In this document: one piece after another, positions 1-64,000 of the stretch | How positions within the stretch are numbered: position 1 is the stretch's first letter | How the letters are laid out: each line of letters begins with the position of its first letter | Source: a virus | Taxonomy: Duplodnaviria > Heunggongvirae > Uroviricota > Caudoviricetes | Strand: one strand, 5' to 3' | DNA length: 64,000 nucleotides | Virus record (IMG/VR): IMGVR_UViG_3300020451_002055 | The notes under the pieces: generated by a model | What the model saw: only the letters and a program-made list of their open reading frames with translations | The model's database searches: none | What the model was told of the DNA's origin: nothing | Made by a program: the position numbers and the translations under genes

Positions 1-8805: not shown

Positions 8806-9006
8806 ATGGAGACGATTGTATCTGCTCTCATTATGGGATTGGTAGTCGTTCTCTGGGACGTTGCCCGCATGTTCTTCCAGAGTTGGTGGATAACCCGAGA
8901 AATGCGCAAAGAGCAAACCCGACAACAAGGCAATCAGCCCGGTAAGGGTTGCTGCCCGAAGTGCTGCCCTTCATGTAAGCCTGAGAGTGAAGAAAAGGCA
9001 GAGTAA
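8806..9006 (+). CDS. Small membrane protein with Cys-rich tail
   Basis: METIVSALIMGLVVVLW hydrophobic helix; CCPKCCPSC; purine-rich RBS. Confidence 0.55.
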   Translation: METIVSALIMGLVVVLWDVARMFFQSWWITREMRKEQTRQQGNQPGKGCCPKCCPSCKPESEEKAE

Positions 9007-9016
9007 AATCCCCCTC

Positions 9017-9481
9017 ATGGGGTATACTCTCCTACTTATCGATTTTCAGTCAGGCTTCGAAGACGCTGATCCAGATTTTGAGTCTCGAATCCTTCGTCTA
9101 CTCGATCAGGCCATGCTTGATGGAGCGGATATCGTTCTATGCGAGTTCTTTCGGTTTGGAGCAACCTGGAAGTTCATCAGAGACAAGCTCAAAACCTATA
9201 ATCGCAAGCATGTTGTCCGAAAGAAAAACCAGAATGGCGGCTTTCATGTTCAAAGGAAGCTCCGGAGGCTAAAGCTTAAGCAGTTACATGAAGTAAAAGT
9301 AGCTGGTTTGTATGCTGAATGGTGCGTAAAGGATACTGTCATAACGCTAGCCCAGCTAATGCCTGATAGTCAATTCAGGATATTGAAGCCTTGCTGCATA
9401 CAGTTTGCAGCAACCAAAAAGCACGCATGGGAAAAGTACGATTGTTACCTGACGGACATAAAGAATCTGAGACTCGTCTGA
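9017..9481 (+). CDS. Isochorismatase/cysteine hydrolase family protein
   Basis: LLLIDFQ (Asp), RKK (Lys), VAGLYAEWCVKDT (Cys) triad pattern. Confidence 0.75.
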   Translation: MGYTLLLIDFQSGFEDADPDFESRILRLLDQAMLDGADIVLCEFFRFGATWKFIRDKLKTYNRKHVVRKKNQNGGFHVQRKLRRLKLKQLHEVKVAGLYAEWCVKDTVITLAQLMPDSQFRILKPCCIQFAATKKHAWEKYDCYLTDIKNLRLV

Positions 9482-9807
9482 CGAAAGTTGTTCATTGCAA
9501 AATCGATCCCTATGACGTTTACATAGGGAGAGGATCGCAATGGGGCAACCCGTTCAGTCATAGAGAAGGCACAAAAGCTGAGTTTGTTGTTTCCTCCCGC
9601 GACGAAGCCATCTCGAAGTATAGAGACTGGCTGATGGAACAGCCGCATTTACTGTCCCAACTTTCAACTCTCAAAGGTAAAACGCTTGGATGTTGGTGCA
9701 AGATACCGCAAGACCCGGATAGGCCTTGTCATGGCGATGTTCTCGCAGAACTAGCCGATAACCCTCCTGAAGGCATCAAAACGATTTACGATGACCTGGA
9801 TATATGA
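9391..9807 (+). CDS. DUF4326 family protein (true start probably downstream of 9391)
   Basis: VVHCK..YDVYIGRGSQWGNPF...LKGKTLGCWC...CHGDVL. Confidence 0.8.
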   Translation: MLHTVCSNQKARMGKVRLLPDGHKESETRLTKVVHCKIDPYDVYIGRGSQWGNPFSHREGTKAEFVVSSRDEAISKYRDWLMEQPHLLSQLSTLKGKTLGCWCKIPQDPDRPCHGDVLAELADNPPEGIKTIYDDLDI

Positions 9808-9815
9808 GGAATGAA

Positions 9816-10163
9816 ATGAGCGACCAAGAACCACAGATCATTGTGACCGAACGCGCTGTTCAGGAAATCCGCAGCATCATGGAAGAGCAAGAGCTTGATC
9901 CAAATACCGCATTCTTGCGCGTCGGTGTCAAGGGCGGCGGATGCTCAGGATTCAGCTACGTTCTCGATCTGACTGAAAAGACGAAAGATTCGGATGAGAA
10001 GTTCGAGCAGCATGGCCTCAATATCGTATGCGACCCCAAGAGCCTTTTGTACTTGGACGGCACGACAGTTGACTTCAAGGACGAGATTATGATGAGAGGC
10101 TTCGTATTTACGAATCCGAATGCAACTAGTTCCTGCGGCTGCGGAAGTTCCTTTAGCGCATGA
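9816..10163 (+). CDS. iscA: A-type Fe-S cluster carrier (IscA/HesB)
   Basis: LRVGVKGGGCSGFSY, NPNATSSCGCGSSF; GAGGA SD before ATG 9816. Confidence 0.95.
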   Translation: MSDQEPQIIVTERAVQEIRSIMEEQELDPNTAFLRVGVKGGGCSGFSYVLDLTEKTKDSDEKFEQHGLNIVCDPKSLLYLDGTTVDFKDEIMMRGFVFTNPNATSSCGCGSSFSA

Positions 10164-10181
10164 GCATGCGATCTGCTCTTA

Positions 10182-10577
10182 TCAAGGAATAGCTCTCGAT
10201 GCTCCGGGCGGCGTATCTGACGGAGGTTGATCGTAACCAGGATCGTCAAACTCTCCAACGCCTCCGCCGCCGATAGGCCCAGGAACAGCAGGGCCGCCAG
10301 GAGTAAATGGAGGCGGCGGAGCAGGCGGAGGGGGTGGAGCCGCTGCTGCTACAAGACTGGTTTGAAAGTTGACGGCTGCCGTAGCAATGTCTGCGGGATA
10401 CCGACGCTCAAACTCTCTGATATTCGAAATGGCTGCCGCCCGAAACTCTCGCGTCTCTTGACTCGTTGGAGTTCCTAGAGCGTCATAGGTTTGCTGATCG
10501 TCATAGATCAGGTCAGCAACCTCAGTGTCCGTCAATCCGGACATAGCGGCTCTGGTATATGGGGTAAATGTTGCCAT
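10182..10577 (-). CDS. Lys-free, Pro/Gly-rich hypothetical protein
   Basis: Abuts epimerase stop; poly-Pro tract; no lysine in 131 aa. Confidence 0.6.
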   Translation of the reverse strand: MATFTPYTRAAMSGLTDTEVADLIYDDQQTYDALGTPTSQETREFRAAAISNIREFERRYPADIATAAVNFQTSLVAAAAPPPPPAPPPPFTPGGPAVPGPIGGGGVGEFDDPGYDQPPSDTPPGASRAIP

Positions 10578-11498
10578 TTAGAGACCCCACCACTCAAGCG
10601 TTCTCTCGAAGCCCTCTTGGAACCCAACTTTGCCGGTATATCCAAGAACTTCTTTGGCTCGCGAAATATCTGCCTGCGAATGATCAACATCTCCTGCTCT
10701 TGGCGGAGCGTAGTTGACTTCAACATCTCTTAGCCCCTTGACTGTCTCAAGGATGTCATTCAACGAAATGCGATTGTTGCAACCAATATTGAACGCCTCC
10801 CCGCTAAAAGTCTTGTCGCTTGTTGCTGCGAGGATGTTGGCTTCAACAACGTTGTCTACAAAGCAAAAGTCCCTCGACTGTTCTCCGGTGCCATCAAGTC
10901 GTAACGGCGTGCCATCTCTAACGGCTTGCAACCATGCCGAAATAACGGTTGCATAGGCGTTATCGCCATACTGTCTCGGCCCGAAGACATTGAAGTATCT
11001 AAGGGATACGCAATCGAGGTCGTAAAGCTTGTTGAACATTCGCAAGTATTGCTCGCCTACAAGCTTCTGCAATGCGTAGGGAGATTGCGGGTTTGTTGGA
11101 GCAGTCTCCGGAGTAGGAAGCTGCTCTGCTCCGCCGTACACAGACGACGAAGATGAGAAAACGAAACGGCGACAGTTTCCTGACGCCGCTTCTAGAAGAC
11201 GTACCATCTTTCCTACATTCTCATCTGTTGTCAACGAAGGATGTTCTACTGAGTAGGAAACCCTCGGGACAGCAGCGAGATGCAAGATTACATCATATGC
11301 TCCATCTCGTACTCTGTCGAGTATTGCTTCATCTGAATAGTCTGAGATTATGAAATGCGCATGCGTTGCTTCTTCTACCCACTCAGTGAGTCTTGCGTCG
11401 TCCCAATCGGCAACATCTATTTTCCATCCAAGCTTAGAGCAAGCAATGGTCAAGTTGCTACCGATAAATCCGCATCCGCCTGTAATCAATGCTCTCAT
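10578..11498 (-). CDS. NAD-dependent nucleotide-sugar epimerase/dehydratase (GalE/WbpP-like)
   Basis: TGGCGFIG, SSSSVYG, YALQK, LRYFNVFGPRQ, QSRDF. Confidence 0.93.
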   Translation of the reverse strand: MRALITGGCGFIGSNLTIACSKLGWKIDVADWDDARLTEWVEEATHAHFIISDYSDEAILDRVRDGAYDVILHLAAVPRVSYSVEHPSLTTDENVGKMVRLLEAASGNCRRFVFSSSSSVYGGAEQLPTPETAPTNPQSPYALQKLVGEQYLRMFNKLYDLDCVSLRYFNVFGPRQYGDNAYATVISAWLQAVRDGTPLRLDGTGEQSRDFCFVDNVVEANILAATSDKTFSGEAFNIGCNNRISLNDILETVKGLRDVEVNYAPPRAGDVDHSQADISRAKEVLGYTGKVGFQEGFERTLEWWGL

Positions 11499-11510
11499 TC
11501 CGACTATCCT

Positions 11511-12311
11511 TTACTGCGAAAAGAACTTGGCTAGTGCCTCGTCTAGTCTATCTTCTGATGGCAGACTTCCATCTTCTGATGGTTGTTCATCAACAAGGTC
11601 CAATAGACCTTGTAGTCTTTCTCTGATCTTTTCCCTCCAATCAAGCTCAGCAGCAGTCTCATTCATCTCGATCTGCTTGTGATCATGCTTTTGCTTTTCA
11701 AGCTCAGCCATTCTGCGCTGCAAAGCATTGAAAAGACTAAGACTGCTCTCAAGCTCTCTGAACCAAGATTGTTGCTTATATTCTTCAGGATCGCAAACTC
11801 TCTTGATCTTGCAAGACTCATCGGACTGCGGCATATTGAGATTCGGTCGAGGGCGCTCTTTCATCTGCTCAAAAGCTTCCATGATCTGGCTCTCAGTAAA
11901 GTCCTTGACATGAAGCTTCTTGTCTTCGGGCACGTTGGACCTGTATACAGGAACATCCTTCGTCGCTTCCTCAAGATCGAAGCGACCGTATCGGTCCTTG
12001 AAATCTTGGGCTATGCGTCTGAAGGATGTCAGATCATCATGGACAAACATATCATCGTCGATGGTAACAAACTCGGCTACCTGTCGAGCAAAATGACCAG
12101 ATGAATATGCTGCTTCGTAGTTGAGCAAACCAACTAGATTCCGCAACGGATACTCATGACAGGATATGTCAGGACCATCCTCATCTTTGACTATCTTGTA
12201 GTTTTTGGGAAGTAACGAGTTGATAATACCTTCAACGCGCACTTTTGATTGGTTCCTGTCGTATAGGTGAACAGGAAACACCACAGCAGGACCGGCTGTT
12301 TCTTTCTTCAT
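11511..12311 (-). CDS. Hypothetical protein
   Basis: Start moved to ATG 12311 after GAGGAG SD. Confidence 0.7.
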   Translation of the reverse strand: MKKETAGPAVVFPVHLYDRNQSKVRVEGIINSLLPKNYKIVKDEDGPDISCHEYPLRNLVGLLNYEAAYSSGHFARQVAEFVTIDDDMFVHDDLTSFRRIAQDFKDRYGRFDLEEATKDVPVYRSNVPEDKKLHVKDFTESQIMEAFEQMKERPRPNLNMPQSDESCKIKRVCDPEEYKQQSWFRELESSLSLFNALQRRMAELEKQKHDHKQIEMNETAAELDWREKIRERLQGLLDLVDEQPSEDGSLPSEDRLDEALAKFFSQ

Positions 12312-12362
12312 GATTTCTCCTCTCTTGACTCGTCCAACCAAGTAGACGACCAAAGCTATAAC

Positions 12363-12386
12363 GTCGAATCAACTATCGACATTACC
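12363..12386 (-). promoter_or_regulatory. Candidate phage-sigma promoter (GGTA-N16-CGAC)
   Basis: CAGGTA ATGTCGATAGTTGATT CGACGT; contains GTCGA..TCGAC inverted repeat. Confidence 0.4.
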
Positions 12387-12398
12387 TGTTTATAGACT

Positions 12399-12725
12399 TT
12401 AGTCTTCGTCCTTCTTTTCTTTCTTAGCAGCCTTAGCTTCCTCGGCAGCCTTCTCTAAGTGAGGGACTCGTATTTTGCCAAGAGTATACTGTCTGCGAAG
12501 ATATGCCAAGTCAAATATAGCATCGCCTCCTGCAGAAGCTCCGGTTGCTCTCACGAAAGTTGAACCTGAATCTTTCTCGACTGCCTGTACGAGAAAATCT
12601 CCCAAGTAAGACTCGTTCTCAATGAAAAACTTGTCTCCTGCCTTGAAGGTTAGCTGATGGTTCGCATGCCTGTTGATCAAGTTTCCGTTCGTTAGAAAGT
12701 TCTCTGATTTGCCTTCCGTACTCAT
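12399..12725 (-). CDS. Hypothetical protein
   Basis: ATGA overlap with dnaJ, AGGAG SD. Confidence 0.7.
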
Positions 12726-13813
12726 TTCTTTCTCCTTTCGATGTAAGACTTGCTCTCTTCCTCAAACTTGAAGGCTTTGGGCATTGTCTTTTTGGTTTCT
12801 TCTTGCTCTAACATTCCAACAAGAACTTTTCGGGTCTCCTCATTGAACTTAGGATTTTCGGTGATTACATGAACATACAAATCTCCATGCGATCCTGAAT
12901 CAGTTTGGAGTCCTTGGGCCGGAAGCCGTATCGGAGGCATTTGGGACGCAAACGGCTTGATTTCTATGCTTTTTGGACCTCTTGGAGTTGGAACCTCAAT
13001 AGTTCCGCCGCTAATCATGGTTGAAAGCTTCACGGGCACTTCGAGATGAAGGTCATAGTTGTTGACTTTGAACAGCTTGTGTTTCTTGATATGGAAACGA
13101 ACATTCAAATCGCCTCTCATACCATTTTTGCCAATAGACCCTTGCCCTATGACCCGAAGCATTATGCCATGAGTAACACCTGGTCGTATCTCAAGGTTTG
13201 CATCGCGCATCGCCTCAACGTGCCTGTTTCCTTTGCATTCCGGGCACTCTTCGCCAGCCTTGGCAACGCTACCGGTTCCGTGGCAATCAGGACACAGGCT
13301 TCTCATGGTGAAGCCTTGGAAAGATTGATTTATCGTACCTTGGCCGTCGCACGACTTGCAGTCCTGCGTCTTAGCCCCCTCTTTAGCTCCAGAGCCCTGG
13401 CACTTTTGACAGACATCAATACAGCTATACCTGATCCGAATGGGACGGCGGTCAATGACATCCTCTAGCTCAACGGTAGCGTTGACCGTTACGGCTTCGG
13501 GTCTTTGTTGTCGTTGCCTGTTGTGGGGTCTTCTTGCCTGATGACGGAAGAAATCGTAGAAGTCTTGCGCTGCAGAATGGCGGGCATGCGATCCGGAGGG
13601 AGCGGTCCCATAGGCATCATAATGCTTACGCTTAGACTTGTCAGAAAGCGTTTCATAGGCTTCCGCCGCTTCTTTGAACTTGGCTTCTGCATCAGAGTCA
13701 TCAGGATTCTTGTCCGGATGATATTTCATCGCAAGGCGACGATATGCCTTCTTGATTGTTTCCTCGTCTGCAGTCTTCTCTACGCCGAGAATTTTGTAAT
13801 AGTCTTTCATCAA
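12722..13813 (-). CDS. dnaJ: DnaJ chaperone (J domain + 4 CxxCxG Zn repeats + C-domain)
   Basis: [50 protein letters not shown]. Confidence 0.95.
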
Positions 13814-14121
13814 TCTGGCTCATCTGGCGGCAAATCATCTTCGTCGAAATCTTCATTCTGCTCGAAGTAGTCGCTAAGCATTCTGAGCCGATCATCGATA
13901 TCCATGATGTCTCTTGCAAGATCCCAAACGATCTGAAGCGTCATGGCTACCTCTTTGCGCTCCTCAATGGTTAGCTTCTTCTTGTTATGGCATATGTCGT
14001 TCCAGGTATCTTTGATGAGAGTATCAAGTACCTCAATAATCTCATCGTTACGAATACCTTGGTCATCTAGAGGAATACCATCTTCTTCTGGCATTTCTGG
14101 TCTCTCTGGCCTTTCGCTCAT
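13810..14121 (-). CDS. Acidic hypothetical protein
   Basis: Coupled to both neighbours. Confidence 0.65.
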
Positions 14122-14384
14122 AGACGGACCCCTTTTTCGTCGCTGATTCCTTCAATAACATCCGACCCTTGGTCTGTCAGTTCTTGAAGAGCATTCAACA
14201 AGCTTGCCTTGTATGCTTCGGAAAGAGTTTCAAACTCAGAAGCAAGAGCAGCTATCTTGTCAACATTATCCTGAGAAGCTTCTTTAGCTAGTTCTTGGAT
14301 TTGACGATGCAAACTGCTCAGGCACGAAACGAGTTCCATGGAGCGATTAGAGAATCTGTTGTAGGATGCGAACTTATCAAGCAT
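14118..14384 (-). CDS. Coiled-coil hypothetical protein
   Basis: Coupled to both neighbours. Confidence 0.6.
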   Translation of the reverse strand: MLDKFASYNRFSNRSMELVSCLSSLHRQIQELAKEASQDNVDKIAALASEFETLSEAYKASLLNALQELTDQGSDVIEGISDEKGVRL

Positions 14385-15564
14385 AGTCTTCTCTCATTCG
14401 AGACATTCCTTTTAGTACCGACTGAGCCTGTTTTCGAGTAACAAGCTTACAGCCAAGCATAAGAACTGTATCGGCTATTATCAGCGATTCGTTCTCGGAT
14501 GCACCTCGAAGGAGAGACAGCCCCATGGTCAGGGCTTCTATGAACGAGTAGATTTCCCGTCTGGACCAGTTATCTACAGCAGGAGTCGATCCATAGAGAC
14601 CATCCATAGCGATAGAAGCAACCTGATGCGACCAGACAGACGATGGCTGTCCTGCATTCGGACCGGTCTTGACTAGCGTCGGCTCGTATGAGGCTGATAG
14701 CCCGATTCCATCGCCCGTTCTGGTCATCTTGCGGATAGACAGGGCGTCTTGGAGTATCTGCTCTCTTGGCTTCTTCGTGCTATAGCCCTCTCGTATGAGC
14801 ATAATGAGACGGTATCGCCAGAGAAGCGTCTGTATCATTTCCGTAGCAGACTGGTTGAGCCCTTTGTCAGTTACTTGCAGCTTAGACAGCAGCGACGTAA
14901 CCCTCTCACAATCCTTAGCGTCAAGAGCGTTCATCATGTCCCAAATGATGAAATCATCATGCTGGAACGTGATAGACTCGATGTTTTCTCTGGTTACTTC
15001 GGCTCCCTCTCCTAGGGCAAGCGACAGAGAAAACAGAGCCATCTCTATCTTGTCCGCGGAATAACCTTTAGCATTGGGTATCTTGCCGCAATATTCTGCA
15101 AGCGTATTGCATACTTCCTCATTGCCTCGGAGCTTGAGGGCTCTCATGCGCTTTGATATGTAGTAAGAAGCGTCTTTCTGAGGAACAACATCTTCGTACT
15201 CATATATCTTGGCATAGTCCTTGACTGCGTTGAAGATCGCCTTCTCTTTGGTTGACTCAACGCCATTGAAGACCAAGAAGCAATCGGTCATAGGACCATC
15301 GAGTATCTTCTTCAGACGCTCTATGTACTTCTTCTTCGCGTTGGCGTTCTTGGTCTTCGGTATCGAAGTAACAGATATCAGCCTGCCGCTATTGAAGCAG
15401 CCTCCGCTTCTGAGCTTCGACATCAAATACTCGAACTCATGCTCAGAGTTGATAACGATGTATTCGAATTCCGGAAATCGCTCGCGGATACGAGACATCA
15501 TGGCATTCCGACGATGGTATCCGCCAGAAAGCCAGGCTACATGGACCTTGCTCTCATCAGACAT
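14377..15564 (-). CDS. holA: DNA polymerase III delta-like clamp-loader subunit
   Basis: Size and domain pattern (VTRENIESI...IWDMMNAL...LL) plus adjacency to dnaN/dnaX; divergent. Confidence 0.65.
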   Translation of the reverse strand: MSDESKVHVAWLSGGYHRRNAMMSRIRERFPEFEYIVINSEHEFEYLMSKLRSGGCFNSGRLISVTSIPKTKNANAKKKYIERLKKILDGPMTDCFLVFNGVESTKEKAIFNAVKDYAKIYEYEDVVPQKDASYYISKRMRALKLRGNEEVCNTLAEYCGKIPNAKGYSADKIEMALFSLSLALGEGAEVTRENIESITFQHDDFIIWDMMNALDAKDCERVTSLLSKLQVTDKGLNQSATEMIQTLLWRYRLIMLIREGYSTKKPREQILQDALSIRKMTRTGDGIGLSASYEPTLVKTGPNAGQPSSVWSHQVASIAMDGLYGSTPAVDNWSRREIYSFIEALTMGLSLLRGASENESLIIADTVLMLGCKLVTRKQAQSVLKGMSRMREDYA

Positions 15565-15599
15565 AAAAATACCGCCCGCCTTTCAGCGAGCGGATATTT
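15565..15599 (-). terminator. Intrinsic terminator between dnaN and holA
   Basis: CCGCUCGCU-GAAA-GGCGGGCGG followed by UAUUUUU. Confidence 0.8.
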
Positions 15600-15602
15600 G
15601 GT

Positions 15603-16880
15603 TTAGACATCTTCGCCGAGGGTAGCAACGAGCATGGAGAAACGCTCTTTGAGACCTGTTGCCTCGTTTACTCGGACGAACTCGCTAGGATCGCTAACAT
15701 CAGGAGATGCATAGAAGCGGATGACAAGGACGCCCTCATCATTGAACTCCCATTGAGCGTAGTCATCCTCTGAAGCAGACTTGAAGGCCTCCTGGACATA
15801 CATGGACTCTATGCGAAGCTTATGACCGTCTTCCATCTCGCCTTCGAGATCAGAGATTCGGGCCTTCCGTCGTGCCCGCATAGTATTGCCGTGAGCCTCG
15901 ACAATGATTTCGTTCGAAGATGGACTGATAGTGAACTGAGCGATGTGATACTGATTCGTCTGCTTGAACTCGTCATTGTTGGTCGCCATGATTCCTCGAA
16001 CGATGGAGGGCCAATCGCCGAGACGAGTAACCATGCGATACTGGTTCTTGCGATCGAGAACCTTGTTCTCATCAGGCCACTTGATTGTAGGGTCATAGTT
16101 CGGCATCGAGAGCAAAAAGTTTCGAGTTCGAATAGCAAGGTGAGCGTCAAGAGTCACCATATCGATAGTCTCATCTGCAACCTTAGTTGTCAGCTTCGTA
16201 ATAATACCCGACTGATCGCCAGGTACAAATACGTTGACATCCTCAGTCGCATTCGAAATATTGCTACCTTCGTAATCGATAATAGCGAATCGAGCCCCGG
16301 AGCCGCAAGCAAAACGCAAACGATCCTGCGATGCTCGAATGACCCAATACTTGTATTCAGGTCGGAACTCTTCAAAGCCGCGGGCGAATGCAAGACGGTT
16401 TGTTGCAATGCTAAAAATGTCCCGACGAACCTTGAAGATATTGGTTGCCGCTTCAAGCTGATCGACAACAATCTTTGGGAAACCAATGTTTTCAGAGAAC
16501 ACCGATAGCGATTGAAAAACATCCTTATCAGCCGCGTTGGAGAAACGGAGTTCCCCGCCGCTATCGCCGTCAGAAGTAAGCTCTACCTCGATGGTATCGT
16601 TGTCCGCAAAGGATGCAAGAACTTCTTTTAGCTCCTTGACTCGAACAGTGGCGACTCCGCCGTCATCCCCCTCGTAATCGAGGTTAGCATAGTCGTTATT
16701 CGAGACTTCTCCCTTTAGCTGGGCAAAGCCGTTGTCCGCAAGACAGACGATACCATCGTCTTCGGCAATTAGCGTGATACGATTGCCGCTTTCATAATCC
16801 TTGATTCCCGCCGCGGCTGCGACATTCAAGGCCGGGTCCAGAGCATCGCTCAGTCCCTTCGTCCTTACTCTGAACTTCAT
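15603..16880 (-). CDS. dnaN: DNA polymerase III beta sliding clamp
   Basis: MKFRV start, three-domain periodicity, LRFACGSGARFA (cf. ATDGHRL), KWPDENKVL (cf. xFPDYxRVI); AAGGAG SD. Confidence 0.8.
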   Translation of the reverse strand: MKFRVRTKGLSDALDPALNVAAAAGIKDYESGNRITLIAEDDGIVCLADNGFAQLKGEVSNNDYANLDYEGDDGGVATVRVKELKEVLASFADNDTIEVELTSDGDSGGELRFSNAADKDVFQSLSVFSENIGFPKIVVDQLEAATNIFKVRRDIFSIATNRLAFARGFEEFRPEYKYWVIRASQDRLRFACGSGARFAIIDYEGSNISNATEDVNVFVPGDQSGIITKLTTKVADETIDMVTLDAHLAIRTRNFLLSMPNYDPTIKWPDENKVLDRKNQYRMVTRLGDWPSIVRGIMATNNDEFKQTNQYHIAQFTISPSSNEIIVEAHGNTMRARRKARISDLEGEMEDGHKLRIESMYVQEAFKSASEDDYAQWEFNDEGVLVIRFYASPDVSDPSEFVRVNEATGLKERFSMLVATLGEDV

Positions 16881-16895
16881 CGGTTACTCCTTCTG

Positions 16896-17678
16896 CTATA
16901 CTTCTTCGTCAGCGTTCGTGCTTTCATACTGAACCAAGATAATCTTCGCTTTATGCTTGATTCTGCTCAAAGCATTATCGACGCCCTTGATGTTGATTTT
17001 GACTTTGACACGCTTCTCATTGATAAGGTCGGCGATTTCTTCGTATGAATAACGCTGGGCGTAGAGAAGAAACACTTCCTTCTCAAATGGAGACAAGCTC
17101 TTTAGAAGCTTTGTCATCAGGTCCATGTAGTATTCGCGGTCCTCAATCTGATCAATAATTGGCGCATCGCCTGAATCAATAATGTTGATAAGCGATAATT
17201 CTTCATCTCCTGATGACCTAGATGACTCTTGGTTTAGAGACATACTAGAGTTTAGAACTCGCTTCTTGTTCTGATAAGAAGCTTTGTATTCAGTAGAGAG
17301 ATGACGCCTAATGCATAGAATGGCAAATCTATCGAATGGAGCCCATCCTATGCCATTGCCTCGTTCGGCGTTATAGTCTTTTATTGCCTTGAATCTCAAT
17401 GCGAATAATGCTTCTTGCATAATATCATGAGAATCAAGACCTGATATATTGAATCTGTTTACTAGTTTCTGTATACGGGGCTTTAGTCTGTTTGCGATCT
17501 CTTCAAATGCCGCATCAGTCTCGTTCTTCTTCTTGGAGTTCCTGATAATCGTGATCAGTTCCTCGCATCGCTGAGCCTCAAGCTCCTCTTCAGAGAGGAC
17601 AGGCTCTTGCTTCTTCTTAGTGGTAGTCTTCTTAGATGCTTTAGACTTTGAGCCCCCAACCTTTTTGGGTTGGGGCAT
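16896..17678 (-). CDS. Sigma-70 family sigma factor, SigH-like
   Basis: DIMQEALFAL, FAILCIRR, LSPFEKEV..YSYEEIA..KGVDNALSRIKHK (SigH: SIDNALQRVKRK). Confidence 0.88.
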   Translation of the reverse strand: MPQPKKVGGSKSKASKKTTTKKKQEPVLSEEELEAQRCEELITIIRNSKKKNETDAAFEEIANRLKPRIQKLVNRFNISGLDSHDIMQEALFALRFKAIKDYNAERGNGIGWAPFDRFAILCIRRHLSTEYKASYQNKKRVLNSSMSLNQESSRSSGDEELSLINIIDSGDAPIIDQIEDREYYMDLMTKLLKSLSPFEKEVFLLYAQRYSYEEIADLINEKRVKVKINIKGVDNALSRIKHKAKIILVQYESTNADEEV

Positions 17679-17690
17679 AAGCTATAGTCC

Positions 17691-18824
17691 TTAAGATTGC
17701 TGAGCCACCCTCTTATGCGTTTGAGACTGAATGATTGCTCTTACAACGAATGCTTCAAACATAGTCTGAGGACTCAGATTCAAAGCAATGCCTCTACTGG
17801 CTTCTGCGATGTATTCGAACATCTCGACCAATAGCTGAGCCTTGTCATTACCAGGCAAACTATTGAGTTGGTGAACATATCGCTTTTTCTCATCGTCTGT
17901 AAGATACAGCAGTCCCTTAGTGGATGGACAGGTTTTGATGATCAACAAGTTCCTGATATGACCAACAAGGCCATCTAGAACCTCCCCGACATCGCGTCCA
18001 TCCGCTATCATTAGATCGATGATACGCATTGCGTCTCCCGCGTCGGGCTTCACAATAGCATCGACCAACTCGAAGTAATGGCTTTCGTCTACTGCAGATA
18101 GTGCCTGCTTAGCTATATCTGCAGTTATCTCCTCGCCAGAGGTAAACGTGATCAGCATTTGAAGGTTTTGCAGAGCATTCCGCAAAGAGCCCTTGGACTT
18201 TCTGGCGGCTACTTTGAGGGCTTTTTCCTCATATTTGAGGCCTTCTGCGTCTGCAACCATCTTGAGATGCTGATGGATTAGATTCCATGCGATCTTATTG
18301 AATCTGAGCGAAAGACAACGGCTATGGATAGTATCTTTGAGCTTGTCTGCATCAGTGGTGCAAAGAATGAAGATGCAGTTCTCAGGCGGTTCCTCGATCA
18401 TCTTTAGAGCAGCCTCAGCAGCGGCTCCGGTCAACCTATGAGCCTCATCGATAATCACGAACCTACGACGACATTCGATAGGGTTGTATTGAATCGATTG
18501 CTTCAGTTCTCGAATGTCATCGATACTACGAGTAGCAGCGGCATCAAGCTCTTTGACATCCGGATGCTTGCCCGTGAATATCTTCTGAACGATCTCGTTG
18601 TCGAGGTCTGGTTCCAGAGAGGCCCCATCAGGGTTATTGACAGATGCCGCAAAGATGCGAGCCGTACTCGTCTTGCCGCACCCAAACTTGCCCGCGAAAA
18701 TATAGGCATGATGGAACTTGTTGTTCTTGATCGAGTTGGTCAAGACCTGTCGAACGTGGTCCTGCCCCACAAGGTCGCCAATCTTCTTCGGTCGATATTT
18801 GAGCGCGAGTGCGTCTTTACTCAT
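17691..18824 (-). CDS. dnaX: DNA polymerase III clamp-loader ATPase, gamma-length
   Basis: LALKYRP, GKFGCGKTS, IIDEAH, KMIEEPP, TIHSRC, GSLRNAL. Confidence 0.95.
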   Translation of the reverse strand: MSKDALALKYRPKKIGDLVGQDHVRQVLTNSIKNNKFHHAYIFAGKFGCGKTSTARIFAASVNNPDGASLEPDLDNEIVQKIFTGKHPDVKELDAAATRSIDDIRELKQSIQYNPIECRRRFVIIDEAHRLTGAAAEAALKMIEEPPENCIFILCTTDADKLKDTIHSRCLSLRFNKIAWNLIHQHLKMVADAEGLKYEEKALKVAARKSKGSLRNALQNLQMLITFTSGEEITADIAKQALSAVDESHYFELVDAIVKPDAGDAMRIIDLMIADGRDVGEVLDGLVGHIRNLLIIKTCPSTKGLLYLTDDEKKRYVHQLNSLPGNDKAQLLVEMFEYIAEASRGIALNLSPQTMFEAFVVRAIIQSQTHKRVAQQS

Positions 18825-19539
18825 CAGGTGTCCTTATTGCTAGTTCAACAGATTCTCGCAACGAAGCGATGCGAGCGTCTGCATCCGTATAATCGGCAAG
18901 GTAGTCCTCGATTAGCGGAGTCAACCACTCAAGAGCGAGTTCCAAACATTCTCGCTTTGTTGCATCAGCAGGAACAACAAGAACCTGATTGCCAAATCTA
19001 CTCCAATCGCAGTAGTCAAGGGCGACTTCGCTCGAATGAGCATCGCCTTGAGATACATCTCTCATGAGACGTATGATGTACCCATTGCGATTGATCCAAG
19101 GATCAAGTTCAGAAGGGAAACGCATGTCAGGCAGTAAGGCAAAATCAACATCGGCTGCCCGAATAGCCCTAAAACATGCATTGACCCATATCTTGTCATC
19201 GAAGAAGTTACGCATGATGTCCGTTCCGAACACCTGCATTATTTCCCTACCCGACATCGGGCCACTTCTTGCCTCGTTAGAACCAGGCTTTGCATTAGCT
19301 CGACGAATCTCATACGGGAGGCTATCCCATACATAGTCCGTCAGCGCATTTTTCTCTTTGTCTGAGCCCCAAACGCTGCTGCGATCGAGACCCATACCTT
19401 CAACAAGAAACTTTTTGAGTTGATCAGCGAATGTAAAGTATTCAACCTGACCAGCGGCTTGAAATATAGGATTGAGATAGCTAACTAGAGTGTCTTTGCC
19501 GCTCTGTTTCTTGCCGGAAACAGCAAGCATGAACGACAT
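18817..19539 (-). CDS. Deoxynucleoside monophosphate kinase
   Basis: SGKKQSGKDT, FADQLK, REIMQVFGTD, DMRFPSE, HSSE. Confidence 0.85.
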   Translation of the reverse strand: MSFMLAVSGKKQSGKDTLVSYLNPIFQAAGQVEYFTFADQLKKFLVEGMGLDRSSVWGSDKEKNALTDYVWDSLPYEIRRANAKPGSNEARSGPMSGREIMQVFGTDIMRNFFDDKIWVNACFRAIRAADVDFALLPDMRFPSELDPWINRNGYIIRLMRDVSQGDAHSSEVALDYCDWSRFGNQVLVVPADATKRECLELALEWLTPLIEDYLADYTDADARIASLRESVELAIRTPDE

Positions 19540-19977
19540 TTATACCACCCTGATGAAGAACTCGGTCTTTCCCTCAAGCAACTCGTGCCCGAGCTTGTTT
19601 ACGATCTCATTCTTGACAGTAGACAAGTAATGAGGGTTGTTCTTGTCCTCATTTACTCCGAGGAGGATACGAACCTCATCATCCTCGCCTACGACCTCCA
19701 TCGAGTAAGCTTCGCCGTTGCGAACAAGCTTCCTCGGGCGACCATCGGTCGTATTGCCGGAATACAGAGACGCATCCGTTACGTTTCCATCATCGTCGAG
19801 GAACTCGACTCCGTAGGCTTCGATGGTTCGGAACTTGTCGTCCGTGGTCAAAGCGTTGGCAAAGTTGAGGTCGCTTACTTGGCTTCGCAAGAACTTCCTT
19901 GCTTCTTCCACACTAGTGAACGTACTCAAAATGGCGGTCTGCCCGTATTCATCCGTTGATAGAACCTGATATCTCAT
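19540..19977 (-). CDS. Hypothetical protein
   Basis: AAGGAG SD; abuts next gene. Confidence 0.7.
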   Translation of the reverse strand: MRYQVLSTDEYGQTAILSTFTSVEEARKFLRSQVSDLNFANALTTDDKFRTIEAYGVEFLDDDGNVTDASLYSGNTTDGRPRKLVRNGEAYSMEVVGEDDEVRILLGVNEDKNNPHYLSTVKNEIVNKLGHELLEGKTEFFIRVV

Positions 19978-20004
19978 CTCTTGCTCCTTCTAGGTAAGGG
20001 ATTC

Positions 20005-20442
20005 TTAGCGAACCCAGTTTACATCGTCGTTTAGAATGTCCGGAATATCCGGGTTGTCCATAAAGTCTACACCCAATGTTCGGATCATGACGGCATACTC
20101 CTTCAAGTCCTTCGGGTTTACTTTGCCCTTGCCTTCGGTCGAGATGGCGTTTAGGGCATCCGCGACTAGGACAGCCTTATGCTTGGTATCAAGCGCTTCA
20201 TAGCTGTTTTGGAAGACATTGATGGTGTAATCCTTGTTGCAAAGGATGCTGACCGGCGGCTTGATCGAAACGACTTCCCAAATCGGCTTTGAGGCATCCT
20301 TACGATCTTTATTCGTTACTGCAAACGCAGCAATCCGATTCAACTCAATACCGCCGAAAACCTCGGGATAACGATCAACCAACTGATCGGCGATATGCAG
20401 AAACTCTGGCAACTCTTCGTAGTTTGGTGCAACCTGCGGCAT
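20005..20442 (-). CDS. Putative phage metallopeptidase homologue lacking HExxH
   Basis: DYTINV...L....KAVLVADALNAI...PKDLKEY..MIRTLG parallels the family pattern ALVDHELxH...HDVEEF..IVxRYG. Confidence 0.55.
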   Translation of the reverse strand: MPQVAPNYEELPEFLHIADQLVDRYPEVFGGIELNRIAAFAVTNKDRKDASKPIWEVVSIKPPVSILCNKDYTINVFQNSYEALDTKHKAVLVADALNAISTEGKGKVNPKDLKEYAVMIRTLGVDFMDNPDIPDILNDDVNWVR

Positions 20443-20679
20443 TTACAACTCCTGTTCTGATCTTCTTTGATCCGTCAGAGACATAAACTCAAACGGAATG
20501 ATGGAATCTTCTACTGCGTCGAATGGTATATCGAACTTATAGACGCTATCGGCTTCTACATCAGCAACTTCAACCGTAACACAATCATCTGATCGAGAGA
20601 CCTTGATAACCGCATCATGGTTCTCGCTAAAAAAACGTCCTGCCCGAAAACCCCTGATTTCATTCTTCTGCGTCATCAA
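20443..20679 (-). CDS. Hypothetical protein
   Basis: GGAG SD; in operon. Confidence 0.6.
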   Translation of the reverse strand: MMTQKNEIRGFRAGRFFSENHDAVIKVSRSDDCVTVEVADVEADSVYKFDIPFDAVEDSIIPFEFMSLTDQRRSEQEL

Positions 20680-20950
20680 ACAATCTCCGTTGACCTATCA
20701 GCAAATCAAAAAACTCATCTGTATCAAACTCTGCAAGCTCATCGAAAGAAACCTCTTCATTCAGGATGCGATCGATCTGATTCTGAATGTCATCCTGAGT
20801 TAGAGAGGACATAAGAGCGAACGTAAGCTTCTCTGTGCAGAGAGACAAAAAACGCTTGAGTACCTGCTCTTCTCGCTCGTCCTTCGGATGCCAATGACGC
20901 TTGCGCTTATCAAGGGCTGGATTCAATTCATTTGGACTTTTTTGAGCCAC
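20660..20950 (-). CDS. Hypothetical protein
   Basis: Overlaps topA end; in operon. Confidence 0.55.
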   Translation of the reverse strand: MAQKSPNELNPALDKRKRHWHPKDEREEQVLKRFLSLCTEKLTFALMSSLTQDDIQNQIDRILNEEVSFDELAEFDTDEFFDLLIGQRRLFDDAEE

Positions 20951-22979
20951 GCTTCTTACTCGTCTTCTTTGAAGTCTTCTTCTTAGAGGACTTCTTCTTG
21001 GTCCATTTCTTAGTCTTCTTTTCTATCGGAGAGCCAGCTTCGTCGCGCATACCTCTGCACTTGGGAAACTTGCTGCAGCCATAGAAAACTCCGAACTTGC
21101 TCTGACGCTTGATCATCTGCTCGCCGCAATCAGGACAAGGGTCTTTGCCATACTCTTTGGGCTTAGGAGGCTTCTTTGCTTCGGGCTTGCCGTCTTCTCC
21201 GACGTTGGCCGTAAAGCCGCATCCTTTTCGATCCTCGCATGCGAAAAACGAACCGTATGAACCATGCTTCATAAGCAATGGCTTGCCGCAGTCTGGACAG
21301 TTGATACCCGTTTGTTGAAGCTTGTCTTTGATCTGTTTCGCTGCTTCAATATCTTTTAGTAGTCGCGTATAGAAGTTGTGCAGCACGTTCTCTTTGGTCA
21401 ACTTCGATTCAGCAACAAGGTCGAGGTCGCCTTCCATGGATGCCGTAAACGCCAGGTCGATGAAACAGAAGTTAGCTTTCTTCAAGAACTCAACAACATC
21501 AATACCAAGATCAGTTCCCTGAAAGCTCTTGGCCTTCATCTCGATGTAGCCTCGATCTTTGAGCGTTCTGGTAATCGACTCAAACGTAGAAGGTCTGCCG
21601 ATACCTTCTTTCTCAAGCGTCTTGACAAATGAGGCAGACGAATACCTCGGAGGAGGCTGCGTAAATTTCTGCTCCGAATCAACATCTATGATATCGAACT
21701 TGTCTTTCTCCGCGATAAGCGGAAGAAGAACGTCTCCCGATCCGCCGTAAGACCATACCTTTCGGAACCCGTCAAATAACATACGAGAACCGCGAGCTTC
21801 AAGCTTGTATTTCTTGACATCAAACTGAGCAACAATGCGTTCAGTCTGGCAGTCGGTCATCTGACAAGATACCGCTCTCTGCCAGATCATTTCGTACAAT
21901 CGCTTCTGATCAGAGTCCGCTCCGGCGCTGAGCTTGTTGACATCAGTAGGCCGGATGGCTTCGTGACCTTCCTGAGCGTTCTTGGCTGTCGTCTTGAAAA
22001 AGTTGGGGCTCGCTGTCTGATAGGGCTGAGCGAAGGTCGCAGAGATGTAAGACCTGATGTCTTTGAGGCCTTCTTTGGAAAGCTTGACAGAATCAGTACG
22101 ATGATAAGTGATATCACCGCTCTCATAGAGTTTCTGAGCAGCTTTCATGCATCGATTCTGAGTCATACCCAAGAAAGTAGATGCCGACTGCTGAAGCGTC
22201 GAGGTAGTAAACGGGGGATACGCTCTGCTGTTCTGAGTCTTTACATCATGCTTCGAGCAAACCGCTATCTGCTTTTCAATATCCTTGACAATCTTCTCGG
22301 CTGAAGCCTGATTTTTGATTGTCATCTTGTCAGGATCAATGAGAGAAGCGATAAACTTGTCTTTCTTCGCGGTAAGAAGTTCTGCTTTGATCTCCCAATA
22401 TTCTTCGGGTACGAATTTCTTGATCTCTTGCTCTCGCTCAGCAATAAGACGAAGAGCAGCAGACTGAACTCGACCTACAGACGTTCCGCCAGTCGCAGTC
22501 TTCGTTAGGTACGAACATTTGTAGCCGACGACTCTATCAAGAATGCGACGAGCTTCATAGCTATGAACCAGATCCATGTCAACGGTAGATGCCGATTTCA
22601 TGGCTGATTCAATCGCGCTCTTGGTTAGACTGTTAGTTGCGGCTCTCTTGACTTTAACAGACTTGGGCAGGTAGTTGGCAATATGCCAAGCTATCGCTTC
22701 GCCCTCTCGATCAGGGTCGGTCATCAGATATGTAATCTGATGTTTTTGAGCTTCTGCAACCAGATCAGAAACAAGTTCTTTCTTGTCATCCATGATCTGA
22801 TAGTTAGGATCAAACTCATAGACTCCGCTTTTGTCTTTCTTGATCTTTACATTGATGCCCTTGGAAGGCAGGTCGATGCAATGGCCCTTGGTGGCTACGA
22901 TCTTGTAGTCTTTACCAAGTAGGGCTGCATACTTCTTGATCTTACCCGGACCCTCAATGACGACGAGATATTTTGCCAT
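20928..22979 (-). CDS. topA: Type IA DNA topoisomerase I with two Zn ribbons and Lys-rich tail
   Basis: TKGH, TDPDREGE, RRILDR, SVGRVQS, ITYHRTDS, QEGHEAIRPT, GIGRPST. Confidence 0.97.
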   Translation of the reverse strand: MAKYLVVIEGPGKIKKYAALLGKDYKIVATKGHCIDLPSKGINVKIKKDKSGVYEFDPNYQIMDDKKELVSDLVAEAQKHQITYLMTDPDREGEAIAWHIANYLPKSVKVKRAATNSLTKSAIESAMKSASTVDMDLVHSYEARRILDRVVGYKCSYLTKTATGGTSVGRVQSAALRLIAEREQEIKKFVPEEYWEIKAELLTAKKDKFIASLIDPDKMTIKNQASAEKIVKDIEKQIAVCSKHDVKTQNSRAYPPFTTSTLQQSASTFLGMTQNRCMKAAQKLYESGDITYHRTDSVKLSKEGLKDIRSYISATFAQPYQTASPNFFKTTAKNAQEGHEAIRPTDVNKLSAGADSDQKRLYEMIWQRAVSCQMTDCQTERIVAQFDVKKYKLEARGSRMLFDGFRKVWSYGGSGDVLLPLIAEKDKFDIIDVDSEQKFTQPPPRYSSASFVKTLEKEGIGRPSTFESITRTLKDRGYIEMKAKSFQGTDLGIDVVEFLKKANFCFIDLAFTASMEGDLDLVAESKLTKENVLHNFYTRLLKDIEAAKQIKDKLQQTGINCPDCGKPLLMKHGSYGSFFACEDRKGCGFTANVGEDGKPEAKKPPKPKEYGKDPCPDCGEQMIKRQSKFGVFYGCSKFPKCRGMRDEAGSPIEKKTKKWTKKKSSKKKTSKKTSKKRGSKKSK

Positions 22980-23866
22980 TAGCCGAATACATCCTGTTTA
23001 GCCGCACGTGAAATAGGTTCTAACTCTTCAACTGCAATATCGGCATACTCTGTATTGAGTTCTATTCCGACACCATGACAACCAAAGCGCATAGCAGCTT
23101 CAATTGTAGTTCCGCTGCCCAAGAATGGATCAAGAACTATAGAGTCTCGATCGCAGGTCGCCCGAATGCATGGTTCTATCAGCTTGATCGGATATGGAGC
23201 AAAATGTGCAGCTTTGGTTCCTTGAGTAGCTATGTCCCATACCGATCGACGGTTTCTCATTGGAGATACCGGAACCGTCATGTCTCTATCTGCATCGTTG
23301 CGGCTTTCATCGTTTTTCTTGTTGCCGCCCGGAACTCTACCTGCGGAAATCGAAGGTACCTGAATAGCTTTTTCGTCAAAGCGATAGGTTTTTGACTTCG
23401 ATAGTAGAAATAGGTATTCATGAGATCCATCGCAACGACCCTTGGCATTCTCAGGTCTAGCATTAGTCTTATTCCAAATGATGTCCTGTCTTAGATACCA
23501 GCCGTCTTCACGCAACGCAAAAGCAAGCTGCCAGGGAATACCTAGCATGTCTTTGATCTTGTATTTGTTCTTAGAGTTCTTTGGTCGCTTATTACTCGTC
23601 ATATAGGTATCAGCTATGTTTATCCATAGCGTGCCATCATCTCGAAGAACATCTCGGACCCGAGAAAATACATCAACAAGCTGTTCAATGAATAGCTCTG
23701 GCGTATCTTCTTGACCTATCTGATCATCATGGTCATAGTCTCTGAGACGGAAATACGGAGGCGATGTAATACAAGTCTGAACGATCCCATTGGGCAACTG
23801 ATCCAAAACACCGCGGGCATCGCCGACATATATTTTTGAGTTATAGCCCGTCCAATACGGCTTCAT
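22979..23866 (-). CDS. N4-C/N6-A DNA methyltransferase (beta class)
   Basis: TSPPY precedes DPFLGSGTT; HFAPYP. Start placed at ATG 23866 because GTG 23911 lies inside a terminator hairpin. Confidence 0.92.
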   Translation of the reverse strand: MKPYWTGYNSKIYVGDARGVLDQLPNGIVQTCITSPPYFRLRDYDHDDQIGQEDTPELFIEQLVDVFSRVRDVLRDDGTLWINIADTYMTSNKRPKNSKNKYKIKDMLGIPWQLAFALREDGWYLRQDIIWNKTNARPENAKGRCDGSHEYLFLLSKSKTYRFDEKAIQVPSISAGRVPGGNKKNDESRNDADRDMTVPVSPMRNRRSVWDIATQGTKAAHFAPYPIKLIEPCIRATCDRDSIVLDPFLGSGTTIEAAMRFGCHGVGIELNTEYADIAVEELEPISRAAKQDVFG

Positions 23867-23884
23867 TAGAGTTCTATCGGCACG

Positions 23885-23920
23885 AAAAGAGGGGCGCAGC
23901 AGTGAAGCCACGCCCCTTCT
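23885..23920 (-). terminator. Intrinsic terminator after DUF3892-like gene
   Basis: AGAAGGGGCG...CGCCCCUCUUUU. Confidence 0.65.
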
Positions 23921-23940
23921 CTCCTTCTCCGCTAAAAGAA

Positions 23941-24168
23941 TCAGCGATCGCTTTCGAGAGTGATCGGCAAATCCTGCAAGCTGCGCTTCGTGGTTGACTG
24001 GATGTATGCGCTGGTGGGGCCGTTGACGACGCGGACGCCTGAAATCTGTCCTCGTCGCGCGAGACGGACAGCCTGATCGCGAGTGACCCTCTTTCCGCCA
24101 GTGATAATGTAACCTACAGTATGACGCTTAGTGTTTAGAATCCTACGATTGATACGAGCAGTAGCCAT
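23941..24168 (-). CDS. DUF3892-like small basic protein
   Basis: Start ATG 24168 after AAGGAG; TRDQAV.LA..GQISGV.V....AYIQS....LQDLP. Confidence 0.7.
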   Translation of the reverse strand: MATARINRRILNTKRHTVGYIITGGKRVTRDQAVRLARRGQISGVRVVNGPTSAYIQSTTKRSLQDLPITLESDR

Positions 24169-24199
24169 GTCTTTCTCCTTTTCGCTAAGTTGTTGCTTC

Positions 24200-24775
24200 T
24201 TACCACTCATAATCATGGTCTTCGCCATGATCATTTTCTTCATCAGAACGTCTAAATGCAAGAGTCATGAGCAAGTTACTGATCTCTTCATTCATGCGTT
24301 CTGTCGCTTCGCTCTTGTCTACCTCTTCATTCAGAGCGTTTCTCATCCTGTCTCTCTGATCATGCAGAAGACTTGATATCTTGTTATCAGCGATCAGTTT
24401 CTTGCCTGCATCAGTAGTGACAAAGTTCGCAATTTCTTCAAGCTCAGTCTCGGAGTAGTTCTGGCTGAAATACTCTTCAAGAAGATGCATGGAATCGCTT
24501 ACTACTTCCGGTAGCATCTTGTCATAGATAACTTGCTGAGCTTCGTATATTTCCATCCTAGCTCGGAAGATAATGCCTTTGAAAGCCCTAAGAAAGTCTT
24601 GAGGAATCTCCTCATTCATTCCGAGCGGATTCAGGGAATGATAATGAGTATCGATACTCTTGCTGACTTCAGACATCAGTTCTTCCTCAGAAAAGGATTG
24701 GGGACGCATGGACTCATCCATCGCATCTCTGAACTTCGATCCGATAGCGATTGCGATTCTTCGTTCGTTGTTCAT
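24200..24775 (-). CDS. DUF2059-like helical protein
   Basis: YSETELEEIANFVTTDAGKKL. Confidence 0.6.
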   Translation of the reverse strand: MNNERRIAIAIGSKFRDAMDESMRPQSFSEEELMSEVSKSIDTHYHSLNPLGMNEEIPQDFLRAFKGIIFRARMEIYEAQQVIYDKMLPEVVSDSMHLLEEYFSQNYSETELEEIANFVTTDAGKKLIADNKISSLLHDQRDRMRNALNEEVDKSEATERMNEEISNLLMTLAFRRSDEENDHGEDHDYEW

Positions 24776-25164
24776 CTTCCGTACTTCTCTTTCGCTCTTG
24801 CGTATTCTTCCCTCGTTTGACCAAGACCGCAGTAGCCGCTAGAGATTCCTGCTATTTGACACCAAGCTCGAAGTCGAGACATCGGGTCATGATTGCCGTC
24901 ATCATAGAGAAGCGGATCCATCAGTACCCAAGAGCGAGGGGAAAGCAATCCGTTGACCTGAAGCCTCTTGTAGGCCATTTCAAGGATGTAAGGGGGAACG
25001 TCTATTTCTCGCGCAAAATCATGGAGCTTATTGTTCGTGCCGCGAACAAAGGCAAGAACTATGGCAACGCCAAAGCCCCCATCCTTGTCATCCGCCGAAC
25101 GGTAGCCTGCGTTCCAATCATCTCCGCAAACATACTTTACGACATTCTCGTATTCGGGCTTCAT
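24772..25164 (-). CDS. Hypothetical protein (possible HTH)
   Basis: GAGG SD, ATGA overlap. Confidence 0.65.
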   Translation of the reverse strand: MKPEYENVVKYVCGDDWNAGYRSADDKDGGFGVAIVLAFVRGTNNKLHDFAREIDVPPYILEMAYKRLQVNGLLSPRSWVLMDPLLYDDGNHDPMSRLRAWCQIAGISSGYCGLGQTREEYARAKEKYGR

Positions 25165-25186
25165 AGCTTCCTCTTACAAAAGGGAT

Positions 25187-25600
25187 TCAGTCGTTCGAGC
25201 CAGCAATCTTGAGATTATTGATCGCCTCAGACTCAGCGGCATCCGGAACATAAATCTCCGGCTGAGACGCCTTCTGCTGAGCCTCTCGCTGCTGGTTCTC
25301 CAACTGCTCAACAAACTGATTGAGCTTCTCGGGATATGCATTGACGGCATCGGCTGCGTTCTCCGCCTCGATCGGGAATCGAAGTTCATTCGGAATCGCC
25401 GCTATCGGTCTGCCGTCCGGACCGGGAATGCCCGACATGATCGTCGCAACGCCTGCGAAAATAGTCAAGGGCTCTTCAATGTTCTGCTCGGCGGCGACCT
25501 CGGGAGTAATCCGATCGCCAGTCTCCGACTCTATTAGGACCAAAGCCTCGATGCGCTCGCCTTTGGAACCTACAAAACTATCTACTCTTCGAATCAACAT
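25187..25600 (-). CDS. Hypothetical protein
   Basis: Start ATG 25600 after AAGGA. Confidence 0.65.
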   Translation of the reverse strand: MLIRRVDSFVGSKGERIEALVLIESETGDRITPEVAAEQNIEEPLTIFAGVATIMSGIPGPDGRPIAAIPNELRFPIEAENAADAVNAYPEKLNQFVEQLENQQREAQQKASQPEIYVPDAAESEAINNLKIAGSND

Positions 25601-25634
25601 GGTGGTGCGTCCTTTCTTGCAACGTCTATTTGGT

Positions 25635-25657
25635 TTCGGTCTATCGCCGAGCGAACC
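25635..25657 (-). promoter_or_regulatory. Candidate phage-sigma promoter (GGTT-N15-CGAA)
   Basis: ATGGTT CGCTCGGCGATAGAC CGAAAC. Confidence 0.5.
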
Positions 25658-25669
25658 ATCGAGATTCAC

Positions 25670-25990
25670 TCAGAAACATTGACCCTCTTCAATAAGCTCA
25701 TCCGGATATTCATCTTCATCAAAGATGATTCTTTCGTCTGGTATTTCTCTCTGCGGAGGAAGACCTAAATGGTATCGAACCCCTTTACGAAGTTCTTTCC
25801 GACTGTATGGAATCTCAGAATCCTTCAATAAGGTTTCCATCGTGATGCTATCTTCATGAGCAGCAACGAACGAGACTTTCTCTCTAGCTACTTGGACGTA
25901 GTTGATTATGGGGTAAATATCCTCAGTATCGACTATACTCGTAACGCTATCGGGCAACCTCGCGGGTTCGTCTCTTCTTCTCCTAGGCAT
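25670..25990 (-). CDS. Hypothetical protein
   Basis: Start ATG 25990 after CAGGAG. Confidence 0.65.
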   Translation of the reverse strand: MPRRRRDEPARLPDSVTSIVDTEDIYPIINYVQVAREKVSFVAAHEDSITMETLLKDSEIPYSRKELRKGVRYHLGLPPQREIPDERIIFDEDEYPDELIEEGQCF

Positions 25991-26034
25991 CTTATTTTGC
26001 TCCTGTGTACATGCAAGAGCCCACCACATACCTA

Positions 26035-26057
26035 TTCGGCAGTAGTGCAAGAGTACC
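26035..26057 (-). promoter_or_regulatory. Candidate phage-sigma promoter (GGTA-N15-CGAAT)
   Basis: ATGGTA CTCTTGCACTACTGC CGAATA. Confidence 0.5.
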
Positions 26058-26127
26058 ATGTACCATTCACGCAAATGAATGGCAGAATGGGAACGTACCC
26101 TTCGTCAAAGGGGTCCGTCCCGTCTAT

Positions 26128-27006
26128 TTATCCACGCCGATTCTTACGAGATCGACGATGCTGGCCGATGCTCTCATTCGAGTCAAGAATCTGCTGTATC
26201 AGATTCGCATCGTATCCTAGATTTTTGGCGTGCCTGCAAATCGCAGAAACGTCCTTCGGAAAGCATTTGCCTCCAAACGGCTTTTCTGACTCCTTGAAGA
26301 CCGCAGTATGCATCGGATTGATACGAGGGTCCATAAGCCATGCTTCACGCATTGCATAGTAATCAACGCCCATTCTTTCGCATAGCTCATTAATCTCATA
26401 ACAGAAAGTAACCTTCAAAGCAAAGAACGTGTTCTCGACATATTTCGTAAGCTCCGCAACAAGGGCTTCGGTCTGATGGTATATCTTAGTAGGCCCAACC
26501 ACTTTGATAAAGAACTCAACGCATTGCTTCGTGTCTTTGGAATCGCCGCCGAAGATGAACCAAGGAGTCTCCTTGACATCTTGATGAAACTTGTATTCGG
26601 TCCAGTATCTTGATTCTCCGCAAAACTCAGGAGAGAAAACAATATTCTTGCCGGTCTCTTCTTTCAGCTTGTCGGTAGTACCTGGCTCAATAGTCGATTT
26701 GATCAGAAACAGAGGAGCATCGATTTCCCGAATAGCCTCTTCAACAAGTCGAGTGTCACATGCCCCATCCTCTTCCCTCGGAGGAGTCGGCAGGCACACC
26801 ACGACAAGATCGCAGCCCTTGGCGTCCTCATATCGATGGCTGAAAGTCTGAGGAGGTCGCCCATCGCTAGGACTTTGATTGGTTACGGGTCCGTTAGACG
26901 CAACTTCCTTATACTTGATATCGACGATAACAAGTTCATAGTGATCAGCAAAGAACTCCTTCATTGCTTTACCAACGTAGCCCTCTCCAATGATGGCGAT
27001 CTTCAT
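26128..27006 (-). CDS. UDP-glucose/GDP-mannose dehydrogenase family, lacking C-terminal domain
   Basis: IIGEGYVG, CLPTP, IKST, FSPEF, ELTKYVEN, FGGKCFPKD. Confidence 0.9.
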   Translation of the reverse strand: MKIAIIGEGYVGKAMKEFFADHYELVIVDIKYKEVASNGPVTNQSPSDGRPPQTFSHRYEDAKGCDLVVVCLPTPPREEDGACDTRLVEEAIREIDAPLFLIKSTIEPGTTDKLKEETGKNIVFSPEFCGESRYWTEYKFHQDVKETPWFIFGGDSKDTKQCVEFFIKVVGPTKIYHQTEALVAELTKYVENTFFALKVTFCYEINELCERMGVDYYAMREAWLMDPRINPMHTAVFKESEKPFGGKCFPKDVSAICRHAKNLGYDANLIQQILDSNESIGQHRRSRKNRRG

Positions 27007-27095
27007 ATGCTCTTTCTCCGGCAAAGGTAGAATCTAGTTTGATACAAAAGTTATCGACATCAAAGCTCCAAAGGCACCAGCGATAGGATAAGCTC

Positions 27096-27821
27096 ATGAA
27101 CATTTTGATACCGATGGCAGGTTTAGGTAGCCGTTTCTCAGAGGCAGGATATGATGTTCCTAAGCCTCTGATTGAGTTTCATGGCAAGACCATGATTCAG
27201 CATGCCGTAGATACCCTCGGAGTAGAAGGGCAGCTAATCTTCTGTGTCCACGCAGATCATTGCAACGAACACGGTCTAGATCAGAAGCTATTGGAGTTCT
27301 ATCCAGACTGCAGAATTGTTGTTACCGACGAACTAACAGACGGCCCGGCATCGACTTGTATGCTTGCTCGGATGTGGTTCGAGAACGATGATCCTCTCAT
27401 CATGACAAACTGCGATCAGTATATGATGTGGAACGGCTCAGAGTTTCAATCGTTCCTTGACGAAACAGATGCAGATGGCGTTCTTGTGACATATTACACG
27501 GACGTTGAGCATAACAGCTACGCAAAAGTCAATGACCAGGGGCTTGTTACTCTTGTCAGAGAGAAAGAAGTCATCAGCAGATATTCTACGAACGGCATCC
27601 ATTATTGGAAGAAGGGCCGTTCATTCTGCCAGTCGTATGATGAGATGGTCAGGCAAGATGATAGGACAAATGGAGAGTTTTATGTCGCTCCGAGCTATAA
27701 CTACCTCATAGAACGGAACTTCAAGATACGCATCTACGACATAGACCCGAGTCTGCATCACGCAACAGGTACGCCAGATGATTTGAACAGGCTACTAGGC
27801 ATTTTGAAGGATGAAGCATGA
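27096..27821 (+). CDS. NTP-transferase-fold (sugar nucleotidyltransferase-like) protein
   Basis: MNILIPMAGLGSRF..GY..PKPLI, NCDQ, EKEVIS, NGEFYVAP, GTPDDL. Confidence 0.88.
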   Translation: MNILIPMAGLGSRFSEAGYDVPKPLIEFHGKTMIQHAVDTLGVEGQLIFCVHADHCNEHGLDQKLLEFYPDCRIVVTDELTDGPASTCMLARMWFENDDPLIMTNCDQYMMWNGSEFQSFLDETDADGVLVTYYTDVEHNSYAKVNDQGLVTLVREKEVISRYSTNGIHYWKKGRSFCQSYDEMVRQDDRTNGEFYVAPSYNYLIERNFKIRIYDIDPSLHHATGTPDDLNRLLGILKDEA

Positions 27822-28141
27822 AGGTAATGAAAATGAGCGAGATGAAAGGCGGCTGGTTCACTGGCGATTTTGAGCCGACCGCATTTCGAACCAAAGACTT
27901 CGAGGTTTGTTACAAGGTACATGCCAAAGGCGAGCAATGGCCGAAACACTACCACAAAGAAGCAACAGAGATCAACTATCTGATTCGAGGTCGTATGAGA
28001 ATCGGAGAAACGGAACTTGAGCAAGGAGACATCTTCGTCATTGAGCCGAATGAAGTTGCCGATCCCGAGTTCCATGAGGAGTGCGAACTAATCGTCGTCA
28101 AAACCCCTTCGGTCATTGGCGACAAGTATGAGGTTGACTGA
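27818..28141 (+). CDS. Cupin-domain protein
   Basis: KGGWFTGDFEP, HYHKEATE, GDIFVIEP. Confidence 0.85.
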   Translation: MKVMKMSEMKGGWFTGDFEPTAFRTKDFEVCYKVHAKGEQWPKHYHKEATEINYLIRGRMRIGETELEQGDIFVIEPNEVADPEFHEECELIVVKTPSVIGDKYEVD

Positions 28142-29323
28142 ATGCGTATCTTTCGAAACAGCTATGATTTGGATAGCTATTTCATAGCAGACTTCTATGT
28201 TGAGTCATCTACCAATCTAAGAGACGCAGCATGGAACATTGCTATAGGGCAAAGCGTTGGGAACCCCAACGTCCGCAACAAATGGGAAACGGACGAGCTA
28301 TTCGAAAATCATTCATGCTTCATCATAGATAGCGAGGAACGGCTAGCTTCTATTCAAAGAGGCTACGTCAAGATAGCATACCCGATCAAGAACATCAACT
28401 GGAAAGAAGATGGAGTATCTCAGCTTCTATGTCACCTAATGGGAGGGCAGCTTGACATCGATATCATACGAGCATGCCACCTCGTTGATCTAACCCTTCC
28501 TGCTCATGTTGAAGAACAGTTTCCTAAGCCCAAGTACGGGATCAAGGGTATACGAGACTTTACCGGTGTTCATGGGAAACCTTTGCTCGGAGGCATTGTA
28601 AAACCGAAGACCGGACTATCTCCCGAGGCCCTGCTTGACATCGTTGCTCAGATGGTTGAAGGCGGAGTCAACTTCATCAAAGAAGACGAGATCATGGCTA
28701 ATCCGGAGTTCTGCACAATAGGGCAAAGGCTTCCGGCAATCTCAGACTATCTTCAAGGCAAGAACGTAATCTACTGCGTCTGTATCAATGGAGACTATCC
28801 GTATATCTTTGACCGCGCAAAACAAGTCGCCGACCTTGGCGGCAATGGCATACATATCAACTTCTGGTCAGGTTTTGGAACCTACAAAGCAGTCAGAGAG
28901 CTTGACCTACCCTTGTTCATGCATTTCCAAAAGAGCGGAGACAAGATACTGACCGATAGCAGTCATCGGTTCCATATCAAGTGGACGGTCATCTGCAAGC
29001 TAGCGGGCCTAGTTGGAACGGACTTCATACATGCGGGCATGTGGGGCGGCTATATGTCGGAAGACGAAGGCAGTCTAACAGATGTTCTCGATACTCTGTA
29101 TCAGTATGATGTCATGCCCGCCCTTAGCTGCGGCATGCATCCCGGCCTAGTCAGCGCCATCGAATCAAGGTTCGGAACAAAATGGATGGCGAACTGCGGA
29201 GGCAGCATACATGGTCATAGGGATGGAACGAAAGCAGGAGCCCTTGCTATGTCGCAAGCAATCTCGGGCGAGCATGGACCAGAATATGATTGGGCCGTCA
29301 AAGAATGGGGACTGATTCAGTAA
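28142..29323 (+). CDS. RuBisCO-like protein (form IV, non-carboxylating)
   Basis: GGIVKPKTGL, GVNFIKEDE, DFIHAG, PALSCGMHPG, GGSIHGH..G..AGA. Confidence 0.93.
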   Translation: MRIFRNSYDLDSYFIADFYVESSTNLRDAAWNIAIGQSVGNPNVRNKWETDELFENHSCFIIDSEERLASIQRGYVKIAYPIKNINWKEDGVSQLLCHLMGGQLDIDIIRACHLVDLTLPAHVEEQFPKPKYGIKGIRDFTGVHGKPLLGGIVKPKTGLSPEALLDIVAQMVEGGVNFIKEDEIMANPEFCTIGQRLPAISDYLQGKNVIYCVCINGDYPYIFDRAKQVADLGGNGIHINFWSGFGTYKAVRELDLPLFMHFQKSGDKILTDSSHRFHIKWTVICKLAGLVGTDFIHAGMWGGYMSEDEGSLTDVLDTLYQYDVMPALSCGMHPGLVSAIESRFGTKWMANCGGSIHGHRDGTKAGALAMSQAISGEHGPEYDWAVKEWGLIQ

Positions 29324-29937
29324 TGTACGGTCTCAAATACATACCCGATTTAGGAAGTCAAGAAAAGAACGACCAAGACTATCCCTACATATGGAAGGAA
29401 GTCGCTCAAGAGTTCTCTGTCAGAAACCATGAAGTCCTGCGAGATCAACTGCTGTCCATTAAAGACCGCTGCGATGTCATACTTGAAATAGGCGTTGCTC
29501 GAAACGGAGAGCAATCATCATTCAAAAGCATCGTAGAAAACAAGAAGAACGATGCTATATATCTCGGAGTAGATATAGAAGATCGATCATGGATAGCGGA
29601 TATACCGAACAACATCTACTTCGTTATGACAAACTCATCTCATACGAAGTTTATCATGGACGAAGTTGAGCGTCTCTCTGGTAAGAGGGAAATCGATCTG
29701 CTTCATATCGATGGATGGCATTCTGTCAATCAGATAGTTGATGACTTCAAGTTCGCAGAATATCTCAGTCCGCATGGCATCATAGTCTGCCATGACACCT
29801 CTGCTCATCCAGGTCCGATTGAGCTATTCAAAGCTCTAGATGAAGACGTATTCGTTGGTCAGACTTTCTTTTCAGAACGCAACGATGACTGGGGTATCGG
29901 AATCATCAAGAGAGTTGCTGCTGACGCTCTCGAATGA
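29323..29937 (+). CDS. Class I SAM methyltransferase (Methyltransf_24-like)
   Basis: ILEIGV, GVDI, IDLLHIDGWHS, GIIVCHDT; TAATG overlap with RLP. Confidence 0.8.
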   Translation: MYGLKYIPDLGSQEKNDQDYPYIWKEVAQEFSVRNHEVLRDQLLSIKDRCDVILEIGVARNGEQSSFKSIVENKKNDAIYLGVDIEDRSWIADIPNNIYFVMTNSSHTKFIMDEVERLSGKREIDLLHIDGWHSVNQIVDDFKFAEYLSPHGIIVCHDTSAHPGPIELFKALDEDVFVGQTFFSERNDDWGIGIIKRVAADALE

Positions 29938-30595
29938 TATTGCGGATACCCTTTGTCAGGACAACCTTCGATTCTGTTGGCTTGATATCATCAAAGTATC
30001 GAAGACCACACATGATTCGACCTTCATGCTCCCAAGGGTCTCTCGAAGTCAATGCTTTCTCGATGTAAGAACGATCGACTTCTTGTCCCATCCATGCATA
30101 AATATCCGATGCCTGGTTGATAGGGTCTTCGATGAGCTTGCTGTAGTCTACGACATACGGATCAGTAACAGTCGGAAGCCATTTCGAGACGACGGGCACT
30201 GAGTCGAAATAGTCATTGACGCAGTTCGCTGGCTTGTGACCAAACGTTTTGACCTGCGAGTTGATAGCCCCCATTGGGTCTCGAACGATATGGATAACCT
30301 TGGCTTCGGGAAACAGACTGAGCATCTTCTTGACGCTCTGCCTTGCCTGCTTGAATGTTGAATACGGAATCTTCTGACCGGAACGAATGGACATGATGGC
30401 TCCGGTCTTTTTCTTGGCCTGAGTCGCATCGTATGTCATTGTCTTGATAGCATGCTCTCTCGACTTGGCATCAAGAAGAAGCTTCCTTCGTTCATGGACC
30501 AACTCATACTTGAGGCCTGGATGCATAGATACTACTCGCCTCAGAAGCGTAGTGCCCGATCGCTCGTATCCTATGATCAAGAATGGAGTGTTCAT
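29906..30595 (-). CDS. Sulfotransferase family protein
   Basis: 5'-PSB IIGYERSGTTLL; 3'-PB IHIVRDP..AINS; YSKLIEDP. Confidence 0.85.
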   Translation of the reverse strand: MNTPFLIIGYERSGTTLLRRVVSMHPGLKYELVHERRKLLLDAKSREHAIKTMTYDATQAKKKTGAIMSIRSGQKIPYSTFKQARQSVKKMLSLFPEAKVIHIVRDPMGAINSQVKTFGHKPANCVNDYFDSVPVVSKWLPTVTDPYVVDYSKLIEDPINQASDIYAWMGQEVDRSYIEKALTSRDPWEHEGRIMCGLRYFDDIKPTESKVVLTKGIRNIIRERQQQLS

Positions 30596-31326
30596 AGAGA
30601 GTGCCTCACGCTGAATATCTCATCTGACAAACCGACTAGTTCGTCGTCCTCGAAAATTTTGCGGTAGACCGCATTGTCTCTAAACGCTTGCCATCGATTG
30701 AATAGATCGTTCTTGTTCAAAGACTTTGTTCCGGTAAAGCTGCTGCCGCCTCCATGAGCAGGAACGTAGTCTATCTGAGCGTCCTTGAAGTTTAGGTGCA
30801 AACTCTCTGCCAACTGTTTCCGGTAATCCTTACTGATGGCCCATTCATTGTAGTTGATGAACCTCGAAGACGCAGGCAGAATAGATGTATGACCCAACGA
30901 TTCATAAGCAAGAGCCTTCCATTCTGGTATGATCTTGTCGTATATGTATTCATCTCTTGCTTCGTTTGCTTTTCCCTTAGACGGGTATAGCTTCGCTTCT
31001 TTATTCTGCCAGTTCTTCAAAAACGAAGCCATCATATTGTACGGGTCTCTCAGCGAATAGAGGATAATCCTATCTGACAGAGATGAGAAGGCAGGTATCT
31101 CCTTGCTCATCCTATCAAACTCGGATAGGCAGCATTGATGCTTACCGTGCTGAACGTTCTCTCGCAACACCCTTACCGAGCCGTCATTCATGTCCTCATT
31201 GAAATAGGCTCTCATGCCGTTCTTGGTCAGCATTTGGACATCGCCCTCTATCTCTCCGAGTATCCAATACAAGACGGCGTTTCCGCCGCCTCTGCCCATG
31301 CAAAAGAGATAGATATGCCGATACAT
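30592..31326 (-). CDS. Divergent sulfotransferase-like protein
   Basis: FCMGRGGGNAV, LRDPYNMMAS, INYNEW, GGGSSF; TGATG coupling. Confidence 0.6.
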   Translation of the reverse strand: MYRHIYLFCMGRGGGNAVLYWILGEIEGDVQMLTKNGMRAYFNEDMNDGSVRVLRENVQHGKHQCCLSEFDRMSKEIPAFSSLSDRIILYSLRDPYNMMASFLKNWQNKEAKLYPSKGKANEARDEYIYDKIIPEWKALAYESLGHTSILPASSRFINYNEWAISKDYRKQLAESLHLNFKDAQIDYVPAHGGGSSFTGTKSLNKNDLFNRWQAFRDNAVYRKIFEDDELVGLSDEIFSVRHSL

Positions 31327-31985
31327 CAACCAATGCCCTTCCAAGTGGCCCCGTTTGTAGTCCAATGATGAGTGCATTCCATAGAGGGGTCGTAGAGTAT
31401 CTTGCGATCTGCCTCAATAACATCTTTGGCCCAATAGCGATCCTCTTTGCCGTAGAGTTCTTCGTCAAACGGAAACTCCTGAAGAACCGACTTGCGGTAG
31501 CATGCCATGGCATTGTGCAAGAACCACCTATCTTCTTCCTCTGCCCATGGATTTTCTTTGGGCTCTGCTCCAAAGTTGTGCCATATGTACCTTCTGCTAA
31601 TCCGTCTGCCTTTGTAAACTGGTATCTGCTTGCCAAAAACAGAAGCATATGACTTGAGCTTTTCCTCAATGTCCGACGCATCAAAACGAGTAATGATACA
31701 ATGAGCAGAGAGTATCATTAGATGTTCATTGCTCGCCATCTCGACAGCATGATTGATCGAACGACCAGGAGAGTAGTCCTCTATACTTCCAACCTTGATG
31801 TCATGCCATTTCTCGAACATGCGAACGATATCCATTGAATCATCGCTGCTATTGTTGTCCATGACGATGATCTCAGGATCTCGTAGCGAATCAACAACAG
31901 ACTGAATAGCATAGCCAATGAACCGCTCCTCGTTGCGGTTTCGGATGATTACGGAGTAGTTAGGACCATCTTCCTGCATAGACAT
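31326..31985 (-). CDS. Glycosyltransferase family 2
   Basis: SVIIRNRNEE, MDNNSSDDS, LSAH, FDEEL..KEDRYW. Confidence 0.88.
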   Translation of the reverse strand: MSMQEDGPNYSVIIRNRNEERFIGYAIQSVVDSLRDPEIIVMDNNSSDDSMDIVRMFEKWHDIKVGSIEDYSPGRSINHAVEMASNEHLMILSAHCIITRFDASDIEEKLKSYASVFGKQIPVYKGRRISRRYIWHNFGAEPKENPWAEEEDRWFLHNAMACYRKSVLQEFPFDEELYGKEDRYWAKDVIEADRKILYDPSMECTHHWTTNGATWKGIG

Positions 31986-32745
31986 CTCTCGCTTCCTGCT
32001 CGCACTGTTGGTAATCTCTGCCTCGATCTACTTGCATGAGGTTGACTTCTCTCATGTAGTTGGCAATGATTTCGAGGTCTTCCGGAAGCAAAGCGAACTT
32101 GTTATCTCGACCCGGAAGAGTCTTGTCAGTAGTGAAATGCTTTTCGATGTATTCGCAACCCATGGTTGCTGCAGCGATAGCATCGAAGTATCCATCGTAG
32201 TGGCCGCTATAGCCAACTCTAGGAGTCAAAGATCGAAGACCTTCGATGCGTTGAAGGTTGACCTGATCTGCGGGACAAGGGTAAGAGGAGACGCAATGCA
32301 GCAGAACAACATTGCCGTACTCCGCCCATCTGCTTGCTTCTTCGAACTTAGTGGCTCCGGTTGAGATAAGGACGGTATTGAACATATTGATGGCTTCAAG
32401 AACAAGCTCTTCGTTCGTGCATTCCGTGCTAGCTATCTTGACCATATCGCCAAGCTCCCGAATCATCGGAAGGTCGGCTTTATTGAAACATGATGTTAGA
32501 AAACCAATGTTCGCATCTCTGCAGAAATCTGCAAGCTGATGATGCTGATCTCTATTGATTTGAGCCTTCTCGTATATCTGGCGACGACCGTCGTCGTCCC
32601 AAGGTCCGGACTTCAGATTGTCAACGCTCCAAGTCTGAAACTTGGCGTAGTCTGCTCCGGATTGAGCAGCAGCAAATACCATAGACTTAGCCAAATCCAT
32701 GTCGCCCATATGATTCCAGCCGATTTCTGCGATTAGCTTAGACAT
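31960..32745 (-). CDS. neuB: NeuB-family ulosonic acid synthase 1 (no SAF domain)
   Basis: IAEIGWNHMGD, AKFQ, KIAS, ISTG, LHCVSSYP, GYSGH, IEKHFT. Confidence 0.9.
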   Translation of the reverse strand: MSKLIAEIGWNHMGDMDLAKSMVFAAAQSGADYAKFQTWSVDNLKSGPWDDDGRRQIYEKAQINRDQHHQLADFCRDANIGFLTSCFNKADLPMIRELGDMVKIASTECTNEELVLEAINMFNTVLISTGATKFEEASRWAEYGNVVLLHCVSSYPCPADQVNLQRIEGLRSLTPRVGYSGHYDGYFDAIAAATMGCEYIEKHFTTDKTLPGRDNKFALLPEDLEIIANYMREVNLMQVDRGRDYQQCEQEARDVYAGRWS

Positions 32746-33385
32746 GTGATCCTTTCTCATTGAACCAAAGGGTATCTTGCCTGAACTTAGAGCAAGATAC
32801 GAATCCGATTTCCTCAAGAAGCCCTCTCAGGCTATCTTCGGAAGATTCAATCAAAAGCCACTTGGCTTTGGCTACAGCTTCTTTGCCATGGGCAACAATG
32901 ATCTCATCCGCTTCTTCAGCGTCAATTTTGATAAAGTCAGGTTGAACTTTATTTACTTTCGACCAATCATCTAAAACCTTGAAAGAAGCCATGCAAGCAA
33001 GCTTATCTGCTCCGACTCTGTACAGTCCAGTGTTCTGAACATCGTTTCTTTCTTGGGGTATACCCATTTGCAGATCAGCTTCTTCTTTCCAAAAGCCAAA
33101 GTTATGCAGATTGATATCGCAACCATACTTGGTCGCCTTAGATACATGCTTGCTAAGATACTCGAAGTTAGAACCAACAGGTTCAAAAGCGTGTATTACG
33201 GAACCCGGAAATGCTTCAGCAAAGGCCAGAGTATAGATACCCATGTTGGCTCCTATGTCCAATACTGTTTCAACCGAACAGCCTAAACCTGATTCCAGCA
33301 TGTATTCTTTGCAGCCTCGAACAGCCCTATAGTTGGCCTGAACAAGCTTCGGATTGACCATGTAATGATCTGACCACATGCCCAT
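32738..33385 (-). CDS. FkbM-family methyltransferase
   Basis: LDIGANMG, AFEP, FIKIDAE. Confidence 0.85.
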   Translation of the reverse strand: MGMWSDHYMVNPKLVQANYRAVRGCKEYMLESGLGCSVETVLDIGANMGIYTLAFAEAFPGSVIHAFEPVGSNFEYLSKHVSKATKYGCDINLHNFGFWKEEADLQMGIPQERNDVQNTGLYRVGADKLACMASFKVLDDWSKVNKVQPDFIKIDAEEADEIIVAHGKEAVAKAKWLLIESSEDSLRGLLEEIGFVSCSKFRQDTLWFNEKGSHV

Positions 33386-34164
33386 TAGCTTATCTCCTTA
33401 ATGTTTCCGCGTTCATCTACTTCTACAAAGCTTGAGTTTATCAGTTTGTTTCGAATGCCTTTTGGAGATGAACCCTTGGGGTTCTTTGTCTTCCAGCTTT
33501 CCACCCAAGGAGAAGGATGCAACTCTTCTATACTTGGCAATAATATGTCTTCATCCAAAAGCTCATTCAAAATGAACATAGCGTTGTTAGACTGAGTATC
33601 TGAAGGCAGCACGAAAAAGAGAGAATACCCATGAGCTTTGAGTAGATTATTGAAAGCGGCCAAAGAAGCCCCATAGTTTGAAGTACTATCTTTCCGGTAT
33701 TTTGCGTTGTATCTAACCGTGTAAGCCTGATCGTGCCTGAATACAGGATTGAACTCGACAACAATGATGCTAGCTATATATCCTGCTGACAAGACCGCAT
33801 GTAGGACATAAAAGTCCATGCTGTCAATATCGAGAGATAACAGATCAACTCTTTTAGGAGTTTCATACTTCTCCAAAAGAGAAACGATATTGTCCGGAGT
33901 CATCCATTCCTTATGAACAGAAGGGTGAGCGCCTCCCTTGGGGGCTCCGTCCATCTCGGTAGTCTTCCATCCTCGCGAATCTGCTAGGTGCCTGACATTG
34001 CTTCCTCTAATGCCGTTACCGCAACCTATGTCTATCGCAAACTTGTTGTCATCTGATATATAACGAAACACTTGATCTAGTATGCAGTCTTCGTTTGCTT
34101 CTGCGTACCAATTTCCAGAAGAACATGGGGACAAAGTTCTAATCCAGTTGCTATCTGAGTTCAT
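33385..34164 (-). CDS. FkbM-like methyltransferase
   Basis: IDIGCGNG..SN, DLLSLDIDSMD, VEFN, YGASL. Confidence 0.75.
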   Translation of the reverse strand: MNSDSNWIRTLSPCSSGNWYAEANEDCILDQVFRYISDDNKFAIDIGCGNGIRGSNVRHLADSRGWKTTEMDGAPKGGAHPSVHKEWMTPDNIVSLLEKYETPKRVDLLSLDIDSMDFYVLHAVLSAGYIASIIVVEFNPVFRHDQAYTVRYNAKYRKDSTSNYGASLAAFNNLLKAHGYSLFFVLPSDTQSNNAMFILNELLDEDILLPSIEELHPSPWVESWKTKNPKGSSPKGIRNKLINSSFVEVDERGNIKEIS

Positions 34165-35114
34165 GAAGGATTCCTATCAAACCATTGGTTTAGCTTATCA
34201 GCGATTCTGCCATACGCCATTTCTTGAGCTTCGATGCTCATTCCTCCGATATGAGGGGTAACAAGGATATTAGCTCCACCATGCATTGCCGCGAGTATTG
34301 GGCTGCCAGCTATATCTCCTTGTTCGTTCGCAAGAACATCAGTTGCATAACCCTTGAGATAGCCCATCTTGAGTGATTGCACCACATCTTCTTCGTCAAC
34401 TATCCCTCCGCGAGATGTATTGATGAGATAGCATCCATCAGACCTGCAGAATAGAGACTCGTCGATCATGTTATGAGTGGCTTCATCATGATGGACATGA
34501 ATGGCAACGATGTCGCATTCTTCAAATATCTCTTCTATCTCGACTTGCTCATATCTAGAGGGAGCAGGAACGAATGGATCGCATATTAGCACTCTCGATC
34601 CAAATGCATTGCAATAGTCTGCGTACATTGAGCCCAGCCTGCCGTATCCGATTACTCCAACCGTCAGCCTGTTCATCTGCCTGCCTACATATGGTTTGTA
34701 ATCCCAACGCCCGTCTCTGACTGATTCTGCAGCATCATTAATGTTGCGAACAATGCTAAGCGTTAGGCCGAAAGCAAGCTCTGCAGTTGAACTGATGTGC
34801 TTGATGGTCTGATAGTCAGTTGTCAGACTGATGATTTCTATGCCAGCTTCTTTGCAGAACGCCTTGTCAATATGGTCGGTCCCGGTAGAGGCAGTTGCTA
34901 TGACCTTGACGGACGAGCCTTCAAGCAATGCTCGGTCAAGCTTGTATGTCTGCTTGTTGGGATTGACGAAAAGAGCAGTAGGCTCTAGTTCGCTGATCAG
35001 AAACTTAGCCTTGTCCATATCCGCATCGGGATAGTTGAACGCCTGAGCTTTCTGCTTTAGCTTTCCGACAACTCCGGGTATATGATCTACAGGCGTCAAG
35101 CAAAGGGTCTTCAT
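34161..35114 (-). CDS. D-isomer-specific 2-hydroxyacid dehydrogenase
   Basis: STGTDHID, IGYGRLG, INTSRG, TPHIGG. Confidence 0.9.
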   Translation of the reverse strand: MKTLCLTPVDHIPGVVGKLKQKAQAFNYPDADMDKAKFLISELEPTALFVNPNKQTYKLDRALLEGSSVKVIATASTGTDHIDKAFCKEAGIEIISLTTDYQTIKHISSTAELAFGLTLSIVRNINDAAESVRDGRWDYKPYVGRQMNRLTVGVIGYGRLGSMYADYCNAFGSRVLICDPFVPAPSRYEQVEIEEIFEECDIVAIHVHHDEATHNMIDESLFCRSDGCYLINTSRGGIVDEEDVVQSLKMGYLKGYATDVLANEQGDIAGSPILAAMHGGANILVTPHIGGMSIEAQEMAYGRIADKLNQWFDRNPS

Positions 35115-35812
35115 TCCATCCCTCTTCTCTGTTCCAATATGGCAGCGGCAACGATGAGATCGAGCGGCTCATCAATGTTCAGCGTTCTTTCTTCGGGCAT
35201 GATGTATGCCAATGATTCTTTATCGTACCTTGACCTAGATGACAGCAAGAAGTCTTTTGTCATTGCATAGATAGAGCCATTTCTAACATAGGCAGCAGGC
35301 GTCAAGTCCTGTCTTCTGGTCTCCGGAATCTCCGGATAGAAGTCATTCATCTTCCCATTGTCCGACAGAAACTTGACTCTAGAGGGGTGGTGATCGTATA
35401 TTCTGACAACAGAAACAGCGGAGTGAGATTCCCTATCATCAAGCATTTCAATCACGCCGTCGATATCCTCTGCTATCTTCAGAGGATTGGTAGCCATGAT
35501 CTCAACAATGTAGTCATAGTCGTCTTGGATGGTCTCGACAGCATGAATCAATGCATCGGCAGAAGTTGCGGTGTCGCTCGCCAAGTCAGAAGGCCTCTCA
35601 ATCGTATCAACAGAAGAAGCCAAGGCGACTCCAATGATATCAGGATCGTCGGTAGAAACAACATATCGATCTATGTAGTTGCTGCCCTTGACAGCATCGA
35701 AGGTATATTCGATAAGCGGGCGACCATCGAGGTCGATAATGTTCTTGCGAGGCACTTTCTTGGAGCCTCCTCTCGCAAGAGTTACAGCTAGAACCTTCTT
35801 GCCATTGATCAT
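35111..35812 (-). CDS. neuA: CMP-ulosonic acid synthetase 1 (NeuA family)
   Basis: ARGGSKKVPRKN, VSTD, RP, RRQDL, NGSIY, NIDEPLD. Confidence 0.92.
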   Translation of the reverse strand: MINGKKVLAVTLARGGSKKVPRKNIIDLDGRPLIEYTFDAVKGSNYIDRYVVSTDDPDIIGVALASSVDTIERPSDLASDTATSADALIHAVETIQDDYDYIVEIMATNPLKIAEDIDGVIEMLDDRESHSAVSVVRIYDHHPSRVKFLSDNGKMNDFYPEIPETRRQDLTPAAYVRNGSIYAMTKDFLLSSRSRYDKESLAYIMPEERTLNIDEPLDLIVAAAILEQRRGME

Positions 35813-36759
35813 GTCATACTTAGCGTGCCCGAGTTTGGATCGTGGTTGTAGAACCGTTCAAGCAGCGTCCCCTTATACCTGCCTACTACCTTGCCGAATG
35901 ATTTGCGGTTGCCCCATTCAAAGCCCCACTTGCGTTTCCATATGTCAAGATGCTCCGCTTGTTCAAAGTAGTAGTTGTTCTCTTTGTTCTTCGTATATTG
36001 AGCGGAGTTGCGAGGAAGACCCATTTCTTGCTTGAGGTCTGGTCTGTGTTCTATGTAGAGATCAGGCAAAGCTACATTGTAGATGTTCTGTTTCAAGAAC
36101 TGAAAGCATACATCGTCCCATCCCAAATGAAATCTCAAGTCTTGGTCTGGTTGTATATTCTCTAGGTAGGATTGAACGTTGACCCCTATTGCGAACCAGG
36201 CCACTGACTCAATAGGAAAAGGCTTGCGATACTGCTTGTTCATACTAACTGCGGGATACAACTTCGGCCTAGCAGAATAGGACGAATACCATGCATAGCC
36301 TTCAAGGGGCGCTCTCGCCATAACTCCAAGCGGTCTGCCGCCTTTCCGCATGACCTTCATATGCTTACCGTGATTCTGAACCGTATCGGTAGCAAGAGCA
36401 TTGAAGCCGATAGTTCCGTATTCATCGAGGTCGCCCGCTTCTATCTTGCCTTTCAGTTTCTCGAAGAAGTCAGATTCAATGGGCCAGCAATCATGCTGAA
36501 ACCATAGCATCCATTTGATTCCTTGCTCCGCGAAATATCTGGCTGCTTGATGGGCGTTGTTCTGAACTCCGGGCACATCGCGATCTAGGTACTTGATGCC
36601 TTGAGCTTCGCAGAATTTTTGGCCGATGGCTCGCTGCTCTTCATCAGAGCCTTCATCAATATTGAGAACCGGGCAACCGCATGAAGACATATGAGGCCAC
36701 CAATGCTTTTCGAAGAAAGCATAGTTGTTCTTACTGACGACGTATACGCCTACGCTCAT
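35809..36759 (-). CDS. GT-A fold glycosyltransferase-like
   Basis: IDEGS, FQHDC, WDDVC; island context. Confidence 0.6.
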
Positions 36760-37808
36760 TCGGTCTCCGATCGAACGATGTCTTGGATGATCGCCTTGAT
36801 GTCATACTGACGCTGCCAGTTCGGGTAATGGGTCTCGAACTTGCTCGTATCCGATATCCACCAAAGATGGTCTCCAACTCTGTTCTGTTCTTGATAGCTG
36901 TAGTCAAGCTTCTTGCCCGAGAATTCTTCAGCCATGGAGATCGCTTCGAGCATAGAGCAGTTCGAGTATCTGCTGCCTCCAATGTTGTAGACCTCTCCGC
37001 TTCGAGGGTTCTTGTAGAACTCGTAGAAAGCGGTAGCCAAGTCATGAGAATGTATGTTATCTCTGACTTGCTTACCCTTGTATCCGAAGACCGTATACGG
37101 CTTGCCATGAACAACGCATTTGACCAAGTAGGAAAGGAAGCCATGAAGTTCGACGCCGGAATGACATGGACCAGTCAAGCAGCCACCTCTGAAGCAGGCG
37201 GTATTGAGATCGAAGTAGCGACCATACTCTTGAACCATAACATCTGCAGCAACCTTGCTCGCCCCAAAGATGCTGTGGGTTGAGTTGTCAATCGAAAGCG
37301 TTTCATCGAAACCTTGGTAGAACTCGCTTCTCAACGGAGCTTCGTACCTCGTCTCAAGTTCTTCATACTCGAAGATGTTAGGCCTGTCTCCATAGACTTT
37401 GTTGGTTGATGTAAAGATGAAAGAAGCTTCGGGCGAATGTTGCCTGTAAGCTTCGAGCATATTCATTGTTCCTACCGCATTGACGCCGAAGTCCGTATGA
37501 GGCTCTTTGGCTGCCCAATCATGAGAAGGCTGAGCGGCGCAATGAACAACGAGATCAATGTCCGAGTTGAATCTGCTGAAGACTTGATCTATCGCGTCCT
37601 TGTCTCTGATGTCGGCATTCATATGGACATATGAGTCGTAGTCCTGCAATTTCGATACCATGCCATCTGTTGATCCTCGATCCCCAAAGAAGTAAGAACG
37701 CATGTTGTTATCGATACCAACAACTTCAAAGCCTTTGTTCAAGAAGAACAAACAAACCTCTGAACCAACAAGGCCTCCTGATCCTGTAACGATAACTACC
37801 TTAGACAT
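36756..37808 (-). CDS. CDP-paratose 2-epimerase-like extended SDR
   Basis: [33 protein letters not shown]. Confidence 0.88.
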
Positions 37809-38481
37809 CTGACACCTCGCTTGCCATTTTAGAAAGAATGGTAATGACTTCCGTAGAAGTCTGACTCCAATCGTTGCTGTTTATACGACCAAGAAGTTCT
37901 ATGTTGTCTTGCAAGCTTTTCATGAGTTGCTGCTTCTGGTCAACCGGGTAAACCTTGCGGCCTTCAAGATTAAGAGAGATCGGAATGCCTTTGGTTTCCG
38001 CTTGGGAAAAGTCCCAATGGTCCGAATGCTCGGTTCTGCGGAAGTCCCAAGGATGGATAGCTGCCAAGCCTGCGTTCTCCATAAATCGAGTCAGGCTAGC
38101 CTCATCAAAGAGCATGTAATGGAAGTTTTGCTCATAGGTCTGTCCTCCCATGAAGGGGCCTATGACCGATGAAATATCTCCGCAAGACTGGTATATCTCG
38201 ATGAGACGCTCTAGGGAAGGAACGGATACTCGCAGCAGTCCTCCGGGCTTGAGAACCCTGACCCATTCGGTCAAGATGGACTGTATATCGCTTCGCTTGA
38301 AATGCTCAAGAACATGAGCCACATATACCATGTCAAAGGTATCATCTTCAAACTGATCGAGAGGGTAAATGTCGCCCTCATGCTGAACGCCCGGAATGTT
38401 CCTGATATCCATGTTCTCGAACGGCTCGGGCAGGATGACGGTCCCGCAGCCCAAGTGTAGATATCGCTTACTCGTACTCAT
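37801..38481 (-). CDS. SAM methyltransferase (type 11-like)
   Basis: [23 protein letters not shown]. Confidence 0.85.
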
Positions 38482-39566
38482 TTTAGTAGCCTCGCAATAG
38501 TTGTCATGTAAGTTTCGGTTGCGTTGAAATCCTCGCCTCCGGACAAGGTATCCCTAATGAACGACAAATCTCTACCTGACTCCTCTTGATCCTGCAGAGT
38601 ATTCGCTATCTTGGTTGAGTCCAAAGGAACCAGTCCTTGGAACCCCTTCAAACTCCCAATCATGCCGTATCCATCTAATACGGCTGTTGGTATGCCTAAC
38701 TGGATAGACTTGAACGCCAAAGTTGATGGAGCAGACACTACATACTTAGAGTCCGCTATAAGTTGATTATCGTCATCTACGTCGTAAATGCATTCTACAT
38801 TTGGGTATTTGCTGAGAGCTTTTCGGAGAGAATCGCATTGCCTGCTCTTCGGAAACCGGCTCTTCTCTTTGACTATGATCTTGCAGCCAGTCTTTTCTGA
38901 AAGCTCTAATACTCCGGACTCGACGAATCTCTCTTCATGAAAGAAGAGGTATCCTGTCTCTTTCTGGTCCTTCTTTCTCGTGTAGTTAGGAATGACCAGT
39001 ATATGCTTTTGATTCAGATCATAAGAAGATAGGTCATCATTGCTAGGAACTCCGCCGGGAAATATCTTGTCGGAAGCTCCCCATTCTCTGCAATCCTTCG
39101 GCCCAAAAACGAACGAGTAGTCGTAGGCCCATCCGATCTGTCTATGGATGTAGCCGTCATACTCTCTATTGCCATGAGGACATGCAACTACAGGTATGTC
39201 GAAATGCTTTGCCCATCTATAGATAGCAGGCGTTCCTCTCGCTACTTTGCAAAGGTTGTCATCAAAGATGATCAGATCATACTTCTTGAAGTCGATACCT
39301 CGACATAGAGCTTTTCCATTCTCGCAGCTTTTAGCTAGCTCTTTGAACGTAGCTCCCTCAAAGACTTGGCCGCAGACCCTTTTGCATAGATCGTAGAATG
39401 GATGCCTTACGTCAACATCGCCCGCCCAAGGAGTGCCCGGACTCATCTGTCCAAGCAGAAGAACATCGCAACCGTATTTCTCGGCAAGGGGTTCAACAAG
39501 GGGGTATACTTTCTCTCCGCATCGATAGATGGTCGCAACTAGAAGTACGCTCACTTCTTCTCCCAA
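38478..39566 (-). CDS. GT-B fold glycosyltransferase-like (possible ulosonate transferase)
   Basis: PHG, FG, GVPSND, LIADS..VVSAPST..FKSI.LGIP. Confidence 0.6.
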   Translation of the reverse strand: MGEEVSVLLVATIYRCGEKVYPLVEPLAEKYGCDVLLLGQMSPGTPWAGDVDVRHPFYDLCKRVCGQVFEGATFKELAKSCENGKALCRGIDFKKYDLIIFDDNLCKVARGTPAIYRWAKHFDIPVVACPHGNREYDGYIHRQIGWAYDYSFVFGPKDCREWGASDKIFPGGVPSNDDLSSYDLNQKHILVIPNYTRKKDQKETGYLFFHEERFVESGVLELSEKTGCKIIVKEKSRFPKSRQCDSLRKALSKYPNVECIYDVDDDNQLIADSKYVVSAPSTLAFKSIQLGIPTAVLDGYGMIGSLKGFQGLVPLDSTKIANTLQDQEESGRDLSFIRDTLSGGEDFNATETYMTTIARLLK

Positions 39567-40177
39567 GAGGTAAATCTTGCTTTCGTCTTAGGCCTTTGGA
39601 AATCGCTCTTAGACAGCCAAGGCCTGCCTGTATCCTTGATGATGGGGCGCTTGCCCATGCAGGTTATATTCTTGGGAAATATGCCGTCTACTCGCAACTG
39701 AACTTCAGGATTCAGTTCTTCATTCAACTTGCCCGCAAATCTCTTATACAGAGACTTCCTCCATACGCTAGGGCTCAAGCATAGAGACTTGTAAGGATAC
39801 TTGTAAGCTCGAAAAGCGACCTCAAGAATGTCCGGATCATCGAATCTCTTGAGAACATCATTCATGCCGATAGATCGGAGAAGCTCCCAATCGTCTTCAA
39901 GATGGAATATGTAATCCGAATCGGCTTGAGACCAGAGCCAGTTTACGGCTGCGGTAAAATTGGGCTTATCAGGAGTTCGGTGAACTACATTGCCAAAGAA
40001 GCTCTTGGCGACTTCAAGGGTAGCCTGTTGCTTCTCAGCTTCCGGAACGGGATCGATGTTGATGTATAGGGTGGACTTGGAAAAGTCAATACCCGTTAGG
40101 TTGGAACTGAAAGACTCGTATGTCTTACGGAGTATCTCAGGACGGGAGCATGCTGTTGTAGTGAAAGAGACATTCAT
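39551..40177 (-). CDS. Glycosyltransferase family 2-like
   Basis: TACSRPE.L, INID, IFHLEDDW. Confidence 0.75.
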   Translation of the reverse strand: MNVSFTTTACSRPEILRKTYESFSSNLTGIDFSKSTLYINIDPVPEAEKQQATLEVAKSFFGNVVHRTPDKPNFTAAVNWLWSQADSDYIFHLEDDWELLRSIGMNDVLKRFDDPDILEVAFRAYKYPYKSLCLSPSVWRKSLYKRFAGKLNEELNPEVQLRVDGIFPKNITCMGKRPIIKDTGRPWLSKSDFQRPKTKARFTSWEKK

Positions 40178-41130
40178 ACCTGTTTGAGTATCCTTTCCTT
40201 GCAGGCAGCTATAGAAAGATGACTGTCGTAATAAGCCCTAGGCTGATACGATTCAAGATTGCCGAGGACTTCTCGAACAGCCTCGAAGAACTCTCCCTTT
40301 GCTGCCATCTTGCCTGTATGGTCATTGATATATCTATCCTTCCATACATGAACAGAGTTCAGGCAGACTATTGGCGTATCGCAAGCCAAAGACTCTGGTA
40401 TGACGCGAGGACAAGAATCATACGAAGTAGAGCAGCAGACTGCTATTTTGGCCTGAGCGTAGTAGGATGGCAAATCTTTGCGAGGCAGACGCTTTCTTGT
40501 AAACGTGACATGAGGGTTATTGTTGACTATGCCCTTTGGAGTATTCCCTACAACTAATGCCTTCAAGTCTTTGGGCAAGTTCTCCAAGAAGAAGTCAAGG
40601 CCCTTCATTCTCGCATGATTTACGGAGAACATAATGTCATACTTGACATCGCCATCTACCGGTCTGAAGATATTTTCTGCCGCGGGCTTGATAAGAAGAT
40701 CGCTCTTGATCTGAGGAAACTTCTTCTTGGCCTCCTCAAGCTGACGCTCCGAGTCAACGAGTATGAGGTTGTAACCTTTGAAGTCAAACTTGGGCAAATA
40801 CCGGACGCCTGCTCCGTAGTATATCTTGAAAGCGTTGGGGTGACGCCTGAGAACCTGATCGTATGGTTTGAAGCCGCCTCTACAGAAAATGATGTCAGGA
40901 TCAAAGTCATGCTTCGTAGAACCGAATGAAGGTATCCATCTCTCTATGAAGTTGTCAGCGAACTTCTTTTTACGGGTTCCGTCCCAATACCATATCTGAC
41001 CGCTACCATCCTTAGCTATCTCGTAAGCTAACTGAGTCCACATATCATCGTTGTCTTCTATCCTGTCAAAGACAATCTCTTGCGGATTTCTGTCTTGAGG
41101 AACTTGCCCTCTCAGGAATAGAAGCTTCAT
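40174..41130 (-). CDS. Glycosyltransferase (GT4-like)
   Basis: RMKG, DSCPRVIPESLACDTPIV. Confidence 0.8.
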   Translation of the reverse strand: MKLLFLRGQVPQDRNPQEIVFDRIEDNDDMWTQLAYEIAKDGSGQIWYWDGTRKKKFADNFIERWIPSFGSTKHDFDPDIIFCRGGFKPYDQVLRRHPNAFKIYYGAGVRYLPKFDFKGYNLILVDSERQLEEAKKKFPQIKSDLLIKPAAENIFRPVDGDVKYDIMFSVNHARMKGLDFFLENLPKDLKALVVGNTPKGIVNNNPHVTFTRKRLPRKDLPSYYAQAKIAVCCSTSYDSCPRVIPESLACDTPIVCLNSVHVWKDRYINDHTGKMAAKGEFFEAVREVLGNLESYQPRAYYDSHLSIAACKERILKQV

Positions 41131-42047
41131 CTCTTGCCCTCCGAAATCAGATGTTCAATATGAGCCGTCAGTTTTCTCATATTGGTCGGGCGGTCGCCGA
41201 TCTTTTCCTTGATAGTCTTTTCTGCGTTTGACTGAAGCCTGTTTCGTAAAGCTTCATCCTCCATAAGACGCTTTACGTCTGATGCCCCTTGCTTGATGGC
41301 TCTCGCTCTATAGACCATACAGGTCTCATCGTTGATTCCGTAGTCCGCATTGCCGCTTTGGGGGTGATCGGTAAGAACCAGGGCGGCTCCGCATAGGGTA
41401 GCTTCTATAGGAACATTCTGAAGCCCCTCGTTCTCGCTCGCTGATACCCAGACAGCGCATGAGCTATAGAAGTCTCGCAACTCATCGACCTTGCCGGAAC
41501 GGATATCCCGATTGAGCATGCGAGAGGAGTATCCCGCTCTCTTGGCAATGTCTAAACAGTCTTTGGATCGCTTGGATTGCTTGGGGTGAGAAATGCCGCC
41601 GACGACGAGATCGGCAGGCCTTGAACGATACCATTGATCAAAGTCAATGCCTTGATAAATGACCTTGGAATCTGTGCCCCTTCGTTTCAGTTCTTCATGA
41701 ATCCAACTTGAGTTGGTAACTACATTGATCGAAGCATAGGTATCCCATAAGACATGATCCTTGGCTTGCCAAACCTCATGACCTCTTACATACCAGAGTT
41801 TTGTCCTTGCTCCGCGAAACTTCTTTGTCGTCTTGACGCTATGGTAGCCGGTTGCTATCAGAGCATCGCACTCCGGTATCTTGCGAACAAAAGGGATGTC
41901 GGTCTTGAACCATGAAGCTCGATTGGCAGTACCGGATATCAATACCTCATGCCCGAGGTCTCGCAGAGTCTCCGCAGAACGAATGATCGTTCTTGACCCT
42001 CCGTTGTTCCCAAGACCTACATCATGAGCATTGAATACGATCTTCAT
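41127..42047 (-). CDS. Glycosyltransferase (GT4-like)
   Basis: NGG....A..L..LGHEV, ENEGLQNVPIEATLCG. Confidence 0.85.
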   Translation of the reverse strand: MKIVFNAHDVGLGNNGGSRTIIRSAETLRDLGHEVLISGTANRASWFKTDIPFVRKIPECDALIATGYHSVKTTKKFRGARTKLWYVRGHEVWQAKDHVLWDTYASINVVTNSSWIHEELKRRGTDSKVIYQGIDFDQWYRSRPADLVVGGISHPKQSKRSKDCLDIAKRAGYSSRMLNRDIRSGKVDELRDFYSSCAVWVSASENEGLQNVPIEATLCGAALVLTDHPQSGNADYGINDETCMVYRARAIKQGASDVKRLMEDEALRNRLQSNAEKTIKEKIGDRPTNMRKLTAHIEHLISEGKR

Positions 42048-42787
42048 TTCTTCTTGCCTCTGGGTTCAGCCTCTCCTATCGGCACGTTGCGAAGAAACAT
42101 GTGGAAGCGATGCTTGCGTTCGTTTCTGTTCTCAATCCATTCAACTCGGTTCTCAAACTGCTCAGAAAGAGGCACATCATATCTTCTCATTTGCTTGACT
42201 TTGTATGTATGATGAGACCCCTTACGAGGTTCTAGGTTGCCCGATTTGCTATGGCTCTTCCAGAAGTTCTCATGCTGAACTTGAGTTTCTTGTCCCGGGT
42301 CGGCTGCGTGTAGACTGATTATCGAGAAATCTTGCTCCCTATTGAGCTTTCTCTTTTGCATGGCTTTCTCGTAATTCCAATCAATGCGACCCTGCTTAGC
42401 CGCCTTGAAACCTCCTAGCGCTCTAACTCGTTTAGTATCGTAGACCTTGAACGACCAAGGGGTAGCAGAAGACCAATGCTCGAACAGTCTCCATTCCCAA
42501 AGACCAGCCTGCCTTTTCTTCTGTTCCGGAGCATGAAGAAGGCACCAACTCATATACTCAATAGCTCTAGGATGCATAAGGAAATCGTCATCGATCTTGA
42601 CAAAATGCCTGGTCGGACACTTCTCAAGAACCTCATTCATTGCATCAACCAAAGGCCTGTTGTGATACTCGAAGATAGGTAGCGATACGGTCTGTTCTTC
42701 GAAAGACTTGTAAGCCCATTCAAAAGTAGGTCTACCGCCGGTGAAGATGTAGGCAGTCAACGGAATATGAGGGTCAACTTTGTTCAT
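42044..42787 (-). CDS. GT-A glycosyltransferase-like, paralog A
   Basis: FVKIDDDFLMHPRAIEY. Confidence 0.7.
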   Translation of the reverse strand: MNKVDPHIPLTAYIFTGGRPTFEWAYKSFEEQTVSLPIFEYHNRPLVDAMNEVLEKCPTRHFVKIDDDFLMHPRAIEYMSWCLLHAPEQKKRQAGLWEWRLFEHWSSATPWSFKVYDTKRVRALGGFKAAKQGRIDWNYEKAMQKRKLNREQDFSIISLHAADPGQETQVQHENFWKSHSKSGNLEPRKGSHHTYKVKQMRRYDVPLSEQFENRVEWIENRNERKHRFHMFLRNVPIGEAEPRGKKK

Positions 42788-43443
42788 TGATTTTCCTTGA
42801 GATACTTAGAGAAGCTTCGCTTAGGAGCATTCTGTTTGTCGATCCATTCAGTTCGCTTGTCATACTGCTCTTTCATAGGAATATCGCATTTGAACATAGC
42901 GCTTCGATGATTCTTCATATGTCTTCCAGAAGGCGAGTTTCTGGCCCATATCTTCTCATACTTCCTCAAGTCCTCGTTGGGAGCGGACGAATGAAGAGCG
43001 ATTACGCTTGGATCATTGATGTACCTTAGATTGGCATTGCGGCAATCCTCCAAAAACGGAGGGTCTACTCTGCCTGAACTTCTGGCTCTGAATCCTCCAA
43101 CCCTTTTTATGAGGTTTCTGTCATATATTTTGACAGACTGAATGCGCTTCTTAGTAGCAACATCATACAGATGCCAATATCGCATGACCACATCTTTTTC
43201 GAATGGGATGAACTGCTGCAAATACTCAACAGACCTCGGATGAAACAAGAAGTCATCATCCACTTTAAGGAAGTATCGAGATATGTCTCGCCGCTTTGCT
43301 AAATGGTTCATGGCATCGACCATAGTCATGTCTTCCACGACGTGAATCTTGATCTTCATAGTCTGCTCTTGCAAAGAACGTATGCAATAGTCAAAGCTAG
43401 AGCGCCCATTTGTTAGAATACATGCGTCGAATACTGAAGTCAT
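42784..43443 (-). CDS. GT-A glycosyltransferase-like, paralog B
   Basis: FLKVDDDFLFHPRSVEY; co-linear with 42044-42787. Confidence 0.7.
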   Translation of the reverse strand: MTSVFDACILTNGRSSFDYCIRSLQEQTMKIKIHVVEDMTMVDAMNHLAKRRDISRYFLKVDDDFLFHPRSVEYLQQFIPFEKDVVMRYWHLYDVATKKRIQSVKIYDRNLIKRVGGFRARSSGRVDPPFLEDCRNANLRYINDPSVIALHSSAPNEDLRKYEKIWARNSPSGRHMKNHRSAMFKCDIPMKEQYDKRTEWIDKQNAPKRSFSKYLKENQ

Positions 43444-44222
43444 TTGATGCTCTCAAGGAAAGGGATAAGCCTACTCTTGTAAAGGCCATCATTTAGGTTG
43501 CGGGTTTGAATGTGCTGAATCTCTTTGAAGGTAGACCGGTTCTTGATCATGTCTGTCTTATGCCAAAAGACCATGCCTCGAACCCTTAAGGCTCCGGCTA
43601 CATGGTAAAGGCCGGTATCGTTTGAAACGAATGCATCGCATCTGGCTAGAACAGAAACGCTCTTTCTGAGATTCAACTTACCCGCGAGAACAATGCATTT
43701 GCTGGTATCATTGGCTTTCCAGAAGTTGTTTACATCTCCCTTTGAACCAAGAAGAACAGGAACCATGCCATGACGAACGATCTCATCTATCATCATTTGT
43801 CTATTGGAGGCTCCGATGTCTTTTCTCTTCTTCAATACTGTTCCAAGACAGCCATGAAAGACAGCTATATACTTCTTGTCTTCTTGTATCTCAAAGTCAT
43901 ACTCTGAAGCATCTGGCCGGTCAACATATGTCGAAGGGATTGGACCCTTGTGCCCAAGCTGTATCCTGCAATAGGCTTCCGAGTCTGTTTCTTCGCCTCT
44001 CCTAGCTTTCGGATGTCTACTTGAACCGTATGAAGCAGGACCGGCAGGCCTCTTCTTTAGAACCTTGATGAAGTCTGCGTCTCTGTATAGAGTAGCAAGC
44101 TGATCGTTCGTAAAGAACGTAGGAACAGGTTTCCCTATCCGCTTGCTTTGCAACTGCATCATGGGCGTTGCCATAACGAAGTTACCAAGTCCCCAGTCTC
44201 TTTCTTGTATGAAATAGCTCAT
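43440..44222 (-). CDS. Glycosyltransferase family 9-like
   Basis: GLGNFVMATP, LAGKLNL, FVSNDTGLYHVAGAL. Confidence 0.85.
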   Translation of the reverse strand: MSYFIQERDWGLGNFVMATPMMQLQSKRIGKPVPTFFTNDQLATLYRDADFIKVLKKRPAGPASYGSSRHPKARRGEETDSEAYCRIQLGHKGPIPSTYVDRPDASEYDFEIQEDKKYIAVFHGCLGTVLKKRKDIGASNRQMMIDEIVRHGMVPVLLGSKGDVNNFWKANDTSKCIVLAGKLNLRKSVSVLARCDAFVSNDTGLYHVAGALRVRGMVFWHKTDMIKNRSTFKEIQHIQTRNLNDGLYKSRLIPFLESIK

Positions 44223-44224
44223 GA

Positions 44225-45199
44225 TTACATATGCGGCAGCATGCGGCCAATGACATCAACCCATCTGAATCCATTGAGAACGAAGTTTCGAGCGGGGTTA
44301 GGATCGAAGTTCTCTTTCAAGTGTTCAAGCATCTCAAATGCATGGTCGTTTATCTTGCTGTAATGATGCGATGTAGAAGGGTTCATCAAGTCAGTGTGCA
44401 GTCGATTCTTCATGGAGACGACATGAGCGCCGCATGCTTGGGTCTCGATGACCGGAAGCTCATACAAGCCCGATATGCCGCTGATGTAGACATGGGCTCT
44501 CTTGTAGACCTCTACAACATCAGTAAACTTCTCCTTGGGACGAGCCTTGCCCGCCCTATTGAATCCCAAGAAGTCAACCTTATAGCCTCGCTTTGTTAGC
44601 GACTCGATGATATCAAGAGACATCTTGATAGTTGGAGCATCGGTCGGTCCTCTCGATCCGTCTACAAGAACAGTAAACTCGTCTTGGTTGGGATAAAGAA
44701 GCTCGGTATCCGCCCCTCGGCCAACGAAGTAGGACCGACTAAGAAGACGCTGCCTTGGAGAATTATACTGACCGTTCTTGTAGTAGGGATTGGACAGGTT
44801 TAGGTAAGCCTTTCGAGACAGAAAGTAGGCGTCGAAGATGCTACTAGCAGGTATCAGATTCGTGTAGTAGTATCTGCGCTTGCATTTTGCTTTGATACTC
44901 TTCATTAGCGGAGCAATCTCTCTGACCATGACATCCGTATCGTAGTAACATAGAAAGCAATGATCATATGAACTATCGAGAGGTTGTACACCTTTTCTGG
45001 GAACAAAATGGTAGTCCACCTTAGCTCCGCACATCTCAAAAAGCGACCCGATAGAAAAGCCTAGGACTGCATAAATGCTATTGATGTTTCTGTTGGGTCT
45101 ATAGCGGCTGGCAATACAGATGCGGCTTCCGTCTACCTTGGACCGGATAGCTTCCTCCATGCCAGAATCTTGCAAAGTCTTGTAAAGCGTGTCGTACAA
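44225..45199 (-). CDS. Glycosyltransferase (GT4-like)
   Basis: YKRAHVY, YELPVIETQACG, F.W at C-end. Confidence 0.7.
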   Translation of the reverse strand: MYDTLYKTLQDSGMEEAIRSKVDGSRICIASRYRPNRNINSIYAVLGFSIGSLFEMCGAKVDYHFVPRKGVQPLDSSYDHCFLCYYDTDVMVREIAPLMKSIKAKCKRRYYYTNLIPASSIFDAYFLSRKAYLNLSNPYYKNGQYNSPRQRLLSRSYFVGRGADTELLYPNQDEFTVLVDGSRGPTDAPTIKMSLDIIESLTKRGYKVDFLGFNRAGKARPKEKFTDVVEVYKRAHVYISGISGLYELPVIETQACGAHVVSMKNRLHTDLMNPSTSHHYSKINDHAFEMLEHLKENFDPNPARNFVLNGFRWVDVIGRMLPHM

Positions 45200-45209
45200 G
45201 CTAGTCTCC

Positions 45210-46253
45210 TTACGTCATACTCTGAGCTAGCTGAACGTAGTCTCTAGCCATATACTTTGCATCAAGATGTTCCATGAAGTATTCCTTTGTATTCGCCTGC
45301 AGACTGGCGAGTAGCTCGGGATTCTGAGCAAGCTTTTTCAGTCGGTTATACATGATCTTACGGTCCTTGCAGATAAATCCATTGTTCCATTTCTTGATAC
45401 ATTCAGTATTTCCTGGTCGGTTGTTGATAATTGCAGGTTTGCCGCACGCTAGAGCCTCAAGCATCGACATGCTAGTTCCCTCGTCCCCTACGATCTCATA
45501 CAAGAAGACATCCCAACTCTTGATGTATGCAATCTTCTTCTCGAAGTCGTTGATTCTACCGGGAAGATTGAGATAGACCTTGTTTTTCTGCTTTCTGTAT
45601 TTCTTGTTTGCCTTCAAAGCATAGTTCCTAGACAAAGAATATCGCTGACCTGCTCCGAGGTAATCGTGCCAATGACTCACGCCCGATATGGGGGTCTCGC
45701 TCAGCCATCGCAGCCATGTCTTAGGGTGCTTTGTCGCATTGAAATTATTGAGACGACCCGAAACAAAATAACCCTCGCGATCCTCGTCTCGCAAAGGCTT
45801 AATATTCTCATATCTACAAGCGTTGACCCCGTTGCGGATCATTACTAGTCCCTTAGACCGAATCTTACGCTTCATCGTATGAAGCATGTGATTTGAAACG
45901 CAAACAAGGTTATCGCAATCCGCAAGACCAACCGGATTTTTTGCTTGAGTATGATTGATGATATTGAAGGGAACCTTGCGATATAGAGCATCAGAAGCTC
46001 CGCTGCAGTTGGTCCTAGATATCTTGTGCATGAAGACTACTGGATTTGTATAGTTGGATCGAATATGATCAAGTATCTGGTCAGTATTGACAACATCATC
46101 TCCCTGGCCGGGAGATTTGCTTGATAGGCTGATAATGGACTGGCTGACTTCATTTCCATGATGTTTGTCGATAGCAAAATGTAGCTCATCAAGCATGCTG
46201 CCAGCGCCGTAGACTAGCTTGTTGGGTATTAGGTGAATGATCTCTACCATCAA
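45210..46253 (-). CDS. Glycosyltransferase (GT4-like)
   Basis: CVS, IRNGV, GRL, EGTSMSMLEALACGKP, NGF. Confidence 0.88.
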   Translation of the reverse strand: MMVEIIHLIPNKLVYGAGSMLDELHFAIDKHHGNEVSQSIISLSSKSPGQGDDVVNTDQILDHIRSNYTNPVVFMHKISRTNCSGASDALYRKVPFNIINHTQAKNPVGLADCDNLVCVSNHMLHTMKRKIRSKGLVMIRNGVNACRYENIKPLRDEDREGYFVSGRLNNFNATKHPKTWLRWLSETPISGVSHWHDYLGAGQRYSLSRNYALKANKKYRKQKNKVYLNLPGRINDFEKKIAYIKSWDVFLYEIVGDEGTSMSMLEALACGKPAIINNRPGNTECIKKWNNGFICKDRKIMYNRLKKLAQNPELLASLQANTKEYFMEHLDAKYMARDYVQLAQSMT

Positions 46254-46264
46254 AACTTCCTTCG

Positions 46265-46906
46265 ATGAAAAACCCTTACGTCAACCTTGAACGCAACGAT
46301 CAACTGCAACGAGGATTCTCTGCTCAAATCAGAGATCAGACAGTTCCCGTTGAATCCTTTATCGGCGATTTGCTCGAATGGATGAGGAAACCTACCAGCA
46401 CTTATGAACCATATGCTAGGTGCATCCGAGAGAGCATAGGGATAGGCAGGAACGGCAAAGACGCAGACATCGAACAGATCAAAAAGTACCTTCCAAGGTT
46501 TGAAGAGATCATGGAAATCTCCAAGATCAAGGGTAGCCCCTTCTCTAAAATGATCCTGAGTGAATCTTTAGGACACAGGTATGCCGACCTTTGGTTATCA
46601 GAAAAGAGTCAAGAGCTAGAATGCAAAATGATCGAAGCCTACAAGATGGCTTACGAATCGGCGGTCGAAGGTAAATATCTAAAGAATCAGGACTCTGCAC
46701 CTTACTGGCTAGCGAAAGCGTATGAGAAAGCCAATCAAGTCGAGAAGGCCTACATCCACTACCGGTTCGTACTGGAACGAAAAGGAGGCCGCTTCAAGCA
46801 GGCCTCCCATAGAGAAAAAATCGAAGAGTCGAGACGGTTCGTCAACGCTCGCCGGTCTCGTTTTCAGTCAACCAGTCGTGACCCATTTCAGCTACCACCT
46901 GCTTAG
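46265..46906 (+). CDS. Hypothetical protein with TPR-like C-terminal helices, opposite strand
   Basis: Fills the gap between GT4 and kdsC; APYWLAKAYEKANQVEKAYIHYRFVL. Confidence 0.65.
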   Translation: MKNPYVNLERNDQLQRGFSAQIRDQTVPVESFIGDLLEWMRKPTSTYEPYARCIRESIGIGRNGKDADIEQIKKYLPRFEEIMEISKIKGSPFSKMILSESLGHRYADLWLSEKSQELECKMIEAYKMAYESAVEGKYLKNQDSAPYWLAKAYEKANQVEKAYIHYRFVLERKGGRFKQASHREKIEESRRFVNARRSRFQSTSRDPFQLPPA

Positions 46907-47345
46907 CGAATGCTCGGATGGCGCATTGACCTCCTTGGGCAGGAATAACAAAATCGGCCTCGTCCTGAACTTCTCGGATAGCATTCCAGGGACAAGCTGA
47001 GAATCCGGCCTTTTTGATGGCCGCCAGATCATTCTCTGCGTCTCCGATGAATCCAACCTCGTCCCAAGTATATTCGTCGCCTATGATCTCTTCTATGGCC
47101 TCTACCTTGTTCTGAACATCAGAAACGCATTCGAGATTTACAGAAGCAGCCTTGACATCCACAGCGCCGTCGTTCGCCCCTGTTAGGATGATGACTCGGA
47201 TGCCAAGCGAGCGAAGCCTATGTATGGCGTGAAAGTCCGCTGTATTGAACACCTTTGTCACTGAGCCGTCCGATGAAACAAAGTAGTTACCATCAGTGAG
47301 CGTCCCATCGCAGTCTATGAACAGAATCTTGAAATCAACCTTCAT
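46842..47345 (-). CDS. kdsC: KdsC-family HAD phosphatase (ulosonate-phosphate phosphatase)
   Basis: DCDGTLTDG, K.FN..D, ILTG, IGDAEND, GG..AIR. Confidence 0.88.
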   Translation of the reverse strand: MKVDFKILFIDCDGTLTDGNYFVSSDGSVTKVFNTADFHAIHRLRSLGIRVIILTGANDGAVDVKAASVNLECVSDVQNKVEAIEEIIGDEYTWDEVGFIGDAENDLAAIKKAGFSACPWNAIREVQDEADFVIPAQGGQCAIRAFAKQVVAEMGHDWLTENETGER

Positions 47346-47347
47346 TG

Positions 47348-48214
47348 TTACCCCTTGAACTTCAGTTTCTTGCGTTGGGCAAGCTCTTCGTCATCCATAT
47401 CTATTGGTCTGTAATCGAGCGATGCTTTGACCGCCTGCAAATCTCTCACAAGCCTCGACAGGCCTCCGGGCTCCAAACTGGCGGCAGCATCGGTGTGCCT
47501 GACCGTTCTGTCATCGATGAAATGCCGCTCGATCCATTCGGCTCCGAGCATATAGCCAGCAATGTCTGCCGCTATGCCTTTGCCGTGGTTGGAGAATCCG
47601 ATACGGATCGGAGTGCCTTCGAGCATCGATTTCAGTCTTGGGATCTCTAATAAATGCAGGTCTTTGAAATCGCAAGGGTATTTACTAGTGCAATGATAGA
47701 TGACCGTTCTGCTCTGGATGCCCGATGCTTCGACAAAATCGAGTAGCCTGCTCATTTCCTCTCTTGTTGTCATTCCGGTTGAAATGTGCAGGTCGCCCTC
47801 GTAGTTCTTGGACAAAAACTCTAGCATGTCATAGTGCTGATTGCATGCGCTTGGAATCTTGATAAGCGGAGGGCTAAGTTCAGCAACCTCTCTGGCGGAT
47901 GTCATATCCCATACTGATGTCGTATAGACGATGCCGATCGAGTCGCAGTAGGACTGAAGCTCTGCATGCTTTTCAATGGAGAACTCAAGATTGATGCGAT
48001 GTTCAAGGTATGTGTCGCCATAAGCGAACAGCTTATTTGGATGCGGCTTGTCCCGTATATCGAGAGGAGTGCTTTCGTGAGGATTTCTTTTCTGAGTCTT
48101 GACATAAGGGGCTCCGCAGAGCTTGGCGAGTCGGCAAAGCTCCTTGGCCCGCTCGAAGTCTCCCAAATGAGAACAGCCGATCTCGGCAATGACTTGAGGT
48201 TGTTCGTAGTTCAT
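47348..48214 (-). CDS. neuB: NeuB-family ulosonic acid(-9-phosphate) synthase 2 (no SAF domain)
   Basis: IAEIGCSHLGD, KTQKR, KIPS, HCTSKYP, GFSNH, IERHF, TDAAASLEP. Confidence 0.92.
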   Translation of the reverse strand: MNYEQPQVIAEIGCSHLGDFERAKELCRLAKLCGAPYVKTQKRNPHESTPLDIRDKPHPNKLFAYGDTYLEHRINLEFSIEKHAELQSYCDSIGIVYTTSVWDMTSAREVAELSPPLIKIPSACNQHYDMLEFLSKNYEGDLHISTGMTTREEMSRLLDFVEASGIQSRTVIYHCTSKYPCDFKDLHLLEIPRLKSMLEGTPIRIGFSNHGKGIAADIAGYMLGAEWIERHFIDDRTVRHTDAAASLEPGGLSRLVRDLQAVKASLDYRPIDMDDEELAQRKKLKFKG

Positions 48215-48921
48215 AAGAATCCGCCGTAATGTTTAGCAGCCATTTCCATCAGAGCGAAATCATCCTCTGTATCGATCTGCATGCTTTCGAACTGAGAACA
48301 TTGCTCCAACAATGGACGATCCGTTATCCGCCCGTTGCTACTAAACTTATCGGCTTCTATGATGTATAGGTTGCCATTGTCATGATAGTACATCTCGTAA
48401 CGTTCTAGGTCTTGTCTCATCTTACGCTTACCGGAATATTTACAGCGAGCCCCTCCATCGTCATATTGCCAGAAGAACGGGGTATGCTCGCTGACCGTCA
48501 TAAGACTGTCTGCTCCGTAGTCCGTTATCCGTTTGTAACATCTATCTATCAATCTATTGGGACGAGCAGGAGATGTTGGTTGCAAGAGAGATACATACTT
48601 AAAAGAGACATCGAGTTTAGATATTTCATCAATAGCATGGGTCATGGCATCTTCTGTTGTGGATGAATCGCCGCAAAGCTCTTCTGGTCGTTCAATGATC
48701 CGTACTGTATCGCTTCCGTGATCTCGATTGAAACCTTCTGCTATTCTGATGATCTCGGGATCATTTGTCGAAACTGCTATCTCTGCTCTATGGCTGAAAC
48801 GTCTTGCTGCCTCGATAGTCCACCATGTCAGCGGTTTGCCGTCGATCTCTCGGTAGTTCTTGCCGGGCACTCCCTTCGAACCGGCTCGGGCAGGTATAAC
48901 GAATAGTACGGGAACATGCAT
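48211..48921 (-). CDS. neuA: CMP-ulosonic acid synthetase 2 (NeuA family)
   Basis: IPARAGSKGVPGKN, LLQPTSP, RQDL, NGNLY, QIDTEDD; start ATG 48921. Confidence 0.92.
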   Translation of the reverse strand: MHVPVLFVIPARAGSKGVPGKNYREIDGKPLTWWTIEAARRFSHRAEIAVSTNDPEIIRIAEGFNRDHGSDTVRIIERPEELCGDSSTTEDAMTHAIDEISKLDVSFKYVSLLQPTSPARPNRLIDRCYKRITDYGADSLMTVSEHTPFFWQYDDGGARCKYSGKRKMRQDLERYEMYYHDNGNLYIIEADKFSSNGRITDRPLLEQCSQFESMQIDTEDDFALMEMAAKHYGGFL

Positions 48922-48922
48922 A

Positions 48923-49669
48923 TCATTTGAGCCTATCTGCGTATTTGTCCAAAACATCTTCAAGAGCCATCTTGGGAAAACTCTTAAGTAAACCTTCTGT
49001 AGCGGTATCAATGATCTCTACTTTGCCCTTATTGGTAGCTGCGAACTCCCTCCAATATTCATGGAAGTCAATGCAGTGATGATCGACGGGCTTGTCTTCT
49101 ATTCGTCCGCGGTTTGGAGTAGAAAAGAATCGAGTGCCTATTTTGATAGGAGCCTTCTCTCCAGGGAACTGCCAGAAGTATCTTTTGCGTCCTACATAGC
49201 AACAATCGCAACCCATCAGAACAATAGGATCGCACCCCATGATGTATGCGAGATGAACAGCCGTGCCCATCGAAGTCCTAGCTCCGACTATAGGCTTGCT
49301 AGCCTCTCTCGTAAGCTCTAGACCTTCCGGGTATTTCTTCTTCTTGCTCGGATCATACCAAGTCTTATGAGAGAAGAACGCAACATCTTCTTCGCGAAAA
49401 TGAGAGACCGCATCTGCTAGCTTTGTCTTGAACAGAAGCTTCTTGCATTTGCTGTCTCTCGCTGTTTGTAGGTAGTAACTCCATTCTCTGACGCCTTGGT
49501 CATCAGAGACAAAGTAATCGCAGTCCGGCATCTTGACAATACCAGAGTTGACAGTGATCGTTACATACTTAGAGAGCGGAGTTACATCGACGCCGTGCAG
49601 AGACGGACCTGCTCCGATCAAGAACGCAGCGCTACCCTTGTGCTTGTTCTCTATTTCGCTGAGTTCCAT
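48923..49669 (-). CDS. DUF115/Maf-like (sialyltransferase-fold) protein, paralog A
   Basis: NKHKG..AFLIGAGPSL, VN, A.HLAYIMGCDPIVLMGCD. Confidence 0.8.
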   Translation of the reverse strand: MELSEIENKHKGSAAFLIGAGPSLHGVDVTPLSKYVTITVNSGIVKMPDCDYFVSDDQGVREWSYYLQTARDSKCKKLLFKTKLADAVSHFREEDVAFFSHKTWYDPSKKKKYPEGLELTREASKPIVGARTSMGTAVHLAYIMGCDPIVLMGCDCCYVGRKRYFWQFPGEKAPIKIGTRFFSTPNRGRIEDKPVDHHCIDFHEYWREFAATNKGKVEIIDTATEGLLKSFPKMALEDVLDKYADRLK

Positions 49670-50420
49670 ACCTTTGCAGCACCTCCGGTAGGCTCATTCT
49701 TGGAAACGCATCGATAAGCGAGTCAGTAGATGCATTGATAATCTCTACGCCTTTATTAGCATCGGCAACCGCTCTCCAATACTCCAAGAAATCCCTGCAA
49801 TGTTGATCAACCGGACTGCCGTTGATATGGCCTGAGTTCGCTTTGGCAAAAACTTTCCGGTAAGGAGTATCAGAAACTACCTTCTTCCAACCAGGGAACT
49901 GCCAGAAGTATCTCTTGCCCTGAACATACTTTGCATCGCATCCAAGAAGAACAATCGGATTGCAACCCATGATCTTAGCAAAATGGACAGCAGGACCGGC
50001 TGAGGTTCTTGCTCCAATGATTTCGCTCTCGATGGACATATCGAGACCTCTGTCAGTAGCATTCTCATCGTAATGGGGATCATGCGGAGACTGACAATGA
50101 TAAAAGCACTTTTCATCGTCAGGAATAGGTTCAGATACATCGTCCATTCGTAGAGCTTGAAAGAGCTTGATGGAATCGCCCTTTAAGACTTCCTCTTGCC
50201 AGTAGTCCCATTCAGCGCAGACCGGATCGCCTGTCAAAAAGAACTCAGCATCAGGAACGGCTCTGATACCAGAGTTGACAGCAATACGAGTATGGCCTTT
50301 GAGCAGATCAAGGTCTTGGAAATGCAACGACGGACCTGCCCCTACGACAAATCCGATCGTGCCTGTCCTTGAATCTTTGAGGTCAGAGATCAGCAAAACA
50401 ATCCATGCTCCCTCTTCCAA
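49632..50420 (-). CDS. DUF115/Maf-like (sialyltransferase-fold) protein, paralog B
   Basis: FVVGAGPSL, IMGCNPIVLLGCD, KRYFWQFPG shared with paralog A; start uncertain. Confidence 0.8.
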   Translation of the reverse strand: MEEGAWIVLLISDLKDSRTGTIGFVVGAGPSLHFQDLDLLKGHTRIAVNSGIRAVPDAEFFLTGDPVCAEWDYWQEEVLKGDSIKLFQALRMDDVSEPIPDDEKCFYHCQSPHDPHYDENATDRGLDMSIESEIIGARTSAGPAVHFAKIMGCNPIVLLGCDAKYVQGKRYFWQFPGWKKVVSDTPYRKVFAKANSGHINGSPVDQHCRDFLEYWRAVADANKGVEIINASTDSLIDAFPRMSLPEVLQRYGTQRNREQAQG

Positions 50421-51333
50421 CTATCCGGCCATTCATAGAGCCATACATTGTTTTCATGACATCTGAAGCGTCGTAGTTGGTAATGATGAGTTCCTGACCG
50501 TCATCCTTGACTTCCTTGCCGGTTCCGCTGTATTTCCATGTCTCAGAATAAAGATGGAACCCATCGTCTTCTCGGAAAAGTTCTCTAACAAGCTTATGAT
50601 CATCGTAGCTGATACAGACCTTGTGGTCGCTTGCAAGAACAGCATCCCTGAACTTCTCATGATCTTCCATGCTGAATCCAAGCTGATATAGCTGACTGTT
50701 GCGAGCAAGCTCAGAGTTGACGACATAAGGCGGGTCGAGGTAGACAACAACATCATCGCCTGGCTCAGAAAGCGTTACCTCATAGGAATCGCAAGTTATG
50801 CGAGTGTCCTTAAGGTGAGCGGCAACCTTCTCTAGCAGGTCTGTTTTGATGATGTTCCAACCTTGAGGGTTGGAGAAGTAAAGACGAGAGCGCTGAGCAG
50901 GATCATACGTCACTCTTCCGCCCCAAATGGTACGGTTGAGATAGAAGTACCGCAACGCAGCATCCATGTTTTCGTCGTCAACAAACTTATCGAAGACGGC
51001 TTTGAGACGGGCGTTGTATTCCTTCGATCCTTCTTTTGATGTCTCTTTGGACTTGACCGTTGGCTCGCCTTCCTTGGCGGGCTCAATCTCTCTGCATGAA
51101 GCAATGAACTCATCCGGCCTATCTCGCAGAGCCTTGTAGACAGCTATAAGCGGATCGTTTAGGTCATTGATCCATCTCTTCTCAACTCGATCTGTTGGGA
51201 TTGCGAAGAAAATGCCTCCGCCGCCGACAAAGCCTTCTCGATATTCGCCGAATCTGGCGGGCATGCGTCGAAGGATCTTTTCTTGGACATGCTTTCGCGT
51301 CTTGCCGCCAGGATATCTAAAGGGTGATCTCAT
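50383..51333 (-). CDS. Dam/D12-class N6-adenine DNA methyltransferase
   Basis: SPFRYPGGK, EGFVGGG, INDLN, YLDPPY, ELIITNY. Confidence 0.93.
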   Translation of the reverse strand: MRSPFRYPGGKTRKHVQEKILRRMPARFGEYREGFVGGGGIFFAIPTDRVEKRWINDLNDPLIAVYKALRDRPDEFIASCREIEPAKEGEPTVKSKETSKEGSKEYNARLKAVFDKFVDDENMDAALRYFYLNRTIWGGRVTYDPAQRSRLYFSNPQGWNIIKTDLLEKVAAHLKDTRITCDSYEVTLSEPGDDVVVYLDPPYVVNSELARNSQLYQLGFSMEDHEKFRDAVLASDHKVCISYDDHKLVRELFREDDGFHLYSETWKYSGTGKEVKDDGQELIITNYDASDVMKTMYGSMNGRIVGRGSMDCFADL

Positions 51334-52025
51334 TCAACTGCCCTACGAATCATCTCTCGGAAGTTCTCTATGCTATCGTCTGAAGGGTTGGGGTCTGTCA
51401 TAGAGAACCACGGTAGATCGAAAATGCGGTCTGACTCTTCGATGTCGTAGTAGTATTTTGTCTGACCGCCAGGATTTGTGTAGCTTCCAAGCTTCGGGTA
51501 GTTGTTCATAGATATTCTTGGCCCAACATCTTCAAGATCAGCAGACACAAAGAGGTTGATGCGCTCGCAGTCATATGTAGTTCCGATCATGGGGACTCCG
51601 ACATGCTTTTTATCTATCATGCCGTTATGAGAGTCCATGTTCATCCTAAATCTCTTATTATGCTCCGTGCTTCTTCCTGAGTTGGTAACTCTTGGAACAG
51701 CTTTCATGTCGAAGACTACAGTCTGAGTCTGCCCATTGACCTCAAAATCAACTAGCAAATCTCCTTTGTCTCTGAATGAGCCGCTTTTATCAACCTTGGG
51801 ACTTACAAGCAACTTGTGACCGAGTATCTTGTAAGGAGAATACTTCTCTAAAACTTCCATAAACCTGTCAGCCGCATAGCTTTCAGTATGGAAGCTCTTC
51901 ACCATGTCATTTCCAAAATCTTCGTCAGTTCGATAATCCCTTCGTCTATCATAGGACATATCTAGCTCCGGATTGTATCCATCCTGAGCCCAATATACTT
52001 CATCCAGATTCAATTCGTCTATCAT
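51330..52025 (-). CDS. Hypothetical protein, possible PD-(D/E)xK nuclease
   Basis: TE..A...F, GDLLV...VVFDMKA; ATGA-coupled to the methylase. Confidence 0.5.
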   Translation of the reverse strand: MIDELNLDEVYWAQDGYNPELDMSYDRRRDYRTDEDFGNDMVKSFHTESYAADRFMEVLEKYSPYKILGHKLLVSPKVDKSGSFRDKGDLLVDFEVNGQTQTVVFDMKAVPRVTNSGRSTEHNKRFRMNMDSHNGMIDKKHVGVPMIGTTYDCERINLFVSADLEDVGPRISMNNYPKLGSYTNPGGQTKYYYDIEESDRIFDLPWFSMTDPNPSDDSIENFREMIRRAVE

Positions 52026-52321
52026 TAGTTCGTCTCTGGTACCAGGAATAGAAGGGGTATTTTGTGTACCTTTTCGAGAGTATCCGGGTATTGACTAAAC
52101 ATATCCACGAAAGATTCATACAGAACAGCTACATCATGAGTAGATAGAAGACTCGGGTCTTCGAGTATATCCAGTACGTTATTGACGGATATGACACTAT
52201 GGGAAGGAACCATTTCCGGATGCTTTTCTATGAACTGCATCCATAACTTCATTGACAAGAGCATATACTCTCGGCAGTCGTCTTCAAGGTTCTCATCATA
52301 GTACGGGTTCTTTGCCATCAA
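52025..52321 (-). CDS. Hypothetical protein
   Basis: Coupled to neighbours. Confidence 0.6.
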   Translation of the reverse strand: MMAKNPYYDENLEDDCREYMLLSMKLWMQFIEKHPEMVPSHSVISVNNVLDILEDPSLLSTHDVAVLYESFVDMFSQYPDTLEKVHKIPLLFLVPETN

Positions 52322-52650
52322 TGAAAACTCCGGCCAAAGAACTGAAAAGGCATGTTCAGTAGGTCAACGCCCATTATTTTAGCAGTAGCGAGCAGGTCGC
52401 TGTATGCTTGCCATATCGCAGTTGCATTATCCCCTTCGGCAATAGCATCTTCCAAGTCGTTCATGCAAACAACAAGCCGAGGGTGAAGTTCATAGTTAGA
52501 GTTACGCAAGTAGGCAATCGTCACGGCCATCCAGTTAATACCGGATCGAAAAACAAGCTGTTGAAGCTTGGCGTCCTCGCATACCTCGTCCATCTCCCGC
52601 TGCTCTAGAGAGTTATCGCTGACAGAAACTTCACCAAACATCTTCATCAT
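52318..52650 (-). CDS. Hypothetical protein
   Basis: Coupled to neighbours; start uncertain. Confidence 0.6.
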   Translation of the reverse strand: MMKMFGEVSVSDNSLEQREMDEVCEDAKLQQLVFRSGINWMAVTIAYLRNSNYELHPRLVVCMNDLEDAIAEGDNATAIWQAYSDLLATAKIMGVDLLNMPFQFFGRSFH

Positions 52651-54595
52651 CCTTCTTCAAAATACCCGATTCAAACAGGAACCTGCTTGGCCGGTTGTTG
52701 ACTGTTCGCAGAAACTTGCCGCTCTTGATCTTCTCTTGTTTGCTGTAAGATGCAATGAGTACTTTCTCTGCCCTTGTCATGGCGACATAGCAAAGTCGTC
52801 GCTCTTCCTCAACACCTCTATCCTCTGTCGAGCTTCGGTTATGAGGCATCTTGCCTTCCTCTAGCCTCGGCAGGAATACAACAGGAAACTCAAGGCCCTT
52901 GGATGCATGAATAGTCATCAACGAGACCGTGCCCGCTTGAGTTGACTTGTCGGCAGTAGTCATCAGAGCGATCTTGTTCAGGTACTCTGAGATATTCGCG
53001 TTTGACCCCTTGGAAGCCCTTGCTGCGGCATTGATAAGCTCGCTCAAAGAATCCTTACGATCATCCGCATCATCTTCGTAGTTGACTTCGATCCAGTCTT
53101 CGTAACTAAGGTCTTTGATGATACCTTCGAGGATGGAGCCTATATCTTGACCTGACCTGTCCTTTGAGAACACTCTGCCGATCAGTTTCGCTCTATTCTT
53201 GACCTTCTCAGCCTTGGCCGTTGCTTTGAGGTATTTATCAACATCCATCAGAGCAGATATGAGATCGACCTTGTTTTGATTTGCGTAGTTTTCTATCTTG
53301 CCGAGAGTTACCTCTCCGATAGAATGGCTAGGCTTGTTGACAAAGCGAGCAAGAGCCGTACTGTCAAATGGGTTGATGTAAAAACGAAGCATTGCAAGGG
53401 CATCTTTGATCTCTTCTCGCTTGAAGAAGCTGAATCCGCCGATGACTTGATAAGGAACGCCTCTGTTCATAAAGGCCGTCTCAAGAGCCCTCGACATGGC
53501 GTTGGCTCGATAAAGAACGGCAAACTGATCATGCTTGTATCCTTGCGTATGAACAAGCTTCTCGACCGTGGCCGCAATCATCGCAGCTTCATGATCAGGA
53601 GTTTGAGCAGACATGCATTGAACAGGAGTGCCCGCGTTGTTTACTGTCTTGATGTTTGCTTCTTCTCTACCTTCGTTTGTTCGGATTAGTCTCGAAGCGG
53701 CAGCAACAATCTCTGGCGTTGAGCGGTAGTTGACCGGAAGCTCAATGACAGTGGCCTTGTAGTTCTTGATAAAGTCATCGATGTTCTCATATCGAGCCCC
53801 TCTCCATTGATAGATGCACTGATCAGGGTCTCCGACCATGAAGATATTGCCATGGGCTCCGATCAGTTCAACGATACGGAACTGAGCGTAGTTGGTGTCC
53901 TGAGCTTCGTCTACCTGAAGAAGATCAAACCGGCGCATAAGACGCTGGCAAACTTGTTTGTCCTTCTCAAGAAGACGTATGGTCTCAGAGAGTATGCCGC
54001 TGAAGTCTGTCTGATTATTGGCGAGCATGCGAGCAACATACTCTCTCGCTATCTTGGCATCTTCGGCAGACTTGAATGCTGCATCAAACTGAGCATCAGT
54101 ATACAGATTCTCTCTTGCATCGCCGCATGTATAGACGAGAGACTTGACCTCGGGCTTCTTCAGATCGTAGCCCAACTGTCGAGCGCACTGAGACATCAGA
54201 GCAAACTGATCGTCGTCATCTAGGACGGTAATATCTGAGGTGTATCCGATGCTCTTGCCAAACTTGCGAAGTATGTTTAAGCTCAGAGCGTGGAACGTGC
54301 TAACGTAGATCTGGTCAGCCGTCTCCCCAAGGATACCGGTAAGCCGCTGCTTCATCTCTTGAGCGGCCTTGTTCGTAAAAGTTATGCAGAGTAGCTTCGT
54401 TGGAGAAAAGCCGCCCTCGATAAGTCTTGCTGCTCTCTCAGTGATAACTCTCGTTTTTCCGGATCCCGGACAAGCAGATACAAAGCAAGCACCCCACTTA
54501 TGGTTCGCTGCCTTTTCTTGCTGATCGTTGAGCTTCGGTCTCGGTGTTTTTCTTTCCACAGCCGCATCCTGTTGATCCCTTGCTACTAGTCCCAT
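52631..54595 (-). CDS. uvrD: UvrD/PcrA SF1 helicase
   Basis: ACPGSGKT, ITFTNKAA, VDEAQD, VGDPDQ.IY.WRGA, NYRS, TIHASKGLEF, EERRL.YVAMTRA. Confidence 0.97.
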   Translation of the reverse strand: MGLVARDQQDAAVERKTPRPKLNDQQEKAANHKWGACFVSACPGSGKTRVITERAARLIEGGFSPTKLLCITFTNKAAQEMKQRLTGILGETADQIYVSTFHALSLNILRKFGKSIGYTSDITVLDDDDQFALMSQCARQLGYDLKKPEVKSLVYTCGDARENLYTDAQFDAAFKSAEDAKIAREYVARMLANNQTDFSGILSETIRLLEKDKQVCQRLMRRFDLLQVDEAQDTNYAQFRIVELIGAHGNIFMVGDPDQCIYQWRGARYENIDDFIKNYKATVIELPVNYRSTPEIVAAASRLIRTNEGREEANIKTVNNAGTPVQCMSAQTPDHEAAMIAATVEKLVHTQGYKHDQFAVLYRANAMSRALETAFMNRGVPYQVIGGFSFFKREEIKDALAMLRFYINPFDSTALARFVNKPSHSIGEVTLGKIENYANQNKVDLISALMDVDKYLKATAKAEKVKNRAKLIGRVFSKDRSGQDIGSILEGIIKDLSYEDWIEVNYEDDADDRKDSLSELINAAARASKGSNANISEYLNKIALMTTADKSTQAGTVSLMTIHASKGLEFPVVFLPRLEEGKMPHNRSSTEDRGVEEERRLCYVAMTRAEKVLIASYSKQEKIKSGKFLRTVNNRPSRFLFESGILKKDDEDVW

Positions 54596-54914
54596 ATACT
54601 TGAGATACCCCTCTAATCGTCAGATTCGGATCGTCATAGTTCATCTTCTCACAAAGCAAATTGAAGAAAGCGATGGGAGATATATAGCCAATGTATTGAA
54701 CATACACTTCTCCCGTTTCCTCAGAAAGAGCCTGTAAGTGCGGATATGTTTCTACTCCGAACTTACTGCAAAGTTCTTCATTCGAGTCGTCGTCCGCGTC
54801 AATGAACTCATAGTAGAAACCATAGAAGTCCATTGCCTTACGCATCTTCTTGCATGTCGGACAATCCGAACTGCCGAACATGCGGTATGTGATCTTTCCA
54901 TTACCCATCGGCAT
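54498..54914 (-). CDS. Glutaredoxin/thioredoxin-fold protein
   Basis: CPTC, GVETYP; GCGC near C-end; overlaps uvrD start. Confidence 0.7.
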   Translation of the reverse strand: MPMGNGKITYRMFGSSDCPTCKKMRKAMDFYGFYYEFIDADDDSNEELCSKFGVETYPHLQALSEETGEVYVQYIGYISPIAFFNLLCEKMNYDDPNLTIRGVSQVYGTSSKGSTGCGCGKKNTETEAQRSARKGSEP

Positions 54915-55227
54915 GAGCCCTGAAGGTATCGAAATGTTCAGCGAGTCCCTCGCTTATGCCTTCGCTCTTAGTATCGGGCAGCTTGCATTCAGGCAGTCCC
55001 TCTACCACAAAGTTGATCTCTTTATTGATCATGTCAGAGCAAAACTTATGCAAGTGCATCGCGTCCACCTTCTTAGCATTGATTCCCAACGCAGAAAGCA
55101 GATCCACAGAAGGCCAGCAGAACTTTTGTTCATCGCCAGTGTCTAAGAATTGAAGAGTCCAAATGATCAGGTCATTTTCTTCTTCGTACTTAGATTCAAG
55201 TATCTTCACTCTCGATGGATTCGTCAT
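54901..55227 (-). CDS. Hypothetical protein
   Basis: AAGGAG SD; in operon. Confidence 0.65.
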   Translation of the reverse strand: MTNPSRVKILESKYEEENDLIIWTLQFLDTGDEQKFCWPSVDLLSALGINAKKVDAMHLHKFCSDMINKEINFVVEGLPECKLPDTKSEGISEGLAEHFDTFRAHADG

Positions 55228-55951
55228 TTAGTTGCTCCTTCAGCTTGTAGTAAGCAGACATCATCTGCTCGATTATCCTGTTCTTCTCTTCGTCTCCGAG
55301 ATGAACGCGAACGGTAGATAGCTTTTCGAGATGTTCTTCGCCGAATAGATGGATGAGAACATGATCGTGATAAGTTCGGTAAGAACCGAATGGCTCGTCC
55401 GTAATGAGTTCGTCTTTGATTCCGATGGCTTTCTCGGCCTGTCGAGCTTGATTCCACCATGAATCGGTCTTCTTAGGAGTTACCTCGCTACCGTCAGCAG
55501 TCTCAACGAGACCGCATTGGTCTCGGACATCAGGATTGATAACCTTGAGACGCTCATAACGAGGTCTGAACTCTTCTTCAGGTATGATACCATAAACTCG
55601 GCAGTTGTAGGGCCGAGTCTCATGCTGAGAACACATCTTTGATTCATGATCAAAGAAAACGCAACCCTTGACTGACTTATCGAATAAGTAGTTCCTCAAG
55701 CTTGATTCAATCAGATTACCTATCTGCTGATCAGACCAGTTCGAGGTTACATAGTTCCAAGTATTGAGAAACTCAATATAGAGAACGCTAGGATTTTGAA
55801 CCTGGCAGCACCAGGCTCCGCATCCTCCCTCGTTCTCGGGCATATTGATATGCTCAAGACAACCCTTAGTATCGGGTATCTTGCTGTATGCGTAATCGAG
55901 AACAGCTATAGCATTCCGTATACGTTCCTTGTCAGTCGTCGCTCCATACAT
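55196..55951 (-). CDS. YkgJ-family (CxxCxxCC) Zn/Fe-S protein
   Basis: GC...GCGAWCC, CVFFD....CSQHETRPYNCRVYG. Confidence 0.85.
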   Translation of the reverse strand: MYGATTDKERIRNAIAVLDYAYSKIPDTKGCLEHINMPENEGGCGAWCCQVQNPSVLYIEFLNTWNYVTSNWSDQQIGNLIESSLRNYLFDKSVKGCVFFDHESKMCSQHETRPYNCRVYGIIPEEEFRPRYERLKVINPDVRDQCGLVETADGSEVTPKKTDSWWNQARQAEKAIGIKDELITDEPFGSYRTYHDHVLIHLFGEEHLEKLSTVRVHLGDEEKNRIIEQMMSAYYKLKEQLNDESIESEDT

Positions 55952-56556
55952 CAGATATCGATTCCGTCGTAATCCTCATCCTTCGAACCGCTAAAAACAG
56001 CCTTCGGTTCGACGTTTGATTCCTTCTTAGCGACAGGCTGCTCGTCCTTGTCCTTTTCAATGGTAACAGTCAACGATTCTCTATCGTCGCCCTTGGTTAC
56101 TCCCTTGGGGACATTATTGTTCTTCTCAAGCTCGTCCAAGACTTTGTTCATTTTAGTCTTGTTGATCTTGTATACCTGCTCGTAGGCGTCGTCTCCGATA
56201 CCGAGTTCTTCGCAATGCTCAATCAGAGCGTTCTCGTCCTCGATTTCCCACTTGCCCTTGACAGTTCTACGGCTGAGGTTGCCGACGCCCGGATACTTGA
56301 GCGTCTTCTTGCCAGCAGAAGTCATGCACTTTTCGATCGCCTCACGAAGAGTTGATTCTCGCTGCTCCATCTCTTTGATCTGAGCATCATAATGGGCTGC
56401 CCTGCGCTTCTTAAGAGCCTTGACATGCTCGATCTCTTGCTGAGCATTGCGTATCTCAATAAGAGCATCCTCAAGCTCAGATGGATCGCTAAACTCGCCG
56501 CCTCGCAGCACTTCTCTAATTTTCTCGCTACCGATTGCTTCAAATTCATCAAACAT
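55951..56556 (-). CDS. Gam-like / Gp157-like host-nuclease inhibitor
   Basis: Coiled coil then KKTLKYPGVGNLSRR...KINKT..PKGV. Confidence 0.6.
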   Translation of the reverse strand: MFDEFEAIGSEKIREVLRGGEFSDPSELEDALIEIRNAQQEIEHVKALKKRRAAHYDAQIKEMEQRESTLREAIEKCMTSAGKKTLKYPGVGNLSRRTVKGKWEIEDENALIEHCEELGIGDDAYEQVYKINKTKMNKVLDELEKNNNVPKGVTKGDDRESLTVTIEKDKDEQPVAKKESNVEPKAVFSGSKDEDYDGIDI

Positions 56557-56559
56557 TTG

Positions 56560-56916
56560 TTACCTCGTTACTACCTTCATTACGATGGCCGTCTTTACGC
56601 TTCCATCGAACTCCGCATTGTCAAAACTTGGCTCAACCACAAGATCGAGCCCCTTCTTTGATCCTTCGCCCCTAGCGATGATAAGAGCTTTCAAAGCATT
56701 AGAGATGGATGGCGCTCCAACGGCCTTGAGCTTGGCTGAGCCATGCTTTCCAATGACCGTTAGAATCGCTGAAGATAGCTTCTTGATGTATTGCTTGCGT
56801 GCCTCATCAACTTCTTCTGGACTTTCTGGTTTACGGGTTTCTCCGTTACCTACATGCAAGTAGTGCCCGTTGTCTCCCTTGATCTTCAACAGCGTCGGAT
56901 CGTCGTGATATGCCAT
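56560..56916 (-). CDS. spoVS: SpoVS-family (Alba-fold) protein
   Basis: AI..VI..HG.A.LKAVGA..ISNALKALIIARG....GLDLVVEPSF....DG..KTAI. Confidence 0.85.
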   Translation of the reverse strand: MAYHDDPTLLKIKGDNGHYLHVGNGETRKPESPEEVDEARKQYIKKLSSAILTVIGKHGSAKLKAVGAPSISNALKALIIARGEGSKKGLDLVVEPSFDNAEFDGSVKTAIVMKVVTR

Positions 56917-56941
56917 AACTTCTTCCTTTACTCATCATGAG

Positions 56942-57931
56942 CTACTCAAAGCTCCCGTAGAAAGCGGCTCGCTTTGCTCCGAGGTTTGGGTCATTCCAAA
57001 CCTTCGACTCATGACATATCGACGAGAAGTCGCAATACTTACAATCGAATGAAGTTTTGGACTCAGGTCGAGGAGGAGGAAGAAGCTTGTTATCTACCAT
57101 CGAGTTCATCTTGACGGCCTGCTCTTGAATCTTAGCCCACATCTCAGGATTTCTACCAACCTGGTAGACCTTCGTGGCGCAGTCGTCCTTGTTCTCGTAT
57201 ATGATGACTCCATAATCCAAGTCAAGAACATTGACATAGATAGTTATCTGTACCTTGTAATGGAAGTCCGGAACGTTGGTCAGTTTCTTCTTGAACTTGA
57301 AAGAGTTGACCGTCTTCATATCGATGACGATTGGCTTCTTAGGAAGATCTTCCGGCTTGAACAGAATCGGAACTGCATTGCCTTCCCTATACTGATTTGC
57401 GTTGAAGTTCGAGAAGTCTAGAATCTGGTCTGCATGACCGTGGAAATTTAGTTCCTCGTCAATCACGGAGACTTCATGATACCTGAAGTTCTCGCATCCG
57501 CAACGCTTGCAGGATTCCGGCTTGAAGCATCCGAGCTTATCATCAAGGCCGTAACGCTTGGGCCTCTCGTCAGAGTAATCCGGACCGGCATAGTTGCCAT
57601 GCTCATCATAGCAGCCGCAATCCGGGTTCATGCATTCCCATACTCCTCGAAGAACTCCGATGTCCTCGAAATACTTGGCCCAACGATCATGCATTGAGTG
57701 CCCGGTATCCCAAATGCGACACATCCGAGGCTCCGGAGACGACGGCTCGCACTCAATGTAGCCTCGCTCTGCATAACGCTGATACTGCATCTTGCGGAGA
57801 CACTGACCGAATGCAGATGGGTGATAAATCTCGTAACCGCGAGGCGGTCCGTTCTGATTTACCCAACTGCAATGGGTATTGACCAAGTTGATTAGATTTG
57901 TTACTTCTGGCGGTTGTCTAATGATTTCCAT
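56942..57931 (-). CDS. Cas4-like PD-(D/E)xK exonuclease with Fe-S cysteines and an inserted Zn ribbon
   Basis: HPS..GQCLR, G..MH, GHAD, IDMKT, Q..IY, CKYCDFSSIC; insert CMNPDC...CKRCGC. Confidence 0.85.
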   Translation of the reverse strand: MEIIRQPPEVTNLINLVNTHCSWVNQNGPPRGYEIYHPSAFGQCLRKMQYQRYAERGYIECEPSSPEPRMCRIWDTGHSMHDRWAKYFEDIGVLRGVWECMNPDCGCYDEHGNYAGPDYSDERPKRYGLDDKLGCFKPESCKRCGCENFRYHEVSVIDEELNFHGHADQILDFSNFNANQYREGNAVPILFKPEDLPKKPIVIDMKTVNSFKFKKKLTNVPDFHYKVQITIYVNVLDLDYGVIIYENKDDCATKVYQVGRNPEMWAKIQEQAVKMNSMVDNKLLPPPRPESKTSFDCKYCDFSSICHESKVWNDPNLGAKRAAFYGSFE

Positions 57932-58671
57932 AGCCTTACCTTTGTCATGTTGACTTCTCTGTTCTTTTGGGCCTCCAAAAGAGCTTCCTTGAGAACAGTT
58001 ATACCTTCTTTCATTACTAACTCGTCAGGATCCTTGTATGTATCGTTGAAAAACACTGGGTAGAAGTTCGTACTGAATGCCGGAGCTTCTAGCCGCTCTT
58101 CCTCATACAAGTCCATAGCTCTGATCAAGTTCTTACGACCCGAGTCATCGTTATCAAATAGCAGATAGATGTTCTGACAATACCGACGCAATAGAGATAC
58201 ATGATCAAACGTAAATGCGCTGCCAAGAACTCCTACGGTATTTGTTAGACCATGAACATGCAGGCAGGTCGTATCAAACTGGCCTTCGACAACGATAGCA
58301 GAGTTCTTCTGCATGATTCTCTGCTTGGCAACGTTAAGGCCATACAGATACCGCTTCTTATTGAACTGCTCATGAAGGTGCGGTCGATGCTCCTTCTTGG
58401 TTGTTCGAAAGTTGCGGCTCGTCAATACGATGAGATCGCCGTATTGATCGTAAAGAGGCATGATGACCCTTCCGCGCCAATCATGCCCGGTCGCCCTCTT
58501 CGGAATGTATCCGAATCGGAACGTGTCAATTGCTTCAGCATTGAGGCCCCTTTTTTCGAGGAGATACTGACGGGCCTCGTTTACATCATCATTGTCTTCA
58601 ACTGTCAGGGTCCGGTGAGCGAGACGAACTATCTCCTCTCTCTCAGCCGGAGTGAACTTGGTCTTCATCAT
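57901..58671 (-). CDS. dnaG: DnaG-type primase, catalytic/TOPRIM domain only
   Basis: YLLEKRGL, FGY.P, GRVIMPL, LYGL, VVEGQFD, LFDNDDSG, KDPDE. Confidence 0.9.
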   Translation of the reverse strand: MMKTKFTPAEREEIVRLAHRTLTVEDNDDVNEARQYLLEKRGLNAEAIDTFRFGYIPKRATGHDWRGRVIMPLYDQYGDLIVLTSRNFRTTKKEHRPHLHEQFNKKRYLYGLNVAKQRIMQKNSAIVVEGQFDTTCLHVHGLTNTVGVLGSAFTFDHVSLLRRYCQNIYLLFDNDDSGRKNLIRAMDLYEEERLEAPAFSTNFYPVFFNDTYKDPDELVMKEGITVLKEALLEAQKNREVNMTKVRLWKSLDNRQK

Positions 58672-59927
58672 AGCTCGGGATTGTCGTCAGATGAAACAGC
58701 GAACTCTACTTCGCCACTTGCGTCATCCTTTGCTTCCTCTGCCTTCTTCGTAATCTTAGGCTTCGACTTGGCCTTAGATTTCGACCTGGACTTGGACTTT
58801 GGAGCATCATCGTCATCGTCCTTACTGCCTGATTCTTCGATGATCTTCTTATGGCTGTCGTAGTTGAGAATCTCTGCAGGAACCGGCAATTCCTTTTCTA
58901 CGGCGGCTGCCTTCATCTCTTCAATAAGGTCAGTCATGTCGATCTCGCCAAGGGCTTCAATGAAGGCCTCTCGTCCATCCACCTTCAGGTCTCCCCAAGA
59001 GTAAACGGTCTTGCGCTTGTTGATAACCTTTACTTCTCTACCGAAGTTGAAAACTCGTTCTTCAAGATCAGGGAAGTAAGGCTTGTAGTAGATCGGAATA
59101 CGAATGCCTTCTTTGAATGGCATGGAGAACCGGCTCTTCTCGATCCAGACATTCGCCGAGCCCGCAATAAGTTCTTGTTCTCCATCTTCCTTTTCGATAA
59201 AGACAAGAGAATCCTTACTGTTTAGCTTGTTGACCTTGAGGATAACAGAGGATTGGTGAGGTAGGGTATTTCCGCCCTTGTAACCTTCCGGATTTCCAAA
59301 CATAACGCCCGGCTTAGTACGAAGCTGATTGATGCAAACAACGAGAGCATTATGAGCCGATGCAAGACTATTGATAGCAGGCAGAGTCTTGCCGAGGACT
59401 CTTGCGAGAGGAGCCATATGATCCTTCTCAGCAGAGGCCTCAAGCTCTGACTTTGTAACAAGAGCGGCAATCGAGTCGATGACCACGATGTCCGCTCCGG
59501 CCTTGATCGCATCCTTGACCTTATCAAGAATCGCTTCTGCATAGAAGATTTCTTCGGGATTGTCATCATCGAACATCTTGATCTTACCGATCTTCGCAGG
59601 ATCGCAACCATTGATCTTCGCAAGCTGAGGACTGTATGAGTTCTCAACGTCAATCCAAACAGGCGTATAGCCCATCTGCTGAGCGTTGCCGCAAAGACGG
59701 TAAGCCAAAGATGATTTTCCTCCGCCAGGTCCGCCATAGATCATGCATACACTACCGAGCGGAATACCAAAGATGGGATTTTCGCTGTCGGATGCTTCTG
59801 CTTCTCCCTTTGATATACGGTAATCAAGCTCCGTATGACCAGTGGGAATGAATGTTCTCTTCTCCTGGGTTCCCCATTCGAATCCGCCAAGATTCTCTAG
59901 GCCAACCGAGCCTTTCTTCTTCGCCAT
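58668..59927 (-). CDS. recA: RecA-family recombinase
   Basis: IPTG..LD, YGGPGGGKSS, IDVE, VIDSIAAL, INQLR, MFGNPE..GG. Confidence 0.93.
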   Translation of the reverse strand: MAKKKGSVGLENLGGFEWGTQEKRTFIPTGHTELDYRISKGEAEASDSENPIFGIPLGSVCMIYGGPGGGKSSLAYRLCGNAQQMGYTPVWIDVENSYSPQLAKINGCDPAKIGKIKMFDDDNPEEIFYAEAILDKVKDAIKAGADIVVIDSIAALVTKSELEASAEKDHMAPLARVLGKTLPAINSLASAHNALVVCINQLRTKPGVMFGNPEGYKGGNTLPHQSSVILKVNKLNSKDSLVFIEKEDGEQELIAGSANVWIEKSRFSMPFKEGIRIPIYYKPYFPDLEERVFNFGREVKVINKRKTVYSWGDLKVDGREAFIEALGEIDMTDLIEEMKAAAVEKELPVPAEILNYDSHKKIIEESGSKDDDDDAPKSKSRSKSKAKSKPKITKKAEEAKDDASGEVEFAVSSDDNPEL

Positions 59928-59952
59928 CAGTGTTCTCCGTGATTATGTATGG

Positions 59953-59991
59953 ATACAGAATGAGCCGCGACCGCGGTAACGATCACGGCTC
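59953..59991 (-). terminator. Strong hairpin (terminator/attenuator-like) between ssb and recA
   Basis: GAGCCGUGAUCG-UUACCG-CGGUCGCGGCUC, 12 bp with G-U pairs that work only on the minus strand; weak U tract. Confidence 0.55.
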
Positions 59992-60049
59992 TTGAGTTGC
60001 TTCCTGATTGTTGGAATCGGATTATTGCAATCTACGCATAAATGCGAGA

Positions 60050-60697
60050 TTAGAACGGAACGTCGTCGTCATCGACCTCGGAACCGCCGGTAGGTGCAGA
60101 TGCAGTTGCAGTCTGCGCCGTTGGCTCCTTGAGGCCGAGCTTCTCTTCGATCTCGTCCTGAGGCGTTGCCTTGAAGATTTCCATCAGGTTGTGAAGGTTC
60201 TTGCCCTTCTCGCCGATCAACTCCTTTTCCTCGTCCGTAAACGGAGCCGGATCAAGAGGAGTCAGGTGATAGCGAGTCGTGCGAGGATCGTTTGGGTTCT
60301 GACGCTCGACGCGGATCATGAAATCAACGCCCTCGTTCTTACCCGGATCCTTCTTGCGAGCCGATGCCCAGTTGGAAACGTCCTTGTAAAGAGTTACAGG
60401 CATTTCCATGACCATGAGATTGCCGCTACCCCTATCAATGACATTGATAGCGTATCGCTCGCTCGGGTTCATGTTGTAAGTGTTGCGGATTACGCAGTCG
60501 TCGCCGCCATTCGTAATGGCCGAACGACCTCGCTCCCCATTCTTGCCGTTGACATAGTAACGGAAGAACCTAATCGGCTTGGCTACGAGTCGAACCGTGT
60601 ACTCGTTTCCTGCCTTTAGACGCAGGAAAGTTTCGCCTTTGCCGCCGCCTCCACGGTTGGAGGTTGACGTATCGCCCCAATCTACTACTTCGCTCAT
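60050..60697 (-). CDS. Phage single-stranded DNA-binding protein (gp32-like)
   Basis: FLRLK.G....VRL, YAINVIDR, P....GVDF.I, Y; acidic tail DDDDVPF; position beside recA. Confidence 0.75.
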   Translation of the reverse strand: MSEVVDWGDTSTSNRGGGGKGETFLRLKAGNEYTVRLVAKPIRFFRYYVNGKNGERGRSAITNGGDDCVIRNTYNMNPSERYAINVIDRGSGNLMVMEMPVTLYKDVSNWASARKKDPGKNEGVDFMIRVERQNPNDPRTTRYHLTPLDPAPFTDEEKELIGEKGKNLHNLMEIFKATPQDEIEEKLGLKEPTAQTATASAPTGGSEVDDDDVPF

Positions 60698-60709
60698 TTT
60701 GAGTCTCCT

Positions 60710-60812
60710 TTGTTGCAGTGTTTCAGTGTTGGGCAGTGCTTAGTGGACCCTACGCCGGGTCGCAGTGTTCTTGTGTCTCTGTTTCCATTGTTGTCAGTGG
60801 ACCTTGGAGACA
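60710..60812 (-). repeat. ssb leader with repeated CACTG motifs and two hairpins
   Basis: 5 CACTG + 1 CACTA within ~85 nt; stems TGTCTC/GAGACA and GACCC/GGGTC. Confidence 0.65.
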
Positions 60813-60828
60813 TAAGGCCATATATCTT

Positions 60829-60851
60829 TTCGACTACTACTGCCATATACC
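60829..60851 (-). promoter_or_regulatory. Candidate phage-sigma promoter (GGTA-N15-CGAA) for ssb-recA
   Basis: AAGGTA TATGGCAGTAGTAGT CGAAAA. Confidence 0.55.
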
Positions 60852-60904
60852 TTCAGCTTTTACTGCATCAATTCTAACTTTTTCTTACTACCTACCAGGC
60901 CTTC

Positions 60905-62062
60905 TCAGAAGCTCACTTCTTGAGGTCCGCCTGACTCATCTTTCGGCTTAGGAGAACGGCTCGGCGAGACTTTCACAGTCGAATTGTCATCGAGCGAATC
61001 GAATCCATCATCTGCTACAGAAGTCGTCCGTGCCTGACTCTGTTTTTGCGGCGCTCCAAACTTTTCAGGAGACGGACCGATACCGGTCAGAGTGACCTGA
61101 CGGCTCAGACTGTCGTATGCCGCATCGAGGTTGTTAAGGATGTCCTTGGAGGTCTCGAACAAGCCTTCAAGCTCATTGTAATACTCCTCCATGTCTCTCA
61201 TATGCTCGTAGTTGACTCCATCCTGCTTTGCGGCAGGCTTTTCATAAACAACCCGAGCAAGCTGTCCATGCATCATGGGAATCAAACGCTTCCAAAGGAA
61301 GTATTGAGAGTTGATGATAGACTTGATCTGAACGACCCTATCTCGCTTCTGCTGAATCGCCTGCATGCGATCTGCAATAGCGTCCTTGTCGCTCAAGCTG
61401 ACGCGGATGCTAACATAGGCATCATGCATCTCTTGGGTCCATTTATCAGTAGGCAATCTCTTGCCGTCTGGCAAATGACGTTGAAGCGTAGTTCGCTTCA
61501 TTTCATAGAACTTGGAGAACATTGGAGTAGGATGATCAACAAGGAATCCTGCCTCCCTTAGAGCATCAAACTCATCTCCCTCAGACGACTTGGAGTCTTC
61601 TACTTCCGGCGATGGTTGTTCAGGAGCCTCAGAATCGTCGTCAGATTCGGCCCCATCTTGACTCCCATCTCCTGAGAGTTCTTCGGGCTCATCAGATGAA
61701 GAGTCATCGGCTTTTTGCTCTTCCAGCGGTTCATCCGGTTCGGATCCGGATTCGCCTTTAGCTGCATTCTTCGCGTCGGTGATGATTGATGCGAAATCTC
61801 GCTCTTCTTGCTGTTCTGATTGCCCATCCGAAGCCTCCTCGTTAGATGAGTTAGTAGTTTCATTTTCGTCTGCGTTAGACGCTTTTGCTACGGCTTCGTT
61901 TACAGCTTTTGCCTTATCCTCAAAGCTTGTTTCTTCCGAGGATTTTATGACTGCAGCATATGCCCCTTCTTGGGACTCGTCAGATATGTCGTCATCTGTA
62001 TCTATGTTGCTGCCATCAGTAGGCACTCCGAATATATCGGCTAGTTCATCTGCGTGTCCCAT
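60905..62062 (-). CDS. Hypothetical protein, acidic disordered N-half + coiled-coil C-half (UvsY-like mediator possible)
   Basis: GAGGAG SD; coiled coil ending LSRQVT; next to ssb/recA. Confidence 0.7.
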   Translation of the reverse strand: MGHADELADIFGVPTDGSNIDTDDDISDESQEGAYAAVIKSSEETSFEDKAKAVNEAVAKASNADENETTNSSNEEASDGQSEQQEERDFASIITDAKNAAKGESGSEPDEPLEEQKADDSSSDEPEELSGDGSQDGAESDDDSEAPEQPSPEVEDSKSSEGDEFDALREAGFLVDHPTPMFSKFYEMKRTTLQRHLPDGKRLPTDKWTQEMHDAYVSIRVSLSDKDAIADRMQAIQQKRDRVVQIKSIINSQYFLWKRLIPMMHGQLARVVYEKPAAKQDGVNYEHMRDMEEYYNELEGLFETSKDILNNLDAAYDSLSRQVTLTGIGPSPEKFGAPQKQSQARTTSVADDGFDSLDDNSTVKVSPSRSPKPKDESGGPQEVSF

Positions 62063-62081
62063 AAGGGCCTGTCTCCTCTAT

Positions 62082-62417
62082 TTACAAGCTATCGAAGTCT
62101 TCATCCTTCAATCCGCCAGAAAGCGCTCCCTGTTCATCCTTCGGAGTTGCATAGGAGCCCATGAAGCCCTTCTTCTCTGCGGCCTGCAACTCTTCCTGAA
62201 TCATCGAGCAGCTTTCCTTGAAGTCCTTCGTTAGAAGCTTCGTGATGCCTGCGGACTTGTCCATCAACTCGGACAGATTAGACCATTCGATTGTATGCTC
62301 CTGATCAACGATCACATCCATGTTTTCATAGTTACCAAGGTTGAACTTGCGACAGATCGACTTGCGAATCTTTGACGTTCTTGGAACTTTAGTTTCCGAT
62401 TCTTTCTTCTCAGCCAT
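62082..62417 (-). CDS. Hypothetical phage protein (NLGNYE motif)
   Basis: RKFNLGNYENMDV; AAGGAG SD. Confidence 0.7.
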   Translation of the reverse strand: MAEKKESETKVPRTSKIRKSICRKFNLGNYENMDVIVDQEHTIEWSNLSELMDKSAGITKLLTKDFKESCSMIQEELQAAEKKGFMGSYATPKDEQGALSGGLKDEDFDSL

Positions 62418-62427
62418 TGCTTACTCC

Positions 62428-63999
62428 TTATCCAAAAATATCCTGAGACATAACCCCTTTTCGACGAGAGCGCTTCATGTCTTCTCGTAGTCCACTAAAC
62501 TGATTGACATGATGCTCAACCGGGATCTTCTTGCCCTTCTCGTCCTTCGTCCGGAAGAATCCGGCGATCGCCAGAGACTCAACAGATTTGGTATCAACCT
62601 TCTTTGGATCCGTTTTGAATGCCAGGTCTCTCATGTCCTTGTATGGGGCATTCTCGATAATGTCTTCGGCTGCCGCCTTCGACAAGCCCTTGCATCGAAT
62701 AGGAGGTCTGATCTGCGAATAGGCTACGCCAGAAGACTCATCCTTCTTTGCAACGATCTCGTACTTCATGCCGCACTTGTTGAGATTGCGAGCAAGCATC
62801 TTGATCCCCATCTGATCCGTGCATTCTTTCTCAAGAACCTCGATCTTCTCATACTTAGCTCTGTTGAGTTCGACGTTCAGATATGCGCAGATGAACTCCT
62901 CAGGATAATGACACTTGAGATATGCCGTTTGATAGGACAAGAAACCATAACAGCATGAGTGAGACTTATTGAACGCATAGTCAGCAAACGGTATAATGAC
63001 CTTATCCCAGTAAGCCTGAGATACCTTAGGATCTACGCCGTTCTCTTTGCTTCCGGCAACGAACTGCTTCTCATACTTATCAAGGATGTCTTTCTTCTTC
63101 TTACCGACCGCCTTGATCATTCCGTAGCCATCAGTAATCGAGAAACCGGCAAGCTCGTTGCAAACCTGCATGACCTGCTCTTGGTAACAGAGAATGCCAT
63201 AGGTCTCATCAAGATACTTCTTGACGTATGGTTCAATCGACTCATGGAAGTACGATATCCTCTCATCGCCTCGCTTTCGGGCGCAATACTGAGGAATAAA
63301 CTCCATTGGACCAGGCCGATACAATGCAACGCCTGCGATGATATCCTCAAAACAGTCAACGCCGATCTGTTTCATGGTCCTTTGCATACCGGGCTCTTCG
63401 CATTGGAATACGCCGACAAGATTACCGGTCCGATATAGCTCGAACACTTCTTGGTCATCAAGCGGTATGTCTTCGATACTAAAATCAGCAAGATGCTCAT
63501 AGTTCTCGCGGATCAAGGAGATGCATTGCGAGATAACAGTCAACGTGCTAAGAGCAAGAATATCGAACTTGATGAGGCCCATTGATTCAAGGTCGTTGTA
63601 TTCGAACTGAGTCGCATACTCATATACCTTCTCAATGTTCTCTCCGTCGCCAGCAGACTTGATAATACTGGTCTGCCGGAGAGGGGCTATCTCATCAAGA
63701 GGACAATCTGATATAACGATACCTGCAGCATGAACTCCATAGACGGATAGGAGACCCTCAATAGACCTTGAATGGGTGAGGAGATCAGGATACTGATCAA
63801 TGTAGTATCTAAAGTCTCTGCAATACTTGTACGCATCTTCAACAGTCTTAATAGCATGTTCTTCCCCATCTTCTCCTTTGACCTTCAGCACCGCTCCGTA
63901 CTGCGGAGGCAATGACTTGATGATCTGATCGGCTTTGTCTCTTGTTTCAGCCGTCCATTGTTCTCTGCCTTGTCTAGTTGGCTGCCAAACGCCGTCCGG
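62428..63999 (-). CDS. dnaE: DNA polymerase III alpha subunit (5' part outside window)
   Basis: HAAGIVI, KFDILAL, GVFQ.E, ALYRPGPM, YQEQVM, YAFNKSH, TAYLK.HYP. The frame stays open upstream of 63912 to the window edge. Confidence 0.96.
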   Translation of the reverse strand, partial: PDGVWQPTRQGREQWTAETRDKADQIIKSLPPQYGAVLKVKGEDGEEHAIKTVEDAYKYCRDFRYYIDQYPDLLTHSRSIEGLLSVYGVHAAGIVISDCPLDEIAPLRQTSIIKSAGDGENIEKVYEYATQFEYNDLESMGLIKFDILALSTLTVISQCISLIRENYEHLADFSIEDIPLDDQEVFELYRTGNLVGVFQCEEPGMQRTMKQIGVDCFEDIIAGVALYRPGPMEFIPQYCARKRGDERISYFHESIEPYVKKYLDETYGILCYQEQVMQVCNELAGFSITDGYGMIKAVGKKKKDILDKYEKQFVAGSKENGVDPKVSQAYWDKVIIPFADYAFNKSHSCCYGFLSYQTAYLKCHYPEEFICAYLNVELNRAKYEKIEVLEKECTDQMGIKMLARNLNKCGMKYEIVAKKDESSGVAYSQIRPPIRCKGLSKAAAEDIIENAPYKDMRDLAFKTDPKKVDTKSVESLAIAGFFRTKDEKGKKIPVEHHVNQFSGLREDMKRSRRKGVMSQDIFG

Positions 64000-64000
64000 G

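Follow-up and report, generated by a model that had tools for sequence, protein, structure and literature searches.

The window analysed here, a stretch of 64,000 nucleotides from an uncultured phage with a half-megabase genome, contains an island of about 31 soluble enzymes for sialic-acid-like sugars and a strain-variable glycan (Table 1). Between 26128 and 50420 there are 31 tightly packed ORFs, in agreement with the "about 30 genes" of an earlier note, and neighbouring ORFs mostly overlap by 1-8 nt and in a few cases by up to 89 nt. On the minus strand, 25 island ORFs run from 50420 to 29906, broken by a single plus-strand ORF (46265-46906), and are followed by a plus-strand four-gene cassette and a dehydrogenase-like gene. 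GC content is uniform across the window, and the island is thus functional rather than compositional. It is located in the replication module, away from the structural genes, a position that counts against phage proteins as acceptors. UvrD is its conserved left anchor across the clade according to synteny, and DNA methyltransferase genes detected by Pfam are found on both flanks (22979-23911 and 50383-51333). The dehydrogenase-like gene is 62-72% identical in the relatives G001, G003, and G004, where it occupies the same island end, and judged by sequence it is the island's conserved far end; its earlier description as an NDP-sugar dehydrogenase holds for the PF03721 and PF00984 domains but not for the C-terminal domain.

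Table 1. Position, strand, and basis of assignment of features in and around the island (window coordinates).
Feature	Position	Strand	Basis
Open-ended ORF, at least 1083 aa	2..3250	-	Ortholog of ~1350-aa protein in relatives
NDP-sugar dehydrogenase-like, C-terminal domain absent	26128..27024	-	PF03721 + PF00984 only
Divergent four-gene cassette: NTP transferase, cupin, RuBisCO-like protein, CmcI-like methyltransferase	27096..29937	+	Pfam
Sulfotransferase	29906-30595	-	PF13469 (Sulfotransfer_3), E 1.5e-17
261-aa ORF	30592-31377	-	Adjoins sulfotransferase
Second ulosonate and sugar-modification block	31326..38481	-	Pfam
GT2	31326	-	Pfam
Short NeuB	31960	-	Pfam, PDB matches
Weak FkbM-like genes	32738, 33385	-	E 0.002 and 0.078
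2-hydroxyacid dehydrogenase	34161	-	Pfam, E 6e-40
NeuA	35111	-	Pfam
ORF with weak transferase signal	35809	-	Second ulosonate block
NAD epimerase/dehydratase	36756	-	Pfam Epimerase, E 5.5e-40
Class I methyltransferase	37801	-	Pfam
Variable transferase block	38478..45199	-	Pfam, Atlas features, structure, AF2 + Foldseek, paralogy
GT-B fold	38478-39566	-	Fold-level
Weak GT2-like	39551-40177	-	Variable transferase block
GT4	40174-41130	-	Pfam
GT4	41127-42047	-	Pfam
GT-A paralog pair	42044-42787, 42784-43443	-	Fold-level, paralogy
GT9	43440-44222	-	Pfam
GT4-like	44225-45199	-	AF2 + Foldseek
Core GT4, sixth gene of minimal island	45210..46253	-	PF00534, E 3e-13
Opposite-strand ORF between HAD and GT4 genes	46265..46906	+	Codon-position GC
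YrbI-family HAD phosphatase	46842-47345	-	Pfam, PDB sequence match
Short NeuB, SAF domain absent	47348-48214	-	Pfam, PDB sequence match
NeuA	48211-49011	-	Pfam, PDB sequence match
Tandem minimal Maf-like genes (MptE/DUF115, sialyltransferase-fold)	49632-50420, 48923-49669	-	PF01973, AF2, structure comparison
Upstream gene string: Dam-type DNA methyltransferase, 3 small ORFs, UvrD-type helicase	50383..54595	-	Pfam, PHROGs, synteny

A six-gene core is present, consisting of a NeuB-type synthase, a YrbI-family phosphatase, a CMP-transferase, two minimal Maf-like transferases, and one GT4. The Maf-like proteins are paralogs (41% identical) that match PF01973 with E values of 6.4e-10 (39.5 bits, above the cut-off) and 9.9e-7 (29.1 bits, below the cut-off). 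An AF2 model (pLDDT 95.8) aligned with residues 261-519 of Maf (5MU5) at a VIA Z of 17.0 (rmsd 3.2, 202 residues aligned), with Z 12 against the MptE HPPK and about 10 against CstII; a profile-to-PDB sequence search with these proteins gave no match. They are predicted to be nonulosonate transferases and, since they lack the N- and C-terminal domains of Maf, may use a sugar acceptor like CstII rather than Ser/Thr. The island's two NeuB (E 8e-56 and 1e-51) and two CTP_transf_3/NeuA genes (4e-22 and 7e-13) were detected by Pfam, the SAF domain is absent from both NeuB proteins in their PDB sequence matches, and a PDB sequence search places the core phosphatase in the YrbI/KdsC/KDN9P family. The core GT4 has 38-47% identical orthologs in G001-G003, and its closest solved sequence is PglA, over the C-terminal domain only. 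The opposite-strand ORF looks coding by its GC per codon position, with stop-rich minus-strand frames, and found no match in family searches.

The earlier estimate of about 11 glycosyltransferases is borne out by 11 transferase-fold genes, five Pfam-level and four fold-level glycosyltransferases among them, with two weak candidates (39551 and 35809) in addition. In the remaining census, two NeuA, two NeuB, a YrbI/KdsC-type phosphatase, two Maf-like proteins, and an epimerase were recovered, whereas the assignment is weak for two methyltransferases out of four (Methyltransf_11 and CmcI-like being the Pfam-supported ones) and the second sulfotransferase was dropped, the 30592-31377 ORF matching neither family profiles nor solved sequences. 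The one supported sulfotransferase shows the PAPS-binding motifs GYERSGTT and RDP in its translation; with this single enzyme behind it, the description of the product as sulfated was over-stated. The second-block NeuB and 2-hydroxyacid dehydrogenase genes are adjacent in G003 too. The four-gene cassette is absent from G001-G003 and presumably makes an unusual activated sugar. Its RuBisCO-like protein (RuBisCO_large, E 1.8e-32) has NCBIfam scores of 170 bits for type III, 155 for the MtnW-type enolase, and 128 for OiaX, all far under the equivalog cut-offs.

All clade loci that reach far enough keep UvrD, Maf(-Maf), NeuA, and NeuB here, and NeuB is usually followed by the HAD phosphatase; the NeuA-NeuB-HAD order is kept in relatives at identities of 35-68%. 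Of the 29 informative loci, which were sampled via a neighbouring gene, 27 have UvrD followed by a Maf-like gene, and minimal six-gene islands occur in L054-L056, where the core GT4 is the sole further gene. Beyond the core, comparison of these sequences indicates that the island is a hypervariable cassette. Each of the five complete or near-complete genomes searched has NeuB and 2-8 Maf-like Pfam matches. No publication describing such a module was found.

Using a 19-residue Kyte-Doolittle window, a crude predictor and not TMHMM, none of the 31 ORFs had two or more hydrophobic segments, and single segments were seen in two, at a Rossmann N-terminus and in an internal stretch of the 33385 ORF. 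Islands of the clade's related loci likewise contain no multi-pass membrane ORF, in line with the earlier claim of an island free of transmembrane proteins. Export partners encoded elsewhere were sought by six-frame searches of the complete relative G003 (498,568 bp), in which the six lipid-carrier/export families Bac_transf, Glycos_transf_4, Polysacc_synt (Wzx), Wzy_C, ABC2_membrane, and PMT_2 were all without match, so that no initiating transferase, Wzx, Wzy/ligase, ABC-2 exporter, or GT-C was found. In G003, G004, and G005, two small membrane proteins are encoded 2 kb upstream of a second Maf-like pair, which counts against phage-protein acceptors.

To conclude a cytoplasmic acceptor from the lack of membrane genes, as had been done, goes too far, as a host lipid carrier and exporters could serve; the GT2, GT4, and GT9 enzymes of O-antigen pathways are also soluble and without membrane segments. 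The phage enzymes might then remodel the host surface by building or capping a glycan, either on a host primer linked to undecaprenyl or on glycoproteins of the host (flagellin, pilin, or S-layer protein, for instance). Display would fall to the host's flippase, ABC exporter, and ligase, and one use of the altered surface could be protection against superinfection while a long infection lasts. We consider such remodelling doubtful but of appreciable weight. Soluble GT2, GT4, and GT9 enzymes occur just as typically in lipid-linked O-antigen/core synthesis, which counts against a protein acceptor, and the island's own GT9 and GT4 (nearest solved sequences PglA-like and WaaF-like) fit such pathways. 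The contrast of a conserved core and a variable outer part resembles that between the core and O-antigen loci of LPS, the island points in the same direction as replication genes, compatible with pre-assembly expression, and polymorphic transferase/NDP-sugar clusters of jumbo cyanophages have been interpreted in this manner (PMC7824862). Against remodelling, the core is near-universal and fixed in position in the clade rather than sporadic, genes for an initiating transferase, a flippase, a polymerase/ligase, and an ABC-2 protein are all missing from the complete relative, host exporters would have to take many different phage-made glycans, and extra Maf-like genes adjoin phage low-complexity proteins or, in cultured phages, tail genes.

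It is improbable that the product is soluble and has no macromolecular acceptor, being a free oligosaccharide, glycoside, or secondary metabolite, or reflecting redirected host nucleotide-sugar pools. The RuBisCO-like protein, cupin, methyltransferases, and 2-hydroxyacid dehydrogenase do occur in small-molecule pathways too, and a second cyanophage cluster was interpreted as a metabolite pathway (PMC7824862), but the minimal clade-wide module, an activated-sugar pathway plus three transferases, has the architecture of glycoconjugate synthesis, and no PKS, NRPS, or aglycone synthesis scaffold enzymes were seen. Modification of phage DNA (or RNA) with the glycan, a single ulosonate, or a hexose as a means of evading restriction is scarcely credible and, as an earlier suggestion, found no support: the flanking DNA methyltransferases, the replication-module location, and known phage DNA glycosylation with diverse sugars (cited in PMC12619734) would suit it, but about 11 transferases, O-methylation, and sulfation are better suited to a protein- or lipid-borne polymer, and no ThyA-family hydroxymethylase was found in G003, so that the known hmC/hmU route is missing there. 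We know of no nonulosonate or multi-sugar heteroglycan of such size on DNA.

Ser+Thr makes up at least 50% of some 40-aa window in only two of the 610 ORFs of G003; one of the two, with an (SSPGSSVG)n tail, stands directly before a third Maf-like gene, a GT8, and a 2OG oxygenase. In its G004 orthologs the tails are of the types (PPPPPTS)n and (APPPT)n, and in G004, G005, and G007 the ortholog is followed by a DUF6734 protein, some homologs of which additionally bear a GT2 domain. In G006, a weak Maf-like ORF abuts a poly-Ser protein of ~170 residues, and two further poly-Ser-tailed proteins have a sequence that is LamG-like by eye; in L066, four poly-Ser proteins are encoded no more than 3.5 kb away from a Maf-like gene. 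The cultured Caulobacter phages CcrPW and CcrColossus also have a Maf-like gene, which ends the tail-fibre operon in Caulobacter jumbo phages and in CcrPW, a phage with no NeuB of its own, directly follows the genes for the tail fibre and a 1667-aa tail protein. In relatives, the gene for the ~1350-aa protein whose ortholog opens the window stands two genes ahead of the candidate acceptor with the Pro/Thr/Ser tail, and this phage's candidate would lie left of the window. These neighbourhoods lend circumstantial support to the protein part of the earlier proposal of virion-protein acceptors; the virion status of the candidates is putative.

Among the closest known systems are the Maf flagellin O-glycosyltransferases with their CMP-Pse/Leg islands, in which Maf genes likewise adjoin NeuA and NeuB. 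The Maf of Magnetospirillum (5MU5) and that of C. botulinum (PMC11339370) share the central PF01973 fold, and their pathway is all-cytoplasmic, with protein modified before export or assembly, as would apply to the phage. The phage proteins have only 248-262 aa compared with 632 aa for Maf, both flanking domains being missing (PMC11339370), no flagellin is known in this phage, and the family is expanded in phage genomes. The core resembles the Kdn/sialic-acid 9-phosphate route in its three adjacent families (Bacteroides thetaiotaomicron KDN9P phosphatase 3E81/3E8M/4HGO), although KdsC-type entries slightly outscore the Bacteroides enzyme as matches to the phage phosphatase and neither phage NeuB has the SAF domain. 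Gram-positive serine-rich-repeat adhesins are glycosylated in the cytoplasm by GtfA/B GT4 and GT8 enzymes, and in G003 a Ser-rich low-complexity protein gene similarly adjoins soluble GT8 and other transferases; this is an analogy only, as the phage has no accessory Sec system and its adjacent transferase is Maf-like. In work attributed to Freeman et al. in 2023, mycobacteriophage transferases reportedly modify their own structural proteins on C-terminal extensions. Those phages have 1-2 transferase genes beside capsid/tail genes and use host sugars (as cited in PMC12619734), whereas the present island spans 24 kb in the replication module with its own sugar pathways and a putative acceptor. 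Among giant viruses, Mimivirus has clade-specific autonomous glycosylation clusters (PMC10117803) and CroV a 38-kb cluster with a Kdo pathway, 5 transferases, a UDP-Glc dehydrogenase, and sugar methyltransferases (PMC9614988), its glycan being likewise putative. These clusters and the island each combine a viral activated-sugar pathway and many soluble transferases in one lineage-variable cluster that includes an ulosonic acid, a dehydrogenase, and methyltransferases, but giant viruses infect eukaryotes and have a KdsA-type acid, in contrast to the bacterial host, NeuB-type acid, and Maf-like transferases of the phage. The jumbo cyanophage "LPS/capsule modification" clusters (Iyer et al. 2021, PMC7824862) are similarly polymorphic, with paralogous transferases, NDP-sugar enzymes, cupins, HAD phosphatases, and O-methyltransferases in very large phages; they are described as sporadic, whereas the phage core is clade-wide, and in that paper "sialic" and "nonulosonic" occur zero times and the nonulosonate/Maf module is unmentioned.

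The reading that we prefer, to which we give an about even chance, is a phage-encoded, wholly cytoplasmic glycosylation system that acts on putative phage-encoded acceptor proteins. The core would make a CMP-activated nonulosonic acid via the 9-phosphate route and transfer it. Phage proteins whose tails are mucin-like (poly-Ser or Pro/Thr/Ser), and which are probably exposed on the virion or released with it, would be O-glycosylated in the infected cell ahead of assembly, for which Maf enzymes on flagellin and GT4/GT8 enzymes on serine-rich-repeat adhesins provide precedent. The strain-variable extension would bring in further activated sugars and some nine additional transferases, together with O-methylation and sulfation, and may thus give each phage a different acidic glycan.

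The genes flanking the island encode replication proteins, namely a clamp loader, a processivity-factor-like protein, a UvsX-type recombinase, a UvrD-type helicase, and a piece of a DnaE-type polymerase, together with a CCA-adding enzyme. When the island was compared by megablast with 50,697 phage records, no near-identical entry was found and no isolate in that collection is close; the closest public relatives are contigs of 164–548 kb in IMG/VR, several of which carry terminal repeats and are rated complete. The window is therefore regarded as part of an uncultured huge phage, whose content beyond the 64 kb is taken from these relatives. The Moraphages (PMC12619734) are a different lineage, with genomes up to 307 kb. 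Base composition gives no island signal. Promoter counts equal the shuffle background, as does the terminator count for 25000-44999; terminator-like sites in 45000-56000 exceed it (18 vs 8.7, sd 3.1), and neither class of site allows operon boundaries or timing to be read. Genes for DNA methyltransferases stand near both island ends (see table).

The island comprises 31 ORFs in 26128-50420, 25 of them occupying the minus strand between 50420 and 29906 with overlaps mostly of 1–8 nt, in a gene string that begins upstream of the island with the UvrD and Dam-type methyltransferase genes. Pfam matches identify two NeuB proteins, two NeuA proteins (CTP_transf_3), a HAD phosphatase, two MptE/Maf-like proteins, a GT2, three GT4, and one GT9 transferase, a sulfotransferase, an NAD epimerase/dehydratase, a D-2-hydroxyacid dehydrogenase, class I and CmcI-like methyltransferases, an NTP transferase, a cupin, and a RuBisCO-like protein. 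Four of the nine ORFs that have no Pfam match were resolved at the fold level. One is a GT-B/GT4-like enzyme with best Foldseek matches to MshA, GlgM, TreT, and PimA (E about 1e-7), two are GT-A/GT2-like paralogs, and the fourth, a GT-B fold by its model, could be either a transferase or a NeuC/PseG-type hydrolase. Searches of NCBIfam, PHROGs, and Pfam at loose thresholds gave no assignment for the ORFs labeled 30592, 33385, 35809, and 46265.

The count of about 11 glycosyltransferases in the earlier note is borne out by Pfam and fold together, with 11 transferase-fold genes, both Maf-like genes included, and a further two weak candidates. Its other counts need trimming. Only one of two claimed sulfotransferases, carrying GYERSGTT and RDP PAPS motifs, is supported; two of four claimed methyltransferases are the class I and CmcI-like enzymes, the others being weak FkbM matches; and the claimed NDP-sugar dehydrogenase is present as a short dehydrogenase-like gene, which may encode a functional variant or a protein that works with a partner.

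Features of the window and of related phages discussed in the text. G001 and G003 to G007 are related IMG/VR contigs or genomes, and L-numbers are related loci; coordinates without a label are those of the window.
Feature	Coordinates	Strand	Remarks
Open-ended ORF, at least 1083 aa	2-3250	-	Runs off left edge; ortholog of relatives' ~1350-aa protein
N6/N4 DNA methyltransferase	22979-23911	-	~2 kb past one island end
UDP-glucose/GDP-mannose dehydrogenase-like, 298 aa	26128-27024	-	NAD-binding (N-terminal) and central domains only; product 62-72% conserved in relatives; 287 aa in G003, 383 aa in G001
GT-B fold	38478-39566		Resembles UDP-GlcNAc 2-epimerase, TagF, and capsule-synthesis enzymes; weak PseG match
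GT-A/GT2-like paralogs	42784-43443, 42044-42787		31% identity; ESM Atlas
GT-B/GT4-like enzyme	44225-45199		Model pLDDT 90; tiny family, 13 representatives
Lone opposite-strand ORF	46265-46906	+	Coding-like composition; takes the place of a conserved 327-355-aa same-strand gene, HAD-to-GT4, in G001 and G003
Maf-like gene	48923-49669	-	PF01973, 39.5 bits (above cut-off)
Maf-like gene	49632-50420	-	PF01973, 29.1 bits (below cut-off)
Dam-type DNA methyltransferase	50383-51333	-	Adjoins other island end
DUF6734 (PF20508)	L130 13211-14749; G005 106553-107242; G007 47299-48126		
Three proteins with very long poly-Ser tracts	L140 8206-14530 (G006)		The LamG-like two share a 69%-identical 247-residue stretch
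Importer and membrane cluster	G003 310146-316393 (L019)		BPD_transp_1 importer permease, OmpA-domain protein with NMT1-like solute-binding part, other membrane proteins
Second cluster	G003 40404-45472 (L006); L134 4070-8893; L142 3813-8261		Common to G003, G004, and G005
CcrPW Maf-like gene, 217 aa	NC_048046.1 106444-107094 (L144 8971-9621)		Annotated alpha-2,3-sialyltransferase; own-profile E 2.8e-15

An island occupies the same locus in three relatives, after UvrD, with an N6/N4-type methyltransferase gene standing between UvrD and the Maf genes in G001 and G003; in these two, whose contigs reach the far boundary, it is marked by a short dehydrogenase and two small conserved genes. The Maf-Maf-NeuA-NeuB-HAD end and one GT4 gene are orthologous, at 35–68% identity, and most of the ~20 genes between are not. 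About 30 of the 47 IMG/VR loci found with a Maf profile belong to this clade, and nearly all that reach far enough have the same order after UvrD. One locus has NeuA-NeuB-HAD and no called Maf ORF (L062), and tblastn finds a 53% Maf match on the same contig (L095). Three loci, L054 to L056, carry Maf(-Maf)-NeuA-NeuB-HAD-GT4 alone before the far-flank genes, where Maf is single in L056 and paired in L054 and L055, and are read as the minimal island. As a guard against the selection bias of the Maf query, the clade was sampled a second time through a neighboring gene family by means of an alignment, used in place of a single-protein query that returned unrelated loci only. This yielded 33 loci, 29 of them long enough, with a Maf-like gene downstream of UvrD in 27 of the 29, and all five complete or near-complete genomes searched encode NeuB (one to three copies) and PF01973 matches (two to eight). 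The core thus belongs to the conserved genes of the clade; it has many expanded forms, one being the 24-kb island of the window. By analogy, a conserved core with a variable remainder resembles a serotype locus, and the difference in cassette between close relatives suggests diversifying selection on an exposed surface.

The product of 48923-49669 has 145 homologues at E<=0.001, the best 120 of which are 232–288 aa long and named 'hypothetical protein' at most, many of them on contigs of 100–550 kb. A profile of 30 Maf-like homologues has no sequence match in the PDB, and the link to Maf lies at the fold level only. The top match of an AlphaFold model (pLDDT 95.8) is residues 261-519 of Magnetospirillum Maf (5MU5; Z 17.0, rmsd 3.2 over 202 residues), followed by the MptE pyrophosphokinase (Z 12) and the sialyltransferases CstII, ST8SiaIII, and ST6GalNAc2 (Z 9–10). 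Maf flagellin glycosyltransferases have three domains, the central one (pfam01973) resembling CstII (PMC11339370), and it is this Maf_flag10/MptE-like domain, with its sialyltransferase-like fold, that the phage proteins share. Whereas Maf is a protein of ~600 aa with additional N-terminal Rossmann-like and C-terminal helical domains (PMC11339370), the phage proteins have only 248 and 262 aa, and the whole phage chain aligns to the Maf central domain alone. Linkage to CMP-nonulosonate genes is a further likeness, Maf-Maf-NeuA-NeuB-HAD being adjacent in the window and in the related loci of the clade. The phage proteins are best called predicted minimal Maf-like nonulosonate transferases, for which the fold would be compatible with either a Ser/Thr acceptor, as in Maf, or a sugar, as in CstII. 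Tannerella nonulosonate transferases were rejected as a precedent for sugar-acting Maf-like enzymes, as they are not described as Maf-like in PMC5420450.

The sugar itself appears to be supplied by the neighboring genes. Both NeuB proteins (PF03102, E 8.4e-56 and 1.1e-51) match Pse, Neu5Ac, and SpsE synthases in the PDB and are ~285 aa long, without a SAF domain. The HAD protein is of the YrbI family (C0 HAD) and matches KdsC entries and the Bacteroides KDN9P phosphatase (E 1e-14 to 8e-20); its gene adjoins that of the synthase, which is of NeuB rather than KdsA type, and its neighborhood includes the CMP-transferase. From sequence, NeuB, HAD, and NeuA are predicted to make a CMP-nonulosonate by the 9-phosphate route (Kdn/Neu5Ac type). 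None of the island ORFs could be assigned as NeuC, an aminotransferase, or an acetyltransferase; 38478-39566 combines a GT-B/epimerase_2-like fold with a weak PseG match, and the sugar may be Kdn, Neu5Ac, or another. FkbM-like genes and a 2-hydroxyacid dehydrogenase gene accompany the second NeuB-NeuA pair, and in the complete relative G003 such a dehydrogenase is again paired with NeuB.

Candidate acceptors emerge from the neighborhoods of additional Maf-like genes in the relatives. Only two of the 610 ORFs of G003 have a 40-residue window at least half Ser+Thr, and one of them encodes a protein of 333 aa whose N-terminal domain (180 aa) is followed by a (SSPGSSVG)n tail of ~150 aa. It is followed in order by genes for a 348-aa Maf-like protein (PHROG 'alpha-2,3-sialyltransferase', E 1.6e-8; PF01973, E 6e-5; E 6e-11 and 5e-10 in two runs against the Maf profile built here), a protein without assignment, a GT8 (PF01501, E 3.6e-6), and a 2OG-Fe(II) oxygenase. 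With two such ORFs and five Maf-like genes among 610, an adjacent pair would be expected by chance with a probability of, very roughly, a few percent. The tailed protein belongs to a conserved operon, found in G003, G004, G005, and G007, in which its gene comes after those for a CCA enzyme, a ~1350-aa protein, and a ~620-aa protein with a weak vWA match; in G004 it is represented by two tandem paralogs with (PPPPPTS)n and (APPPT)n tails. In G004, G005, and G007 the gene after the tailed protein encodes a ~505-aa DUF6734 protein, some homologs of which also have a GT2 domain. DUF6734 occurs exactly once in each of these genomes, always directly after the gene for the Pro/Thr/Ser-tailed protein, and may be a glycosyltransferase family acting on such tails. 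A phmmer search of the PDB gave no match for the two genes after the G004 tail proteins, nor for the island ORFs 30592 and 35809. A database search with the N-terminal domain of the candidate acceptor gave a single additional relative, which is unnamed. The tailed-protein operon begins inside the window, with the open-ended ORF at its left edge, and the corresponding acceptor gene is accordingly expected immediately beyond that edge; small plus-strand ORFs at 173-3008 are probably shadows of that ORF.

Low-complexity proteins also accompany Maf-like genes elsewhere. In G006, a 233-aa ORF that matches PF01973 weakly and contains the motifs G-x-GPS and IGVD lies directly beside a ~170-residue poly-Ser protein, near two proteins of 560–582 aa with poly-Ser tails that are LamG-like as judged by eye from sequence, and at locus L066 four poly-Ser proteins lie at most 3.5 kb from a Maf-like gene. 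One Maf-like homolog is on a 547,943-bp contig filed as a Candidatus Asgardarchaeia MAG at NCBI, and a contig of equal length is filed as a virus (G006) in IMG/VR; the archaeal assignment is probably a binning error.

The earlier note saw no membrane proteins in the island, and this holds in a 19-residue hydropathy scan, cruder than TMHMM, in which no ORF had two or more hydrophobic segments and none had an N-terminal signal-like segment; multi-pass ORFs are likewise absent from the islands of the clade. Export families were searched in six frames of G003 (498,568 bp with terminal repeats), with control genomes positive for every family. Initiating phosphoglycosyl transferases (PF02397, Bac_transf; PF00953, Glycos_transf_4, the WecA/MraY type) and PMT_2 are absent from G003, and Polysacc_synt (PF01943), Wzy_C (PF04932), and ABC2_membrane (PF01061) are absent from G001–G003, where a divergent Wzy-like protein could escape Pfam. 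Wzx/Wzy- or ABC-dependent polysaccharide loci, in contrast, have an initiating transferase together with a flippase and polymerase/ligase or an ABC-2 permease, and neither kind was matched in G003. Its scanned multi-pass ORFs are few, comprising an ABC importer permease and several of no assigned family. In a second cluster, two small membrane proteins (~125 aa with 2–3 hydrophobic segments and ~360 aa with 4) stand 2 kb before Maf-like genes, two each in G003 and G004 and one in G005, with three genes without assignment between. The membrane proteins are too small for Wzx or Wzy, and the cluster may form a membrane-associated arm of this glycosylation machinery.

In jumbo cyanophages, polymorphic clusters of transferase genes have been read as altering the outer polysaccharide of the host and so pre-empting other phages (PMC7824862). 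That explanation, the main alternative, is viable here because soluble GT2, GT4, and GT9 enzymes act on lipid-linked acceptors and the host could provide both carrier and exporters; conservation of the core throughout the clade and the neighborhoods of the extra Maf-like genes nevertheless argue against it. DNA, the alternative acceptor of the earlier note, is unlikely, because T4-type DNA glycosylation needs a ThyA-family hydroxymethylase for its hydroxymethylated pyrimidine and no ThyA-type enzyme (PF00303) is found in the complete relative G003.

On balance, the evidence favors cytoplasmic protein glycosylation, a reading in which we infer each step that concerns the acceptor. The island itself would supply the donors and most of the transferases, and the acceptors would be low-complexity-tailed phage proteins, probably surface-exposed. 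The earlier proposal of a protein acceptor agrees to this extent with the neighborhoods of the extra Maf-like genes and gains a concrete candidate. In its fullest form, which is put forward tentatively as possible rather than probable, a marine phage clade with genomes of ~0.5 Mb would make its own sialic-acid-like sugar and use minimal Maf-type enzymes for O-glycosylation of its own mucin-like virion proteins, with poly-Ser or Pro/Thr/Ser tails, giving a variable 'phage mucin' coat. Such a coat would be strain-variable, acidic, methylated, and sometimes sulfated, and built by an expanded minimal Maf-type family.

Among cultured phages, a Maf-like homolog was detectable only in CcrPW and CcrColossus, two jumbo phages of Caulobacter, which offer a cultured model for testing the gene. 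In CcrPW the gene starts at the last base of the gene for a 1667-aa tail protein, an arrangement of translational coupling, with a tail-fiber gene preceding; like the neighborhoods in G006 and at L066, this placement speaks for phage proteins as acceptors. CcrPW has no NeuB and so would draw on a host CMP-sugar. Little is understood of how nonulosonate transferases select their acceptors, and testable pairs of a minimal Maf-like enzyme with a candidate acceptor are thus useful.

Literature searches found no description of a conserved huge-phage module that joins Maf-like transferases to a nonulosonate pathway, and to our knowledge no nonulosonate glycoprotein produced wholly by a bacteriophage has been reported. 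Virus-encoded autonomous protein glycosylation in giant viruses and mycobacteriophages is alike in combining soluble viral transferases with an own or borrowed sugar supply and no membrane export genes; the candidate acceptor here is indicated by gene neighborhoods in relatives. Autonomous glycosylation is known in giant viruses (PMC10117803), among which a 38-kb cluster of CroV, described in silico, encodes a Kdo pathway, five transferases, a UDP-Glc dehydrogenase, and sugar methyltransferases (PMC9614988). Phage-made glycans on particles are known from a few mycobacteriophages, with one or two transferases, in work cited in PMC12619734. If reprogramming of the host surface is the right explanation, it would be unusually large and clade-wide for a lytic phage. 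If instead phage proteins are the acceptors, the island would join two known worlds, mycobacteriophage particle glycans and the large autonomous glycan factories of giant viruses of eukaryotes, with about a dozen transferases, a nonulosonic-acid pathway of its own, and a cassette variable between close relatives, and would represent a bacterial-virus counterpart of giant-virus fibril glycosylation.

What the first reader, a model, noticed from the sequence alone, without database searches (positions are those of the whole stretch)
27096..29937. Inverted four-gene cassette puts a re-wired RuBisCO-like protein inside a phage glycan-biosynthesis island
Seen: NTP-transferase-like, cupin, RLP and SAM methyltransferase genes are tightly coupled (ATGA overlap, abutting, TAATG overlap) on the strand opposite the rest of the island. 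By eye against form I numbering, the RLP keeps K175/K177 (KPK), K201/D203/E204 (KEDE), H327 and the SxG and GG phosphate loops. It has lost E60 (AIGQS), N123 (MGGQ), H294/R295 (HFQK) and loop-6 K334 (GGYMS). Established: K334 and H294 are needed for carboxylation. Characterised RLPs are salvage or catabolic enolases, isomerases or transcarboxylases (MtnW, MTRu-1P isomerase, apionate and hamamelose pathways). Inference: here the RuBisCO fold is used biosynthetically to rearrange a phosphorylated (acid) sugar. The cupin would isomerise it and the NTP-transferase activate it, giving an unusual, possibly branched or methylated, glycan building block. I know of no characterised role of this kind.
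Basis: partly seen in the sequence, partly recalled or inferred. Interest (0 to 1): 0.88.

Follow-up and report, generated by a model that had tools for sequence, protein, structure and literature searches.

The report
Phage RuBisCO relative in sugar-activation module
A giant marine phage carries a relative of the CO2-fixing enzyme RuBisCO that lacks the residues needed to fix CO2; across viruses, SAR11 bacteria and tiny archaea it travels with a sugar-activating enzyme and stands where related gene sets have a sugar phosphatase, so it probably rearranges a sugar phosphate to build a surface-glycan unit, a job not yet shown for this enzyme family.

Summary
In detail: four coupled + strand genes (BcbE-like nucleotidyltransferase, cupin, RuBisCO-like protein, methyltransferase) lie inverted in a glycan island of a 487-kb marine contig, probably a jumbo phage. 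The RLP keeps the Mg/carbamate core, but E60, N123, H294 and K334 are replaced, almost invariantly across 230 homologues. It is neither a carboxylase nor MtnW or OiaX. It very probably belongs to the published 'Form IV-like' phage/Beckwithbacteria clade (Jaffe 2019), whose function is unknown. In 111 homologous loci the nucleotidyltransferase is present in 106, a GDPD-like phosphodiesterase in 91 (missing from this window), the cupin in 71 and the methyltransferase in 25; RLP fusions to the first three partners exist. Among 160 loci picked by the phosphodiesterase, 86 carry a HAD phosphatase, 12 the RLP and none both, and SAR11 genomes show the same swap; but this rests on only about four evolutionary switches. 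Best reading: an enediolate-type sugar-phosphate isomerase feeding a nucleotide-activated (possibly ketose) donor. Pathway role about 85%, exact chemistry about 40%; nothing is assayed. The inversion is incidental. This scan noted the same clade before on other DNA.

The parts
27096..27821 (+). BcbE-like sugar nucleotidyltransferase (241 aa); core partner of the RLP
   Evidence: Pfam NTP_transf_3 and NTP_transferase; best solved relative 4EVW, E 1e-16; present in 106 of 111 RLP loci, within 1.5 kb in 104
27818..28141 (+). Small cupin (107 aa), HxH...E motif, second-motif His absent; probable sugar isomerase (inferred)
   Evidence: Pfam cupin just under cut-off; best PDB sequence hit a cupin named mannose-6-phosphate isomerase, E 4e-5; in 71 of 111 RLP loci; fused to the transferase in giant-virus loci
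28142..29323 (+). RuBisCO-like protein of the 'Form IV-like' clade (393 aa): KPK, KEDE, FQK, GGY, SCG signature
   Evidence: pLDDT 93; Z 44 to form III RuBisCO
29323..29937 (+). Class I SAM methyltransferase (204 aa); optional partner
   Evidence: Pfam Methyltransf_24 and RMNT_CmcI; family in 25 of 111 RLP loci
26128..27003 (-). Flanking short NDP-sugar dehydrogenase (NAD-binding and central domains only), divergent from the cassette; not part of the conserved module
   Evidence: its cluster occurs in 7 of 112 loci
29906..52025 (-). Surrounding glycan island: sulfotransferase, GT2, two NeuB/NeuA sets, FkbM-like methyltransferases, epimerase, several glycosyltransferase-like genes
   Evidence: genes beyond 40.2 kb were read by eye, not scanned

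Best explanation
The RLP is the front-end enzyme of a mobile module that makes a nucleotide-activated building block for a surface glycan (about 85% for this much). Shown by computation: RuBisCO fold, clade-invariant re-wired active site, linkage and fusion to a BcbE-like nucleotidyltransferase, a mini-GDPD phosphodiesterase and a cupin, and mutual exclusion with a beta-phosphoglucomutase-type HAD phosphatase. Inferred (about 40% for the whole chain): (1) carbamylated K180 with Mg2+ enolises a ketose phosphate from the host pool, its phosphate held at the distal site (K264, H297). (2) Without K334, H294 and E60 no CO2 is added; the enediolate is reprotonated and the carbonyl moves, the cupin possibly doing a second 1,2-shift, giving a ketose 1-phosphate. 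The HAD version would reach such a product by removing or moving a phosphate. (3) The transferase adds NMP, and the GDPD-like enzyme moves the phosphate to the anomeric carbon through a cyclic phosphate, replacing the kinase of the BcbE/F/G fructose route; a second activation gives an NDP-ketose. (4) WavE-like or related transferases attach it, with optional O-methylation. In this phage the phosphodiesterase must lie elsewhere in the genome, come from the host, or be dispensable.
For: Partners in 111 RLP loci: transferase 106, phosphodiesterase 91, cupin 71, WavE-family 17. Fusions RLP-transferase-cupin (P0271, P0272), transferase-RLP (P0080), RLP-transferase (P0121), phosphodiesterase-RLP (P0175, a partial protein), transferase-GDPD (L091). 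Loci picked by the phosphodiesterase: RLP only 12, HAD only 86, both 0; a HAD motif of any type is in only 8 of 111 RLP loci. In one SAR11 family sample, phosphodiesterase-HAD-transferase in 6 genomes against phosphodiesterase-transferase-RLP in 2. Cultured RLP-less versions sit beside WavE in polysaccharide loci and in cyanophage glycan islands; two cyanophages have a class II aldolase next to the phosphodiesterase, a family that makes ketose 1-phosphates (own knowledge). BcbE is required for the fructose side chain of the P. multocida B capsule (PMC13552107). An RLP that moves a ketose carbonyl 1,3 is known in R. rubrum (PMC6302742).
Against: No biochemistry. The RLP/HAD exclusion rests on only about 4 switches on the transferase tree, so the Fisher p values (6e-5, 6e-6) overstate it. 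In viruses the cupin and methyltransferase go with the RLP version and not the HAD version (10/10 against 4/45; 4/10 against 0/45), so the two versions may make different products. The characterised xylulose-bearing clusters I could read (E. coli O95/O97, PMC7685785; Y. enterocolitica O:10, PMC11380512) are described without such genes. The transferase is only distantly related to the one solved BcbE-like protein and was not compared with P. multocida BcbE itself. This window lacks the phosphodiesterase and any WavE-like transferase.
Confidence: 0.42

Rival explanations
1. Same pathway role, but the RLP removes a phosphate by beta-elimination from the enediolate of a ketose bisphosphate, giving a deoxy-diulose phosphate that the cupin tautomerises and the methyltransferase may cap. 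It would be a 'phosphatase by elimination'.
For: Explains most directly why it excludes a phosphatase. Residues of both phosphate sites are partly kept. Elimination is a known side reaction of loop-6 RuBisCO mutants (own knowledge). Cupin linkage 10/10 in phosphodiesterase-picked viral loci.
Against: No reductase travels with the module to fix the reactive diulose. SAR11 and DPANN versions lack the cupin.
Confidence: 0.15
2. Same pathway role, but the RLP rearranges the carbon skeleton (alpha-ketol shift) to a branched sugar phosphate of the hamamelose or apiose type.
For: The RuBisCO site natively fits a 2-C-branched pentitol bisphosphate, and other RLPs act on branched acids (own knowledge). 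Cupin and methyltransferase are specific to the RLP version.
Against: Does not explain the exclusion of the HAD; a branched aldose would need an anomeric kinase, and no conserved kinase was found.
Confidence: 0.15
3. The RLP is an OiaX-like decarboxylase or transcarboxylase of a 3-oxo acid sugar phosphate, yielding a ketose 1-phosphate for the module.
For: OiaX chemistry gives a ketose 1-phosphate (own knowledge); K264 and H297 could bind a carboxylate.
Against: NF042437 score 128 against cut-off 700; H294 absent; no four-carbon acid-sugar kinase or conserved dehydrogenase in 111 loci.
Confidence: 0.1
4. The RLP is not in the glycan pathway: it is a metabolic auxiliary gene, or the module decorates something else (DNA, protein, a small molecule), and it only hitch-hikes in glycan islands.
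For: Phage glycan islands are mosaics. A few loci lack the transferase nearby (5 of 111, four of them at contig ends or on short contigs).
Against: Multiple independent fusions, and the same module in cellular polysaccharide loci of SAR11, CPR and DPANN.
Confidence: 0.1
5. Methionine-salvage enolase (MtnW) or a CO2-fixing RuBisCO.
For: Best sequence hits in the PDB are MtnW and form III RuBisCO (E about 1e-35); databases label homologues 'ribulose-bisphosphate carboxylase'.
Against: No K at position 123 and no P at 295 as in MtnW; no E60, N123, H294 or K334. Family scores are far under cut-off. No mtnB, D, E or X homologue in 111 loci or the window. Separate clade, 3.4 substitutions per site from MtnW.
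Confidence: 0.03

Closest known systems
'Form IV-like' RuBisCO-related clade of phages and Beckwithbacteria (Jaffe et al. 2019, PMC6389311)
   Same: Divergent RLPs on large phage contigs from IMG/VR, grouped with Beckwithbacteria sequences and apart from other RLPs; function unclear. Here a Beckwithbacteria homologue (L085, 54% identity) falls inside the window's clade.
   Different: The passages I read give no gene-neighbourhood or pathway. Here the clade extends to giant-virus contigs, SAR11 and DPANN and is tied to a nucleotide-sugar module.
R. rubrum RLP, MTRu-1-P 1,3-isomerase (described in PMC6302742)
   Same: RLP that moves a ketose carbonyl by enediolate chemistry and works with a cupin; the model for the proposed mechanism.
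   Different: Catabolic methylthioadenosine salvage on a methylthio substrate; no nucleotidyltransferase. No methionine-salvage genes near our clade. Its sequence was not compared.
MtnW (2,3-diketo-5-methylthiopentyl-1-phosphate enolase) and OiaX (3-oxo-isoapionate-4-phosphate decarboxylase)
   Same: Same fold and K201/D203/E204 core; 26-29% identity.
   Different: Different residues at 123, 177, 294, 295, 327 and 334; scores far below family cut-offs; partner genes absent.
BcbE/BcbF/BcbG fructose-decoration genes of P. multocida capsule B (PMC13552107)
   Same: Transferase of BcbE-like type in a polysaccharide locus; BcbE is needed for a ketofuranose side chain.
   Different: That route is thought to use a kinase-like protein and a BcbF-type HAD (own knowledge; S-SKS1 has this set). 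Our module has neither and uses a GDPD-like enzyme and an RLP.
Uncharacterised phosphodiesterase + HAD + nucleotidyltransferase(s) + cupin + WavE modules of proteobacterial plasmids, SAR11 and cyanophages
   Same: Same transferase (39-43% identity), cupin (40-45%) and phosphodiesterase families.
   Different: A HAD phosphatase stands where the RLP is; I found no described product.

Membership tests
RuBisCO large-subunit superfamily | N-terminal alpha/beta domain plus TIM barrel with K201/D203/E204 | tested here: met
   Pfam PF00016 and PF02788 over cut-off; model pLDDT 93; TM 0.88 and Z 44 to form III RuBisCO; K180, D182, E183
Carboxylating RuBisCO (forms I-III) | E60, N123, H294, R295, K334 present | tested here: not met
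   G36, G102, Q263, K264, Y304; TIGR03326 170 bits against cut-off 497
Carboxylating RuBisCO (forms I-III) | RuBP-dependent CO2 fixation | not testable with these tools
   Needs an assay
MtnW (form IV-YkrW) | Lys at position 123, Pro at 295, family HMM over cut-off | tested here: not met
   G and K instead; NF007095 155 against 409, TIGR03332 123 against 514
MtnW (form IV-YkrW) | Methionine-salvage gene neighbours | tested here: not met
   No tblastn hit of MtnB, MtnD, MtnE or MtnX in 111 loci or the window
OiaX-type RLP decarboxylase | Family HMM, H294/R295, adjacent four-carbon acid-sugar kinase | tested here: not met
   NF042437 128 against 700; Q/K; no kinase hit
R. rubrum-type MTRu-1-P 1,3-isomerase | Clade membership by sequence | not tested
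   No reference sequence was fetched; primary papers not held
R. rubrum-type MTRu-1-P 1,3-isomerase | 1,3-isomerase activity | not testable with these tools
   Needs an assay
Form IV-like clade (Jaffe 2019) | One divergent clade of phage sequences plus Beckwithbacteria, separate from other RLPs | tested here: met
   Clade of 38-39 sequences, FastTree support 1.0, contains L085 and IMG/VR phages, excludes MtnW, OiaX and two other RLP references; profile scores drop from about 280 to 250 bits and below at the clade edge
Form IV-like clade (Jaffe 2019) | Direct similarity to the published sequences or logo | not testable with these tools
   No supplement or figures held
BcbE-like nucleotidyltransferase | Full-length similarity to a BcbE-like pyrophosphorylase, with IPMAGxGxRF and K23, D107, E156/K157 conserved | tested here: inconclusive
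   4EVW E 1e-16; motifs conserved; that 4EVW is BcbE-like is my own knowledge, and no BcbE HMM or P. multocida BcbE was compared
BcbE/F/G fructose module | Kinase-like and BcbF-type HAD partners | tested here: not met
   Kinase 0 of 111, BcbF-like 3 of 111 RLP loci; neither in the window
Canonical RLP module defined here | GDPD-like phosphodiesterase beside the RLP | tested here: not met
   No hit in the 64-kb window; the rest of the 487-kb contig could not be searched

The most novel reading that the evidence does not exclude
A large clade of RuBisCO-fold enzymes, spread by jumbo phages and giant viruses, catalyses an undescribed anabolic sugar-phosphate rearrangement and, with a nucleotidyltransferase and a mini-phosphodiesterase, forms a kinase-free route to a new class of nucleotide-activated ketose or branched sugars for viral and microbial surface glycans.
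Probability: 0.4. Interest if true: 0.85.

Novelty: new variant of a known kind. Interest (0 to 1): 0.62.

Why it matters
It would give a testable function to a RuBisCO-superfamily clade with at least hundreds of members (up to 2,524 database clusters at E 1e-20, a count that may include other RuBisCO forms) that databases label as carboxylases, which could inflate counts of viral carbon-fixation genes. It would be the first glycan-building role I know of for the fold, and it points to an uncharacterised route to activated ketoses; the E. coli review states that genes for the xylulose donor are not found in the O95/O97 clusters. The HAD/RLP swap supplies a direct experiment: cultured cyanophages and plasmids carry the HAD version for comparison.

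Tried and rejected
No whole genome is held, so the rest of the contig could not be searched for the phosphodiesterase or host clues. The RLP has no match in 50,697 GenBank phage records and no PHROG: no cultured phage carrier found. No clade member among the plasmid hits shown; they are OiaX, MtnW, form I and similar. The HAD-type module DNA was not found in E. coli genomes. Six literature searches on RLP with phage or glycan terms gave only Jaffe 2019 as relevant; most subscription papers are not searched, and Tabita 2007, Imker 2008, Erb 2012, Carter 2018 and Nesper 2002 were not held. Promoter, terminator and repeat scans gave chance levels: no sign of an invertible element. The fold search of the mini-phosphodiesterase gave only weak GDPD matches (best E 0.01); the assignment rests on profile hits and the conserved HR...EN...ExD...H residues. 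A search for beta-PGM-type HADs in five RLP-carrying genomes was uninformative. Rejected: recent insertion shown by composition; the methyltransferase as a core gene; RibB or class II aldolase as RLP partners (no hits). No complex prediction was run.
Full report
Observation. The four genes are present as described: nucleotidyltransferase 27096-27821, cupin 27818-28141, RuBisCO-like protein (RLP) 28142-29323 and methyltransferase 29323-29937, all on the + strand, coupled by an ATGA overlap, an abutting stop and start, and a TAATG overlap. The island around them is on the - strand and holds NeuB, NeuA, GT2, sulfotransferase, epimerase and methyltransferase genes. The identical RLP lies on a 486,833-nt Tara Oceans contig. 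The window has a compact replication block (DnaE- and RecA-like genes by PHROG) but no virion genes; unchecked first-reader notes report neck and tail genes further along the same contig. 'Jumbo phage' is therefore a likely inference that I did not test directly. The inversion looks incidental: codon GC of the first three genes matches the core genes and there are no boundary repeats.

The RLP. The model has the full RuBisCO fold (pLDDT 93; Z 44 to form III RuBisCO and about 41 to three RLPs). Mapped on a form I sequence it keeps K175, K177, K201, D203, E204, H327, S379, G381, G403 and G404, and has G for E60, G for N123, Q for H294, K for R295 and Y for K334. These replacements are fixed at 99-100% in 230 homologues, which indicates selection for a different reaction rather than decay. 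It scores far below the cut-offs for form III, MtnW and OiaX. In a FastTree tree it sits in a clade with support 1.0, more than 3 substitutions per site from MtnW, OiaX and form I; the deeper branching is unresolved. The clade includes a Beckwithbacteria protein (54% identity), 249 IMG/VR hits including giant-virus bins, SAR11 and DPANN.

The module. In 111 loci fetched by the RLP, the nucleotidyltransferase is present in 106 (104 within 1.5 kb), a GDPD-like phosphodiesterase in 91, the cupin in 71, an unclassified putative transferase family in 43, the methyltransferase family in 25 and WavE-family proteins in 17. No methionine-salvage gene or acid-sugar kinase was found. Natural fusions join the parts: RLP-transferase-cupin, transferase-RLP, RLP-transferase, phosphodiesterase-RLP and transferase-GDPD. 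The phosphodiesterase is usually a 147-aa miniature that keeps the GDPD catalytic motif; its profile finds Pfam GDPD proteins and solved GDPDs, though the fold search is weak. This window lacks it, as do about 20 other loci, some of them truncated.

What the RLP replaces. The same transferase, cupin and phosphodiesterase occur without an RLP in cultured cyanophages and proteobacterial plasmids, mostly with a beta-phosphoglucomutase-type HAD and often WavE. I picked 160 loci by the phosphodiesterase alone: 86 had this HAD, 12 the RLP, none both, 62 neither; with full flanks the counts were 45, 10, 0 and 14, and 10 of those 14 had some other HAD motif. Conversely only 8 of 111 RLP loci contain any HAD motif, most in a second or unrelated gene. 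In a sample of 301 Pelagibacteraceae genomes, six have phosphodiesterase-HAD-transferase and two have phosphodiesterase-transferase-RLP. Caveat: the transferase tree needs only four switches between the two types, so the samples are not independent and the p values overstate the case. In viruses the cupin and methyltransferase go with the RLP version (10/10 against 4/45; 4/10 against 0/45), so the two versions may not make the same sugar.

Mechanism (inferred). With the carbamate and Mg ligands and K175 but without K334, H294 and E60, the enzyme should enolise a ketose phosphate and reprotonate it rather than add CO2 (established RuBisCO chemistry, own knowledge). K264 and H297, unlike the Pro and Leu of MtnW, suggest an anion at the distal site. 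An RLP that moves a ketose carbonyl 1,3 between 1-phosphate and 5-phosphate forms is known in R. rubrum (PMC6302742). BcbE is needed for the fructofuranose branch of the P. multocida B capsule (PMC13552107). GDPDs work through cyclic phosphates (own knowledge). Two cyanophage modules place a class II aldolase beside the phosphodiesterase. Together these suggest that the RLP, with the cupin, supplies a ketose 1-phosphate, the transferase and phosphodiesterase shift the phosphate to the anomeric carbon without a kinase, and an NDP-ketose is passed to a WavE-like transferase. I put the pathway role at about 85% and this chemistry at about 40%. Against it, the xylulose-bearing clusters of E. coli O95/O97 and Y. 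enterocolitica O:10 are described without such genes. Rivals are phosphate elimination, skeletal rearrangement to a branched sugar, and OiaX-like decarboxylation.

Novelty and verdict. The protein clade is published; its link to nucleotide-sugar synthesis was not found in the papers I could search. This scan has noted the same clade and module on other genomes, one note also mentioning phosphatase replacement; I reached and tested that independently before reading it, and those notes are not support. Verdict: a real feature, a new functional variant of a known enzyme kind, untested at the bench and directly testable. Interest 0.62.

Noticed in passing
L116:6001-8733 (cyanophage S-SKS1): The same transferase family is fused to an intact-looking RibB (TIGR00506 over cut-off) and followed by a kinase-like gene and a BcbF-type HAD: a third front end, hinting at ribulose 5-phosphate as substrate.
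   Followed up: partly
L119:11926-13306 and L120:8635-10060 (cyanophages Bellamy, S-SM2): Class II aldolase/epimerase genes sit next to the mini-phosphodiesterase in RLP-less modules.
   Followed up: partly
L143, L162, L291, L295 (near 4800-7500): A small split transketolase-like gene pair lies directly beside the mini-phosphodiesterase in several phage loci lacking both RLP and the PGM-type HAD (read by eye).
   Followed up: no
P0192: A TIR domain fused to a RuBisCO-like protein outside this clade.
   Followed up: no
P0151, P0167: IF-2B-family (ribose-bisphosphate isomerase-like) domain fused to a RuBisCO large subunit.
   Followed up: no
L313 (G276, Pelagibacteraceae): The phosphodiesterase-HAD-transferase module is broken by many stops and frameshifts.
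   Followed up: no
window 26128-27003: NDP-sugar dehydrogenase of 291 aa with NAD-binding and central domains but no C-terminal UDP-binding domain hit.
   Followed up: partly
window 31960-35812 and 46842-50420: Two separate NeuB/NeuA sets; the first has a short NeuB and a 2-hydroxyacid dehydrogenase, the second a KdsC-like HAD, the only HAD motif in the window.
   Followed up: no
window 3260-5917, 9804-10163, 12722-13813, 16896-17678: CCA-adding-enzyme-like, IscA/HesB-like, DnaJ-like and sigma-factor-like genes (read by eye).
   Followed up: no
window 27971-27985 and 29728-29742: A perfect 15-nt inverted repeat inside the cupin and methyltransferase genes; not at the cassette borders, probably chance.
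   Followed up: no
L005, L013, L018, L019, L026, L033, L046: In these loci, several from giant-virus bins, the transferase and cupin are one fused gene lying on the opposite strand to the RLP.
   Followed up: partly
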